The notes beneath the pieces were generated by a model, which was given only the letters and a program-made list of their open reading frames with translations, had not been told where the DNA came from and searched no databases. A DNA stretch of 36,574 nt, from positions 1-36,574 of the forward strand of contig CAZKRC010000005.1 of the NCBI GenBank assembly GCA_964555105.1, read 5' to 3'. The stretch comes from an uncultured Bifidobacterium sp. Lineage in GTDB: Bacteria > Fibrobacterota > Fibrobacteria > UBA11236. The translations under genes were made by a program, and so were the position numbers. This document shows positions 1 to 36,574 of the stretch, piece after piece; position 1 is the first letter of the stretch, and the number at the start of each line of letters is the position of its first letter.

Positions 1-177
1 CGTCTGGGCAAGGCGTTCAAGATGGACTACCGCAGGTTTTTGTAGGGGACTCCGCGGCTGATCGGACCGCGATTTCGTATTGCACAAATAGTCAGACTAG
101 ATGTCAAGTACGGTTCCCGATAAGGGGAGCAGGGCAATGGAACGAACGGGGACGCACGCGGATTTGTTTGAGTAGGT

Positions 178-2910
178 TCAAACCCTCGTGAGGAAATCCT
201 CGGCGTTGGTTTCGACCAAGTACCGGGCCGGATTGTCACCTTCGGCCAGCGCCTCGAAGTGGGCTTCTCCGCATTTGAGTTTCGCATTCTCCTCGCCACG
301 TCGTTCTTCCTCGTGCAAGCTTCCTTTGGTTTCGACTACGAAAAACAAGCGTTCAGAACCATCCTTGCTGATGAGGACGGCCCAGTCCGGGAGGTATGGG
401 CCAAGCGGGGTGGGAACTTCGAACCAGCGGGGCAGCTTGGCGAACACCTTGACGGCTTCATTTCGTTCAAGTGATTCGGCAAAGGCCCGTTCGGTTTCTG
501 AATCGTAAATCACATGGTCATACACCGAGCGTTCTGTGGGTATCATGTTCCGCAGGTATCCGACCAGTTCTTTTTCTTCGAACAATTCCTGTGCGTAGTA
601 GTACTCGTCTCCGATTCGCTGGTACTTGATGCCATCTACAAGTGTGAGGCGCTTGCGGCGGAGAATATGGTCCGCAGCGCTCTGGATGAATTCCTGGGGG
701 TTCCTCTGCAGGTCATGCAGGCGACCGCTTTCAGCGAGGATGCGCGCCAGTCCGCGTCGGGTCAATCCCGTCCTGTCTGCGAGCTCAGTCAGTACGTCCG
801 GGACATCGACTACGGGTTCATCAAGAGCGACAGGGGTCGATGTCCCGGTTTCCCGGGAGGAGATGCCGGTATTGTCGATCAGGATGTCGGCTTTCCGCCA
901 TTGAAGGCGTATTCTGCCTATCGGTGGCATCTCGCGGACTGCGCCAATGCAGCTTCGAAGGAGCGTTTCGTCGTCGAACTCGACGCGGTAGGTGGTTCGA
1001 GGTTTGATGCGATCCCAAAGCGCCTTGAACTCTTCCCCGTGCAGGATCGCGCGTCGGGTTTTCACGACGCGTCGCTCATCGGCATCTCGAATCTTCAGGC
1101 GGCCTTCGAATCGTACTCCCGTTTCCTGCTCGATCTCGCGTTGCAGATTCTCGGCGAACTGCTCATAGCTTTCCGATGCGATTACTGTGAGGACGTTCAC
1201 CTCGGGTTCTCGAATACGTTCTCCGTCAGCCCCCACGCACAGCCGAAGACCGCGCCCGATGGTCTGGCGGCGCTCCCGATCGGATCCCATGTCGCGGAGC
1301 ACGCACACCTGGAACACGTTGGGGTTGTCCCAGCCTTCTTTCAGGGCTGAGTGGGAGAAGATGAAGCGCAGCGGAGTGGCCGGGTCAAGAAGGCGTTCCT
1401 TGTCGCGCATGATCAAGGCGTAGGTGTCGTCGTCCGCCTGCGTGTTTCCGCGTGTATCCTTGAAAACTTCGACGGTGCGTCCCGCAGCTTTTTTCCGGTC
1501 GACCGAGAAGTATCCCTTGTGCAAGTCCGAGATCGTATGAGGGGCATCCTGAAGGAGCTCGCGGTAGTCGGGGTGTTTTCTCAGACGCTCGTACTCTTCC
1601 TCGAAAATCATGGCGTACTGCCCCGGCTGGGGGGTTCCGTCTTCATCGAAGCTGCGGTAGCGGTCAACAGTGTCGATGAAGAACAGGCTCAACACCTTGA
1701 TTCCTCGACCCTGCAGCCGTTTTTCCTTATCCAGATGCTCCTTGATGGTGCGTCGGATCATTTCACGCTGAATAGCAAGTGGATCCACGCTGCCGTGAGA
1801 CTCTCCAAGCCCTAAGAATTTGCTGTCACCCGGAAGATTCAGTTCGATGAACTCCTGGCCACGCTTTTTGCTGATCTCACCAATGCTGATTCCACTGTAT
1901 ACGGGGCGACCCGTGATTTGCTCGAGTTTTTCTCCAGACTGAACTGGAATCTCCAGGCGTTTAATGCCGGAAGCGGTATCCACATCGATCTCGACGCGAG
2001 CGGTGACGAGACGAGACGTGCTTTGGATTGACAGCAGTCGCACGTAAGGGCGGTTGTGGTCTCCTGAAAGTGATGCGGAGGCGACCTCGATCTGCTTTAC
2101 GAGCTTGCGCTCGTAGGCATCCACGGCGTTCAGCCGGTAAACCATATGGTGCTTGTCGACATGGGTGGCCGAATAGCGGAGGGCACAGAGTGGGCTCATA
2201 CCCTCAAGGGCGGATTTCCCGGCGCCGCTGAGTCCTCCGTCCACGCTTTGAGGCTCGTCCACGATCAGGATGGGGTGGGTGGCCCGAATGAGGTCGATGG
2301 GAGCCTCATCACCCGTTTTCTCAGTGTCTTTCTTGTAAAGGTTGTTGACGTCCTTCTTGTTGATGGCGCCAACAGTGACGATCATGATGCGAATATGCGG
2401 GCTCGCAGCAAAGTCGCGAAGCTGGCCGAGGCGAGAGGAGTCGTAGAGGAAGAAGTCGCTGGGGACGCCTGAATAAAGGCTTCGGAAGTGTTCCTTTGTC
2501 ATTTGTAGTGACTTGAAAACACCCTCCTTGATGGCGACGGAAGGCACGACGATAACGAACTTGGTGAATCCGTACCGGCGGTTCAGTTCATAGATCGTTC
2601 GCAGGTAGACATAGGTCTTGCCTGTTCCAGTTTCCATTTCCACGGTGAAATCATGAGAAGCCAGAGACGCTGACGTCTCAAGCCCGTTCCGGACCTGAAT
2701 ATCGCGCAGATTTTTGAACAGGAGAGCTTCGGAGATGACCAGCCGGTTTCCCACGCCAAGTTCGGAACCGAACGCGTCGATCTGGCCGTGGTTTTCGATG
2801 CTCGAAACTGTGAATTCCGTTCGCTCGGTTTCCTGGCCGCGGAACAGGTCGCAGACGGCTTCGATTGCCGGGCGCTGGTGATCGAGGTCGGGCTCGAAGC
2901 GGAACTTCAC
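178..2910 (-). CDS. res: Type III restriction enzyme Res subunit (SF2 helicase/ATPase plus C-terminal PD-(D/E)xK nuclease)
   Basis: 910-aa ORF with a GTG start 18 nt after the mod stop. N-terminus MKFRFEPDLDHQRPAIEAV is typical of Res. Helicase motif I EMETGTGKT, motif II ILIVDEPQS, and C-terminal YLPDWAV...FFVVETKG nuclease motif. Confidence 0.9.
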   Translation of the reverse strand: MKFRFEPDLDHQRPAIEAVCDLFRGQETERTEFTVSSIENHGQIDAFGSELGVGNRLVISEALLFKNLRDIQVRNGLETSASLASHDFTVEMETGTGKTYVYLRTIYELNRRYGFTKFVIVVPSVAIKEGVFKSLQMTKEHFRSLYSGVPSDFFLYDSSRLGQLRDFAASPHIRIMIVTVGAINKKDVNNLYKKDTEKTGDEAPIDLIRATHPILIVDEPQSVDGGLSGAGKSALEGMSPLCALRYSATHVDKHHMVYRLNAVDAYERKLVKQIEVASASLSGDHNRPYVRLLSIQSTSRLVTARVEIDVDTASGIKRLEIPVQSGEKLEQITGRPVYSGISIGEISKKRGQEFIELNLPGDSKFLGLGESHGSVDPLAIQREMIRRTIKEHLDKEKRLQGRGIKVLSLFFIDTVDRYRSFDEDGTPQPGQYAMIFEEEYERLRKHPDYRELLQDAPHTISDLHKGYFSVDRKKAAGRTVEVFKDTRGNTQADDDTYALIMRDKERLLDPATPLRFIFSHSALKEGWDNPNVFQVCVLRDMGSDRERRQTIGRGLRLCVGADGERIREPEVNVLTVIASESYEQFAENLQREIEQETGVRFEGRLKIRDADERRVVKTRRAILHGEEFKALWDRIKPRTTYRVEFDDETLLRSCIGAVREMPPIGRIRLQWRKADILIDNTGISSRETGTSTPVALDEPVVDVPDVLTELADRTGLTRRGLARILAESGRLHDLQRNPQEFIQSAADHILRRKRLTLVDGIKYQRIGDEYYYAQELFEEKELVGYLRNMIPTERSVYDHVIYDSETERAFAESLERNEAVKVFAKLPRWFEVPTPLGPYLPDWAVLISKDGSERLFFVVETKGSLHEEERRGEENAKLKCGEAHFEALAEGDNPARYLVETNAEDFLTRV

Positions 2911-2928
2911 GGCTTGTGTTCCGTTCGA

Positions 2929-4845
2929 CTACAGGCTGCGGATCCGCTGCTCGTCGAAGCCGTGCTGGCGTAGAATAGCGGTGAGATTGGCTTTGGAGGC
3001 CTCGTCGGCAAAGGCGTCGTCGCGGAAAACGACGGTACTTTCACTTTTCGGAGCGATTTGCTGCCGCCATTCGGCAATACCGAGCGCGAGCGGTTCAACG
3101 TCCTTGCGGCTGATTGAGGCGGCGAGGCAGGCGAAGAGCGTTCCCTCGCCTGCGTTGCGCACGGTTTTCCCGGTGATGGTTTTTTCTTCGATGGGTGACG
3201 TCAGATCAATGCCGAGGCGCAGGAGTAGTTCAGAGAAAATGTCCGTTTCGCTCCGGTCCGGCTTGATGTGGGTGACATGATCAAGGAGGGATTTTTCCAG
3301 ATTTTCAGGTTTGGAATCCCAAGTGCGGATATTGCTGCTGTCGAGCTTGAACACGCGGAAGCCCGTGTCGCCCTTCCAGTCGGGATTCTCCGCCTTGATC
3401 TTTGCACCCGCGCGCCGGAGGCGCTCTTTCGTCAGTTCTGCGATAGTGTGCGGTTTTCCTATTGAATCACAGAAATCTGCGGCGGCTTTTTGGTCGCTGC
3501 TTTCAATGTCTAGTGGCTCTGGTAACTGCACGACGATATAGCGTCGTGCTCCCTGATCTTTGAAGTTTTTGCTGATAACTGCGTGGCCGAGGGAGCCTGA
3601 GCCCGCAAAGAAATCAAGAATGATATCCTTATTTGATGACGCTACCGAAAGTATTTGTGACAAAAGACGGACAGGCTTCGGAGAGTCGAAGCTGTGAATA
3701 CCGAGTGCTTTAACTTCTTGCCTAGCCTCTTGGTTGTGCCCTACATCGGTATGTTTCCAGATAGTCAACGGTACGATTCCGCTTTTAAGTTCTGACAAAA
3801 AAGTCTTGATGCGGGGGACGTTATTTCCGCTCTTTCCAAACCATATCCGATTGTCGGTTAACAGCTCTTGAACTTTATGCTTTGGCATTGACCAGCAGCG
3901 TCCCTTAGTCGGGAAAATTTCTTTTCCGGAAGGAGTGATTATCGGGTAGTCGTAGGTGGCGCTATATGTGCGCACAGTCATATCCGAAGACGCCCACGGC
4001 CCCCTGGGGTCGTTATCAGGGTTAGAAAATCGCCCCTCGTCACCGGCTCTTCGTTGGATTTTCTGAGGGTTCCATGCCTGCTTCGACTTGGCGTAGATGG
4101 CAATGTAGTCGTGGTTGTCGCTGAACCATTTGGCGTCGTTCTGTGGAGCGAATTTTTTTTCCCAGATGATTGTTGCCACAAAATTTTCATCACCGAATAC
4201 TTCGTCGCAGACCTGACGAAGTCTAGGGTATTCCGTGTCGTCAATACTGATAAATATTGCCCCGTCCTCTTGTAGCAGATCACGTGCAGCTTTCAGGCGT
4301 GGATACATCATGCTCAACCAATTCGTGTGGTATCTACCAGATGTTTCCGTATTCGAAGAAGTAGCCTTCCCGTCCTCAGTCTGCCCGGTCAACTCCTTAT
4401 AGTTCCGGATCCCATCCCTGAAATCATCCGGATACACGAAATCCTTGCCCGTGTTGTACGGCGGATCGATGTAGATGAGTTTCACCTTGCCTGCGTAGCT
4501 CTTCTGCAGCAGCTTCAGAACCTCAAGGTTGTCCCCCTCGATCATCAGGTTCTTCGTCGTATCCCAGTCCACGCTTTCATCCGGTGCCGGGCGTAGCGTC
4601 CCACGTGAGGGAGTCAACGCAAGCTGCCGAGCCTTGCGCTTTCCGAACCAGTTCAGCCCGAACTTTTCATCAGCATCGGTGACAGTCTGGTCGCCCACCA
4701 GCTGTTTCAGGACATCCACATTCACCGAAACGCCCCGCTCACCCTCTGTCACCAGCTCCGGAAACTGGGCCTGCAGCCGTGCAACGTTCGTAGCCTGCCT
4801 TTCGGCCACGCCGCCATCGGAGGGGGAGGGGAAAAGTTTGAGCAT
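2929..4845 (-). CDS. mod: Type III DNA methyltransferase Mod subunit (N6-adenine, beta-class motif order)
   Basis: 638-aa ORF with ATG at 4845. Catalytic motif IV IYIDPPYNTG (aa 124-133) lies N-terminal to SAM motif I DFFAGSGSLGHA (aa 411-422), with about 280 aa between them as the target recognition domain. EGDNLEVLKLLQ box is present. Confidence 0.9.
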   Translation of the reverse strand: MLKLFPSPSDGGVAERQATNVARLQAQFPELVTEGERGVSVNVDVLKQLVGDQTVTDADEKFGLNWFGKRKARQLALTPSRGTLRPAPDESVDWDTTKNLMIEGDNLEVLKLLQKSYAGKVKLIYIDPPYNTGKDFVYPDDFRDGIRNYKELTGQTEDGKATSSNTETSGRYHTNWLSMMYPRLKAARDLLQEDGAIFISIDDTEYPRLRQVCDEVFGDENFVATIIWEKKFAPQNDAKWFSDNHDYIAIYAKSKQAWNPQKIQRRAGDEGRFSNPDNDPRGPWASSDMTVRTYSATYDYPIITPSGKEIFPTKGRCWSMPKHKVQELLTDNRIWFGKSGNNVPRIKTFLSELKSGIVPLTIWKHTDVGHNQEARQEVKALGIHSFDSPKPVRLLSQILSVASSNKDIILDFFAGSGSLGHAVISKNFKDQGARRYIVVQLPEPLDIESSDQKAAADFCDSIGKPHTIAELTKERLRRAGAKIKAENPDWKGDTGFRVFKLDSSNIRTWDSKPENLEKSLLDHVTHIKPDRSETDIFSELLLRLGIDLTSPIEEKTITGKTVRNAGEGTLFACLAASISRKDVEPLALGIAEWRQQIAPKSESTVVFRDDAFADEASKANLTAILRQHGFDEQRIRSL

Positions 4846-4854
4846 CTGGATTAA

Positions 4855-4971
4855 GTTCGCTTTAGCGAACCAACCATGTAGCCAACCCCTCCCGAACCTT
4901 CAAGGCTCGCTATAGCGAACTTAAGGCGCCGTTTTCGCTCCCTGGAACCCTTCAGGTTCGCTTTAGCGAAT
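4855..4971. promoter_or_regulatory. Three phased 16-bp palindromic operator-like sites in the divergent mod / XRE-gene promoter region
   Basis: GTTCGCTTTAGCGAAC at 4855-4870 (perfect 7-2-7 palindrome), GCTCGCTATAGCGAAC at 4905-4920, GTTCGCTTTAGCGAAT at 4956-4971. Centre-to-centre spacing is 50 and 51 bp. Sites 2 and 3 share the 5' flank GAACC(C)TTCA(A)G. Confidence 0.55.
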
Positions 4972-5016
4972 TTCAATCCGCCCAAAACCCCCTAAACTTG
5001 CCCTTAACAGGGGCAC

Positions 5017-5556
5017 ATGATCACTTTACAGGAACTTTTGGGCGCGCGGATCCGGATCTGCATCGAGAAAAACGGTTACCGCACCGTCGAAGAGTTCGCC
5101 TTTGCCTTCAGCATCGGAAAATCCACCCTGAGCGACATCCTCACCGGCAAAAAGAGCCCGACGGTGACCACCCTGGCGCGCTGGGCCAATGCCCTGGGCA
5201 TCCCCCTTGCCGCCTTCTTCGAGGATGAGCGCATCAACACGTGGGTGCGTGAAACCCCGCCCGATTATTTCCAGAATCGGGAAAGACCGTCGGGCGGTCC
5301 CGCCGGAGCGGAGGGGGCGAAGAAGTCACCCCGCTCCCCCCGGGCCCCTCGGGTCCCTAAAGCGCCAAGACGGCTCAGGCCCTCCGAAGGCGCCCTCAAG
5401 GGCCCGGCTTCACCCCCGAAAAAACGGGCCGCTTCCAAAACGGCGAAAGCCACGAAAGCCACGAAAGCCACTAAGGCCGCTAAGGCCACTAAAGCTGCTA
5501 AAGCCGGAAAGACATCCCGGAAAAGAGTCGCGAAGAAAAGCGGTCGCAGGGCCTAG
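5017..5556 (+). CDS. XRE-family helix-turn-helix protein with C-terminal Lys/Ala/Pro-rich histone H1-like tail; candidate R-M controller protein
   Basis: N-terminal 70 aa match the HTH_XRE pattern (LGARIRICIEKNGYRTVEEFAFAFSIGKSTLSDILTGKKSPTVTTLARWANALGIPL). The C-terminal ~100 aa are basic and low-complexity (PRSPRAPRVPKAPRR...AKATKATKATKAAKATKAAKAGK), encoded partly by seven 9-bp repeats at 5443-5505. ATG at 5017. Confidence 0.8.
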   Translation: MITLQELLGARIRICIEKNGYRTVEEFAFAFSIGKSTLSDILTGKKSPTVTTLARWANALGIPLAAFFEDERINTWVRETPPDYFQNRERPSGGPAGAEGAKKSPRSPRAPRVPKAPRRLRPSEGALKGPASPPKKRAASKTAKATKATKATKAAKATKAAKAGKTSRKRVAKKSGRRA

Positions 5557-5592
5557 AAGCGCTTGGAGACGTCTGGAGACGCCCGGTTACAC

Positions 5593-5796
5593 CTAGCCGT
5601 GTTCCTCGTCCGCGCGCGCCACCCGCGGCTTGGACTCGCGCAACTCCTCGAAGAACACCTGAACGAAGACGCGTAGAAACACCGCCACGGTGCGGGCGTA
5701 AAGCGCCGTCAGCCCCGCGAGGCTGAGCAGCACGACCGTCCAGGCCAATGTCCGCGTAAGAGAGCCTTCGGTGCGTGCATGATGCCGGTTGAACAT
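5593..5796 (-). CDS. Small (67 aa) predicted single-pass membrane protein, unknown function
   Basis: Internal ATG at 5796 of track ORF 5593..6012, preceded by GGGAGGAG 4 nt upstream. Product MFNRHHARTEGSLTRTLAWTVVLLSLAGLTALYARTVAVFLRVFVQVFFEELRESKPRVARADEEHG has one clear hydrophobic helix. The upstream part of the track ORF is not protein-like. Confidence 0.45.
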   Translation of the reverse strand: MFNRHHARTEGSLTRTLAWTVVLLSLAGLTALYARTVAVFLRVFVQVFFEELRESKPRVARADEEHG

Positions 5797-6005
5797 GTCT
5801 CCTCCCGTTCGGGAACGACCCCTGACAGCAATGTACAGGGTTGCGGGCGGAGGACAAGCGGTCACCGGGTCCGAAAGTTTCGCAGGCACCCGAATTCCGT
5901 TGGGACGCTCCGTTTGGACATTCCGTTTGGTCAAGGGGGGCTTCCTCCGGCTATATTCCTTGTTGTACGTCAAGCACCACGCAACCCCAACGAAAAGGAC
6001 AACAA

Positions 6006-6506
6006 ATGGCAACAGTGACCCTCAAAGGCAACGCGTTTCAAACCGCGGGCGAACTGCCCTCCGTCGGCTCCAGCGCTCCCGACTTCAAGCTGACCAAGTC
6101 CGATCTCAGCGACGTTTCGCTCAAGGATTTCGCGGGAAAGAAAGTGATCCTCAATATTTTCCCCAGCATCGACACGGGAACCTGTGCCACCTCGGTAAGG
6201 GCCTTCAACAAGGAGGCCAGCGAGCTTCCGGGCGTGGTCGTGGTCGGCGTCTCCAAGGACCTGCCGTTCGCGCTGGGGCGTTTCTGCGGCGCCGAAGGCA
6301 TCGACAAGGTCGTCACCACGTCGGCCCTGCGCGATGATTCCTTCGCGCGCGGCTACGGCGTGACCTTTACGGACGGTCCGCTGGCGGGCGTGTTCTCGCG
6401 CGCGATCGTGGTGATCAACGAGGACGGCAAGGTGGTTCACACCGAGCAGGTCGCCGAGACCGCCAACGAACCCGACTACGCGAAGGCGATCGCCGCGGTG
6501 AAGTAG
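6006..6506 (+). CDS. tpx: Thiol peroxidase (atypical 2-Cys peroxiredoxin Tpx)
   Basis: MATVTLKGNAFQTAGELPSVGSSAPDFKL..., peroxidatic Cys in FPSIDTGTCATS, resolving Cys in GRFCGAEG, about 166 aa. AAGGA sits 8 nt upstream of the ATG at 6006. The track ORF start at 5841 is an unlikely extension. Confidence 0.9.
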   Translation: MATVTLKGNAFQTAGELPSVGSSAPDFKLTKSDLSDVSLKDFAGKKVILNIFPSIDTGTCATSVRAFNKEASELPGVVVVGVSKDLPFALGRFCGAEGIDKVVTTSALRDDSFARGYGVTFTDGPLAGVFSRAIVVINEDGKVVHTEQVAETANEPDYAKAIAAVK

Positions 6507-6600
6507 GCTGGTGCCGCAACGACGTCGGCCGGAGCGGACAGCGTTCCGGCGACCGCGTTGCGGCCGTGTCGGCCGCATGGGCCGTGCTGGCTGTTGGTTT

Positions 6601-6638
6601 GCCGGGGTCTTCCGCGCGCGCGGGGCCCCGGCTTTTTT
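6601..6638 (+). terminator. GC-rich hairpin plus T6, likely intrinsic terminator of tpx
   Basis: GCCGGGG (6601-6607) pairs with CCCCGGC (6626-6632) around a CG-rich loop, followed by TTTTTT at 6633-6638. Confidence 0.5.
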
Positions 6639-6832
6639 CATGTGTCCGTCTTCTTACCCACGGGCATGTTCTTGACGGCCTTGATGCCGAGCTTCAGGAT
6701 GGCCGCAAGCGCCTTGAGGTACAGCAGGAGCAGAGTGAATCCCCCCACCACGAGGAACTTCAGCACGCGCTCGTACAACGGGCGTTCGGGCGTGTGCGAG
6801 TGTGTATGGGAATGCGTGTGTGTACTGGTCAT
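6638..6832 (-). CDS. Small (64 aa) membrane protein with N-terminal alternating His motif (THTHSHTHSHT)
   Basis: ATG at 6832 with GGAG 6 nt upstream (CCAGGAGACGAGCATG). Product MTSTHTHSHTHSHTPERPLYERVLKFLVVGGFTLLLLYLKALAAILKLGIKAVKNMPVGKKTDT has one TM helix and a basic C-terminus. The His tract is encoded by an ACAC/CACA-rich stretch. Confidence 0.55.
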   Translation of the reverse strand: MTSTHTHSHTHSHTPERPLYERVLKFLVVGGFTLLLLYLKALAAILKLGIKAVKNMPVGKKTDT

Positions 6833-7162
6833 GCTCGTCTCCTGGATGAAGGGGGCAAATGTCAGCCGTGCGTTGCGCGACGGGAAGTCCCGTCTTCAAC
6901 CTACACGGATCATGGTGTCCGGGCCGCAATCGTCACGCTCGATTACATACGGTAACACGGAGCCGGGGGAACCGGCGGAACCGGGGGAGCTGGTGGGGGA
7001 GCTTGCCCCGGGCGGAAAGTCGGGGGCAGCCATGACGCCGACGCCGGAGCTCCGCCCGGAGCAAGGGGTGGCACGGTCCGACGGGTGTTTGCTAGAATGC
7101 ATGCGGGAAGACCGCACGCGCGGATTCCGGCGCCCCCGTAATCCTTTTCCCCCGGAGTCTCC

Positions 7163-7771
7163 ATGTCTTCCGCAGTGTCTTCGTCCGCATTCCGGTCCGC
7201 TCTTCCGCCGTCATCTTCCGTTCTGATGCTTCCGGGTTACGGAGGCTCGGGACCGCAGCATTGGCAGACCTTGTGGGAGAAAGAGCATCAGCGCTTTCGT
7301 CGTGTCGAGGCGCGCGACTGGGACCACCCGGTGAGGGGAGAGTGGGTGGGCAACCTGGAGGCTGCCGTGGCTGCCGCGCAGGGTGACGGGCCCGACGTGG
7401 TTCTGGTGGCGCATAGTCTGGCGTGTCTGCAGGTGGCGCATTGGGCGGCCGTGACGCCCTTGACGCATGTGACGACGGTGAAGGGAGCGCTGCTCGTGGC
7501 GCCACCCGACCCCGAGAGCCCCGCGTTCCCGCCCGCCGCGGCGGGCTTCACCCCCCTGCCTCTGTCGCCCCTTCCTTTTCCCTCGATCCTGGTGGCCAGC
7601 ACCGATGACCCGTACGCCTCCACGGCGTTCAGCGAACAGTGCGCGCATGCCTGGGGTTCGCGCCTGGTGTTCATCGGCGCGGCGGGTCACATCAACGCCG
7701 CCAGCGGGGTGGGGGAGTGGGAGGAGGGCAAAGTTCTCTTGGGGGAGCTTTGCCTCTCAATTAAGAGTTAA
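7163..7771 (+). CDS. Alpha/beta serine hydrolase of the YdeN/RBBP9-like family
   Basis: LMLPGYGGSGPQHWQTLWE N-terminal box, nucleophile elbow VLVAHSLACL, then ASTDDPY and GAAGHIN (Ser-Asp-His order), about 200 aa. GGAG sits upstream of the ATG at 7163. Confidence 0.75.
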   Translation: MSSAVSSSAFRSALPPSSSVLMLPGYGGSGPQHWQTLWEKEHQRFRRVEARDWDHPVRGEWVGNLEAAVAAAQGDGPDVVLVAHSLACLQVAHWAAVTPLTHVTTVKGALLVAPPDPESPAFPPAAAGFTPLPLSPLPFPSILVASTDDPYASTAFSEQCAHAWGSRLVFIGAAGHINAASGVGEWEEGKVLLGELCLSIKS

Positions 7772-7808
7772 GAATTAAGAATGGGGAGTGGGGAGTGGGA
7801 GTGGGGAG
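7761..7808. repeat. Heptamer tandem arrays (TTAAGAR)x3 followed by (TGGGGAG)x4
   Basis: ttaagag ttaagaa ttaagaa at 7761-7781 overlaps the hydrolase stop codon at 7769-7771. tggggag tggggag tgggag tggggag at 7782-7808 gives four G-tracts with 3-nt loops, which fits the G-quadruplex consensus. Confidence 0.9.
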
Positions 7809-7865
7809 CGGAAAGGCACGAGGTCGCAGAAGGCGAACGCGTCATTAGGAATGGATCGCAAGGAA

Positions 7866-7905
7866 CATCACAGCATCACAACATCACAGCATCACAACAT
7901 CACAG
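7866..7905. repeat. Octamer tandem array (CATCACAR)x5
   Basis: catcacag catcacaa catcacag catcacaa catcacag, read directly from the sequence. Confidence 0.9.
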
Positions 7906-8015
7906 CAATAGAACGCAGGGAGGTGTGAATTGTCTGTGCGTTGTGTCGTAAGGTCCAAGGCACTTGAACAAGCAAGGCACCTCAATATCCCATAAAGCCA
8001 GCATTCAGTATCTGT

Positions 8016-8095
8016 CTTTACTGCTTTACTGCTTTACTGCTGTACTGCTGTACTGCTGCACTGCTGCACTGCTGCACTGCTTTACTGCTGTGACG
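8016..8095. repeat. Octamer tandem array (CTKYACTG)x10
   Basis: ctttactg x3, ctgtactg x2, ctgcactg x3, ctttactg, ctgtgacg. The array ends 16 nt before the ftsE stop codon. Confidence 0.9.
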
Positions 8096-8110
8096 CCGTA
8101 ACGTCTTGTC

Positions 8111-8824
8111 TCACGTCTCCGCGTGCTCTCCCGGCCCCGTATACGTGCCCGGGATGTCCGTCAAGACGCCGCGGTCGAGGCACAGGCGGCGCACGGGCAG
8201 GTTGCCGGTAAGCAGTTCGTCGTGCGTGGCCATCAGGACCGCCACGCCCGCGAGGTGGATGTCGTGGAAGATGCGCAGGATCTCGACGGAGGTCTCGGAG
8301 TCGAGGTTTCCGGTGGGCTCGTCGGCGAGCACGATCTCGGGATCGTTGGCCATGGCGCGGGCGATGGCGGCACGTTGCTGTTCTCCCCCCGAGAGTTCGT
8401 GGGGGAAACGGCGCGCCTTCGCCGAGAGCCGTACCATGGTGAGCACTTCGTACACGCGGTGCTTGACGCGGGCTTCGGGGACGTTGGCGGCACGCAGGGC
8501 CAGCGCGACGTTCTCGAACACGGTGCGGTCGGGCAGCAGCTTGAAGTCCTGGAACACGATGCCCAGGCGGCGGCGCAGTTTCTGGATGCGCCCGCGGGAA
8601 GGGCGCTTGCCGGAGCGGTACTCTTCGCCGTCTCCGAACGCGATGCCGACCTCTCCGGTATCGGGGGCCTCGTCCATGTAGATCAACCGCAGGATGGTGC
8701 TTTTGCCGGCGCCGCTCGGGCCGGTGAGCAAGACGAACTCCCCGGGGTCGATGGAGAACGACGCCTTGTCGAGGGCGAGCCATCCGCCGTTGTAGACCTT
8801 GGTCACCTGGTCGAACGTGATCAT
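8111..8824 (-). CDS. ftsE: Cell-division ABC transporter ATP-binding protein FtsE
   Basis: MITFDQVTKVYNGG..., Walker A GPSGAGKST, signature LSGGEQQR, Walker B VLADEPTGNLD, H-loop ATHD, 237 aa. The ATG overlaps the stop of the upstream methyltransferase (ATGA at 8821-8824). Confidence 0.85.
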   Translation of the reverse strand: MITFDQVTKVYNGGWLALDKASFSIDPGEFVLLTGPSGAGKSTILRLIYMDEAPDTGEVGIAFGDGEEYRSGKRPSRGRIQKLRRRLGIVFQDFKLLPDRTVFENVALALRAANVPEARVKHRVYEVLTMVRLSAKARRFPHELSGGEQQRAAIARAMANDPEIVLADEPTGNLDSETSVEILRIFHDIHLAGVAVLMATHDELLTGNLPVRRLCLDRGVLTDIPGTYTGPGEHAET

Positions 8825-9774
8825 GCGCGCAATTTCGTTTTCGTGTGGTGCGGAACGGAGGCTTTCACGGCGGGCTTCTGCAGTACGAAGTGCAAACGCT
8901 CGTCGCGATTCGTCCCGGGACTCAAGGTAAAATCAGCAAGGCAGGCGCGCACGTCAAAACCGGCTTCGCGGGCGGTTTTTTTGAGGAAGGACGCGGGCCA
9001 GATGCGCTGGCGATGCACTTCTTCGGTGCGGAGGTAGCGGCCGTCATCCTCAAGCGTGAAGAACGTGAACAGGTTCAGTTGGGTGCGGGAGGCCGCATCG
9101 TAGCGGCTGGTGCGCACCACGGAGCCGGCGCCGGTTTCCTGGAAGTCGAGCGTGTCGGCGAACCAGCGGCGCGAACAGGTTTCGGTGGTGACGTCGAACA
9201 GGAAGATGCCGCCGGGGGTGAGGACGCGCCGGGCTTCGTCAAAGGCGCGCCGCACGGCCTCGGGTTGCGTGAGATAGTTCAGGCTGTCGTATACCATCAG
9301 GACCAGATCGAAGCCGCGTGTTCCCGGGCCGTGGTCGCTCCCGTCACCGTCCTCGCCGTCACGGAACGGGAGGCGGCGCGCATCGCAGGCGGCGCGATGC
9401 GGCGCGGCGGCGTCCTCCACGAGGTCGTGAGAGGCGCAGGCGAGCATCTCCGGGCTCAGGTCGGTGTGGACGGAGAAGACGCCGGGGAACAGGGGGTGGC
9501 GCGCCAGACGGCAGGTGCCCGCGGCGAGTTCGAGAATACGGGTGGGCGTCGGCCCCGGGGGCGTGGAGCGGGGCGCACGCACGGACGGCGTTCCCTTGCG
9601 TTGGGGAAATCCTTCCCCGGGAGCGTGCGCCAGTGTGTAGAGACGACGCAAATGCTGGGACCAGCCCGGGTAATCCACGTGCGCCATCACCGCATCGTAA
9701 TGCACGGCAAGCGACGCGTAGGGTGCGGACAGCAGGGGAGAGGCGTCGGGCGGCGCGTTTCCCCCGCGCTTCAT
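8821..9774 (-). CDS. Class I SAM-dependent methyltransferase
   Basis: Internal ATG at 9774 overlaps the surA-like stop (ATGA). Contains YDAVMAHVDYPGWSQHL and SAM motif ILELAAGTCRLA, then LVLMVYDSLNYL and LTPGGIFLFD. The Arg-rich 70-aa N-terminal extension of the track ORF (to 9984) is not credible. Confidence 0.75.
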   Translation of the reverse strand: MKRGGNAPPDASPLLSAPYASLAVHYDAVMAHVDYPGWSQHLRRLYTLAHAPGEGFPQRKGTPSVRAPRSTPPGPTPTRILELAAGTCRLARHPLFPGVFSVHTDLSPEMLACASHDLVEDAAAPHRAACDARRLPFRDGEDGDGSDHGPGTRGFDLVLMVYDSLNYLTQPEAVRRAFDEARRVLTPGGIFLFDVTTETCSRRWFADTLDFQETGAGSVVRTSRYDAASRTQLNLFTFFTLEDDGRYLRTEEVHRQRIWPASFLKKTAREAGFDVRACLADFTLSPGTNRDERLHFVLQKPAVKASVPHHTKTKLRA

Positions 9775-11279
9775 TCGGGCTCTCCGCCGGACTCGGGGGT
9801 GTCGTCGGCACCGTCGGAGGCGTCCGGTGTGTCGACGGGGCGTGGTTCGACAGCCTCGCCGTCTTCGTTGGGGTCGATGCCGGTGCTTCCGGAGCCACCG
9901 GCAAAAAGCGCGAGGCGGTTGCCGATATGCATCTGCTCGCGCCAGGTCTTGATGAGGCCGGCGATGCGCTCTCCGATCAGCCACTCGCGCGTGTACTGGC
10001 TGATCACGGTGTAGTCCTCCTCCAGCGTGAGGCGTCGTTCGCGGACCTTGTGGTCGAGACGGAAGATGTGCCAGCTGTCGCCGATCAGGATGGGGCCGCT
10101 CACGGCGCCTTCCTGCAGCGTGTCGACCACGGATTTGTACACGCCCGCGAGCGAGTCGCGGGAGAACCAGCCGAGGTCGCCGCCGAGATCGCGCGTCTTG
10201 CGGTCGTCGGAGTGGGTGCGCGCCGCGTTGGTGAAGGCCGCCTGCGTCGTGAGGGTACGGCCGAGGGAGTCGAGCCAGGTGCGCGCGCGCGCGCTGTCGG
10301 CGGCGGCGGGGGTCACCCGGGTGAGGATGTGCGAGGTGCGGATCTCGTTGTCGCGCTTGCCGGTGACGCGAATGAGGTGGTAGCCGAAACGCGTGCGCAC
10401 CGGGCGGCGCGTGTAGTCGCCGATGTCGAGGGCGAAGGCCGCGCGCTCGTAGTCGGCGTCGAGCGTGCCGCGCTTGGTGTAGCCGAGGTCGCCGCCCTCG
10501 CGACCGGAATAGTCGTCGGAGTGCAGGCGCGCCAGTTCGGCGAAGGCTTCGCCTTCGGTGAGGCGGCGGACGAGGGAGAGGGACTTTTCACGCGCTTCCG
10601 TTTCGATGCCGGCGTCCGCCTTGACGCGCCATTGCAGGTGCGAGAGGCGCGCCACGTCGCGTTGCACGGGCAGGCTGTCCTGGTACTTGTCGAAGAACTG
10701 GCGCACCTGCAACTGCGAAGGCTGCGGGTCGCCCACGTATTTCATCTGGATGCGTTGACGCAGGACGTTCTCGCGCACCTGCTCGCCCAGGCGGGCCTTG
10801 AACTGTCCCAGCGACATGCCGGTGGCCTGGCGCAGCGCGGCTTCGAGCTGACGCTCGCCGCCCTGCTGTTGCGCCACGCGGGCGTACATGTCGGCCACGC
10901 GCGCTTCCACCTCGCGGTCGGAAACGTTCAGGGTCGTGTCCTGCCGCGCCTTCTCGAGCAGGACCTTGTCGTCCACGATGCGGTCGAGCGCTTCCTCGCG
11001 CTGCGCGGCGACGCTGAGGGACGCGAAGCCGGGGCGTTGCTGCTGCATGGCCACGCGCAGCTCATCGATTTCCGAGAGCAGGATGGGGCTGCCGTTGACC
11101 ACGGCCGCGATGCCGTCCACAGGGGTGCGCGCGTGCGCGGCCGTGGCCGTCAACCCGGAGACCGCCAGCACCGCCGCGACGGCCAGAAGACGCGCCGTCA
11201 ACGACGGGAAGGCCGTCGCCATCCCCCCCCGCTTCATGTCGGTGGGAGACGGGGACTTCAACGAAATGTTCTGATGCAT
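9771..11279 (-). CDS. surA: SurA-like periplasmic chaperone / peptidyl-prolyl isomerase with two parvulin domains
   Basis: Signal peptide ARLLAVAAVLAVSGLTATAAHA. SurA_N-like LDRIVDDKVLLEKARQD. Parvulin signatures FGYHLIRV and SWHIFRLD. Acidic C-terminal tail. The start may be the MKRGG Met at 11237. Confidence 0.75.
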   Translation of the reverse strand: MHQNISLKSPSPTDMKRGGMATAFPSLTARLLAVAAVLAVSGLTATAAHARTPVDGIAAVVNGSPILLSEIDELRVAMQQQRPGFASLSVAAQREEALDRIVDDKVLLEKARQDTTLNVSDREVEARVADMYARVAQQQGGERQLEAALRQATGMSLGQFKARLGEQVRENVLRQRIQMKYVGDPQPSQLQVRQFFDKYQDSLPVQRDVARLSHLQWRVKADAGIETEAREKSLSLVRRLTEGEAFAELARLHSDDYSGREGGDLGYTKRGTLDADYERAAFALDIGDYTRRPVRTRFGYHLIRVTGKRDNEIRTSHILTRVTPAAADSARARTWLDSLGRTLTTQAAFTNAARTHSDDRKTRDLGGDLGWFSRDSLAGVYKSVVDTLQEGAVSGPILIGDSWHIFRLDHKVRERRLTLEEDYTVISQYTREWLIGERIAGLIKTWREQMHIGNRLALFAGGSGSTGIDPNEDGEAVEPRPVDTPDASDGADDTPESGGEPE

Positions 11280-11282
11280 GGG

Positions 11283-12260
11283 TTACTCTCCCGGCGGCAG
11301 CCGTTCCTCATCCGAAACGGTGTCGTTCCCGGCGTCATCCCTCAGGGGCGGCAGGGTACCGTCCTGTCCGGGGATCTGGTCGATGTTGAGATTGATGGTC
11401 ACGCCTTCCTTGTACTGGCGGATCTTCGACTGCCGCATCTTCTCCTTGTGTTGCATGGAGAGGCGGGCGGAGATGGAGGCGCGGACTTCGGGGAAGGGGA
11501 AGGGGGTGCCGGCCTCGATGCGCTCGAGCAGGCGGACGAGGTAGACGCCGTCGGGGCAGCTCACGGGATGCGAGAGCCATCCCGGGCGTGCGTCCAGCAC
11601 GTCGTGCAGGCAGGTGGGCACTTCGGAGGTTTTGCGGAACAGCGGGTCGAGGAATTCCGGTGCGGAGTCCAGCGAGTTTTTTTCCGCCAGCGCGGCGAAG
11701 TTGTTGCCGCGCACCTTGTTGCGCACCGCGAGCGCGTCCTTGAGCGTCGCGAGGCGGATGTGCATGTAGCGGTATTCGGGCGCCTTGCGGAGAAAGTCGC
11801 TTTTGTTGTTTTCGTAGTAGCGCATCAACGCGCCTTCGTCGGGTTCGACCTCGCCGCCGACGCCGACCTCGCGCGCGAGGAACTCCTCGATGATCATGCG
11901 GCGCTGCAGGCGTTGCAGCTTGCGCTTCATCTGCGGTTCCTGGTCCAGCTTGCGACTCAACGCCTGCTGGTACACCGCTTCATCGTCGATCCAGCGCTGG
12001 ATCACGTTCAGGTATTGTTCGCGTGGCAGGACTTTTTCGTATTCGGCGGGATAGCTCTCGCGCAATTCGTCCAGCGTGAAGGATGCGTCGTTCACTTCGG
12101 CGAGCACGACCGCGTTGGTGTCCTTTTGCTGGCACGCGGTCAGGGCGAGGGTCGCGAGACCAAGGGCACCGACGGCGGCAAGGCGCGGGAAGACCCGAAA
12201 ACGGGGAAAATTGGGGGGATTCACCGCAGGAATATACGTAATTGGGGGTGTCGCCACCAT
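11283..12260 (-). CDS. PpiC/PrsA-type peptidyl-prolyl isomerase lipoprotein
   Basis: ATG at 12260 (MVATPP...). Lipobox LALTAC. Contains YQQALSRKLDQEPQMKRKLQRLQRRMIIEEFL and a degenerate parvulin-like region. The upstream 199 codons of the track ORF overlap mfd and are Arg/Pro-rich junk. Confidence 0.65.
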   Translation of the reverse strand: MVATPPITYIPAVNPPNFPRFRVFPRLAAVGALGLATLALTACQQKDTNAVVLAEVNDASFTLDELRESYPAEYEKVLPREQYLNVIQRWIDDEAVYQQALSRKLDQEPQMKRKLQRLQRRMIIEEFLAREVGVGGEVEPDEGALMRYYENNKSDFLRKAPEYRYMHIRLATLKDALAVRNKVRGNNFAALAEKNSLDSAPEFLDPLFRKTSEVPTCLHDVLDARPGWLSHPVSCPDGVYLVRLLERIEAGTPFPFPEVRASISARLSMQHKEKMRQSKIRQYKEGVTINLNIDQIPGQDGTLPPLRDDAGNDTVSDEERLPPGE

Positions 12261-12310
12261 CGCGGGCCCTATGTTCCAAGGTGGTTCCAGGGAGTGGTTC
12301 CCGGGCGGTT

Positions 12311-15300
12311 TCAGGGTGCCGCGCCGCCGGATGCGCCTCCGGCCCCGGTCATTCCCGTGAGGACCTCCGTGGCCATGCGGGTCAAGGCGATCGGGTCCCC
12401 CCGGCGCGGCGGGTTCAGCGTGACGCTGAACTGCAGGGGTTCTCCGGAGGCCGTGAGGAAACGATACGGGAGCTTGACGCGGGAGGCCATGAGCGTGAGG
12501 TCCTCGCGTGCGGGCAAGTGCTCGTCCGAGAACGTGAGGACGAGGAGGTTCTCGCGCACTTCGGTTTTCCGCACGCCCAGCGTGCGGGAGGCGATGCGGG
12601 CCTCGACCGTCTGCAACAGCATGGCGGCCTCCTCGGGGAGCGCGCCGAAGCGGTCCTCGAGTTCGGCCCGTATGTCGGCGACATGGGCGGGTTCGGTGAG
12701 GCGCGCGATTTTCTGGTACAGCATGGTGCGCTGGGCCGGATCCTCGACGTACTCCTCGGGAAGGAAGGCGTCCGCGGGGAATTCGATCTCGGGATTGAGC
12801 GGCGGGCGGACGGTGGCGCCCTGCATCTCGAGCGTGGCGTCGCGCACCATGCGGCAATAGGTTTCGAAACCCACGGCGGCGATATGGCCGCTTTGCTCGT
12901 GGCCGAGAAGGTTGCCGGCGCCCCGGATCTCCAGGTCGCGCATGGCGATCTGGAAGCCGCTGCCGAGCTCGGTGAACTTCTCCAGCGCGTACAGCTTGCG
13001 CCGTGCGTCATCGGAGAACTTGTTGGCGTCGGGAGCGATCAGCAGGCAGTAGGCCTGGGCGGCGGAACGGCCGACGCGTCCGCGCAGCTGGTAGAGTTGG
13101 CTGAGGCCGAACAGCTCGGCGCGGTGCACGATGAGCGTGTTCGCGTTCGAGATGTCGATGCCCGATTCGATGATGGAGGTGCTGACCAGGATGTCGAACT
13201 CGCGGTGTACGAAGGCGGACATGACCCGCTCCAGCGCGCCCTCCTCCATCTGGCCGTGGGCCACGCCGATGCGGGCCTGGGGCACGAGGCCCTGTACGCG
13301 TTCGGCGATCTCCTGGATGTCCTGCACGCGGTTGTGGACGAAGAAGATCTGGCCGCCGCGCTCCAGTTCGGCCTCAAGGGCGCCGCGGATGACCTCGGGG
13401 TCCCAGAACACCACGCGGGTCTCGATGGGAAGGCGGTTGCGCGGCGGCGTCGCGATCAGGGAGAGGTCGCGCGCGCCGAGCAGGGAGAAGTGCAGGGTGC
13501 GCGGGATGGGCGTGGCGCTGAGCGCCAGCACGTCGACTTCGGCGCGCAGGTCCTTGAGCTTTTCCTTTTGCTTCACGCCGAACTTCTGCTCTTCGTCCAC
13601 GATGAGCAGGCCGAGGTCCTTGAACTTCACGTCCCGGGAGAGCAGGCGGTGCGTGCCCACGAGGATGTCCACCTCGCCGCGTTCCAGCGCGGCGAGGGTT
13701 TCCTTCTGCTCCGCGGGCGTGCGGAAACGGTGCAGGGATTCGACGCGGATGGGCCAGCCGGAGAAGCGTTCGCTGACGGTCTCGTAATGCTGCGCCGCCA
13801 GGATGGTGGTGGGCGCCAGCAGGGCCACCTGTTTTTTGTCCATCAGCGCCTTGAAGGCGGCGCGCAGGGCCACTTCGGTTTTGCCGAAGCCGACGTCGCC
13901 GCAGACGAGGCGGTCCATGGGGCGCAGCGACTCCATGTCTCCCTTGGTCTCCGCGATGGCCTTGGCTTGGTCGGGAGTGAGGTCGTATTCGAAGGCCTCC
14001 TCGAACTCCGCCTGCAAGGGAGTGTCGGGGGAGAAGGCGAAGCCTTGCGCCACCGAGCGGCGGGCGTAGAGCTCGATGAGCTCGCGCACGAGCATGACGA
14101 TGGCCTTGCGCGTTTTCTCCTTGGCGTTCTCCCAGGCCTTGCCGCCCAGTTTGGAGAGGACGGGTACCTTGCCCTCTTCGCTCGAGAACTTCTCGAGTTT
14201 GGCGAGGTCGGTGACGGGCAAGGTGAGTTTGTCCTTGCCTTGGTAGTCGAGCAGGATGCAGTCCACTTCGTGACCGGCACGTCCTCCCACCGGCATGCGC
14301 CGGATGCCCGCGAAGCGGCCGATGCCGTACGTTTCGTGCACGACGAAGTCGCCACGCCGGAGCGCGTCGAAGTCGGGGATGGCAACACCGCCGCCCCGGA
14401 ACTTGCGCTTGCGGGTGCGCCGCGTGACGCGGTTGAAGAGCTGGTGGTCGGTGAGCAGGGCGAGACCTTGCGAACGGTCGATGAACCCGGAGGCCAAGGT
14501 GCCCACCAGCACGCCCTCGATGCCGTACTTGCGGTACGACTCCGCCTGTTTGCCCAAACGCTCCGCCTGTGCGGGGTTCGGACACAACAGCCAGGTGCGG
14601 ATGCCCGCCGCCGACAGCTCCTTGAAGCGCGGCTCGGCGTCGGCCAGGCCGACGCCGTCGCGCGTTTGTGCGTCGACGTCGAACAGCGCGCTGCCGGGTC
14701 CCTCGAACGCGAGGCGCCCGATGAGGAGGGTGCGCCGGGCCTCCAGCAGCGCGTGCACCTCCGTCGCCGCCAGGAACAGCTGCTCCGGTTCATTGACCAC
14801 GCGGCCTTGGGCGCGCGCTTCTTCGTATCCCGCCCGGGCGGCCACGCGGTTTTTCTCCAGGGCCTTCGCGAGACCGTCGGTGTCGCCCACCACGACGCGG
14901 GCCTCGTTGCCCAGAAAGTCGAGCAGGGAGTGGTCGAGCTTCTTGAAGAACGCCTTTTGCCAGTGGATGCCCGCGAGATCGCGCTTGCCCGTGAGGCGAT
15001 GAAGCTCGGCCTCATAGCCGGTCTCGCCTCCGAGCGCGTCGAACTGCTCGAGCAGGCCGGCCGCGATCTCATCCGGGGTGTAGCAGCATTCGTCCTGCGG
15101 CAGCAGGGCGACGGATTCCACGGCGCGCAGCGAGCGCTGCGAGAAAATGTCGAACTCGCGGATGGTTTCGATGACGTCGCCGTCCAGCACGATGCGGTAC
15201 GGGTTGTCGGCCATGAAAGGGTAGATGTCGAGGATCTCGCCGCGCACGCTGAAATCGCCGATGTCCTGCACGGCGGGCTCTTCGCGGAAGCCCAGTGAAC

Positions 15301-15793
15301 CCACGGCTTCGCGGAACGCCGCCGGGTTCAGGTCATCGCCCGCCCGCAGGGTGACGACTTCGCGATGAAGGCTTTGCGGGCTCTGAAAGCGTTCGAGAAA
15401 GGCGGACACCGTGCTGACCACCACGGCGCGACGTCCCTTGTACAGCGCTTCGAAGGCTTCCAGGCGGAGTTCGCGTACCTGTCCGAACGGCTCGCGCCAC
15501 TCGTAGGGCTTGAGGTCAAGCCCGGGGAAGCGGAGGACGGACTCTTCGCCGAGCCACGATTCGAGGTCCTCGGCCATGGCCTCGGCGTCCTTCGCGTCGG
15601 CCGCGAGGTACAGGACGGGTGCGGCGGCGTTCCGGAACTGCGTGGCCACCAGGGCCGACGCGGCCGACCCCGCGAGGCCGGCGACATGCACGGGTTTCCC
15701 GGGTGCGGGATTCAGGGCGATGAAGTCGGGAAAGGCGCGGAGGTCGAGAAGCTCCGAAAGCGGCGGGATGGCAGGGATGGACGGAGAGGACAT
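12311..15793 (-). CDS. mfd: Transcription-repair coupling factor Mfd
   Basis: 1160 aa. Helicase motifs CGDVGFGKTEVA, LLIVDEEQKFGV, LALSATPIPRTL, QLYQLRGRVGRS, plus a C-terminal TRCF domain. ATG at 15793. Confidence 0.95.
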   Translation of the reverse strand: MSSPSIPAIPPLSELLDLRAFPDFIALNPAPGKPVHVAGLAGSAASALVATQFRNAAAPVLYLAADAKDAEAMAEDLESWLGEESVLRFPGLDLKPYEWREPFGQVRELRLEAFEALYKGRRAVVVSTVSAFLERFQSPQSLHREVVTLRAGDDLNPAAFREAVGSLGFREEPAVQDIGDFSVRGEILDIYPFMADNPYRIVLDGDVIETIREFDIFSQRSLRAVESVALLPQDECCYTPDEIAAGLLEQFDALGGETGYEAELHRLTGKRDLAGIHWQKAFFKKLDHSLLDFLGNEARVVVGDTDGLAKALEKNRVAARAGYEEARAQGRVVNEPEQLFLAATEVHALLEARRTLLIGRLAFEGPGSALFDVDAQTRDGVGLADAEPRFKELSAAGIRTWLLCPNPAQAERLGKQAESYRKYGIEGVLVGTLASGFIDRSQGLALLTDHQLFNRVTRRTRKRKFRGGGVAIPDFDALRRGDFVVHETYGIGRFAGIRRMPVGGRAGHEVDCILLDYQGKDKLTLPVTDLAKLEKFSSEEGKVPVLSKLGGKAWENAKEKTRKAIVMLVRELIELYARRSVAQGFAFSPDTPLQAEFEEAFEYDLTPDQAKAIAETKGDMESLRPMDRLVCGDVGFGKTEVALRAAFKALMDKKQVALLAPTTILAAQHYETVSERFSGWPIRVESLHRFRTPAEQKETLAALERGEVDILVGTHRLLSRDVKFKDLGLLIVDEEQKFGVKQKEKLKDLRAEVDVLALSATPIPRTLHFSLLGARDLSLIATPPRNRLPIETRVVFWDPEVIRGALEAELERGGQIFFVHNRVQDIQEIAERVQGLVPQARIGVAHGQMEEGALERVMSAFVHREFDILVSTSIIESGIDISNANTLIVHRAELFGLSQLYQLRGRVGRSAAQAYCLLIAPDANKFSDDARRKLYALEKFTELGSGFQIAMRDLEIRGAGNLLGHEQSGHIAAVGFETYCRMVRDATLEMQGATVRPPLNPEIEFPADAFLPEEYVEDPAQRTMLYQKIARLTEPAHVADIRAELEDRFGALPEEAAMLLQTVEARIASRTLGVRKTEVRENLLVLTFSDEHLPAREDLTLMASRVKLPYRFLTASGEPLQFSVTLNPPRRGDPIALTRMATEVLTGMTGAGGASGGAAP

Positions 15794-15810
15794 GGGGGGG
15801 AAAGGTAGAG

Positions 15811-16021
15811 ATTTAAGAATTTGGATTTAAGAATTAAGAATGGGGAGCAGAAGGCACGGGCACGAGGTCGCCATAGGCGAACGAGTCCTGGGGAGTAAAG
15901 GGAAAGCGCGCTGCCCTTCTCCTCTGCCCATGAGGGCTTATGGAGGCAGTTACACACTTTGTTTTACAGACCTTCCCTCTTCCGCGTTCCTTGTGTTCAG
16001 TTCTTAATTCTTAACTCTTAA
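15811..16021. repeat. Composite intergenic repeat element bounded by inverted TTAAGAA-type heptamer arrays; its left module is homologous to 7768-7843
   Basis: 15827-15847 ttaagaattaagaatggggag is identical to 7768-7788. 15859-15887 ggcacgaggtcgcCATaggcgaacgAgtc matches 7815-7843 at 25/29 positions. 16001-16021 ttcttaattcttaactcttaa is the exact reverse complement of 7761-7781. A 14-bp perfect inverted repeat lies at 15827-15840 / 16001-16014. Confidence 0.85.
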
Positions 16022-16025
16022 TTCC

Positions 16026-17147
16026 TCATTCTTGATTGAACACCCCCGCGTAGTCCCCATACCCTTCCTTCTCCAGATCCTCCTTGGGAATGAAGCGCAG
16101 CGAGGCGGAATTGATGCAGTAGCGCAGGCCCGTGGGGCCGGGACCGTCGGGGAAGAGGTGACCCAGGTGCGAGTCCGCCTTGCCGCTGCGCACTTCGGTG
16201 CGCGTCATGCCATGCGAGGTGTCGGTTTTCTCGAGGACACGGGCTCCCGCCACGGGCTTCGTGAAGCTCGGCCATCCCGTGCCGCTGTTGAACTTGTCGC
16301 GAGAGCTGAACAACGGCTCACCGGAGATCACGTCGACATACAGGCCTTCGCGCTTGTTGTCCCAGTAGGCGTTGGCGAAGGGGCGCTCCGTGCCGTTGCG
16401 CCGCGTGATCTCGTATTGCTCGGGGCTGAGGCGCGCGCGCAGCGCGGCATCCGAAAGATTCGTGAGGTCGCACGCCTCGCGCGGGTCTTCGTCTTTGCCC
16501 GCGCGTGCGCTCGGGCTCGACGCCGGTTCCGTCAGGCCGTCGTTCGCGGGAGTGGGGGGCATGAGGGGTGCCGCGTCCTTGCCCCACACCCTGGCGATGA
16601 AGCCGGCGCGGCCCGAGCCGGTTTTGTACCGCTGGTAATGGCCCGGATTCAGCTGGCAGTATTTCTGGTGATAGTCCTCGGCGGGGAAAAAGCTGGTGAG
16701 CGGCTCCACCGGCACCACGATCCCGTCGCGGAACCGGCCCGAAGCCGCCAGACGGGCTTTCGATGCCTCCGCTTCTTGTTTCTGACCGTCATCATGATGG
16801 AGGATGGCCGGACGGTACTGGCTGCCACGATCCGCGAATTGCCCGTCCGCGTCGGTCGGGTCGATTTGCCGCCAGAAAATCTCCAGCAGGGTCGCATAGG
16901 AGACCGTGTGAGGATCGTAGGTGACCTGCACGGCTTCGGTATGTCCGGTCGCACCGGTGCCCACTTTCTCGTAGGTCGGCGCAGGGTCATGGCCGTTCGC
17001 GTAACCGGACACCACGCTGCTTACGCCCTCGATTTCGAGAAACGCGGCTTCAATGCACCAGAAACATCCCCCCGCGAAGGTGGCGATGGCCGTGGTTGAA
17101 GATGCCGACGCTGTCGGAAGGGGCGAAGGGGTTGAGGATTCTGTCAT
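16026..17147 (-). CDS. msrAB: Bifunctional methionine sulfoxide reductase MsrA/MsrB fusion
   Basis: MsrA active site GGCFWC near the N-terminus. C-terminal MsrB motifs GTGWPSF and RYCINS. Probable ATG at 17147 (MTESSTP) with AAGGAA upstream. The track ORF extends to 17252. Confidence 0.9.
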
Positions 17148-17422
17148 GGCTGGTTCCTTGGTGTTCTTTTTGAGCGTAAGGGGTAAGCGCGGGGGAAAGG
17201 GCGGGGCCAAGGCCGGCGCGGCGAAAGCCTGCGCGGCCAACAATGCCGCCATGATGAAGGTTCCGTCGGAAAAAACGGATGCGCCGTGGGGGCGCCGTAC
17301 GGGGCGGAAATCCGGCCCATGAAGGTCATGAAACCAATCTACACGATTGTGCCGACGGGGCGGAATGAGCCTCCGTTAAAGGGCCTGGAGGCGGGGAAAA
17401 GCCGTGCGCGCCGTACGCAGGG

Positions 17423-19345
17423 TCAGGGAAGCGCGATGAGGGTACGGAAGGATTCCGTCGCCGGCTTTCGTGCGCGTACCGGCGCGCGCACTTCGATGAT
17501 GGCCAGCGTGCCTGTGGCCCGGGGAAGGGCAAACGTCTGGGGGCCCCGGCCGGGGTAGATGGCCGTTGCGCGCCCGCGCAGGTCGCGGATCGTGACCGTA
17601 TAGGCTTGCCCCGGTGCGCCGTGTACGACCAGTCGTCCGCCACGGACGGAGGCGTGCAGGGTGCCCGCACGCGCATCGCGCATGCCGGGCGTCGCGAGGG
17701 CCGTGGGATCCGCGAAGACCACACCCGTTCCCGCTCCGTTCAGCGTGTACCAGGTTTCGTTCGACCACGGAACATCCCCGGTTTCCGACTGGTAGTCGTT
17801 CAGGCGGATGTACACGACGCGCTGTTGCGTGGGTGTGGAGACCGCGATGGGGGGCAGGGCCAGGTAGACCTTGCGACGATCGGACGAGATCCGGATCTGC
17901 GAAGGCGCGAGCGTCGTGTTGCCCAGTTTGCTGCCTCCGCCGTACGCGCTGGTGGGGGTCATGTGGTAGCTTTGCACGGTGTAGCTGGTCGCGGCCTTCG
18001 CCACGACGGTGTCGACGGGTTTGGAGAATTCGATTTCAAACCCGGAGGGCCGTGCGCGTACGGCCCGCATTTCGAAGGCCGTCGTCGTGCCGCTCCAGCG
18101 GAGCTTCGCCAGGCCGAAATCGACGCGCGTCGCGTTGTTCTGGCTTTTGGGATAACCGTCGTTGTCGTTGCGGCCCCCGAGCATGCCGACATACAACATG
18201 CTGTCGGGCCCGAAGGCCAGGCGGAACACTCCGGCCTCCAAACCCCCGGTGAACACGAATGCCGCCCCCTGCCAATCACCTGCTGCGTTTTTCTCGAGGA
18301 AGTAGCGCTGGATGCCTCCCCAGCGTACGTCGCCCATCAGGACTTGTCCCTCGTACGGGCCGTGGGGCACGAGCACGGGAGCAGTGGGGGAGTTGGCGAT
18401 TTCGTTTTGCAGCGCCCACACGGTGGGGGGCGTTTCCGTCAGCACGTCCCAGGGCGCGTAATAGGCCGCCGCCAGGCCTCCCGGTTTTTTCGCTCCGTAG
18501 AATTTTCCTTCCTGGATGCAGATCAACTTGTTGGCGGGCAGCCAGTCACCCTGGTTGTCGGGAACGCAATGCCGTCCTTCCGGGCCGAAACCCAGGCCCG
18601 AGGCCGCGCGGATGCCGTTGGCGACGATGCGGAACGCACCCCGCTTGTCGGTGACGCCGTTGCCGGGCGTGACTTCGAGATACGTGCCGCGGTAGGGATT
18701 GACTTGCGGGCTGCCCTGGATGCTGCCGATCGGATCAAGCGACGAGGGGCTCACGTAGAATTTGCCGTCCTTGTACAAAAGGCCGTTGAGGTATTCCTGG
18801 CTTCCGTGCCGCGGCTTGAGGGAGTCGCCTGAGCCTTCCGCGGGCGTTCCGGGCAGAATGAAGATCGTGTCGATGCGGACCACCGGTCCTGAATTGCCGT
18901 TTCGGTTCAGGCGCACGATGGTGTTGCCGCCCGACACATACAGCGTGTCGTTGACCACCGCGAGTCCCATGATGTCCTCGAGGCCGCGCGCGATCGTGTC
19001 GATGGTGACGGTGGGCGTGGCGCCGAGCACGCCCGAGAGGACGTGGACCTTGCCGCTGAAGGCGCGTACCGTTTCTGTGACATTCGAGCCGCGCCCACGC
19101 GTCGTGTCCCAGTGCGCGATGACGAGTCGCCCGTCCGCAAGAAAGGCCATCCCGGAGACCTGGGGTTGATAACCGGGAGGGCTCAGGTCGATTTTCGTCC
19201 AGTCGGGATGCACGGTGGCCGGTACGGTCGCGGCGTGGCTCGTCGCCGCGCATGCACAGAGGCCGAGGGAGAGAAGGCAGGCCTGCACGCAGGGGGCTTG
19301 GGCAGGACGAAAAAGACGAGACAAAGGACGAAACGGTGTCGTCAC
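17423..19345 (-). CDS. Secreted beta-propeller protein (soluble sugar dehydrogenase-like fold) with Ig-like domain and T9SS-type C-terminal sorting-like domain
   Basis: GTG start. Signal peptide ...CLLSLGLCACAATSHA. Repeated propeller-like segments (GRLVIAHW, LYVSGGNTIVRL, KFYVSPSS, MLYVGMLGG). The last ~80 aa (YTVTIRDLRGRATAIYPGRGPQTFALPRATGTLAIIEV) resemble a T9SS CTD or FlgD-Ig fold. Function is uncertain. Confidence 0.6.
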   Translation of the reverse strand: MTTPFRPLSRLFRPAQAPCVQACLLSLGLCACAATSHAATVPATVHPDWTKIDLSPPGYQPQVSGMAFLADGRLVIAHWDTTRGRGSNVTETVRAFSGKVHVLSGVLGATPTVTIDTIARGLEDIMGLAVVNDTLYVSGGNTIVRLNRNGNSGPVVRIDTIFILPGTPAEGSGDSLKPRHGSQEYLNGLLYKDGKFYVSPSSLDPIGSIQGSPQVNPYRGTYLEVTPGNGVTDKRGAFRIVANGIRAASGLGFGPEGRHCVPDNQGDWLPANKLICIQEGKFYGAKKPGGLAAAYYAPWDVLTETPPTVWALQNEIANSPTAPVLVPHGPYEGQVLMGDVRWGGIQRYFLEKNAAGDWQGAAFVFTGGLEAGVFRLAFGPDSMLYVGMLGGRNDNDGYPKSQNNATRVDFGLAKLRWSGTTTAFEMRAVRARPSGFEIEFSKPVDTVVAKAATSYTVQSYHMTPTSAYGGGSKLGNTTLAPSQIRISSDRRKVYLALPPIAVSTPTQQRVVYIRLNDYQSETGDVPWSNETWYTLNGAGTGVVFADPTALATPGMRDARAGTLHASVRGGRLVVHGAPGQAYTVTIRDLRGRATAIYPGRGPQTFALPRATGTLAIIEVRAPVRARKPATESFRTLIALP

Positions 19346-19684
19346 GGGACCGCCCGGCTGAGGGATGGTTTGCAGAGACTATGGCAATATATCGGCCTCC
19401 TCGCATAAAGAACGGGAAAAACGGGAGATTTTTTTTTGGGGGGTGAGGACGTTTTGTCCGCAGGGCGCTGCGACCGCAAGAGACCTTGGGGAACCTCGGG
19501 TGTGCGGTACGCTTCGGAAACGCGGTGCCGCAGCGGCGCATGACGACAGCATGAGACTCTAAAGGCGGTCGGACGGCTCCGGGCGGTATCGGCCGAGGCG
19601 ACGGCGGAGACGGCGGCGGCGACGGATTTCGACGGCGGGTGGCGGAAGAGGACGCGAAGGATCGGGGAGGAGGTCCCGAAATGA

Positions 19685-19703
19685 CCAGGGAAGGGTTCCC
19701 TGG
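19685..19703 (-). terminator. Hairpin immediately 3' of tRNA-Lys, overlapping its CCA end
   Basis: Plus strand ccagggaa-ggg-ttccctgg forms an 8-bp stem. On the minus strand it is followed by TCATTTC, a weak U-tract. Confidence 0.35.
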
Positions 19704-19776
19704 TGAGCCAAGAAGGATTTGAACCTTCGACCCACGCCTTAAAAGGGCGCTGCTCTACCAGCTGAGCTATTGGCTC
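19701..19776 (-). tRNA. tRNA-Lys (anticodon UUU), CCA encoded
   Basis: The reverse complement folds as a cloverleaf: acceptor GAGCCAA/TTGGCTC, D-arm GCTC-AGCTGGTA-GAGC, anticodon stem GCGCC/GGCGT with loop CTTTTAA, variable loop GGGTC, T-arm GAAGG-TTCAAAT-CCTTC, discriminator A, then CCA. Length 76 nt. Confidence 0.95.
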
Positions 19777-19900
19777 CCGGGAAAAAAGGAGGAGGCAAAG
19801 ATAAGACGATGATCCTCATGCGGCAACTCCGTTTGGTGATTCCGCGACTCCCGCCGGAGGATACCCGATTATGGTGCGATTTCCTGACGACATGTAACTT

Positions 19901-20968
19901 ATGCCGATGCAATTTCCGCCTGCGGGCCATTTCGCCTCCGTCCTTCCCCCGCGGCACCGCGCGGGTTCACACATCGTGACAGCGCTGGTTGTCCCGCTCC
20001 TGCTGGCATCCGTGTCCTTACGGTCCGCGCAGGCGGCGGCTCCGGGTGAGCCGGGAGTGGCCGCGATGCCTTCCGTGGCCGAAGTGGCGGCCGCCCGGCC
20101 GGGAGGCCTTGCGGGCGCTTACACCGCATCGGGTACCGGGCCGTCCGCTTTGGGCATAAACCCGGCCGGCCTCGCCCGCGACACGGGCAGGGTGTACCAG
20201 GGTTCGGTGCGGCCCCAGCTGTCGCGCATCGGGGCGGTGGCGGGAAGTTTCCCCGCCACCGGGGGGCAGTGGGCGGTGAGCGCGACGTACGTGGACTACG
20301 ATGCGTTGGTCGCGACAGACGAAAACCAGAACGTGCAGGGGACGCTGCGGCCGTTCAACCTGTATCCGGCGGTGTCGTATGCACGCGTTCTGGGAGAACG
20401 GACGGCGGTGGGGACGAGTTTCAAGTTGGCCTATGAGACCTTGGGTGACTTTGAGGGGTCGACCCCCGCGTTTGGTGCCGGTTTTGATGTGGGCTTGCAC
20501 TATCAGGCAGCCCGCAACCTGGCTCTGGGCGCGGCGCTCACCAACGTGGGACGCCAGTTCACCGGTTACTTCGAAGGGGACGGGCGGCGTGCCTCGCTGC
20601 CGGCCGCTGTGCGTGCAGGCGCGGCGTATCAGCCGCGCGGAAACCGCAAGCTGACCCTCGTCGCCGATGCCGTCGCCCCATGGCACGCTTCGCCCTACGC
20701 CGCTTTCGGTGCGGAGTACGCGGTGCTCCCGGAGTGGATGCTTCGGGGCGGCACGCGCTGGAGCGTTGAGGATGTCCGGAACCTGATGGGCGTGATCGAT
20801 CCGAACGCGGGCATCGAGGAGCGCGGGGGGGAAGCCGTCAAGCTCGCGGTGGGCACAACCGTGGAGATGGGTCCTGTCGCGGTGGATTATGCGGCCCAGT
20901 GGTGGCGTGAACTGGGAGTGGTTCAATCCCTGTCCGTCACGTGGAAGGCCGGGCGGCGCGGACGGTGA
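19901..20968 (+). CDS. Outer-membrane beta-barrel protein, PorV/PorQ (FadL-like) family candidate
   Basis: Signal peptide IVTALVVPLLLASVSLRSAQA. N-terminal GGLAGAYTASGTGPSALGINPAGLA box typical of the PorV/UPF0164 family. Alternating hydrophobic beta-strand pattern throughout, 355 aa. Confidence 0.55.
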   Translation: MPMQFPPAGHFASVLPPRHRAGSHIVTALVVPLLLASVSLRSAQAAAPGEPGVAAMPSVAEVAAARPGGLAGAYTASGTGPSALGINPAGLARDTGRVYQGSVRPQLSRIGAVAGSFPATGGQWAVSATYVDYDALVATDENQNVQGTLRPFNLYPAVSYARVLGERTAVGTSFKLAYETLGDFEGSTPAFGAGFDVGLHYQAARNLALGAALTNVGRQFTGYFEGDGRRASLPAAVRAGAAYQPRGNRKLTLVADAVAPWHASPYAAFGAEYAVLPEWMLRGGTRWSVEDVRNLMGVIDPNAGIEERGGEAVKLAVGTTVEMGPVAVDYAAQWWRELGVVQSLSVTWKAGRRGR

Positions 20969-21000
20969 TGTGTTGCGGCGGCTTGCGGGCCGCGGCTGGT

Positions 21001-21029
21001 TGACCAATGACTAATGGACCAATGGGCTA
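21001..21029. repeat. Short heptamer-type tandem array TGACCAA TGACTAA TGGACCAA TGGGCTA
   Basis: Read directly from the sequence. The last unit contains the stop codon (cta, 21027-21029) of the minus-strand response regulator. Confidence 0.8.
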
Positions 21030-21728
21030 GTCGTCGAACCGGTAGCCCAGACCGGGCAGGTTCACGATCTTGCGGCCGAGTTCCGGGCCGAGTTTGCTGC
21101 GCAGCGATGAGATGTGAACCTTGACGGTGTGCGAATCGACGGGCGACGAATCCCCGTATCCCCACACCGTATGATAAAGATGGGTGGTGTATGCCACCAG
21201 GCCGCGCTTGCGGAGCAACATGTTCAACAGGTCGAATTCCTTGCGGGTCAAGGTCACCGGATTGCCGTTCACGTTCACTTTGCGTGAACGCAGGTCGACC
21301 ATCAGGCCTTCCGCCAGCAGGGCTTCGGGCGCGGCGTCCGTGGTGCCGTACCGCATGCCGAGGAGGGAAAGCCGCTTTTTCAGCAGCTCGGGATTTTCCG
21401 GCTTGACGATCACTTCATCCGCGCCCCGCTTGAACAGATCGAGTTGCGCCTCTTCCGTGGTGCCGGCGGACGCCAGCACCACGACGGGAATGACCGCCGT
21501 GTAAGGGCTGCTTTTCAGTGTTTCCAGCAGCAGTGAACCGTCGGAGGCGACGGCGTTCTGTTTGTCGGCGTCCAGTACGATGAACAGCGGCTGGCGAACC
21601 TTGGCCCTGGTGGGAGCATCGGCCGTGGATTCGGGGACATTGAGCTGGATGGACGCGGATTCCAGGCATTCCCGTGCCGCTTCCAGAAGTCCGGTGTCAC
21701 TGGAAACCATCATGATGACGCCGCCCAT
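21027..21728 (-). CDS. OmpR/PhoB-family response regulator (receiver plus winged-helix DNA-binding domain)
   Basis: C-terminal LTRKEFDLLNMLLRKRGLVAYTTHLYHTVWGYGDSSPVDSHTVKVHISSLRSKLG...LPGLGYRF. Receiver has LFIVLDAD (phospho-Asp), VVVLAS and VKP. Start chosen at MGGVIMMVSSD (21728). The track ORF runs to 21875, so the start is uncertain. Confidence 0.75.
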   Translation of the reverse strand: MGGVIMMVSSDTGLLEAARECLESASIQLNVPESTADAPTRAKVRQPLFIVLDADKQNAVASDGSLLLETLKSSPYTAVIPVVVLASAGTTEEAQLDLFKRGADEVIVKPENPELLKKRLSLLGMRYGTTDAAPEALLAEGLMVDLRSRKVNVNGNPVTLTRKEFDLLNMLLRKRGLVAYTTHLYHTVWGYGDSSPVDSHTVKVHISSLRSKLGPELGRKIVNLPGLGYRFDD

Positions 21729-22359
21729 CCCTTTATTGTCTTGCCGGTTCGCTTCCAAAGGAATTCCCCTCCTGAGATCCGGAACCTGGGTCCGGGGAGC
21801 GTTTGACGATGCGTCGACCGGTGCCGGTACACGGGAAGATCCGGAGTCAGTGGATAAAAGGTCGGACCCCGTCATGGGGCGATCCGGAATCGTACGTCAA
21901 ACGCCGTAAAATCAAGTCAAATTGTCTTCTTGAAAGATACACTTCTCCCTCTGCGGGGCCATCCGGAAAACGGGCGATAAAATGCGTTTCAGGCGCGTGT
22001 TACAAGATGTTTCACGGGGTGAACGGAGAACGAAGCTCTTTTTCGGGCTTAAAAGTCGGCGTTGAAAACGCGACGGTATACTATTCTCAAAAGTCGTATT
22101 GAAAAATGCCCCTCCAACACCCTGACCAGAGTCGTATGCGGGAGAAAGATCCCACAAAATGTTCCTGTCGCGGCCCGTGAGAGAAAATCAACACGATTCA
22201 TCAAACACTACCGGGGAGAACCGCGTGGTCCGAAGCTAACTTTGGGCCCGACTGCCCAGCACATGGGATTGAACGGCATCCCGCAACCTGCGAAGTGGGG
22301 AAGAGATGAAAAAATCCGGAGCTCAACATCCTGACAAGGCTCCCCTCAAGGGAGCCGGC

Positions 22360-22836
22360 ATGCCCGGAGTGGGCGACAAGGCCCCGGACTTCCGCTTGGA
22401 GAGTGATGAGGGCGAAATCGTCTCACGGGGCGATTTCGCGGGTAAAATCCTCATCATTTATTTTTATCCCAAGGACAATACTCCCGGTTGTACGCAGCAG
22501 GGCTGCGATTTTCGCGATAACCTGAACCGCCTGACGAAGGCCGGGGCCGCCGTGGTCGGCGTGAACGCGGACACCGTGGAAAGTCACCGGAAATTCAAGG
22601 CCAAACACGCCTTGACCTTCCCGCTTCTCAGCGACCCGGAACACGCCGCGCTGGAAGCGTACGGGGTGTGGCAGGAGAAAAGTCTTTACGGTCGCAAGTT
22701 TATGGGCATCGTTCGCTCGACCTTTCTCGTCGACGCCAAGGGCGTCGTGCGGAAGGTATGGCCGAAGGTGCGTGTCGCAGGCCATGTCGACGACGTGCTG
22801 GCCGCGGTGAAAGCTTTGAAAGGAGAAACAGTTTGA
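22360..22836 (+). CDS. bcp: Peroxiredoxin Bcp/PrxQ (thioredoxin-dependent thiol peroxidase)
   Basis: MPGVGDKAPDFRL..., FYPKDNTPGCTQQGCDFRD (Cys-x4-Cys). AAGGGAG sits 5 nt upstream of the ATG at 22360. Alternative ATG at 22306. Confidence 0.88.
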   Translation: MPGVGDKAPDFRLESDEGEIVSRGDFAGKILIIYFYPKDNTPGCTQQGCDFRDNLNRLTKAGAAVVGVNADTVESHRKFKAKHALTFPLLSDPEHAALEAYGVWQEKSLYGRKFMGIVRSTFLVDAKGVVRKVWPKVRVAGHVDDVLAAVKALKGETV

Positions 22837-24068
22837 CATCCTCGAACGATCGCAAGGTTCTTGTACTGGGGGGGGGCTTTGCGGCCTACCGCTTCGTGCG
22901 GGAACTGGGCAAGAAGGGGTATCAGGCCACGCTGGCCGCCCCCCGGAACCACTTCCTGTTCACGCCCTTGCTGCCGAGCACCACCGTCGGCACACTCGAG
23001 TTCCGCAGCATCCTGGAACCCCTGCGCAACCAGGATAACGCCCGGTTCCAGCTCATGGCCGCCACGGGACTTGACCGGGAGCGTCGCATCGTTTCCGGGG
23101 TCTCGCCGCTCGACGGCCGTCCCATGGAGCTGCCCTACGATGATCTCGTGATCGCCGTGGGTGCGGTCCCCGGTACCTTCGGTATTCCCGGCGTGGCCGA
23201 CCACGCGACCTTCCTCAAGGAGGTGCGCGATGCGCGCGTGATCCGTCGTCGCGTGCTGGATTGCCTCGAACTGGCCTCATCGCCCGGCATCGATCCCGCG
23301 GAACGGAAGCGCCTGTTGACGTTCGTGGTCGTCGGCGGCGGGCCCACCGGCGTGGAATTCGCCGCGGAACTGCACGATTTCATGCGCGCCGACCTTGCGG
23401 ACGTGTATCCCGACGAGGTGCGCGACTCGCACATCATCCTGCTGGAGGCCTTGCCCAAGTTGCTCGGCGCCTTCGACCAGTCGCTGTCCGACTATACCGC
23501 CAAGCGCTTCCACCGCGTGAACATCGACGTGCGCACCGAACGGCGCGTGGTCAACGTGGCGTCCGACCGCCTCGCCCTTCACGACGGCACTGAAATCTCC
23601 TTCGGCCTGCTGGTGTGGGCCACGGGCAACGCCGCCACCGACTTCGTGAAAACGATCGATTTGCCCAGGGATGGCGCCGGGCGCCTGCTTGTGGGTCCCG
23701 ATCTCAAGGTGAAAGGCGAGGAGTCGATCTACGCGCTCGGCGACTGCAGCTTCATCGAAGGAGGCCCGTTGCCCGCGACCGCACAGGTCGCCGAACAACA
23801 AGGACGATATCTCGGAAAAGCGTTCCGTCGCCGCGCGGCGGGCAAAAGCGTCGAACCCTTCGTGTACAAGAAAATGGGCATGCTGGCGTATGTGGGAGGC
23901 AACCGCGCCGTGGCCGATTTACCCGGCATCAAGGGCAGCGGCTTCGTCACCTTCCTGTTCTGGCGCTCCGTCTACCTCTCGAAGCTCGTGAGCGTGCGCA
24001 ACCGCATCCTCGTGTTCTTCGACTGGATGAAGTCGCACGTGCTGGGGCGCGACCTGTCGCGCTTTTGA
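22833..24068 (+). CDS. ndh: Type II NADH:quinone oxidoreductase (NDH-2)
   Basis: TTG start at 22833 overlaps the bcp stop (TTGA), with AGGAG at 22821-22825. Contains KVLVLGGGFAAY, VVVGGGPTGVEFAAEL, ALGDC and AQVAEQQG motifs. The track ORF N-terminal extension (22668) lies inside bcp. Confidence 0.85.
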   Translation: MTSSNDRKVLVLGGGFAAYRFVRELGKKGYQATLAAPRNHFLFTPLLPSTTVGTLEFRSILEPLRNQDNARFQLMAATGLDRERRIVSGVSPLDGRPMELPYDDLVIAVGAVPGTFGIPGVADHATFLKEVRDARVIRRRVLDCLELASSPGIDPAERKRLLTFVVVGGGPTGVEFAAELHDFMRADLADVYPDEVRDSHIILLEALPKLLGAFDQSLSDYTAKRFHRVNIDVRTERRVVNVASDRLALHDGTEISFGLLVWATGNAATDFVKTIDLPRDGAGRLLVGPDLKVKGEESIYALGDCSFIEGGPLPATAQVAEQQGRYLGKAFRRRAAGKSVEPFVYKKMGMLAYVGGNRAVADLPGIKGSGFVTFLFWRSVYLSKLVSVRNRILVFFDWMKSHVLGRDLSRF

Positions 24069-24096
24069 CGCGGGCGCGGCATGGAGCGGAGGCCTC

Positions 24097-24180
24097 CTCC
24101 CGTTCCATGTCGCCTCTCCCGTTCCATGTCGCCTCTCCCGTTCCCGCGCCCCGTGCGTCCCGTTCCCGTCCCGTTTCCCG
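24097..24180. repeat. 19-bp direct repeat x2 followed by degenerate CCCGTT-type C-tract repeats
   Basis: ctcccgttccatgtcgcct occurs at 24097-24115 and 24116-24134. It is followed by ctcccgttcccgcgccccgtgcgtcccgttcccgtcccgtttccc, which has at least seven C3-4 tracts with short loops (G-quadruplex motif on the minus strand). Confidence 0.85.
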
Positions 24181-24197
24181 GGATTAATTCGTAATTC

Positions 24198-26282
24198 ATG
24201 TCCATGACCAACTCACTCGCGCGCGCCGCCAGCCCCTATCTTCGTCAGCATCAACACAATCCCGTGGATTGGGTTGAATGGAGCGAAGAGGCCTTCGCGC
24301 GTGCACGCGCCGGGAACAAACTCGTGCTGGTCAGTTCGGGGTATGCCGCCTGCCACTGGTGTCATGTCATGGCGCACGAATGCTTCGAGGACGAGGGCAT
24401 CGCCGCCATCATGAACCGCGAGTTCATTTGCATCAAGGTGGATCGCGAGGAACGCCCCGACGTCGATCAGGTGTACCTGGACGCGGTCCAGCTCATGACC
24501 GGACGCGGCGGATGGCCGCTCAACTGCTTCGTGCTCCCCGACGGACGTCCGGTGTACGGGGGCACGTACTTTCCGCGTGAACAGTGGCGCGCCTTGCTGG
24601 AAAACCTGGCCGACTTGCACAAACGCGAACCCGGAACCATCACCGACCAGGCGGACAAGATCACGACCCGCCTGCGGCAACTCGAAGCGCGGGGAGCCGC
24701 CGCGCCGACCGCTCCCCTTCACTGGCCGCAGGTGATGTCGACCTTTTCCTCCCGCTTCGACACGGAGAACGGAGGCACGGGCCACGCCCCCAAATTCCCC
24801 ATGCCCTGCGAATGGGCCTTCCTGCTCCGTTACGGAACGCGTGCAGGCGATACCGCGGTTCTCGCCCAGGTGCGCCGCACGCTCGACCGCATGGCCGCCG
24901 GCGGCATTCACGATCAGGTCGGCGGTGGTTTCGCGCGCTACTCCGTGGATGCGGAGTGGCATGTTCCGCACTTCGAGAAAATGCTGTACGACAATGCACA
25001 GCTCCTGGAATTGTATGCCGAAGCCGCCGTCGCGCTGGACGCTTCGTATCGCGACGTGGCACTCGGCATCGCGGCCTTCGTGGAACGGGAGCTTGCGGCC
25101 GGCCAAGGGCTTGCGGGGAGTTACTGCTCCGCCCTCGACGCCGACAGCGAAGGGGAGGAAGGGGTTTTCTACGTCTGGACGCGCGCGGAATTGTCCCGCG
25201 TCCTCGGCGATCGCTTTCCGGTGCTGGCGGACCTGTTCGGGGTGCATGTCGACGCCGACGGGGGGGCCGCGCATTGGGAACACGGACGCCACGTGTTGGT
25301 CAGGCGGTTTACGGTGGCGGAATGGGCCGCGCGCCACGGGATGACCCCCGAAGCCGCGGCCCGGTTGCTCGACGAAGGATGTCGCGATCTTCTGCAGGCG
25401 CGGGAGGCGCGGGAGCGCCCGATGCGGGACGACAAGGTGCTGACGGGCTGGAACGGGCTGATGATCTCGGCGCTTGCCCGCGCGGGGCGCCTGCTCGACG
25501 AACCCGTGCTGGTCGCGCGCGCGCGCCGCGCCGCCGACGTGCTGCTGGCGAAGGCCCGCCGCCCGGACGGCGGCCTGTGGCGTCGAGGGCATGTCGACCA
25601 CGGGGACGGCGGCGCGGGATCCTTCGGCATCGACGCCTTCCTCGAGGACTATGCCTGTCTCGCGCGCGGATTGATCGCCCTGTACCAAGCGACCTTCGAA
25701 GAGCGCTATCTCACGGCCGCGCATGAGTTGGCCCTTTACGCGCTCGCTCACTGCGCGGACGCTCCCGACGCGGAAGGGCGCGTCGCACCGCTTCTGTATT
25801 TCACGGCCGACAATGCACCCCAGGTTCTGATCCGGAAAAAAGAACTGCAGGACAACGTGATACCCTCGTCCAACGCCTTGATGGCGGAGGTGCTGTTTCA
25901 ACTGGCGGATTACTTCACCGATCCGGCCCTGCACGCACGAGCCTCGGCGATGTGCGCCGCCGTGGCGGCGGATTTACCGACGTATGCGCCCGCCTACGCG
26001 CACTGGGCGCAGGTGATCTTCCTCGAAGAGCAGGCGCCCGTGACCTTGGCCGTGGTCGGTCCGCAGGTGACGGATTTTTTGAACGCTACCACTTCAAGGT
26101 TCCTGCCGCACGTACGCATCGCCGGCGCGTCCGGTGATTCAGGCATCCCCCTGCTGCAAGACAAATACACGACCGACGCAACACGCGGCTTCCGGTGCGA
26201 AGCGGGTACTTGCGGGCTGCCGACCCCGGAATGGGCGGAACTGCTTGCGGCCGAAGAACGGGCATGGGTACCGGAAACGTGA
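24198..26282 (+). CDS. yyaL: Thioredoxin-domain protein of the YyaL/DUF255 family (thioredoxin-like N-domain plus alpha/alpha-toroid domain)
   Basis: [84 protein letters not shown], 694 aa. Confidence 0.85.
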
Positions 26283-26605
26283 ACGCGGCTCCGATCCCCG
26301 CGGAGCTCGCGGCCACGGTGCGCGAGGTACAAGACGCCTGTCTCCTCACGGTGCGCGTCACGCCGCGCGCCTCCGCGACCGGAATCCTCGGGCTCGCCTC
26401 CGGGCGGCTGCGCATCCGCTTGCAGGCCCCACCCGTGGAAGGTGCCGCCAATGCGGCGCTGGAAGGCTTTCTGGCCAAAACGTGTGGCGTTGCCAAGTCC
26501 TCGGTCCGCGTGGAGCGCGGAACGACGGGACGCGAGAAAACCGTACGCATCGAGGGCGTCCCGCGCGCCACGCTTCTGCATCGCCTTGCGGAGGCGATAC
26601 CGTGA
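26264..26605 (+). CDS. yggU: DUF167 (YggU-like) protein
   Basis: [17 protein letters not shown]...[53 protein letters not shown] at 26264 overlaps the yyaL 3' end by 19 nt (alternative GTG at 26279). The stop overlaps the mqnA GTG. Confidence 0.75.
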
Positions 26606-27549
26606 ATCGGGAACCGGCTTCCCCCGTGGCCGCGGTTTCCGCGCCGTCCGGATCAATACCTTCCGGCGGCGACGACCGGCATGATGACCGGCACGATGAC
26701 CGGTCTCCGCACGCACAGGTCTTGCGTGTCGGGCGCATTCCCTTCCTGGTGTGCGCGCCCTACTTTCACGCTTCGTTGGAGGGCTTGCCCGCCACCACCT
26801 TCACGGAAGGACCGCCGCGCGCGCTCAACCCGCTGCTGGCTTCCGGTGCGCTCGATTGTGCGCCGTCGTCAAGTTTCGAATACGCCCGCCATGCGTCCGA
26901 ATACGTTCTGATCCCGGGCTTGTGCACCTCGGGCCGCGGCGAGGTCAAGTCCGTGCTGCTGTTCTCGCGCGTGCCGTGGGAGGAACTGGGCGGTGCCCCC
27001 GTCGCGCTGTCTCCGGACTCCGACACCTCCAATGCGCTGGTGCGCGTGCTCAGCCGTTTCCGCTTCGCGGTGGATCCGCTCTTCCTGCCGCCGGCGGCGC
27101 CCGGTGCGCCGGAACGGGTGATGGGCAAGGTTGCCATCGGCGACGCCGCGCTGCGGGAGGCGTCCGCGGGGGAGTGGCCCTACCGTTACGATCTGGCGCG
27201 GGTCTGGCAGGAGTGGCAGGGCGTCCCCTTGCCGCTAGGAGTCTGGATCCTGCGCGCGCAGGCGGTGCGTGAAAAGCCGGAACTGGTGGCGGCGTACGCA
27301 CGTCACCTGCACGACTCGCTGCGGGCTTTCTTCGCGGATCCCGACGCCGCCCTGGACGCGTGGGAACGCGCCTTCGGTCTTCCCCTGGATCGCGCCGGCT
27401 CGCTGGACTTCTTTTCTACCGCCGACTACGCGCTGACGGAAGCCCATGCGCGCGCGCTGTCGTCGTTCTTCGCGCTGTGCGCCGCGTCGGGATTGCTCGA
27501 CGAGGCGCCGCCATTGCGGTGGTACGGCGCGGAGGGAGCGCGGGAATAA
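26602..27549 (+). CDS. mqnA: Chorismate dehydratase MqnA (futalosine pathway of menaquinone biosynthesis)
   Basis: GTG at 26602 (GTGA overlap with the yggU-like stop). Contains LRVGRIPFLVCAPYFH, LASGALDCAPSSSFEYAR, VALSPDSDTSNALVRVL, VAIGDAAL and PLPLGVWILR, matching the MqnA/DUF178 periplasmic-binding-like pattern. The track ORF upstream part (26134-26601) overlaps other genes. Confidence 0.7.
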   Translation: MNREPASPVAAVSAPSGSIPSGGDDRHDDRHDDRSPHAQVLRVGRIPFLVCAPYFHASLEGLPATTFTEGPPRALNPLLASGALDCAPSSSFEYARHASEYVLIPGLCTSGRGEVKSVLLFSRVPWEELGGAPVALSPDSDTSNALVRVLSRFRFAVDPLFLPPAAPGAPERVMGKVAIGDAALREASAGEWPYRYDLARVWQEWQGVPLPLGVWILRAQAVREKPELVAAYARHLHDSLRAFFADPDAALDAWERAFGLPLDRAGSLDFFSTADYALTEAHARALSSFFALCAASGLLDEAPPLRWYGAEGARE

Positions 27550-27630
27550 GGCCGGAAGCGTCGTCGCCTTCCATCGCTCCCGTCGCTCCCGTCGCATCCC
27601 CGGTGTTCCCTCCTCATGTATCTTTGATTC

Positions 27631-27978
27631 ATGTCTTCACGCTTGGTACGCGTCCCCGACGTCGCCTCCCTCAAACACGGTGAAACCCGCGTGTTCAGCT
27701 GGCCTTCGGAATACGGTGAGCTCGAAGGGTTCGTGATCCGGCACGGCGACAACCTGCGCGCGTACGAGAACAAGTGCAAGCACCTCCCCATCCCGCTTGA
27801 TTACGGGGACGGTGACTTCTGGTACGGGGCCATCGATCGCATCGTCTGCAAGACCCACGGCGCGAGCTACGATCCGGACACGGGTTATTGCGACGATGGC
27901 CCCTGCGAGGGAGCTTCCCTCACGCGTTTCGATATCGAGCGCGAAGGCGACGACGCGGTCATTCTGATACCGGGCTGA
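27631..27978 (+). CDS. Small Rieske [2Fe-2S] domain protein
   Basis: 115 aa with CKHLPIP (C-x-H) and CKTHGASYD (C-x-x-H) ligand boxes about 30 aa apart. ATG at 27631. Confidence 0.8.
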   Translation: MSSRLVRVPDVASLKHGETRVFSWPSEYGELEGFVIRHGDNLRAYENKCKHLPIPLDYGDGDFWYGAIDRIVCKTHGASYDPDTGYCDDGPCEGASLTRFDIEREGDDAVILIPG

Positions 27979-28028
27979 CCGGCCACACGTCGGGCCGCCG
28001 CCACCCCGTCGCACCGCGCGACCGTCGT

Positions 28029-28559
28029 TCAGGGGCTCGCGTACTTCTTCAGCTTGCGTTGCAGGCTTTGGCGGCGAAGCCCCAGCAGGCGCGCCGCCTG
28101 GCTCACGTTGCCGCCACACTGCGTCATGACGTATTCGATGTACTCGCGTTCGTTGCGCGCGAGGGTGGCGGCGCCGGCTTCGCGATCCTCTTCGGCCGAG
28201 GGGCGCGGCCCCAGATCCAGGGCCCACAGCAACCACGGCAGCGACACGGGCTTGGCGAGATAGTGGGCCGCGCCGAGTCGTCCCGCTTCCAGTGCGGTGG
28301 AATGGCTGCCGTACCCGGTCATCAGCACGGCGCGGCACATCGGATTGACCGCGCGCAGCGCGGCGAGCGCGTCGAGTCCGGTTTCTCCGCCCGCGCCCGC
28401 GAGCCGGAGGTCGAGTACGGCGGCGTCGAGCGCGCGCAGATCGGTGGTCGAGGCTTCGGACCACGAGGCGGCCGCGTGAACGTGATGACCGAGATCCGCA
28501 AGCTCGCGCGTCAACGTACGGCGCAGCGGCGCGTCGTCCTCCAGAATCAGAATCCTCAT
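28029..28559 (-). CDS. regA: RegA/PrrA/ActR-like response regulator (receiver plus Fis-type HTH)
   Basis: MRILILEDDAPLRRTL, AAVLDLRL (Asp), VLMTGYGS, YLAKP. C-terminal GNVSQAARLLGLRRQSLQRKLKKYASP, 176 aa. The ATG overlaps the kinase stop (ATGA at 28556-28559). Confidence 0.75.
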   Translation of the reverse strand: MRILILEDDAPLRRTLTRELADLGHHVHAAASWSEASTTDLRALDAAVLDLRLAGAGGETGLDALAALRAVNPMCRAVLMTGYGSHSTALEAGRLGAAHYLAKPVSLPWLLWALDLGPRPSAEEDREAGAATLARNEREYIEYVMTQCGGNVSQAARLLGLRRQSLQRKLKKYASP

Positions 28560-29890
28560 GATGCCTCCGTGTGCCGCGGCGCGCGCGGCAGGGTCAGTAC
28601 GGCGTCCGTGCCGCCGCCGTCGCGGGCGGAGAGCGCGAGCGAGCCCCCCAGCGATTCGGTGAGATGCAGCGCCGCGAACAACCCCAGGCCCCGGCCTGAA
28701 CCCTTGTCGCTGTTGAAGGGTGATCCGAGGGCCTGCAGCACCGCGGGCGTCACGCCCGAGCCACGGTCCGAGACGATGATCCGCAGGGCCTCCCGCCCTT
28801 TTTCGCGGGCGGCGGACAGCCCGACTTCGACGGTTCCGTGCGCGGGCGACGCCTCCTCGGCATTGCGCAGCAACGTCACCAGGATCTGCGCCAATCCCAC
28901 GGCGGGTGCCGTGACGTTGTGTCCCGGCACGACGCTCGCATCCGGCCGGATCGATGCCGGCCCGACCCATTCGCGCGCGATCTTGTGCAGCAACAGCGCG
29001 GGGTCTGCCGTCTGCAGCCCGAGTTCTTCGGGATCCCAGGGGGTACCGGCCATGGAACGCACGATGCGGTCGCAACGCGCCAGGCTTTCGCGCAACTCGT
29101 CCCACTCCTCGCCCCACTCATCACCCCACTCCTTACTTAAGGCGGGAGAGGCGTACGGCGCGCCTTTTCGCCGCAACCGGTCGGCCAACAGGCCCGCGGC
29201 GTTCAAGGGGCTGGCCAACTCGTGGCAAAAACCGGCCGCGACCGCTCCGGCCGCGCGCAGGCGATCCTGCTGCCGGATGCGCTCCTGCGCCTCGCGCCAA
29301 CGATCGCGATAATGACGGTTGAGGCGCGCCGCGAAAATCGAAAGGCCTGATACCGCGCCCGCGAGGGCCCACTCGTAGGCGAGGTTGGGGCCCAACGGCC
29401 CGATCCAGGTGTAGGCGTTGCCCAGGCTTTGCGTGCTTCCCGCCAACAACGTCAGGGACCCGAAGCCCAGCACCAGCGCGGCCAATGCCCCGCGCGGCGA
29501 CAGCACGATGCCCGCCAATCCGATCTGGAAATGAATCAGGGAATGAACCGGATTGGTCAATCCCCCCGACACGCTGAAGAGAATGGTCATGGCTGTGAGA
29601 TCGACGGCGATCTGCAGGAGCAGCAACGCCGGGCCCACGCGTAATCCCCGCTTGCGCCACGCCCCCGTCATCACGTTGAACGCCAACAGGCCGGCCAAGG
29701 CACCCAGATACCACGGGATGTCCGACGCGAACATCCAGCCGTACCGCAGCGCGGGATACAGCAGCGCCAGTTCGAACAGGATGTGCAGGAAGCGCAGGCG
29801 CACGATCAGCGAAAGGGCCCAGCGCGCCTGGTCCTCGCTCCCGTCGGGCAGGGCCGCCGCACGGAACAGCAGTTCACGGAAGCTCTTCAT
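28556..29890 (-). CDS. regB: RegB/PrrB/ActS-like membrane redox-sensing histidine kinase
   Basis: About six N-terminal TM segments. GGLTNPV (29546-29566) resembles the RegB quinone motif GGxxNPF. H-box FCHELASPLN. Cys flanked by Arg (SLARCDRIV). N/G boxes LLRNAEEAS, VSDRGSGV, GSGRGLGL. ATG at 29890 (MKSFREL); the track ORF starts at 29926. Confidence 0.7.
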   Translation of the reverse strand: MKSFRELLFRAAALPDGSEDQARWALSLIVRLRFLHILFELALLYPALRYGWMFASDIPWYLGALAGLLAFNVMTGAWRKRGLRVGPALLLLQIAVDLTAMTILFSVSGGLTNPVHSLIHFQIGLAGIVLSPRGALAALVLGFGSLTLLAGSTQSLGNAYTWIGPLGPNLAYEWALAGAVSGLSIFAARLNRHYRDRWREAQERIRQQDRLRAAGAVAAGFCHELASPLNAAGLLADRLRRKGAPYASPALSKEWGDEWGEEWDELRESLARCDRIVRSMAGTPWDPEELGLQTADPALLLHKIAREWVGPASIRPDASVVPGHNVTAPAVGLAQILVTLLRNAEEASPAHGTVEVGLSAAREKGREALRIIVSDRGSGVTPAVLQALGSPFNSDKGSGRGLGLFAALHLTESLGGSLALSARDGGGTDAVLTLPRAPRHTEAS

Positions 29891-29968
29891 CGCACGATAA
29901 AGGTAGGAAGCCGTCCGAAGCCGCACGCGTGGTGGCTACACTCCTTCCGGCCAAGTAGATTACTGCCC

Positions 29969-31048
29969 ATGAACGCGGGTCCGGACGGTTTCAACAAGGG
30001 GATTCGGGGGGGAAGCGCGGGGGCCTCCCGCTTCCGGACGTTTGCGGGGGGAGCGCTGGCGCTGTTGCTGACGGGGTTGTCCGGGTGTCTGTCGGGCCCG
30101 GAGGAGCGCGGTCCCACGTGGGTCACACCGGCTCCTCCGCCGGGGTGGCCGGCCATCGTGTGGCCGGAGGACAATCCGTATCACCCCGAAAAAGCCGAGC
30201 TGGGCCGGCTTCTGTTCTTCGACACCCGCCTGAGCCGGGACAAGGTCATCAGTTGCTCCTGGTGCCATTCCGAGCGGGCCTCCTTCGCGGACAACCACCA
30301 TACCCCGTTCAGCACCGGTTTCAATCTGATCCCGACGCGGCGCAACACGCCCACGCTGGTCAACGTCGCCTTCGGCTCGTCGTTCATGTCGGCGGGCGAG
30401 GTCGCGACGTTGGAGGAACAGGCGGTGATGCCGCTCCTGTCATCCGAAGAGATGAACATGACCGCCGATGCGATCGAAGCGGTGCTTGCGGAAGACCACG
30501 ATTACGTCTCCCGTTTCCACGCGGCCTTCGGGCCGGGACCAATCACCCTGGAACGCGTCGCCAAGGCGCTGGCGACGTATCAACGCACTTTGATCAGCGC
30601 CAGCGCACCCTTCGACGCCTGGCAGGCGGGTGACGACGCGGCCCTTACCGAACCGCAGCGTCGGGGACACGCGTTGTTCGTCGGTAAGGGCAACTGCGCC
30701 GCCTGCCATATCCCCCCCCTGTTTACCGATGGCAAGTATTACAATACCGGCCTCGAAAGTGTCAGCGTGGACTCGGGGCGCATGCATGTGACGGGACTGG
30801 CGGCGGACATGGGAAAGTTCAAGACGCCCACCTTGCGCAACGTAAGCTACACCCAACCGTACATGCACGATGGGCGATTCCTGGAGCTCCGTGAGGTGGT
30901 GGATCATTACAACTCCGGTGGCCATGCGCACCCCGCGCGCGATGCGCGCATCCGTCCGTTGGGATTGACGTACGATGAGGTCGGCGACCTGGTGGCGTTC
31001 CTGGAAAGCCTGACGGACCAGGAGTTTCTGGACCGGCATAACCCTTGA
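29969..31048 (+). CDS. ccp: Di-haem cytochrome c peroxidase (BCCP/MauG family), lipoprotein; paralog 1
   Basis: ATG at 29969. Lipobox LTGLSGC. Haem motifs CSWCH and CAACH. Conserved FKTPTLRNV and PYMHDGRF. Confidence 0.88.
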   Translation: MNAGPDGFNKGIRGGSAGASRFRTFAGGALALLLTGLSGCLSGPEERGPTWVTPAPPPGWPAIVWPEDNPYHPEKAELGRLLFFDTRLSRDKVISCSWCHSERASFADNHHTPFSTGFNLIPTRRNTPTLVNVAFGSSFMSAGEVATLEEQAVMPLLSSEEMNMTADAIEAVLAEDHDYVSRFHAAFGPGPITLERVAKALATYQRTLISASAPFDAWQAGDDAALTEPQRRGHALFVGKGNCAACHIPPLFTDGKYYNTGLESVSVDSGRMHVTGLAADMGKFKTPTLRNVSYTQPYMHDGRFLELREVVDHYNSGGHAHPARDARIRPLGLTYDEVGDLVAFLESLTDQEFLDRHNP

Positions 31049-31169
31049 AACTCGTTGCCTTTGAGCTTCCCGGGCAGGGGAAAAGCCGGGGCGCATCCGG
31101 CGGAAACGGGCGGGCCCGGTCGCGTTTGGGTGTGGGGACGCGGCGTCCCGTCCACGCTCCCGACGAAAT

Positions 31170-31197
31170 TTGTCAAAAACCCAATAGATACTAGATT
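31170..31197 (+). promoter_or_regulatory. Sigma70-like promoter candidate upstream of the transaldolase-family gene
   Basis: TTGTCA (31170-31175), 16-nt spacer, TAGATT (31192-31197), in an AT-rich patch about 50 nt upstream of the ATG at 31250. Motif evidence only. Confidence 0.3.
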
Positions 31198-31249
31198 GAT
31201 TCGGACACACAGAAAAAGAAGTATCACCCATTCGGTTATGGAGAGCCCC

Positions 31250-32164
31250 ATGTTTCAGCCCATCCCCAATAGTGCCGCCATGCTCGCCCGTCGCGAAAAA
31301 ATGCCGGTCATCAACGTCACCAAAAAAGAAAACACGATCGAACATCCGGCCGCCAAAGGCCCGCGCATTTTCTGCGACTCGGCCGTCAAGGCGGACATCG
31401 AGCCCCTGCTCAAGGCCGGTCTGATCCACGGCATCACCACGAATCCCACGCTGCTGAAAAAGGCGGGCGCGAGGTCGTGGCAGGAAGCCAAGGACATCAT
31501 GAAGGATCTGTGCGCCATGCTGGATCCGTTTCCCGTATCGCTTGAACTGACCGAACTGACGGAAGAGAAAATGGTCGAGCAGGCGTCCGAACTCGGTGCG
31601 CTGGGCAAGAACGCCGTGATCAAGGTTCCGATGGGCGGTTACGCCGCCGTCGTCGACGGCGGGGATCCGTTCACCGGACTCAAGGTCGTCCGTCGCCTCT
31701 GGGAAAAGGGCATCAAGACCAACGTCACTTTGATCTTCAACACGACCCAGGCCGTCTGGGCCGCCAATGCCGGCGCCACCTACATCTCGCCGTTCCTGGG
31801 GCGCATTCCCGACTACCTCGGCAAGCACGATGACGCGAAGCGTCCTTCGGGCAACAGCCTGTACTGGCTGGGCGAAGGCGATGCGAAGACGTCCAACTCG
31901 GAATACGTCGCGTCCGGCGGTGAGCGTCGCGATGCGGGCGCCCGCCTGATTTTCGAGATCGCCCACGTGTACGCCAACTATGGCATCACCACCGAAATCC
32001 TCGCGGCCAGCATTCGCAACCCGGTGCAGGTCACCGAGTGTCTGCTCGCGGGCGCGGACATCCTCACGGTTCCGGCGAACGTGCTCAGCACGGTTGCCGA
32101 TCATCCATTGAGCGATTCGGGCATGGTGGGCTTCCTCGAGGACTCCAAGGCGTTCAGCGGCTAA
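31250..32164 (+). CDS. tal: Transaldolase / fructose-6-phosphate aldolase family protein (long variant)
   Basis: RIFCDSAVKADIEPLLKAGLIHGITTNPTLL, Schiff-base Lys context AVIKVPMG, TNVTLIFNTTQAVWAANAGATYISPFLGRI. GGAGAG lies upstream of the ATG at 31250 (alternative ATG at 31238). There is an extra ~60-aa insertion relative to the ~220-aa Fsa/TalC type. Confidence 0.8.
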   Translation: MFQPIPNSAAMLARREKMPVINVTKKENTIEHPAAKGPRIFCDSAVKADIEPLLKAGLIHGITTNPTLLKKAGARSWQEAKDIMKDLCAMLDPFPVSLELTELTEEKMVEQASELGALGKNAVIKVPMGGYAAVVDGGDPFTGLKVVRRLWEKGIKTNVTLIFNTTQAVWAANAGATYISPFLGRIPDYLGKHDDAKRPSGNSLYWLGEGDAKTSNSEYVASGGERRDAGARLIFEIAHVYANYGITTEILAASIRNPVQVTECLLAGADILTVPANVLSTVADHPLSDSGMVGFLEDSKAFSG

Positions 32165-32188
32165 GCGTAGCTCGTGTCGAACAAGAAG

Positions 32189-32216
32189 GCGCTCCTGCAA
32201 AGGGGCGCTTTTTTTT
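32189..32216 (+). terminator. Rho-independent terminator of the transaldolase-family gene
   Basis: GCGCTCCT-GCAA-AGGGGCGC forms an 8-bp stem (one G-U pair) with a GCAA tetraloop, followed by T8 at 32209-32216. Confidence 0.85.
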
Positions 32217-32230
32217 GTGGGGACAAGTGA

Positions 32231-32307
32231 AATGCTCAATGCTCAATGCTCAATGCTCAGTGCTCATTGTTCATCGCTCATCGCTCATCGTTCATTGCTC
32301 ATTGAGC
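32231..32307. repeat. Heptamer tandem array x11 (consensus AWYGYTC)
   Basis: aatgctc x4, agtgctc, attgttc, atcgctc x2, atcgttc, attgctc, attgagc. Contiguous with no spacers, located between the terminator and the bfr-like gene. Confidence 0.9.
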
Positions 32308-32406
32308 ATGAGACGCTGTCGCTGAGACATGGTCTCTTGAATGCCGCCCTGTTTTTTCCCGGGTAACCCAGTATCTTTTTTGCATAACCTTTTCAGGGGG
32401 GTCACC

Positions 32407-32853
32407 ATGGATCTCGGTGGTGCCAACAAGGACGCGGTCGTACGCGCGCTCAACAAGATTCTGGAACTGGAACTCGCAGGGGTGGTCCGCTACACCCACT
32501 ATTCGCTGATGGTCTACGGCTACAACCGGATTCCCATCGTGAGCTGGCTTCGCGAGCAGGCGACTGAATCGCTGGCCCACGCGCAGGCGGCGGGCGAGTG
32601 GATCACGACGCTGGATGAACATCCCTCCCTTGCGGTCGGGCCGCTTCTGGAGTCGCACAAGCACGACATCGGGACGATCCTGCGCGAGTCGCTCGAGGCG
32701 GAGCAGGAAGGCCTGAAAGCCTATCGCGACCTGCTCACGCTGGTCGACGGCAAGTGCGTCGCGCTCGAGGAGTACGCCCGTGAAATGGTCCTGGCCGAAG
32801 AACAGCACACGAGCGAGGTCGTGAAGATGCTGCGGCAGCCGGGCGGCAAGTAG
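32407..32853 (+). CDS. Bacterioferritin-like (ferritin-like di-iron carboxylate superfamily) protein
   Basis: 148 aa from the ATG at 32407. Bfr-like pattern VVRALNKILELELAGVVRYTHY..., TESLAHA, EAEQEGLKAY, LAEEQH (ExxH). The canonical Bfr haem-ligand Met position appears to be Leu, and the first ExxH is spaced differently, so the exact subfamily is uncertain. Confidence 0.65.
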   Translation: MDLGGANKDAVVRALNKILELELAGVVRYTHYSLMVYGYNRIPIVSWLREQATESLAHAQAAGEWITTLDEHPSLAVGPLLESHKHDIGTILRESLEAEQEGLKAYRDLLTLVDGKCVALEEYAREMVLAEEQHTSEVVKMLRQPGGK

Positions 32854-32858
32854 TTGCC

Positions 32859-33950
32859 TTGTTTGCCGACGTGTACGTGAGGAAGCGCATCGTGCCGGGT
32901 ATCCTGCGTTTGTGCGCGGGGCTGGCAATGGTTTTCTTCTCCGCGTGCGTGCTGGATCGGGACGGCAGTAGCGAGCCGCCGCCGTTCACGGATGGGGACT
33001 ATGTCCCGGTCATCCCGGTCGCTCCGGCCGGCTGGCCGGAGATCGCCTGGCCGTCCGACAACCCCTACAGTCCGGAAAAAGACGTATTGGGGCGACGCCT
33101 GTTTTACGATGCGGGGTTGAGTAGAGGATTCGATCGTGCGTGCGCGTGGTGTCATGCCCCCTATATGGCCTTCGCCGACGTCCGGAGTGAGCCGCTCAGT
33201 TCGGGCACTGAAGGCGGCCGCACAATCCGAAATTCGCCCACGTTGGCCAATATGGTTTTTGCGCGCGTTTTCATGTTTGACGGGCGCTTCGAATCCCTTG
33301 AAACCCAGGCGCTTGGTCCCCTTTTCGATCACGAAGAGATGGGCATGACCGAAACGGAGATTGTGGACCGGCTGCAAGCGGACACGGCCTATGTCCGGCG
33401 ATTCCGCCAGGCTTTCGGCCCGGGACCGGTCACGCTGGAAAAGGTGGCCAAGGCGCTCGCCACGTATCAACGAACCCTGATCAGCAACCGCTCCGCGTAC
33501 GATCGATGGTCGGCTGGCGATTCGTCCGCGATGTCCCCGTCTGCACGTCGCGGCGAGATCTTGTTCCAGTCATCCCGTCTCGGGTGCGCGCGTTGCCATT
33601 CGCCGCCGTTGTTCACCGACGGCAATTTCCACAACATCGGACTTGACGACCTCGCCGGTATCACCGACTCGGGGCGCGGACGGATCACGGGCGTGGACAC
33701 GGACGTGGGACGTTTCAAGACGCCCACCCTGCGCAACATTGCCGTGACGAGCCCCTACATGCACGACGGACGGTTCGCGACGCTCGAAGAGGTCCTGGCG
33801 CATTATGACGGAGGTGGTAAGGAACATCCCCTGAAAGATCCGCGCATCCGGCCGCTGGAGTTGACGCTGGACGAGCGTGCAGATCTCGCCGCTTTCCTCG
33901 AAGCGCTCACGGATTCGACGTTCCTGAACACGTCCGAGCCGCCGCCCTGA
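32859..33950 (+). CDS. ccp: Di-haem cytochrome c peroxidase (BCCP/MauG family), lipoprotein; paralog 2
   Basis: Lipobox-like VFFSAC. Haem motifs CAWCH and CARCH. FKTPTLRNI and PYMHDGRF. Roughly 55-60% identical by eye to 29969-31048 over the C-terminal half. The exact start is uncertain. Confidence 0.85.
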   Translation: MFADVYVRKRIVPGILRLCAGLAMVFFSACVLDRDGSSEPPPFTDGDYVPVIPVAPAGWPEIAWPSDNPYSPEKDVLGRRLFYDAGLSRGFDRACAWCHAPYMAFADVRSEPLSSGTEGGRTIRNSPTLANMVFARVFMFDGRFESLETQALGPLFDHEEMGMTETEIVDRLQADTAYVRRFRQAFGPGPVTLEKVAKALATYQRTLISNRSAYDRWSAGDSSAMSPSARRGEILFQSSRLGCARCHSPPLFTDGNFHNIGLDDLAGITDSGRGRITGVDTDVGRFKTPTLRNIAVTSPYMHDGRFATLEEVLAHYDGGGKEHPLKDPRIRPLELTLDERADLAAFLEALTDSTFLNTSEPPP

Positions 33951-33980
33951 CGGCGGGTCGCATCGCTTTTTCGGTCTTGT

Positions 33981-34023
33981 AAACAAAAAGATCTCGTCCG
34001 CGGGGGAAGAGATCTTTTTGTTT
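33981..34023. terminator. Bidirectional intrinsic terminator (perfect 15-bp stem)
   Basis: AAACAAAAAGATCTC (33981-33995) pairs with GAGATCTTTTTGTTT (34009-34023) around a 13-nt loop. A/T tracts inside both arms give a U-run in either direction. It lies between convergent ccp paralog 2 and the minus-strand PepSY operon/relic. Confidence 0.85.
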
Positions 34024-34038
34024 ATAAGGCTGCGGGGG

Positions 34039-34128
34039 TCAGAAACGGTAGCCGATGGTGGCGACAATGTTTCGTGGTTTTTGCGGGTTGATCGTGGAGT
34101 AACCCGCGAAGTTCTCTGAGTTAGAAAT
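34039..34128 (-). pseudogene. Relic 3' end of a TonB-dependent outer-membrane receptor gene (about the last 29 codons only)
   Basis: The minus-strand reading ends ...ISNSENFAGYSTINPQKPRNIVATIGYRF-stop. The terminal beta-strand with aromatic-x-F end and preceding PRN resembles TBDR C-termini (compare FhuA ...VVATATFRF, recalled from memory). Upstream codons in the same frame (LLCRVFLR...) are not receptor-like, and the DUF3325-like gene ends only 71 nt upstream. Confidence 0.45.
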
Positions 34129-34199
34129 GCGCAGAAACACCCTGCATAGTAAGCTTACGCCAGGCCGGACATGAAACATCCGTCGTGCGCGATGGACGA

Positions 34200-34568
34200 T
34201 TATGTGAAGCCTTGAGGGAACAAAAGACTGAAGCCCGCGGTCGCGATCATCGTAGTGATGGAAACAACCACATACCAGAGCGTGATGCGGCGCGCATAGG
34301 CGACGAGTATGGCGACGACGAACGCTTGTGCACTCAAGAAGGCGAACCACGCCACGAGGGAGATGCCGCCGTCCCACCTTGACAGTGCGATCAACAGGCC
34401 TGCGGCGAACACGAACCAACCCGACAGGCGCAGGAGTTCCTTGCGGAAATGTGTAATGGGTCTCCCGAAGACGACCTCGTGATGGCGCTGCATGGCGAGA
34501 GCCAAGAGACTGATGGCCGTGCCGGTCGATCCGTAAAGCAATAAGTTGTGGGCAAGAGCGGTGGTCAT
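34200..34568 (-). CDS. Small integral membrane protein, DUF3325-like (PepSY-operon partner)
   Basis: 122 aa with four hydrophobic segments and a LLALAMQRHHE box. The ATG overlaps the PepSY gene stop (ATGA at 34565-34568). Confidence 0.65.
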   Translation of the reverse strand: MTTALAHNLLLYGSTGTAISLLALAMQRHHEVVFGRPITHFRKELLRLSGWFVFAAGLLIALSRWDGGISLVAWFAFLSAQAFVVAILVAYARRITLWYVVVSITTMIATAGFSLLFPQGFT

Positions 34569-36172
34569 GGGTTAGTCTCTGGGGCGGGTGGGACGCTGGT
34601 ATTCGAACCTCGGGCATGCTGTTGTGCGCGCGTCACCCGCACCGCGGCCCACGCCATGAGGCCTCCAATACCCAACAACGAAAGGTTGAAGACGAGCCTG
34701 CCCTCCGCACCCGGCGTTGTGAGCGCGTCGAGAAACGGCAGCAGGGCGAACAACGCCGCCGCCCCCCACAGCTGTTCCCTCCAGGCCTTCGGGGCCGGGC
34801 GAATGAGGGCATGAAGGAACGCCAGTCCCCACGCGACGAATACGACCATGACCTCGCGGTCACCGCGGGCCTCCATGCCGACGGGAAGCAGGCGGTTGGC
34901 CCAAAAAATGGTGGCGAGCGAGAGAGGGAAACCGACGATGGTGGCAATGTTGAGGCTTTCGACCAGCCTGTGCCCGAATCCGGCCCGTCCCGGCCCGTAC
35001 AACGACTCCTGGCGTTTGCGTCTCTTGATCGTCCACATGAGCAATCCCGTGGCGACCAGAGCGGTTCCCAACAATCCGAGGAAGAAGAACACGCCACGGA
35101 GCGGAGGCGCGGCGAACCTGAGGATGTGCAAGCCGTAGAAGATGTCGTGAACTTTTGCGAAAGGGCCGGGCGAACCGTTTTCTGGAAAGGCCTGGCCGTG
35201 CGCATCGAGGTTCAAAGTGCGTCGATGATTATAGGGGATGCTGCGGCTTGCGCTCATCCCGAGGCTGTAAACCGCACCGGGAGTCCCGAGCCCCGTGGCG
35301 TACAAGGTCGCGAGCGGCGTGTCGCCGCGTTTCTCCGCATAGGTATCGGTGATCGCCTTGAGGGGAATGGTTGTGGGTGTCGCCGTCGGGGCCACTGTGG
35401 TATCGGTCCCTGCAGCTGCCTCCGGTCCGGCTTCCTGCTGGATTTCAGGTTCAGCTGCCGGGGCAGCTGTTGCGCTGGATGCGGAATCCGCTTCCAACAA
35501 GGTTACGGCGACAGGTGGGGTCGTCGCCATGCGGCTCCAGGGCATGAACATCTCCAGCAGTGTGACCTGGGCGCTATAGGCGATCATGAAGTAGAACGGC
35601 AACGCGATCACCCCGGACAGATTGTGGAAGTCGAGCCATGACCGGGTGCCCGGCTTCGAGGGTCTGAAGGTGAAGAAATCCTTGAAGAACTGGCGATGTG
35701 CCACGATGCCGGTAAAAAGCGCGACGAGCATGAACGCGGCGGCGATGCAGGCGATGAACCGTCCCCACGGATAGGGAAGCTGAAGTTGAAAATGATAGCG
35801 GTAGAAGAACTCGCCGCCCCGGCTGTCGCGGGCTTCCACGCTCATCGTTTCGGCGTCCACAACCTTGGCGGTACGCTTCCCGTCGGGCGTCTGCCAGTTG
35901 AGATGCAGCCCGGGGTCGCGCTCGCCGGGAAACCGGATGTAAATGGTGGTCGCATCGGGGGCGTTGCGGTGGATCTCACCGAGTGCGCGTTCCAGGAGCA
36001 CGGCGGGTTCGGCCACGTACGGACGCAGCTCAGGCTGCATCCATTGCGTGATTTCCGGACGATAGTAGCTTGCGGTGCCGGTCACGAAAATGGTGTACAG
36101 CAACCATCCCAGCAACAAGCCGCACCAGGTGTGCAGCCAGGTCATCGAGGCGCGGAACGTCTTCTGCATCAA
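34565..36172 (-). CDS. PepSY-associated TM-helix protein (PiuB-like, iron/siderophore-uptake-associated reductase family)
   Basis: N-terminus FRASMTWLHTWCGLLLGWLLYTIFVTGTASYYRPEI, then FYRYHFQL, WLDFHNLSGVIALPFYFMIAYSA, HDIFYGLHILRF, with TM helices at both ends. TTG at 36172 or ATG at 36169 as start. Confidence 0.85.
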   Translation of the reverse strand: MMQKTFRASMTWLHTWCGLLLGWLLYTIFVTGTASYYRPEITQWMQPELRPYVAEPAVLLERALGEIHRNAPDATTIYIRFPGERDPGLHLNWQTPDGKRTAKVVDAETMSVEARDSRGGEFFYRYHFQLQLPYPWGRFIACIAAAFMLVALFTGIVAHRQFFKDFFTFRPSKPGTRSWLDFHNLSGVIALPFYFMIAYSAQVTLLEMFMPWSRMATTPPVAVTLLEADSASSATAAPAAEPEIQQEAGPEAAAGTDTTVAPTATPTTIPLKAITDTYAEKRGDTPLATLYATGLGTPGAVYSLGMSASRSIPYNHRRTLNLDAHGQAFPENGSPGPFAKVHDIFYGLHILRFAAPPLRGVFFFLGLLGTALVATGLLMWTIKRRKRQESLYGPGRAGFGHRLVESLNIATIVGFPLSLATIFWANRLLPVGMEARGDREVMVVFVAWGLAFLHALIRPAPKAWREQLWGAAALFALLPFLDALTTPGAEGRLVFNLSLLGIGGLMAWAAVRVTRAQQHARGSNTSVPPAPETNP

Positions 36173-36486
36173 AGATTTCCCCGCAGCATCCAGATGGCCA
36201 GTGCCAGCAAGACTCCCGGTACGGCCAAACCGGTCCAGGCACGCAGTGCACCTGGTGCGGCGAACGACCAGACGGCAACGAAGGGGTAGACCGTGAGCGC
36301 GATCAGGTTGCCTGCGAGGATAGCCTCCTCATGCGGCAACGGAAGGGCCAGCGCCGCCGTGGCAGAGACGAGCGAGGCCAGGGCGTATCCGCCGATGACG
36401 GCGGCAAGGGCACGCATGGTGATGCCGAGACGGCGTTGCCACGGTTTTATGCGTGTGACTAGATGTACGGATGTCATGATGGCCAC
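36169..36486 (-). CDS. Small membrane protein, DUF3649-like (first gene of the PepSY operon)
   Basis: 105 aa with a GTG start and three hydrophobic helices. The stop overlaps the PepSY start (TTGA). Its position is typical of DUF3649 iron-uptake partners, but the family assignment is from memory only. Confidence 0.55.
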   Translation of the reverse strand: MAIMTSVHLVTRIKPWQRRLGITMRALAAVIGGYALASLVSATAALALPLPHEEAILAGNLIALTVYPFVAVWSFAAPGALRAWTGLAVPGVLLALAIWMLRGNL

Positions 36487-36574
36487 GATGTTTACGGTGA
36501 ATGGCGGGACCAGGGATCAAGGGTGGGAGGGAAAGGGCCCGCCGGCTCGCCGCGTCCGCTACGGGATTGGGCCG

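Follow-up and report, generated by a model that had tools for sequence, protein, structure and literature searches.

Palindromic sites between a Type III mod-res operon and a divergent XRE-family gene as predicted operators of a dedicated regulator

Whether a Type III restriction-modification (R-M) system can have a transcription factor of its own is the question raised by a locus in which three copies of a palindrome, GTTCGCTNNAGCGAAC, lie between a minus-strand Type III mod-res operon and a divergent gene of the XRE/HTH_3 family. In the literature and reviews searched, to 2025 and with most subscription journals outside the coverage, no dedicated Type III transcription factor was found: the dedicated transcription factors described there belong to Type II systems, to one Type I case in Mollicutes, and, as RptR, to Type I. 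The means of controlling Type III R-M expression that are known comprise separate promoters, delayed res translation, possible antisense RNA, and phase variation. An earlier note on this DNA had proposed that the palindromes are helically phased operators of a switch resembling that of controller (C) proteins. C proteins are small XRE-type HTH dimers that bind palindromic C-boxes before their own gene and time restriction versus methylation. We analysed the whole 36.6-kb stretch of DNA (hereafter, the window) and compared 17 distinct loci that encode a homologue of the regulator, the window included (relatives are designated by L numbers); the genome scan and the metagenome scan yielded four loci each, and the majority of loci came from exact-protein look-ups. 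From the comparison, it is quite probable that the three palindromes serve as operators for the XRE-family protein encoded next to them, which would autoregulate and repress mod-res. The conserved regulator-palindrome unit points to a dedicated Type III controller; in the papers searched, regulators of this kind have been reported from Type II and Type I systems.

The two minus-strand genes have the characters of a Type III R-M system: an N6/N4 methyltransferase of the Type III Mod family, a Res subunit with SF2 helicase-like ATPase and C-terminal endonuclease, and the order mod then res, on one strand, with an 18-bp gap (Table 1). Specifically, Mod matches PADLOC MTase_III with 768 bits over residues 17–634, which is nearly full length, and Res matches the type III endonuclease model NF012027 (E 1.6e-104) and PADLOC REase_III (1114 bits). 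The N-terminus of the window Mod aligns with that of the L015 Mod, whose start is located 6 bp from the L015 operator. The mod-res genes are compositionally foreign, with GC3 of 0.67 for res and 0.62 for mod versus 0.75–0.90 for the chromosomal neighbours; the HTH part of the XRE gene, with GC3 of 0.77, is host-like. The flanking genes named in the earlier note, a Type III mod-res pair and an XRE gene, are those that we find.

Table 1. Coordinates of genes and of predicted regulatory elements in the window
Feature	Coordinates	Strand	Details
res, Type III restriction subunit, 910 aa	178..2910	−	PF04851 ResIII and PF19778 RE_endonuc
mod, Type III methyltransferase, 638 aa	2929..4845	−	PF01555 N6_N4_Mtase
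Predicted operator 1 (mod-side), GTTCGCTTTAGCGAAC	4855..4870	none	0 mismatches, perfect palindrome; gap to mod ATG 9 bp
Putative mod-res promoter	4873..4901	−	TTGAAG (4901..4896), 17-bp spacer, TACATG (4878..4873)
Predicted operator 2, GCTCGCTATAGCGAAC	4905..4920	none	1 mismatch
~51-bp unit, diverged tandem copy of 4871–4920, carrying the third operator	4921..4971	none	Alignment and D2 repeat
Predicted operator 3 (XRE-side), GTTCGCTTTAGCGAAT	4956..4971	none	1 mismatch, last base T; 45 bp 5′ of XRE ATG
CCCC-TAnnnTTG motif, CCCCTAAACTTG	4989..5000	+	Conserved; read as −10 region of XRE promoter
Small stem-loop directly 5′ of XRE start codon	4998..5015	+	−9.1 kcal/mol versus −2.5 ± 1.8 in shuffles
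XRE-family regulator, 179 aa	5017..5556	+	PF01381 HTH_3, E 1.2e-9

The regulator comprises an ordered N-terminal segment and a disordered tail. In particular, residues 1–85 form a five-helix HTH and one extra helix that are modelled confidently by AF2, with pLDDT above 90 for residues 1–70 and a drop to about 50 from residue ~90, while residues ~90–179 are disordered and basic (33% K+R, 23% A, 12% P, pI 12), part of this tail being encoded by a 9/18-bp tandem repeat at positions 5444–5506. The homologues are 62–89% identical over the first 93 residues, and are mostly 101–130 aa in length (family range 101–202 aa) owing to tails shorter than that of the window protein. All 36 homologues aligned keep residues K35, T37, L38, and S39 of the presumed recognition helix, in agreement with the invariant operator (see below). 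The family is small: a phmmer search against 1.84 billion representatives returned three clusters at E ≤ 1e-30 and eight at E ≤ 1e-10. No phage homologues were found, and plasmids gave generic matches only, all with less than 40% identity. Related metagenome-assembled genomes carry the labels Sumerlaeota and Fibrobacteria, and the family is so far known from uncultured lineages only. The regulator's PADLOC matches (HTH_VI, PDC-M69A, and RmrA) were set aside as generic HTH matches. An identity as an Xre-RES or Xre-MbcA-ParS antitoxin was likewise rejected, both the toxin-binding domain and the RES partner being missing: PF09722 is absent from the window regulator, and AhpC, instead of a RES gene, is located downstream. 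Separate Xre_MbcA_ParS_C-RES pairs adjoin the regulator in L019, L012, and L109.

With up to two mismatches allowed, GTTCGCTNNAGCGAAC matches the 36.6-kb window at these three palindromes and nowhere else (3 found versus 0.19 expected), and at least three copies occurred in 0 of 100 dinucleotide shuffles. When re-located in the sequence, the sites fall at the coordinates claimed for them, at the claimed distances from one another (50 and 51 bp from start to start), and the flank said to be common to sites 2 and 3 is real, corresponding to repeat families D1 and D2. The gaps to the two genes require small corrections: site 1 does adjoin the mod ATG and site 3 does have the position described before the XRE ATG, but the gaps are 9 bp (4846–4854) instead of 10 bp and 45 bp instead of 46 bp, respectively.

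Comparison of the related loci reveals that the sites track the genes. A palindrome of the GTTCGCTNNAGCGAAC family is present upstream of the XRE gene at every locus (17/17), and in 15 of the 16 loci measured it is located 40–47 bp before the start codon; in the exception, L111, the called start is further downstream, and a conserved in-frame TTG lies 47 bp from the site. A (G)TTCGC-N4-GCGAA(C/T) site and, at an almost constant distance downstream of it, the regulator gene form the conserved unit. All 13 loci in which a restriction operon diverges from the regulator carry a second palindrome, and all share one gene arrangement, with the regulator opposite the restriction operon: 11 of the 17 loci have a divergent Type III mod(-res) (window, L005, L006, L011, L012, L015, L019, L020, L105, L106, and L112), and two have a divergent SNF2-type helicase (L016 and L009), followed in L016 by DUF4391 and a methyltransferase that is 51% identical to the window Mod. 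Three loci are R-M-less and have exactly one palindrome each (3/3); the XRE gene has upstream of it a gene for a 261-aa hypothetical protein in L001, small ORFs and DUF2283 in L109, and glyQ directly in L111. The sequence of L007 ends 79 bp upstream of the XRE gene. The distant homologues L010, L013, and L014 (35–40% identity) have no Mod or Res nearby.

The second site, in turn, keeps close to the restriction operon: of the 10 Type III loci in which the mod start is called, 9 have the site 4–11 bp away from that codon. In L006 it is located 103 bp from the mod start, although an ATG in another frame lies 6 bp away from it, and in the helicase loci L016 and L009 it is located 44–46 bp from the first gene; these three loci, with second sites 44–103 bp from the first gene, are counterevidence to an adjacent mod-side placement. 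The L106 site falls inside mod as called, at its 5′ end, and the start called there is therefore probably wrong. Of the 23 occurrences of the exact core, TTCGC-N4-GCGAA, in 157 kb of sequence covering 16 loci, 22 are no more than 200 bp upstream of an XRE start and one is elsewhere, versus 0.18 in shuffles. A comparison of homologous loci for co-occurrence of the HTH gene and the palindromes had been suggested earlier, and its outcome is positive: the palindromes co-occur with the XRE gene, and the second site co-occurs with a divergent restriction operon. By this comparative evidence, the core of the earlier proposal, that the HTH protein autoregulates and gates mod-res, is well supported as a prediction. 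A reading of the palindrome as a dispersed repeat or phage element was tried and rejected: the 84 exact matches in IMG/VR, a count judged to be within the chance range, are single sites in all but one contig, and no XRE homologue was found near them.

The 29 sites define the consensus (G)TTCGC, four A/T-rich bases, GCGAA(C/T), with an invariant A at position 10. The 7-2-7 palindrome described earlier is perfect at site 1, but the core conserved in the relatives is 6-4-6. Mean mismatches to the consensus are 0.92 for mod-side sites versus 1.63 for XRE-side sites, and the last position is T in 15 of the 16 XRE-side sites tabulated. Changes in the arms are uncompensated in 29 of 29 sites, the number of symmetric positions being seven minus the number of mismatches; every departure from the consensus costs exactly one symmetric position, a pattern that marks a site read by a protein and not a hairpin.

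That pattern bears directly on the alternative in which the XRE protein plays no part and the palindromes work as hairpins in nucleic acid, for example as a stem-loop in the mod 5′ leader that stabilises it or blocks its translation. The mod leader, if transcribed, folds at −11.8 kcal/mol (z = −3.7), and site 1 is positioned only 9 bp from the mod ATG with no Shine-Dalgarno sequence visible, as such a stem-loop might have it. However, there are no compensatory arm substitutions among the 29 sites, the sequence recurs upstream of the XRE gene, where useful transcription of it is not expected, the sequence is conserved beyond pairing across loci at 62–89% protein identity, and no Rfam match was found; we consider hairpins very unlikely. 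Binding of the sites by another factor, either Mod itself, as a repressor of the SsoII/Ecl18kI type, or a host protein, would have a precedent in the methyltransferase autoregulation of divergent promoters known in Type II systems (PMC2760811). The motif, however, is constant while Mod belongs to three to four unrelated classes with different N-termini, and it is kept at loci without any Mod, which leaves this alternative extremely improbable. Binding by the regulator itself is the reading that we carry forward.

Analysis of the genes on either side of the sites indicates that the regulator is the stable partner. Mod and Res form three or four classes with mutual identities of 25–37%, versus 62–89% for the XRE proteins; the Mod classes are (window, L015, L105), (L011, L005, L019, L106, L112), (L020, L006), and (L012). 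In trees, the XRE relationships are incongruent with these classes, and the partners of the regulator include no fewer than three unrelated Mod/Res classes in addition to an SNF2-DUF4391-methylase system. The order glyQS ... XRE-AhpC-Ser_hydrolase-ABC-SurA-Mfd is conserved in the window, L001, L011, L020, L106, L109, and L111, and XRE-restriction pairing is present outside this synteny in L005, L015, L105, and L112; the pairing beyond synteny argues against a mere hot-spot coincidence. In L109, 25 codons of a Mod N-terminus survive as a remnant 6 bp from the lone site, with 72% identity to the L012 Mod, so at least the R-M-less state of L109 is a deletion derivative.

These observations have to be weighed against a further alternative, namely an XRE protein that resides in the chromosome, regulates its own gene, and has nothing to do with restriction; mod-res cassettes would land beside it in a variable hot spot, and the additional palindromes would serve autoregulation as auxiliary sites and leave mod-res unaffected. 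A resident autoregulator would account for an XRE gene that stands in conserved synteny in seven loci including the window, that is kept in three R-M-less loci, that has host-like GC3 beside foreign mod-res, and that has unrelated Mod/Res classes at one position. It would account less well for an extra site that is present in every R-M locus and missing from all R-M-less loci, and whose gap to the mod ATG stays within 4–11 bp in three unrelated Mod classes, against an inter-site distance that varies from 27 to 51 bp; the four pairings off synteny and the evidence from L109 that the R-M-less state can come by deletion also tell against it. On balance we regard a regulator unrelated to restriction as unlikely, and we favour a regulator that would act on both its own gene and mod-res.

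The constancy of XRE against changing Mod/Res, the synteny, and the GC3 values lead us to conclude that regulator and operators together behave like one stable unit, beside which different restriction cassettes have apparently been exchanged or lost. The regulator may have a role beyond R-M control, because the regulator and its own site persist in the three R-M-less loci, in conserved synteny and with host-like GC3. We also raise, as a tentative idea that is rather less probable than its negation, that the regulator-operator pair is a host-anchored "docking platform". The XRE gene, the promoter region, and the mod-side operator would then stay in place, and cassettes would be recombined in, swapped, and deleted at the operator/start-codon junction, with at least three Type III classes and the SNF2-DUF4391-methylase system as the swapped cargo. 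If this were true, every incoming restriction system would come under a common host-side repression, and the controller would belong to the host locus, reversing the usual logic of C proteins.

The placement of the sites relative to candidate promoters suggests how they might act. No sigma-70-type promoter in the window passes our scans, and therefore the window promoter positions rest on homology with relatives; in particular, the mod promoter was placed by homology of position with L011, L012, and L006. In L012 and L006, elements TTGAAA/TTGACG-17-TACCGT/TATGTT match in 8–9 of 12 positions and place the start inside the mod-side operator, and sigma-70-type candidates with at least 8 of 12 matches in L012, L006, L015, L019, and L020 place the mod start in the mod-side operator or no more than 3 bp before it. 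Long-spaced loci have, on the mod strand, TTGAAG, TTGAAA, or TTGACG directly beside the XRE-side operator, followed by a 17-bp spacer and a hexamer beginning with TA, 0–4 bp before the mod-side operator; short-spaced loci have TATATT or TATGTT between the operators, the XRE-side operator filling the spacer. A putative mod start within or at the mod-side operator is the geometry of a repressor. The window candidate is weak, its TACATG being without the final T. The flank of sites 2 and 3 noted earlier, CCTTCAAGG, corresponds to the −35-like hexamer, which operator 2 abuts. From these alignments, the window mod-res start is inferred to be near position 4866, inside operator 1, and relative to this putative start, site 1 would extend from about −4 to +12 and site 2 from about −39 to −54.

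On the XRE side, no sigma-70-type promoter passes in any locus scanned. A CCCC-TAnnnTTG motif, which is not a general motif of the window, follows the XRE-side site: its CCCCTA is invariant in 12 of 12 aligned loci, and the distance from the operator to TAnnnT is 21 bp in the four loci counted, as it is from operator 3 in the window. With the conserved TAnnnT (4993–4998) taken as a −10 element, the XRE start would be near position 5005, and operator 3 would then be located at about −49 to −34, centred on −41.5; no recognisable −35 element of an XRE promoter is present. Lambda cI at OR2 and class II activators act from such a position. The location of operator 3 therefore fits activation, yet it is compatible with occlusion too. 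A small stem-loop precedes the XRE start in 11 of 11 loci, each folded separately, with arm sequences that differ. The stem-loop overlaps the presumed XRE −10 element, which conflicts with a start near 5005; therefore, either transcription starts further upstream or the repeat acts as DNA.

The number and the spacing of the sites, which had been central to the earlier proposal, prove not to be features of the family. Two sites are the norm across the restriction-linked relatives, and the intergenic region of the window aligns end to end with those of L011 (XRE 89% identical) and L012, save for 51 extra bases. The alignment score of units 4871–4920 and 4921–4971 is matched by 0 of 1000 shuffles and, with the palindromes omitted, by 31 of 1000. 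Because of the 51 extra bases and a resemblance of the units beyond chance, we conclude that the third site is a diverged, lineage-specific tandem duplication; the duplicated unit, which on the promoter placement above is a predicted −35-like hexamer plus an operator, is not a design of the family. The manner in which the window aligns with L011 and L012 supports operator 2 as the probable counterpart of the sole XRE-side operator in two-site relatives, such as L011. Centre-to-centre distances in the relatives are 27, 31 (three loci), 33, 34, 36, 46 (two), 49, and 50 (two) bp, which corresponds to angular offsets between sites of −154 to +154 degrees. The spacing thus covers every phase, and therefore neither helical phasing nor cooperativity of fixed geometry is conserved; the conserved quantity is the distance of each site to its own gene. 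These comparisons remove the basis for a designed three-operator architecture and for helical phasing, cooperativity, and looping. The location of all sites on one DNA face holds only approximately: at 10.5 bp per turn, the offsets are −86 degrees for 50 bp and −51 degrees for 51 bp, which puts about 137 degrees between sites 1 and 3.

The circuit that we propose from these comparisons is as follows. A dimer of the regulator would bind each palindrome, whose half-sites are 10 bp apart. The mod-side sites would be expected to fill first because they are closest to the consensus, and occupancy of site 1 would cover the mod-res transcription start or early leader and repress the whole operon. Occupancy of site 3 would result in autoregulation, which could be activation of the kind exerted by lambda cI at OR2 or could be repression. 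Site 2 would be the ancestral XRE-side operator, and the ~51-bp duplication would have made site 3 and pushed the divergent promoters apart. Upon entry into a regulator-free cell, mod-res would be expressed freely and would then be throttled to a low steady level; with mod and res in one operon, the circuit would act on the dose of the system as a whole and not on the order in which methylation and restriction appear. Timing of restriction versus methylation, as by C proteins, is impossible where both genes belong to a single operon. A regulator that is conserved and has a clear operator would provide a testable transcriptional circuit for Type III systems and a compact, defined operator-repressor pair for experiments. 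It would also exemplify one regulatory module serving several unrelated restriction cassettes, and a shared module bears on how defence islands exchange cargo without loss of control over toxic genes. The significance is limited by the narrowness of the family and its distribution in uncultured lineages.

Comparison with known systems starts with C proteins, to which the regulator had been likened. A classical C-protein circuit would involve activation followed by repression, delaying the endonuclease relative to the methyltransferase, and some features recall it: the regulator has the XRE fold, C.BclI, C.AhdI, and C.Esp1396I are among its structure or profile matches, and site 3 has the position of a class II activator site relative to the putative −10 element. 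The regulator is indeed a small protein with an XRE/lambda-cI-like HTH, yet it has 179 aa and a basic tail, which C proteins do not have. A C gene comes immediately before the endonuclease gene and shares its transcript; here the regulator is divergent from mod, and res, co-oriented, follows mod by 18 bp, so that one promoter region serves both. A C gene is preceded by two adjacent boxes (~35 bp); here there are single 16-bp palindromes, with centres 27–51 bp apart, and no adjacent OL/OR pair, and the core TTCGC-N4-GCGAA is unlike C-boxes of the GACT/AGTC type. In a search of the PDB with the family profile, C.BclI (E 0.11) and C.AhdI (E 0.38) rank below 1y9q, Lp1 protein 11, ClgR, HigA, and SinR, and the Foldseek matches of the regulator model are XRE proteins, including C.BclI, C.AhdI, C.Esp1396I, and the N-terminal domain of CapH; the similarity to C proteins is thus no better than that to other, unrelated XRE proteins. 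Membership in the C-protein family, with its divergent gene, missing OL/OR C-box, and undistinguished similarity, is not borne out, and a classical C-protein circuit is very improbable here.

The regulator predicted here nonetheless shares individual features with circuits of Type II systems. In function, its nearest known counterparts are C.Esp1396I, the Kpn2I and EcoRV circuits with divergent promoters, HsdC, and RptR. C.Esp1396I provides a case of one regulator with three operators, OM, OL, and OR (PMC3488213, PMC2691842). Like C.Esp1396I, the system comprises a small XRE-type regulator and several palindromic operators of graded match to the consensus, would control its own and the methyltransferase promoters, and has its best site at the position predicted to repress the methyltransferase. 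In C.Esp1396I, however, the C gene stands before R on a shared transcript, M is convergent, and binding to the adjacent OL and OR (35-bp C-box) is cooperative; here a monocistronic regulator is divergent from mod-res, single palindromes are 27–51 bp apart, the motif is another, the system is Type III, and the regulator has a long basic tail. Circuits of the C.Kpn2I and C.EcoRV type have divergent overlapping promoters (PMC6237814; review PMC12707154). As in those circuits, sites are located in a short intergenic region between divergent, here putative, promoters, and RNA polymerase would be excluded or blocked near the regulated start, with occupancy shifting the balance of the promoters. C.Kpn2I and C.EcoRV belong to Type II systems, have the C gene upstream of R, and repress M alone, whereas here mod and res would be repressed together.

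Further parallels are provided by regulators of other defence systems. As with CapH/CapP and BrxR/CapW, the gene of the predicted repressor diverges from a defence operon, and palindromic operators would cover the promoter. Unlike CapH/CapP, it has no adjacent gene for a CapP-type peptidase in the window or the related loci, and unlike BrxR/CapW, it has no WYL sensor domain; no obvious signal-sensing module was found in the regulator, only the disordered basic tail. RptR is an RMS-proximal repressor of Type I systems in Gammaproteobacteria (PMC12255303, 2025), has three repeated promoter sites, and represses a whole defence operon. By its published description, RptR is set apart in heading its own operon, in binding direct repeats that contain TAGCTA, and in serving Type I systems; like it, the regulator here would be a small dedicated repressor with a conserved site, linked to an R-M system other than Type II. 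HsdC of Mollicutes, a C-protein homologue on Type I hsd operons (PMC5282649), differs in being encoded in the operon, in using direct repeats, and in its lineage and system type. It resembles the predicted circuit in that an XRE/C-like regulator represses an R-M operon other than Type II, and some HsdC proteins use three spaced repeats.

The mod-res operon of the window (178-4845) has a composition distinct from that of the XRE regulator and its chromosomal neighbours. Specifically, mod-res has a GC content of 0.53-0.57 and a GC3 of 0.62-0.67, the regulator has a GC3 of 0.77, and the chromosomal neighbours (window, up to 16000) have a GC content of 0.64-0.69 and a GC3 of 0.75-0.90. The compositional boundary between mod-res and 5017-16000 lies within the operator region.

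Some relative loci have another operon, or a remnant of mod, beside the operator (Table). The operon opposite the same regulator-operator pair in L016 is not mod-res: its helicase has 'HKD+Snf2' as the top PADLOC match, and its methyltransferase shares 51% identity with the window Mod. In L016, as in L009 with its homologous helicase, 44-46 bp separate the operator from the first gene. In L109, a locus lacking the R-M genes, a Mod remnant sits 6 bp from the single operator there. This remnant is the scar of a mod-res deletion, which possibly occurred via collapse between two palindromes.

Features of the window and of relative loci (L numbers) coding for homologues of its XRE regulator
Feature	Locus	Coordinates	Details
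Disordered regulator tail	window	5281-5556	91 aa; 33% K+R; pI 12
Stem-loop TGCCCTT-AAC-AGGGGCA	window	4998-5015	directly 5′ of XRE start codon; -9.1 kcal/mol
Operator-like TTTCGCTCCCTGGAAC	window	4933-4948	within duplicated spacer; 4 mismatches
Operator-like CTTCGCGGAAGCTAAC	L001	6068-6083	between glyQS and 261-aa gene, R-M-less locus; 3 mismatches
Extended mod-side palindrome CATGGTAGGTTCGCT TT AGCGAACCTACCATG	L011	664-695	15-bp arms
Mod N-terminus remnant	L109	1581-1655	~25 codons; 72% identical to L012 Mod
1067-aa SNF2-type helicase, DUF4391, methyltransferase	L016	1-5866	operon
Helicase homologous to that of L016	L009	2-2665	cut by contig end
Xre_MbcA_ParS_C-RES pair	L019	6413-7275	immediately downstream of regulator
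Xre_MbcA_ParS_C-RES pair	L109	2171-3084	immediately downstream of regulator
Xre_MbcA_ParS_C-RES antitoxin	L012	5441-5908	immediately downstream of regulator
RES gene alone	L006	7378-7800	immediately downstream of regulator
Second HTH_3 gene, unrelated to regulator	L015	70-453	convergent, just past res
Second HTH_3 gene, unrelated to regulator	L020	1046-1477	convergent, just past res

A second variable slot lies just 3′ of the regulator gene; it is occupied by AhpC in the window, by Xre_MbcA_ParS_C-RES toxin-antitoxin genes in several relatives, and by HigA/Gp49-like pairs in L105 and L112. At the boundary past res, DUF2283 genes recur (L020, an 8.2-kb contig, and L109); the window ends inside this boundary. 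Two relatives have a second HTH_3 gene there.

The spacer that separates the mod start codon from the operator on its side (window 4846-4854 and equivalents) contains no Shine-Dalgarno-like sequence at any locus; examples are TTAATCCAG-ATG, CTACC-ATG, and ATTT-ATG. Apparently, mod translation either does not depend on Shine-Dalgarno pairing or uses a very short leader. In L011, the palindrome arms are so extended that the mod start codon itself lies within the inverted repeat.

On the regulator side, a stem-loop precedes the XRE start at 11 of 11 loci, with arm sequences that differ between loci (TTGCCC/GGGCAA, TGGCC/GGCCA, TGCCG/CGGCA, and TTCGCCTC/GAGGCGAA). Its 3′ arm is rich in purines and looks like a Shine-Dalgarno sequence. 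The 5′ arm in the window overlaps the conserved CCCC-TAnnnTTG motif, an overlap at odds with a reading of that motif as the −10 element. The degenerate operator-like sequences in the window and in L001 could be relics or chance occurrences.

All regulator homologues have a basic tail, usually 15-40 aa in length; tails of 90-115 aa occur, among these homologues, only in the window, L011, and L007. The window tail, encoded in part by 9/18-bp tandem repeats (KATKATKATKAAKATKAAKAGK, 5444-5506), is histone-H1-like.

Follow-up and report, generated by a model that had tools for sequence, protein, structure and literature searches.

A putative C-protein-like controller with a polycationic tail beside exchangeable Type III restriction-modification cassettes

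The transcriptional control of Type III restriction-modification (R-M) systems is poorly understood, and a dedicated regulator with its own operators would add to it a C-protein-like layer of control. The DNA studied here (the window, a stretch of 36,574 nucleotides) raises this question at a single locus, where a gene for a helix-turn-helix (HTH) protein with a long basic tail lies divergently from a Type III operon (Table 1). Does this protein control the neighboring operon, and what does its tail contribute? A sequence-only reading of the locus had described an XRE-type HTH domain joined to a histone H1-like tail and proposed an R-M controller that could spread or bridge between three upstream operators, or act like a xenogeneic silencer. 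We examined the protein, its family, its upstream region and the gene content of the orthologous loci.

Table 1. Features of the window around the HTH gene, and gene content upstream of the HTH gene at the compared loci
Feature	Position or locus	Strand	Basis or remark
HTH regulator ORF	5017-5556	+	179 aa; translation as given in the sequence-only reading
XRE-type HTH domain and conserved WVRETPPDYFQNR motif, aa 1-92	5017..5292	+	Pfam HTH_3, AF2 model
Disordered polycationic tail, aa 93-179, net +27	5293..5553	+	Composition and AF2
SPRSPRAPRVPKAPRR segment	5326..5373	+	Direct sequence reading
Seven in-frame 9-bp units, (A/T)KA x7	5443..5505	+	Sequence and Tandem Repeats Finder
Res, Type III restriction subunit, 910 aa	178..2910	-	Pfam ResIII, DEAD, RE_endonuc; NCBIfam Type III endonuclease; PADLOC REase_III, 1114 bits
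Mod, Type III methyltransferase, 638 aa	2929..4845	-	Pfam N6_N4_Mtase; PADLOC MTase_III, 768 bits
Distal palindrome GTTCGCTTTAGCGAAC (predicted operator)	4855..4870	.	Marks homology boundary with R-M-swapped relatives
Middle palindrome GCTCGCTATAGCGAAC (predicted operator)	4905..4920	.	Extra relative to orthologues; within one copy of the direct repeat
Proximal palindrome GTTCGCTTTAGCGAAT (predicted operator)	4956..4971	.	Centre 53.5 nt before the HTH start codon
Invariant CCCCTAnnnTTGCC block, candidate core promoter element of the HTH gene	4989..5003	+	Intergenic alignment
Small membrane-protein gene	5593..5796	-	Conserved, convergent to the HTH gene; syntenic host backbone
Divergent Mod (+Res) upstream	Window, L007, L012, L013, L014, L015, L020, L021, L022, L023		
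HKD+Snf2 helicase, DUF4391, Mod, Res (four genes) upstream	L018		
Start of an L018-type helicase gene upstream, then contig end	L010, L024		
129-nt mod remnant upstream, then deletion and integrase fragment	L002		
No R-M upstream	L003		

The N-terminal part of the protein is a canonical XRE domain, as the sequence-only reading had claimed. In the profile search proposed there, Pfam HTH_3 (PF01381) scores 38.5 bits over residues 22-65 (cutoff 23), and HTH_31 lies just above its own cutoff (27.2 against 27). An AlphaFold2 (AF2) model made with the family alignment as input has helices across residues 4-79 at pLDDT above 90; those at 4-18, 24-30, 35-43, 50-60 and 64-68 form the five-helix lambda-repressor-like fold, and an extra helix occupies 71-79. 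Foldseek matched the model to ClgR, SinR, C.BclI and C.AhdI with target TM-scores of 0.6-0.8, and C.Esp1396I was also among the fold matches; the fold is generic XRE. By both profile and fold, the protein belongs to the XRE/HTH_3 transcription-factor superfamily.

The family is small and comes from uncultured bacteria of the Fibrobacterota type. We found 41 homologues among 5.8 billion proteins, all with a nearly invariant recognition helix; when 1.84 billion cluster representatives were searched exhaustively with a profile, only three had E below 1e-30. Residues 1-92 are 76-97% identical among orthologues, and all members but one combine a near-invariant HTH, a shared motif (W-V/I-R-E-x-P-P-x-Y-F-x-N-R, or WVRExPPxYFxNR) and a basic tail. 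The tail that follows the motif, measured in 38 members, has a median length of 24 aa (range 13-115) and carries about +0.35 charge per residue, with acidic or hydrophobic residues almost absent. Most members have tails of 13-40 aa; the long ones, of about 90-115 aa, occur in six members of one clade, including the window. Since the next-tier relatives (95-117 aa) also consist of an HTH followed by a short K/R tail, the basic tail is ancestral and the window version an expanded one. The architecture, taken earlier for a fusion of an HTH with a tail, is therefore not a one-off but a family-wide trait.

Relatives with a named host come from Fibrobacteria or Fibrobacteres MAGs, except for two discordantly labelled records. 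The source databases call the family only a 'transcriptional regulator with XRE-family HTH domain'; the possibility raised in the sequence-only reading, that the architecture is common and already annotated as a nucleoid protein, did not hold for these 41 homologues. A scan of metagenome contigs for the family returned two loci only, and no RNA runs with the sequence were listed. Sequenced plasmids gave no close relatives, only generic XRE matches below 40% identity, and no relatives were found in phages; carriage of the family by plasmids or phages was rejected on these grounds.

Beside the HTH gene, the window carries an intact Type III R-M operon, Mod followed by Res, that matches Pfam, NCBIfam and PADLOC models. 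This neighborhood recurs: in 13 of the 15 informative loci, the window included, the HTH gene is divergent from a Type III or helicase-extended R-M operon, and the association, already suspected from the window itself, spans at least five different downstream contexts. A distant relative, L026, has no R-M genes on its short contig. The spacing is also conserved. A gap of 4-9 nt (9 nt in the window) separates the outer edge of the distal palindrome from the start codon of mod at 10 of the 11 Mod-first loci, a count that includes the mod remnant of L002, the exception being L022. This arrangement leaves no room for an independent mod promoter outside the operator region.

What lies between the two genes is a set of predicted operators. 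One to three copies of a 16-bp palindrome (consensus GTTCGCTwwAGCGAAy), with two GTTCGC half-sites one helical turn apart, are found upstream of every orthologue, which bears out the three operators proposed earlier for the window as conserved, predicted binding sites. Measured in 13 orthologous loci, the center of the proximal box ranges from -50 to -55, and the distal box is 27-51 bp beyond it. Half-sites and recognition helix are conserved together, even in L012, whose protein is 54% identical and tail-less, and in the distant L026. The 36.6-kb window has no matches besides the three intergenic copies (chance expectation, 0.32), and no copy was found outside this intergenic site in 225 kb of fetched loci. 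The same search led us to reject the idea that operators at the far ends of the cassettes serve as recombination sites. The third box of the window is attributable to a local duplication, because a 29-nt direct repeat (4894-4922 and 4945-4973) recurs at a distance of 51 bp.

The CCCCTAnnnTTGCC columns are invariant across a 12-locus intergenic alignment and the block has a single match in the window, which makes it a candidate element of the core promoter of the HTH gene. A scan of 4750-5750 found no sigma-70-type promoter, and the Bacteroidota-type TAnnTTTG motif was not enriched in the window. The position of the proximal palindrome, about 20 bp upstream of the promoter-like block, implies that the HTH gene would be autoregulated.

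The R-M genes themselves are not a fixed partner. Mod comes in four groups, with 25-35% identity between groups and a grouping incongruent with the HTH tree, and the Res proteins can barely be aligned from one group to another. L013 and L015 share 98% nucleotide identity along a 3.35-kb stretch that starts 1 nt ahead of the distal box and runs across the HTH gene as far as AhpC, yet their Mods are of different types. When the window is compared with L015, homology likewise starts at 4855, the position at which the distal box begins. On the other side of the HTH gene, the window shares with several relatives a backbone of HTH, small membrane gene, AhpC, Ser_hydrolase, ABC, methyltransferase, SurA, rotamase and Mfd; orthologues of the small membrane protein occupy the same position in L001, L015, L018, L023, L024 and L025. 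We conclude that regulator and operators together act as a conserved resident module, beside which unrelated Type III cassettes are exchanged, each joining it where the distal operator has its outer edge. Such a boundary suggests a route by which a new restriction specificity could be acquired while the control circuit is kept. Given that cassettes of different specificity share the same boxes, control through methylation of the boxes is unlikely.

On this evidence, we lean, with slightly better than even confidence, to the view that the protein is a C-protein-like controller of Type III R-M that bears a polycationic DNA-affinity tail and sits beside exchangeable cassettes; the divergent operon is probably under its control. 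We infer that a dimer would bind each 16-bp palindrome. Bound at the proximal palindrome, it would regulate its own promoter; bound at the distal one, it could occlude the transcription start or leader of mod and hold the operon down. The protein would then be a functional analogue of the C proteins for Type III systems, with a repressor-type geometry. A conserved Type III controller of this kind would offer a simple and testable model, in which two divergent promoters are combined with two or three 16-bp boxes.

The strongest alternative, unlikely in our judgment, is that the gene encodes a housekeeping regulator of the host, part of the core genome and autoregulated, which happens to lie beside a landing hot spot for R-M systems that are not its target. 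The third-position GC content (GC3) of the HTH domain is 0.77, which is host-like (0.77-0.88 in host genes), against 0.67 for Res and 0.62 for Mod. Divergence of the HTH protein follows that of the neighboring AhpC (89 vs 92, 82 vs 83 and 78 vs 77%), the synteny glyQS...HTH-AhpC-Ser_hydrolase-ABC...Mfd is stable, and the HTH gene persists at L003, where R-M genes are absent, and at L002, after their deletion. Host-like codon usage, AhpC-matched divergence and persistence without R-M mean that the protein could be a host regulator with other targets. Against a mere hot spot, Mod-Res genes also lie opposite the HTH-operator module in no fewer than four further chromosomal contexts (L007, L012, L014, L021 and L022), and the mod start codon abuts the distal operator at nearly all Mod-first loci.

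The basic low-complexity character that the sequence-only reading had ascribed to the tail was evident throughout residues 93-179, which contain 24% A, 21% K, 13% R and 11% P. AF2 predicts no secondary structure beyond about residue 85, and pLDDT is about 50-60 up to the C-terminus. The SPRSPRAPRVPKAPRR segment presumably resembles minor-groove motifs of the SPKK/SPRK type. Whether such a sequence is translated at all was a proviso of that reading, and an open frame alone is weak evidence of translation here because frame +1 is likewise open across the tail. The closest orthologues (L015, L002 and L013, 58% identical overall) are more informative. Their tails can be aligned with that of the window and share with it the in-frame islands PRVPK, RRLRP and LKGPxxPPKxR and a terminal KKSG..RRA-stop; identity extends to 42 of the 80 tail residues that align, 25 of these being encoded by different, synonymous codons, and every indel is in frame. 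Between L015 and L002, the tail differs by 17 non-synonymous and 13 synonymous codons and the HTH domain by 3 and 10, respectively, which shows that the tail is coding and much less tightly constrained. The islands and the C-terminus, both conserved in frame, together with the synonymous changes led us to reject an untranslated tail or miscalled ORF. Taken together, the alignments and the model show a translated, disordered and strongly basic tail.

The seven 9-bp units within the tail proved to be exactly those described from the sequence: in order, they read GCGAAAGCC, ACGAAAGCC, ACGAAAGCC, ACTAAGGCC, GCTAAGGCC, ACTAAAGCT and GCTAAAGCC, and they encode AKATKATKATKAAKATKAAKA. Tandem Repeats Finder reports the array as 6.8 copies of 9 bp with 84-88% matches. 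The suggestion that its copy number varies by slippage was not supported. The array is identical in contigs of two unrelated metagenomes, X1 and X2, and no copy-number variation was seen among assembled contigs; these provide two full arrays, other contigs ending inside the array, and rare variants are possible. L015, L002 and L013 lack the array. Slippage-type length changes do exist in orthologous tails. In L015, a 12-bp array of 1.9 copies coincides with an 8-codon indel relative to L002, a change of this type between close relatives. Independent in-frame arrays are also present in L024 (9 bp x 5.6, encoding VSK) and L025 (12 bp x 3.6). We conclude from these arrays that the long tails grew, within one clade, through independent in-frame tandem duplications of lysine-containing units. 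The lengthening took the tail from about 24 aa to about 90-115 aa, with an H1-like composition as the outcome.

Does the added length matter? It is improbable, in our estimation, that the expansion is nearly neutral, with the extra 60-90 aa being tolerated slippage products and only the basic segment next to the domain having a function. Such drift would fit the fast evolution of the tail and its many indels, the arrays of different units that arose independently in the window, L024, L025 and L015, the tail GC3 of 0.64, which departs from host usage, and the presence, in the soil sample to which the window belongs, of a more abundant related strain with a tail region of 425 nt rather than the 342 nt of the window. 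It accounts less well for what has been kept. All six long tails hold a charge of about +0.25 to +0.33 per residue and almost lack acidic or hydrophobic residues, the islands and KKSG..RRA have been retained through synonymous change in proteins that are 58% identical, and the frame is intact through every indel.

For a C-protein-like controller, a simple role for the tail is at hand. Basic disordered tails on DNA-binding domains are established to confer non-specific electrostatic affinity for DNA. A tail of this kind may add such affinity to the site-specific domain, and so speed the search for the target, prolong residence on it and provide contacts with flanking DNA; with a charge of +27, the tail of each monomer might offset the backbone charge of about 13 bp of DNA. 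No result obtained here supports the view that the long version does something qualitatively new. We considered whether tail length tracks the number or spacing of the operators, since all long-tail loci first appeared to have 50-bp spacing, and rejected it: L024 combines a long tail with 34-bp spacing and L014 a short tail with 50-bp spacing, so that tail length is uncoupled from operator spacing. Bridging or spreading between operators, as once proposed for the window, accordingly lacks support, tail length following neither their number nor their spacing. The family nevertheless forms a natural series, in which one DNA-binding domain is followed by basic disordered tails of 13 to 115 residues, and with this series one could test, for a bacterial transcription factor, what a polycationic tail does to target search, affinity and cooperativity.

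A bolder reading, to which we give little credence, combines the two halves of the locus: regulator and operators would form a resident platform at which unrelated Type III cassettes dock, exactly at the outer edge of the distal operator, and come at once under existing control, and the expandable H1-like tail would coat, bridge or sense the load of nearby or incoming DNA, silencing or timing the expression of the new restriction system. If true, it would amount to cassette exchange with built-in control, for which no R-M counterpart has been described. Least probable of all is a nucleoid-associated or xenogeneic-silencer-like factor that nucleates at the operators and spreads, bridges or compacts DNA, thereby silencing the R-M island or acting genome-wide: the likeness of the last 50 aa (30% A, 28% K) to H1, AlgP and Hc-type tails, the GC content of the R-M island, which is lower than that of host DNA, the spacing of about 50 bp between the three window operators and the precedent of Streptomyces DdbA, which couples an H1-like region to a regulatory domain (PMC3643593), are outweighed by the shortness of most tails in the family, the uncoupling of tail length from operator number and spacing, the lack of homology to any H1, Hc1 or Hc2 family and the presence of operators at this one intergenic site only. 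The silencer-like role put forward earlier is without support.

How the putative Type III controller relates to known proteins can be considered for its tail and for its regulatory arrangement. Chlamydia Hc1 and Hc2, Pseudomonas AlgP, the tails of actinobacterial HupB and HupS and Streptomyces DdbA share with it disordered basic repeats rich in Lys, Ala and Pro, and the tail is indeed a low-complexity basic region of this composition. Hc2 even varies in length through its repeat number (PMC2848022). The present tail differs in containing 13% Arg and in being joined to an HTH that is site-specific and has one known, predicted target region, and in most members of the family it is only about 24 aa long. 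The likeness to H1, Hc1 and AlgP noted in the sequence-only reading thus stands for composition but not for descent. Searched alone, the tail matched no Pfam family at E up to 10 except a spurious DUF6465 and found no homologue among 5.8 billion proteins at E up to 1e-3, and homology to H1, Hc1 or AlgP was rejected accordingly.

The Type II C proteins (C.PvuII, C.AhdI, C.Esp1396I, C.BclI and C.Kpn2I) are likewise small XRE HTH proteins encoded beside R-M genes and preceded by palindromes, and in the present family, too, the gene adjoins an R-M cluster and has palindromes, predicted as operators, that are conserved with the protein. Several features set the two apart. Their partner is a Type II system, whereas here it is a Type III mod-res operon. 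The C gene is canonically co-transcribed with the endonuclease gene, whereas this HTH gene is monocistronic and divergent from mod-res, with res downstream of mod. The canonical C-box is an adjacent OL/OR pair overlapping the C/R promoter, whereas the boxes here have another sequence and are 27-51 bp apart. The controller-like role envisaged from the sequence has gained good comparative support from R-M association and operators, while the operator layout and gene order depart from the classical C-protein systems. We know of no C protein with a basic disordered tail. In sequence, as in the Foldseek matches (E of about 1e-2, 18-23% identity for C proteins), the similarity to C proteins is no better than that to ClgR or SinR, and a profile search of PDB sequences returned generic HTH_3 proteins only. 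Some C proteins repress the methyltransferase gene or act as roadblocks (PMC12707154). Two reviews of R-M regulation list C proteins for Type II and one Type I system only; for Type III they name no regulation other than translational or antisense control and phase variation, and no C-protein-like regulator with a long basic tail (PMC12707154; PMC3874152).

The Type I case is the hsd locus of Mycoplasma gallisepticum, at which a C-family regulator appears to repress the whole operon (summarized in PMC12707154). There, as here, a C-type HTH gene lies beside an R-M system that is not of Type II. The M. gallisepticum gene differs in belonging to a Type I system and lying upstream in the same orientation, and no basic tail is reported for its product in that summary. 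As far as tested, its product has no sequence relation to the window protein.

Defense operons of other types provide the remaining comparison. CapH (of CapH/CapP) and BrxR/CapW are small DNA-binding repressors that are divergent from a defense operon and act at palindromic operators. The window regulator has neither the partner protease nor the WYL sensor domain nor a known inducing signal, and its neighbor is a Type III R-M operon rather than CBASS or BREX. By analogy, it would resemble them in being a small DNA-binding protein encoded divergently from a defense operon with palindromic, predicted operators, and the N-terminal domain of CapH (7t5u) is among its fold matches. Set beside all these systems, the locus owes its main interest less to the H1-like composition of the tail than to the prospect of a controller specific to Type III R-M and to the exchange of cassettes at the edge of the operator.

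Beside the regulator, the XRE-type HTH protein with a basic tail, the boundary of homology between strains falls at the distal operator, the outermost of its 16-bp palindromes (three in the window). The Type III methyltransferase (Mod) genes of L013 and L015, two loci carrying relatives of the HTH gene, are unrelated, although 3.35 kb of the two strains is 98% identical, and this identity starts 1 nt ahead of the distal operator (L013:671/L015:6890). When the window was compared with L015, the first homologous base was the first base of the distal operator (window 4855). Cassette exchange is thus precisely placed at this edge.

Some loci possess a four-gene operon adjoined by the same regulator and operators, which encodes an HKD+Snf2 helicase (PADLOC candidate C3a139), a DUF4391 protein, a Type III-like Mod and a restriction subunit (Res). 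Three R-M cassettes carry at their far (Res) end a second HTH gene that is unrelated to the regulator and might be a cassette-borne regulator. In one locus, whose Mod belongs to the same sequence group as that of the window, a GGACT/AIG2-family gene is inserted with mod on one side and res on the other. L002 has lost its entire Res-Mod block, and a short segment bearing an integrase (rve_3) fragment stands in its place; of mod, just 129 nt at the 5' end are left, and the regulator is orphaned.

Coordinates of features in the window and related loci
Feature	Sequence	Coordinates	Strand	Remark
Four-gene operon	L018	795-6866
Four-gene operon	L010	about 1-2677
Four-gene operon	L024	1-44
Second HTH gene	L015	1555-1914
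Second HTH gene	L021	939-1322
Second HTH gene	L023	1046-1477
GGACT/AIG2-family gene	L021	4334-4843
Site of Res-Mod deletion	L002	1031-1165
67-aa putative membrane protein	window	5593-5796	-	Conserved; convergent, directly after HTH gene
RES-domain toxin gene	L022	7378-7800
ParS_C+RES pair	L020	7084-7946
Tandem HTH+basic-tail paralogues	L026	2-577

On the other side of the regulator, the gene for the 67-aa putative membrane protein (motif LYARTVAVFLRVFVQVFFEELR) occurs at the corresponding place in each of six related loci; the protein itself matched no family. In L022, the HTH gene is followed immediately downstream by a gene for a RES-domain toxin, and the antitoxin that usually accompanies such a gene, Xre_MbcA_ParS_C, is missing; a complete ParS_C+RES pair is inserted at the equivalent site in L020. 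The distant relative in L026 is present as two tandem paralogues; upstream of them lies a GTTCGCCTTGGCGAAT box, and they are followed by an O-methyltransferase-like gene. Within this 1.7-kb contig, no R-M genes were seen.

The soil metagenome run X1 contains the exact window sequence at a depth of about 10 and a more abundant related strain at about 32. Over the compared span (window 5080-5639), the HTH domain of this strain differs at ~32 positions (5080-5296), mostly spaced by multiples of three, and its C-terminal tail region measures 425 nt vs 342 nt in the window.

Related MAG contigs, including those of L008 and L010, bear conflicting taxon labels: Fibrobacteria or Fibrobacteres (three), 'uncultured Bifidobacterium' (one) and 'Sumerlaeota' (one). 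Because all these contigs have one gene neighbourhood in common, the discordance suggests binning or labelling errors.

Follow-up and report, generated by a model that had tools for sequence, protein, structure and literature searches.

Short tandemly repeated repetitive (STRR) arrays in Nostoc can form hairpins at gene 3′ ends, where roles in transcript stability, termination and translational coupling have been suggested for them (PMC2670836). The arrays described here, from a window of 36,574 nucleotides (the whole stretch of DNA analysed), resemble the STRRs of the filamentous cyanobacteria Nostoc, Anabaena and Calothrix in their tandem 7-nt intergenic units, in having several families per genome and in forming hairpins near 3′ ends. 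They differ in that the lineage carrying them is heterotrophic and uncultured, with about 61–66% GC, and in that their units differ among close species. Two window units come near STRR units reported by Mazel 1990: TGACCAA complements STRR2 (TTGGTCA), and TGGGGAG differs from STRR1 at a single position.

Other described systems share some of these features. The GGGNATC and GGGGA(C/T)T repeats of Xanthomonas and Nostoc are over-represented in non-coding DNA, at most about 50 bp from ORF ends, and rare between divergent ORFs; their position is conserved while their sequence varies, they are transcribed in Xanthomonas, four units are favoured and inverted copies can form stem-loops (Rehm 2015, PMC4692102). 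The TGGGGAG array of the window is near the cyanobacterial GGGGA(C/T)T type, whereas G- or C-tracts are plentiful in only three window arrays, and the majority of units are mixed or AT-rich, for which G-quadruplex (G4) formation is not possible. TAACTGA repeats are intergenic heptamers with a patchy phylogeny in Beggiatoaceae, Cyanobacteria and Bacteroidetes, with 7-nt indels between strains, and their arrays are often mixed with other heptamer arrays (MacGregor 2015, PMC4679880). Those of BOGUAY are direct repeats of a single dominant unit, with one indirect repeat reported, just 5′ of start codons (PMC4679880), whereas the arrays of the present lineage have many different units, touch gene 3′ ends and stop codons, and often come as inverted pairs. 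TAACTGA-type arrays are also present in two of the fetched loci, L027 and L097.

REPs and REPINs are genome-specific, intergenic imperfect palindromes whose inverted doublets form hairpins at gene 3′ ends; mRNA stabilization, termination and possible mobility have been suggested for them (Bertels & Rainey 2011, PMC3116915; Di Nocera 2013, PMC3733652). Long simple sequence repeats (LSSRs), with units of 5–11 nt, are summarized in PMC4679880 from Mrazek 2007 as longer than chance, with heptamers the commonest class, out-of-frame units kept out of coding DNA and a sporadic distribution across phyla.

The window is a new lineage example of this already known STRR/LSSR class. We give a probability of roughly 60% to the reading that its arrays belong among the intergenic short tandem repeats of STRR/LSSR type, chiefly heptamers, which are a lineage-wide trait of these uncultured bacteria and have a structure-forming role in 3′ spacers. 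The nearest named relatives of the lineage are Fibrobacteria MAGs, and it is probably affiliated to the Fibrobacterota.

Tandem arrays of the window

Tandem Repeats Finder (TRF) recovers, to within a few bases, all the arrays that a first-pass annotation had picked out, and the unusual density that it had claimed is confirmed. The window contains 35 arrays, compared with 9.3 expected from 100 dinucleotide-preserving shuffles; at scores of at least 50 and at least 60 the counts are 11 and 5, compared with 0.34 and 0.05 per shuffle. Heptamer arrays occur at 1.6 per 10 kb in the window and at 3.3 in the sister locus L082, compared with 0.24 in unrelated bacteria (80 loci, 1.18 Mb). The Logan contigs of the source run contain the same arrays with zero differences, compost and fungus-associated metagenomes reproduce them too, in contigs of low depth, and the sister-locus sequence is the same across JGI, ENA and NCBI assemblies. 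The arrays are not assembly artefacts. An origin in chance matches or faulty metagenome assembly has almost no probability left, and for the arrays as a set it is already refuted by the strong surplus over composition-matched shuffles and unrelated genomes, by the identical sequence from independent assemblies and samples, and by the precise placement of the arrays in spacers across six species. It retains some force for the weakest of them, such as 21001–21024 (score 32), which are inside the shuffle range of about nine arrays with a score of at least 30 per window.

All units are given as they read on the plus strand. AATTAAG ×3.4 (7759–7782) begins inside the final codons of the Ser_hydrolase gene, which has its TAA stop at 7769–7771 and whose product has a C-terminus about four residues (SIKS*) longer than that of its orthologues. 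It runs into TGGGGAG ×4 (7782–7808), and these two are followed by a non-repetitive tail (7809–7850; GGCACGAGGTCGC..AGGCGAACG.GTC), the first copy of a low-copy composite. A CATCACAG-type array at 7864–7907 has 5.2 units, which can also be read as a 16-mer ×2.8 with 100% matches, and TACTGCTG ×9.1 (8019–8091; family D1) ends 20 nt before the stop codon of an ABC-ATPase gene that runs convergently (8111–8824, minus strand). Read depth over this last array is 805 in the source run, compared with 10.

In the spacer between msrAB and mfd, AGAATTA ×4.7 (15809–15841) is extended by GGGGAG to 15847, and a second copy of the tail, recognized by sequence comparison, occupies 15848–15894. TTCTTAA ×5.3 (16001–16037), the inverted partner of 15809–15847, covers the last three codons of msrAB and its stop (16026–16028). 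A weak TGACCAA ×3.3 array (21001–21024) sits between two convergent genes and comes to within 2 nt of the response-regulator stop codon (21027–21029); it is not significant on its own and is the same in a compost strain. The array at 24092–24180 consists of a 19-mer ×2.7 (24092–24144, 97% matches) and CCCGT-type short repeats (24156–24180), and its plus strand is C-rich. The 9-mer CGTCGCTCC ×4.1 (27562–27600), between the MqnA-like and Rieske genes, is the same in the X5 strain. TGCTCAT ×10.3 (32233–32304), closed by a short inverted unit (TGCTCATTGAGCA), is located between a classical terminator (about 32196–32222) and the start of a Dps/ferritin gene (32341). Another classical terminator of the window is at 33976–34028 (inverted repeat I19).

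These arrays have at least eight distinct units, mostly of 7 or 8 nt, and within the window only the AATTAAG arrays recur. The sequence does not bear out the single window-wide repeat family that had been proposed, nor do two coding repeats assigned to it belong there. The period-12 repeat of the histidine kinase (29096–29133), thought to share the TGGGGAG core, encodes EWGD/EWGE/EWDE by in-frame duplication of an ancestral GEEW, the orthologues reading DLGEEWSEL at this place. The repeat of period 9/18 in the tail described as H1-like (5444–5506) is an ordinary in-frame coding duplication for a Lys/Ala-rich tail.

Position of the arrays relative to genes

The comparison covers six syntenic loci, the window and those of five related species, with 137 kb in total and about 20 kb per relative. 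The intergenic location of the arrays holds throughout, with 27 of 32 out-of-frame arrays in spacers, compared with 10.4% of intergenic DNA (p = 3e-22), and the period is 7 or 14 in 22–23 of the 27–28 intergenic arrays. Like LSSRs, the arrays exceed chance, are mostly heptameric and keep their out-of-frame units almost entirely intergenic; LSSRs, however, are a purely descriptive class, and the genomes surveyed for them did not include the present lineage.

Among co-directional spacers 15 of 35 contain arrays, among convergent ones 3 of 12, and among divergent ones 1 of 21. The resulting 18 of 47 spacers with a gene 3′ end, against 1 of 21 divergent ones (Fisher p = 0.0037), make a link to 3′ ends plausible, and the bias towards non-coding DNA near ORF ends, with few arrays in divergent spacers, is also that of the Rehm 2015 repeats. 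Inspection of the window and the sister loci finds that many arrays begin at or overlap a stop codon, and the three stops noted earlier in the window (7769–7771, 16026–16028 and 21027–21029) are all in arrays or at their edges. The leakage into coding sequence that had been described is confined to the final one to four codons plus the stop, and does not extend to the histidine-kinase repeat or the Lys/Ala tail.

Two other classes of repeat are rejected. Phase-variable contingency repeats sit within an ORF, or among the promoter elements of a surface or virulence gene, where a change in units switches expression. The present arrays instead follow the stops of genes for housekeeping and oxidative stress, and divergent promoter spacers are avoided; the one possible exception is the array upstream of the Dps gene (32233–32304). 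A CRISPR array has repeats of 23–50 nt separated by unique spacers of similar length, whereas the units here are 7–19 nt long and head-to-tail, with zero spacers between them.

Inverted partners and unit turnover

A reverse-complement partner is located within 300 nt of 13 of 39 arrays, compared with 0 in the reversed-unit control and 1 for direct partners. Since about a third of the arrays have such a partner, their spacers are able to form long hairpins with tandem heptamers as arms. These intergenic inverted doublets, with z-scores of –3.5 to –7.9 in the lineage (down to –15.8 in one unrelated contig), are similar to those of REPs, but in place of a fixed REP of 20–40 nt each arm is a tandem array of heptamers that varies in length. 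In the window, the msrAB-to-mfd spacer forms one long hairpin (15794–16045, minus strand; MFE –79.3 kcal/mol, z = –3.4 over 200 shuffles and –3.5 in a second run, only –1.6 under narrower bounds). The two inverted arrays form its base, with 15809–15847 as the 3′ arm, and its arms (I2) are 32 nt long and 81% complementary. Only the window and L082 have a strong hairpin in this spacer; that of L099 is weak (z = –1.7), and L084 (z = +1.75) and L103 have none. The other window arrays for the most part (7759–8091, 21001, 24092, 27562 and 32233) have no inverted partner and fold no better than shuffles, the TGCTCAT array at 32233–32304 giving a non-significant z of –1.1. Array hairpins are rejected as intrinsic (Rho-independent) terminators, as no U-tract follows the 3′ arm.

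In all five relatives, arrays occupy the corresponding syntenic spacers, with units that differ in each species. The msrAB-to-mfd spacer is flanked by inverted arrays of AATTAAG in the window, AACTCAG in L082 and AGTCGGA/GACTACC in L099; the hydrolase-to-ABC spacer of L084 (9 bp) and the response-regulator spacer of L082 (19 bp) are array-free. Between genomes that are 87–89% identical, one spacer has a GGTTGTT/AACAACC hairpin in one genome and a GTACTCG/CGAGTAC hairpin in the other. A compost strain with 1 mismatch in 252 nt, and thus near-identical, has a CATCACAG array shorter by exactly one 8-nt unit, which supports the slippage proposed in the first-pass annotation as the repeat-generating process; the few available contigs of such strains show no change in other arrays. 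That annotation did not mention inverted-pair hairpins, species-specific units at orthologous spacers or the STRR/LSSR class.

Slippage might be the whole explanation, the arrays being functionless by-products in a lineage prone to heptamer slippage and surviving only where they are harmless, in 3′ spacers. The unit-sized indel, the complete turnover of units between species and the array-free orthologous spacers favour this somewhat unlikely origin, and the preference for heptamers is explained, in the account given in PMC4679880, by Mrazek's polymerase-footprint idea. Spacers with arrays are also no more structured than others (z ≤ –2.5 in 7 of 18 with arrays and 8 of 34 without; Mann-Whitney p = 0.07, Fisher p = 0.34, neither significant). 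Folding is better in the sense direction in four cases, better in the antisense direction in four and equal in one, so that there is no strand-specific, RNA-level signature. Slippage alone, however, does not make an inverted partner of the same unit, and the 13 reverse-complement partners exceed the 0–1 of the controls. Nor can it switch both arms jointly to another heptamer in genomes 88% identical, and it leaves the non-repeat sequence common to copies unexplained.

In the window's genome this common sequence is the tail, whose copies at 7809–7850 and 15859–15894 are 81% identical; the source run has a third copy, flanked by AATTAAG arrays, on a separate contig of equal depth, and none is found in the sister loci. 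It would suit array-loop-inverted-array cassettes that are small, non-autonomous REPIN- or MITE-like mobile elements, copied between spacers by a host enzyme, such as a HUH transposase of RAYT/IS200 type that works on single-stranded hairpins, with tandem arms as secondary expansions. Such an origin is rather doubtful. Genomes do reuse their own families at several spacers (AACTCAG at 5354 and 11221/11308 in L082, GTACTCG at three L103 spacers, AATTAAG at three or more loci in the window's genome), one orthologous site has undergone replacement of the whole cassette, and the cassettes are intergenic, hairpin-forming and at 3′ ends, as REPINs are (PMC3116915). In the source run, arrays are covered to a depth of 35–800 against a baseline of 10, but part of this may stem from other organisms. 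The excess would also fit a genome with many arrays. Against mobility, the 137 kb of the window and five sister loci contain no transposase gene, RAYT (Y1 HUH transposase) included, and the ends of the cassettes show no target-site duplications. The loops of same-family cassettes are mostly unlike, and the tailed composite is present in only about three copies in the source run. REP families have tens to hundreds of near-identical 20–40-nt units per genome, a conserved GTAG or CGTC tetranucleotide at one end of the palindrome and a RAYT gene flanked by the repeats. In the 20–37 kb surveyed per genome, each family here has two to four copies. The arms in L099, L101 and L082 have GTAG just before them, there as a Lys-stop context (AAG TAG); the window's cassette lacks it.

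We prefer the reading of the arrays as STRR/LSSR-type repeats that likely serve, judging from their placement and pairing, as REP-like structure-forming elements of 3′ spacers. Slipped-strand mispairing would lengthen and shorten the arrays, and entire array-loop-array cassettes may now and then be copied or replaced. The arrays would persist by acting, or being tolerated, as structure-forming spacers at transcript 3′ ends and between cistrons, putatively as REP-like mRNA stabilizers, terminators or insulators. The match between arms, rather than their sequence, would alone matter, and tandem arms slipped by one unit would remain pairable. Several results count against such a role: spacers with arrays have no significant surplus of structure, the two strands fold equally well, the msrAB-to-mfd hairpin is strong in two loci only, most window arrays have no inverted partner, and the cassette hairpins are without a U-tract.

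G-quadruplex motifs and possible DNA-level roles

G4 motifs number 11 in the window, compared with 3.3 ± 1.8 in shuffles, and three of them coincide with arrays: 7783–7806 (plus strand), 24159–24179 (minus) and 27579–27610 (minus), the last overlapping the CGTCGCTCC array region. The G4 suggestion made earlier thus holds at the level of motifs for three arrays, which, like the GGGNATC type, have at least four tracts of at least three G at heptamer spacing; the remaining arrays do not. TGGGGAG ×4 is predicted to be G4-capable because it has four G-tracts, and the G- and C-rich arrays (TGGGGAG, CCCGT-type and CGTCGCTCC) could, from their composition, form G4 structures instead of hairpins.

It is improbable that the arrays are chiefly sites of protein binding or DNA structure, whether for a nucleoid-associated or regulatory protein (the XRE protein encoded nearby, with its Lys/Ala-rich tail, being a candidate) or for G4 or i-motif formation on DNA. 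The majority of arrays are not rich in G, units vary among sister species while the XRE gene is kept in synteny, and divergent promoter spacers, the usual territory of regulators, are avoided. The enrichment of G4 motifs speaks for such sites, as does the TGGGGAG array with exactly four units, the count favoured in Xanthomonas and Nostoc (PMC4692102). The equal folding in sense and antisense directions would suit a DNA-level element, and heptamer repeats in Nostoc alter recF/recO promoter binding and translation (bioRxiv 10.1101/2022.06.06.494920).

Tandem arrays and gene order in the window

The window is an entire metagenome contig with about 64% GC over most of its 36,574 bp, and its arrays fall between genes. 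The gene order, derived from Pfam scans, starts with a Type III restriction-modification pair, an XRE regulator with a Lys/Ala-rich tail, an AhpC-type peroxiredoxin, a Ser_hydrolase (7163-7771, plus strand) and an ABC ATPase (8111-8824, minus strand). These are followed by a methyltransferase, two SurA/rotamase proteins, Mfd (12311-15793, minus strand), MsrAB (16026-17252, minus strand), a 640-aa protein and tRNA-Lys, and then by an outer-membrane-like protein, an OmpR-type regulator (21027-21875, minus strand), AhpC, NDH-2, a DsbH-like thioredoxin, MqnA and Rieske. A response regulator, a histidine kinase, two cytochrome c peroxidases, a transaldolase, Dps/ferritin and PepSY complete the order.

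Every array listed in the first-pass annotation is recovered by Tandem Repeats Finder (TRF) to within a few bases, and the sequences read as described. The hydrolase end and the region after it carry AATTAAG (3.4 copies, 7759-7782), TGGGGAG (4 copies, 7782-7808), CATCACAG (5.2 copies, 7864-7907) and TACTGCTG (9.1 copies, 8019-8091). An AGAATTA array (4.7 copies, 15809-15841) has its inverse, TTCTTAA (5.3 copies, 16001-16037), 160 nt away. The remaining arrays consist of TGACCAA (3.3 copies, 21001-21024), a 19-mer (2.7 copies, 24092-24144) that gives way to short CCCGT-type repeats up to 24180, a 9-mer (4.1 copies, 27562-27600) and TGCTCAT (10.3 copies, 32233-32304), while additional weak arrays lie in other spacers at 5894-5930, 6537-6586, 6958-6988, 12281-12305, 17281-17306 and 19582-19625. 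The arrays had been taken for a single repeat family, which their units (AATTAAG, TGGGGAG, TGACCAA, TGCTCAT, the 9-mer and the 19-mer) do not bear out. The two main spacers have no Rfam match at E <= 1, and at the gathering threshold the whole window yields tRNA-Lys only. A consensus promoter and terminator scan was uninformative, since shuffles gave more terminator-like sites than the window and an evident terminator went undetected.

Contact between arrays and stop codons is real. The hydrolase TAA (7769-7771) and the stops of msrAB (16026-16028) and the OmpR-type regulator (21027-21029) lie in an array or at its edge, and sequence reading of the window and its sister loci finds many cases in which the first array unit overlaps or directly trails the stop codon. 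Several genes owe their stop and final codons to arrays. The proposed leakage into coding sequence holds for a few terminal codons: compared with its orthologues, the hydrolase has about four extra residues (SIKS*) that lie in the AATTAAG array, and the last three codons of msrAB lie within degenerate units. It fails for the two internal repeats that had been grouped with the arrays. The histidine kinase repeat EWGD-EWGE-EWDE (29096-29133, minus strand) is a local duplication of ancestral codons, the orthologues having DLGEEWSEL; it is a lineage-specific in-frame expansion of an ancestral GEEW in the kinase linker. The 9-nt repeat at 5444-5506 encodes the (K-A-T/A) tail of the XRE protein.

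The longest heptamer array (32233-32304) is flanked by a classical terminator and the start codon of Dps/ferritin, so that, unlike the other arrays, it occupies a promoter or 5'-UTR position. From this location, a change in its unit number could alter dps expression.

Frequency, relatives and placement

The density of arrays, noted earlier as unusual for a bacterial chromosome, exceeds both backgrounds used. Relative to 100 dinucleotide-preserving shuffles of the window, arrays are in excess at every score cut-off: 35 against 9.3 at a score of at least 30, 11 against 0.34 at 50 or more and 5 against 0.05 at 60 or more. Heptamer arrays of at least three copies occur 1.6 times per 10 kb in the window and 3.3 times at L082, the syntenic locus of a related species, as compared with 0.24 in 80 unrelated bacterial loci (1.18 Mb). 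These loci come from an MsrAB-based scan of genome contigs, in which the relatives found are at most 57% identical, belong to other phyla and are of no use for synteny. G-quadruplex (G4) motifs are also about three times commoner in the window than in shuffles (11 versus 3.3 +/- 1.8). Of these, three fall on arrays: one on the plus strand at TGGGGAG x4, and two on the minus strand at the C-rich arrays 24159-24179 and 27579-27610.

Assembly artefacts do not explain the arrays, since Logan contigs from the source soil run match the window spacers with zero differences, the same arrays are present on low-depth contigs from compost and fungus-associated metagenomes, and the JGI, ENA and NCBI assemblies agree exactly on the sister loci.

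An exact database look-up of the window's MsrAB gave no record. Its closest homologues, at 69-85% identity, are from uncultured bacteria, and the sole organism name among them is 'Fibrobacteria bacterium'. Five of these homologues are encoded on contigs that show strong synteny to the window, namely L082 (the same as L081 and L083), L099 (the same as L100), L101 (the same as L102), L084 and L103. The comparison with sister genomes that had been proposed finds tandem arrays in the spacers of all five, with units that vary by species: AACTCAG, TCATCAA/TTGATGA and CTGGGTA in L082, AGTCGGA/GACTACC in L099, GTACTCG and AACAACC in L101, GTACTCG in L103, and TTCCGCAT, CGTCCGTCAT and others in L084.

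The six loci together span 137 kb, of which 10.4% is intergenic. Of their 32 arrays with a period not divisible by three, 27 lie between genes (binomial p = 3e-22), in agreement with the location first described, and the period of 22-23 of the intergenic arrays is 7 or 14. Of the co-directional spacers, 15 of 35 hold arrays, as do 3 of 12 convergent but only 1 of 21 divergent ones (Fisher p = 0.0037). Arrays therefore go with gene 3' ends and shun spacers that hold promoters only.

Inverted pairs, turnover and known repeat classes

In the lineage and the contigs retrieved by a 21-mer search, 13 of 39 arrays lie no more than 300 nt from an inverted partner; the controls give 0 for reversed units and 1 for direct partners. 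Spacers with such pairs fold as long hairpins whose arms are the arrays. The folding z-scores are -3.4 for window 15794-16045 (minus strand); -5.4 and -5.75 in two runs for L082 11200-11385, -5.9 for L082 5340-5460 and -5.2 for L082 18960-19115; -5.7 for L101 15665-15790 and -7.9 for L101 20025-20135; and -3.6 for L103 14535-14635. The msrAB-mfd spacer has inverted arrays at both ends in three species, with a different heptamer in each: AATTAAG in the window, AACTCAG in L082 and, more weakly, AGTCGGA/GACTACC in L099. No significant hairpin was found in this spacer in L084 and L103. In L101 and L102 only, a methyltransferase gene (L101 11180-12133) is inserted between msrAB and mfd; the region there lacks a heptamer cassette, that is, an array, a loop and the inverted array, and the spacer after the inserted gene is a GC-rich palindrome. 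Most window arrays (the 7759-8091 block and those at 21001, 24092, 27562 and 32233) lack an inverted partner.

Within the same loci, structure is not significantly stronger in spacers with arrays than in those without (Mann-Whitney p = 0.07), and a z-score of -2.5 or lower is reached by 7 of 18 array-containing and 8 of 34 array-free spacers. The arrays do not add structure beyond that general to the spacers of this lineage. Since many array-free spacers have conventional terminator-like hairpins, arrays may be one of two routes to a 3' hairpin. Sense and antisense folding, compared by minimum free energy and G-U pairs, shows no asymmetry; because both strands fold equally well, there is no sign of selection on RNA rather than DNA.

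The architecture is not confined to the lineage, since unrelated contigs contain hairpins of inverted heptamer arrays too (L097 140-315, 3180-3325 and 5970-6080; L089 1040-1110; L037 1559-1710). In the one at L097 3180-3325, on a contig of 69% GC, nested arrays form an almost perfect stem of some 60 bp (z = -15.8).

Slippage, one of the origins suggested earlier, is supported by a compost-metagenome contig that differs from window 7684-7943 by one mismatch and the absence of exactly one 8-nt CATCACAG unit. Orthologous GTACTCG cassettes of L101 and L103 also differ in unit number and order, while other arrays are unchanged in the few close-strain contigs that cover them. L101 and L103 are 87-89% identical in DNA, yet one orthologous spacer holds a GGTTGTT/AACAACC hairpin in the former and a GTACTCG/CGAGTAC hairpin in the latter, the loop and both arms having been exchanged together. 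Window segments 7759-7850 and 15809-15894 have a tail of about 40 nt in common, of which a third copy lies on another source-run contig at the same depth, and in the two AACTCAG cassettes of L082 the shared sequence extends past the arrays.

From this anatomy and the comparative data, we infer that the arrays change in unit number through slippage, would occasionally be copied as whole cassettes, and may serve, or be tolerated, as structure-forming elements of 3' spacers. A more active process, in which the cassettes would be distinct mobile or actively generated hairpin elements with tandem-heptamer arms and a heptamer dialect for each genome, appears unlikely. A REPIN/RAYT-like enzyme or a template-switching activity would then copy or rebuild entire cassettes at gene 3' ends. 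This would account for the joint change of both arms between 88%-identical genomes, for the recurrence of one unit at several spacers within a genome, for the inverted hairpins in the unrelated phyla of L097, L037 and L089, and for the repeated appearance of the (AATTAAG)n-AATGGGGAG junction in contigs with a GC content of 45-69%. The inverted doublets do resemble REPINs (PMC3116915), but the traits that define the latter (high copy number, a GTAG/CGTC head and a RAYT gene) are not established for the cassettes here.

The lineage offers a useful comparative series of six syntenic species with arrays at orthologous spacers but different units, in which some spacers keep a hairpin-forming arrangement despite sequence turnover. 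The series permits direct tests of selection on structure rather than sequence, and of the copying of cassettes as whole units. Arrays also break short-read assemblies, so annotators of such metagenome-assembled genomes should expect them.

Intergenic heptamer arrays have been known in cyanobacteria since 1990; Xanthomonas, Burkholderia, Beggiatoaceae and some Bacteroidetes were added later. The cyanobacterial short tandemly repeated repetitive (STRR) sequences fold into hairpins close to the 3' ends of genes, and an effect on transcript stability, termination or translational coupling is suspected (PMC2670836). In Xanthomonas and Nostoc, the GGGNATC/GGGGA(C/T)T repeats are non-coding, transcribed, close to ORF ends and rarer between divergent ORFs; their position is kept while the sequence varies by species, and four units are preferred (PMC4692102). 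TAACTGA repeats are known from Beggiatoaceae, Cyanobacteria and Bacteroidetes (PMC4679880), and heptamers are the commonest of Mrazek's 5-11-nt LSSR class as summarised in the same paper. In Nostoc, heptamer repeats influence the expression of recF and recO (bioRxiv 10.1101/2022.06.06.494920). The features of the arrays match this class, of which the lineage is a new example; literature searches gave no description of such arrays in Fibrobacterota-like bacteria. As to recurrence across phyla, a hand count puts the classical units TAACTGA, TTGGTCA and CCCCAGT-like at about 5 of about 60 arrays, close to a roughly estimated chance expectation of about 7%, and no conclusion is drawn from this.

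The exact 21-mer TTAAGAATTAAGAATGGGGAG, an AATTAAG array followed by GGGGAG, occurs at window 7768-7788 and 15827-15847 and in 14 metagenome contigs (L085-L098) of 45-69% GC, from habitats that appear very different, judged from record names only. It often starts at a stop codon and adjoins other heptamer arrays, and several of the matches are mutually orthologous. Its recurrence may stem from a common function, from horizontal transfer or from chance, given how numerous such arrays are. GGGGAG is not a fixed end of AATTAAG arrays, being absent from two independently sampled ones (L098 1670 and L087 4260). Nor are the arrays universal stop cassettes: AATTAAG/TTCTTAA has TAA on both strands, but AACTCAG, GTACTCG, AGTCGGA, CTGGGTA and TACTGCTG have no stop in their sense frames. 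A small ORF starting from the ATG in AAGAATGGGGAG over the conserved tail was also rejected, since only about 11 residues are common to both copies and the remaining 12 contigs yield unrelated short peptides.

Other features of the locus

The Type III pair, a res helicase/endonuclease (178-2910) and an N6/N4 methylase (2929-4845), is not present in the syntenic sister loci. It lies in a block whose GC content, 52-57% against about 65% elsewhere, suggests recent acquisition. The XRE-type HTH protein that follows (5017-5556, plus strand) has a Pro/Lys/Ala-rich C-terminal tail, KATKATKATKAAKATKAAKAGK, which resembles histone H1 or AlgP tails and is probably lineage-specific, since the syntenic HTH_3 gene of L099 is only 119 aa long.

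The region 5841-36172 is a conserved oxidative-stress gene island, syntenic across six species, with two AhpC/peroxiredoxins, MsrAB, NDH-2, the DsbH-like thioredoxin, two di-haem cytochrome c peroxidases, Dps/ferritin and Mfd. The response regulator (28029-28559, minus strand), which has a receiver and a Fis-type HTH and overlaps the histidine-kinase stop by 4 nt, is masked by a longer mechanical ORF (28029-29117); its L082 counterpart is 1421-1966.

A small conserved ORF of 64 aa without a Pfam family (6638-6832, minus strand; MTSTHTHSHTHSHTPERPLYERVLKFLVVGGFTLLLLYLKALAAILKLGIKAVKNMPVGKKTDT) has a clear orthologue by sequence at L084 20243-20440, and small genes of 56-63 aa are called at its syntenic position in L099, L101 and L103. 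Its product, with a His/Thr-rich N-terminus and one hydrophobic helix, may bind metal.
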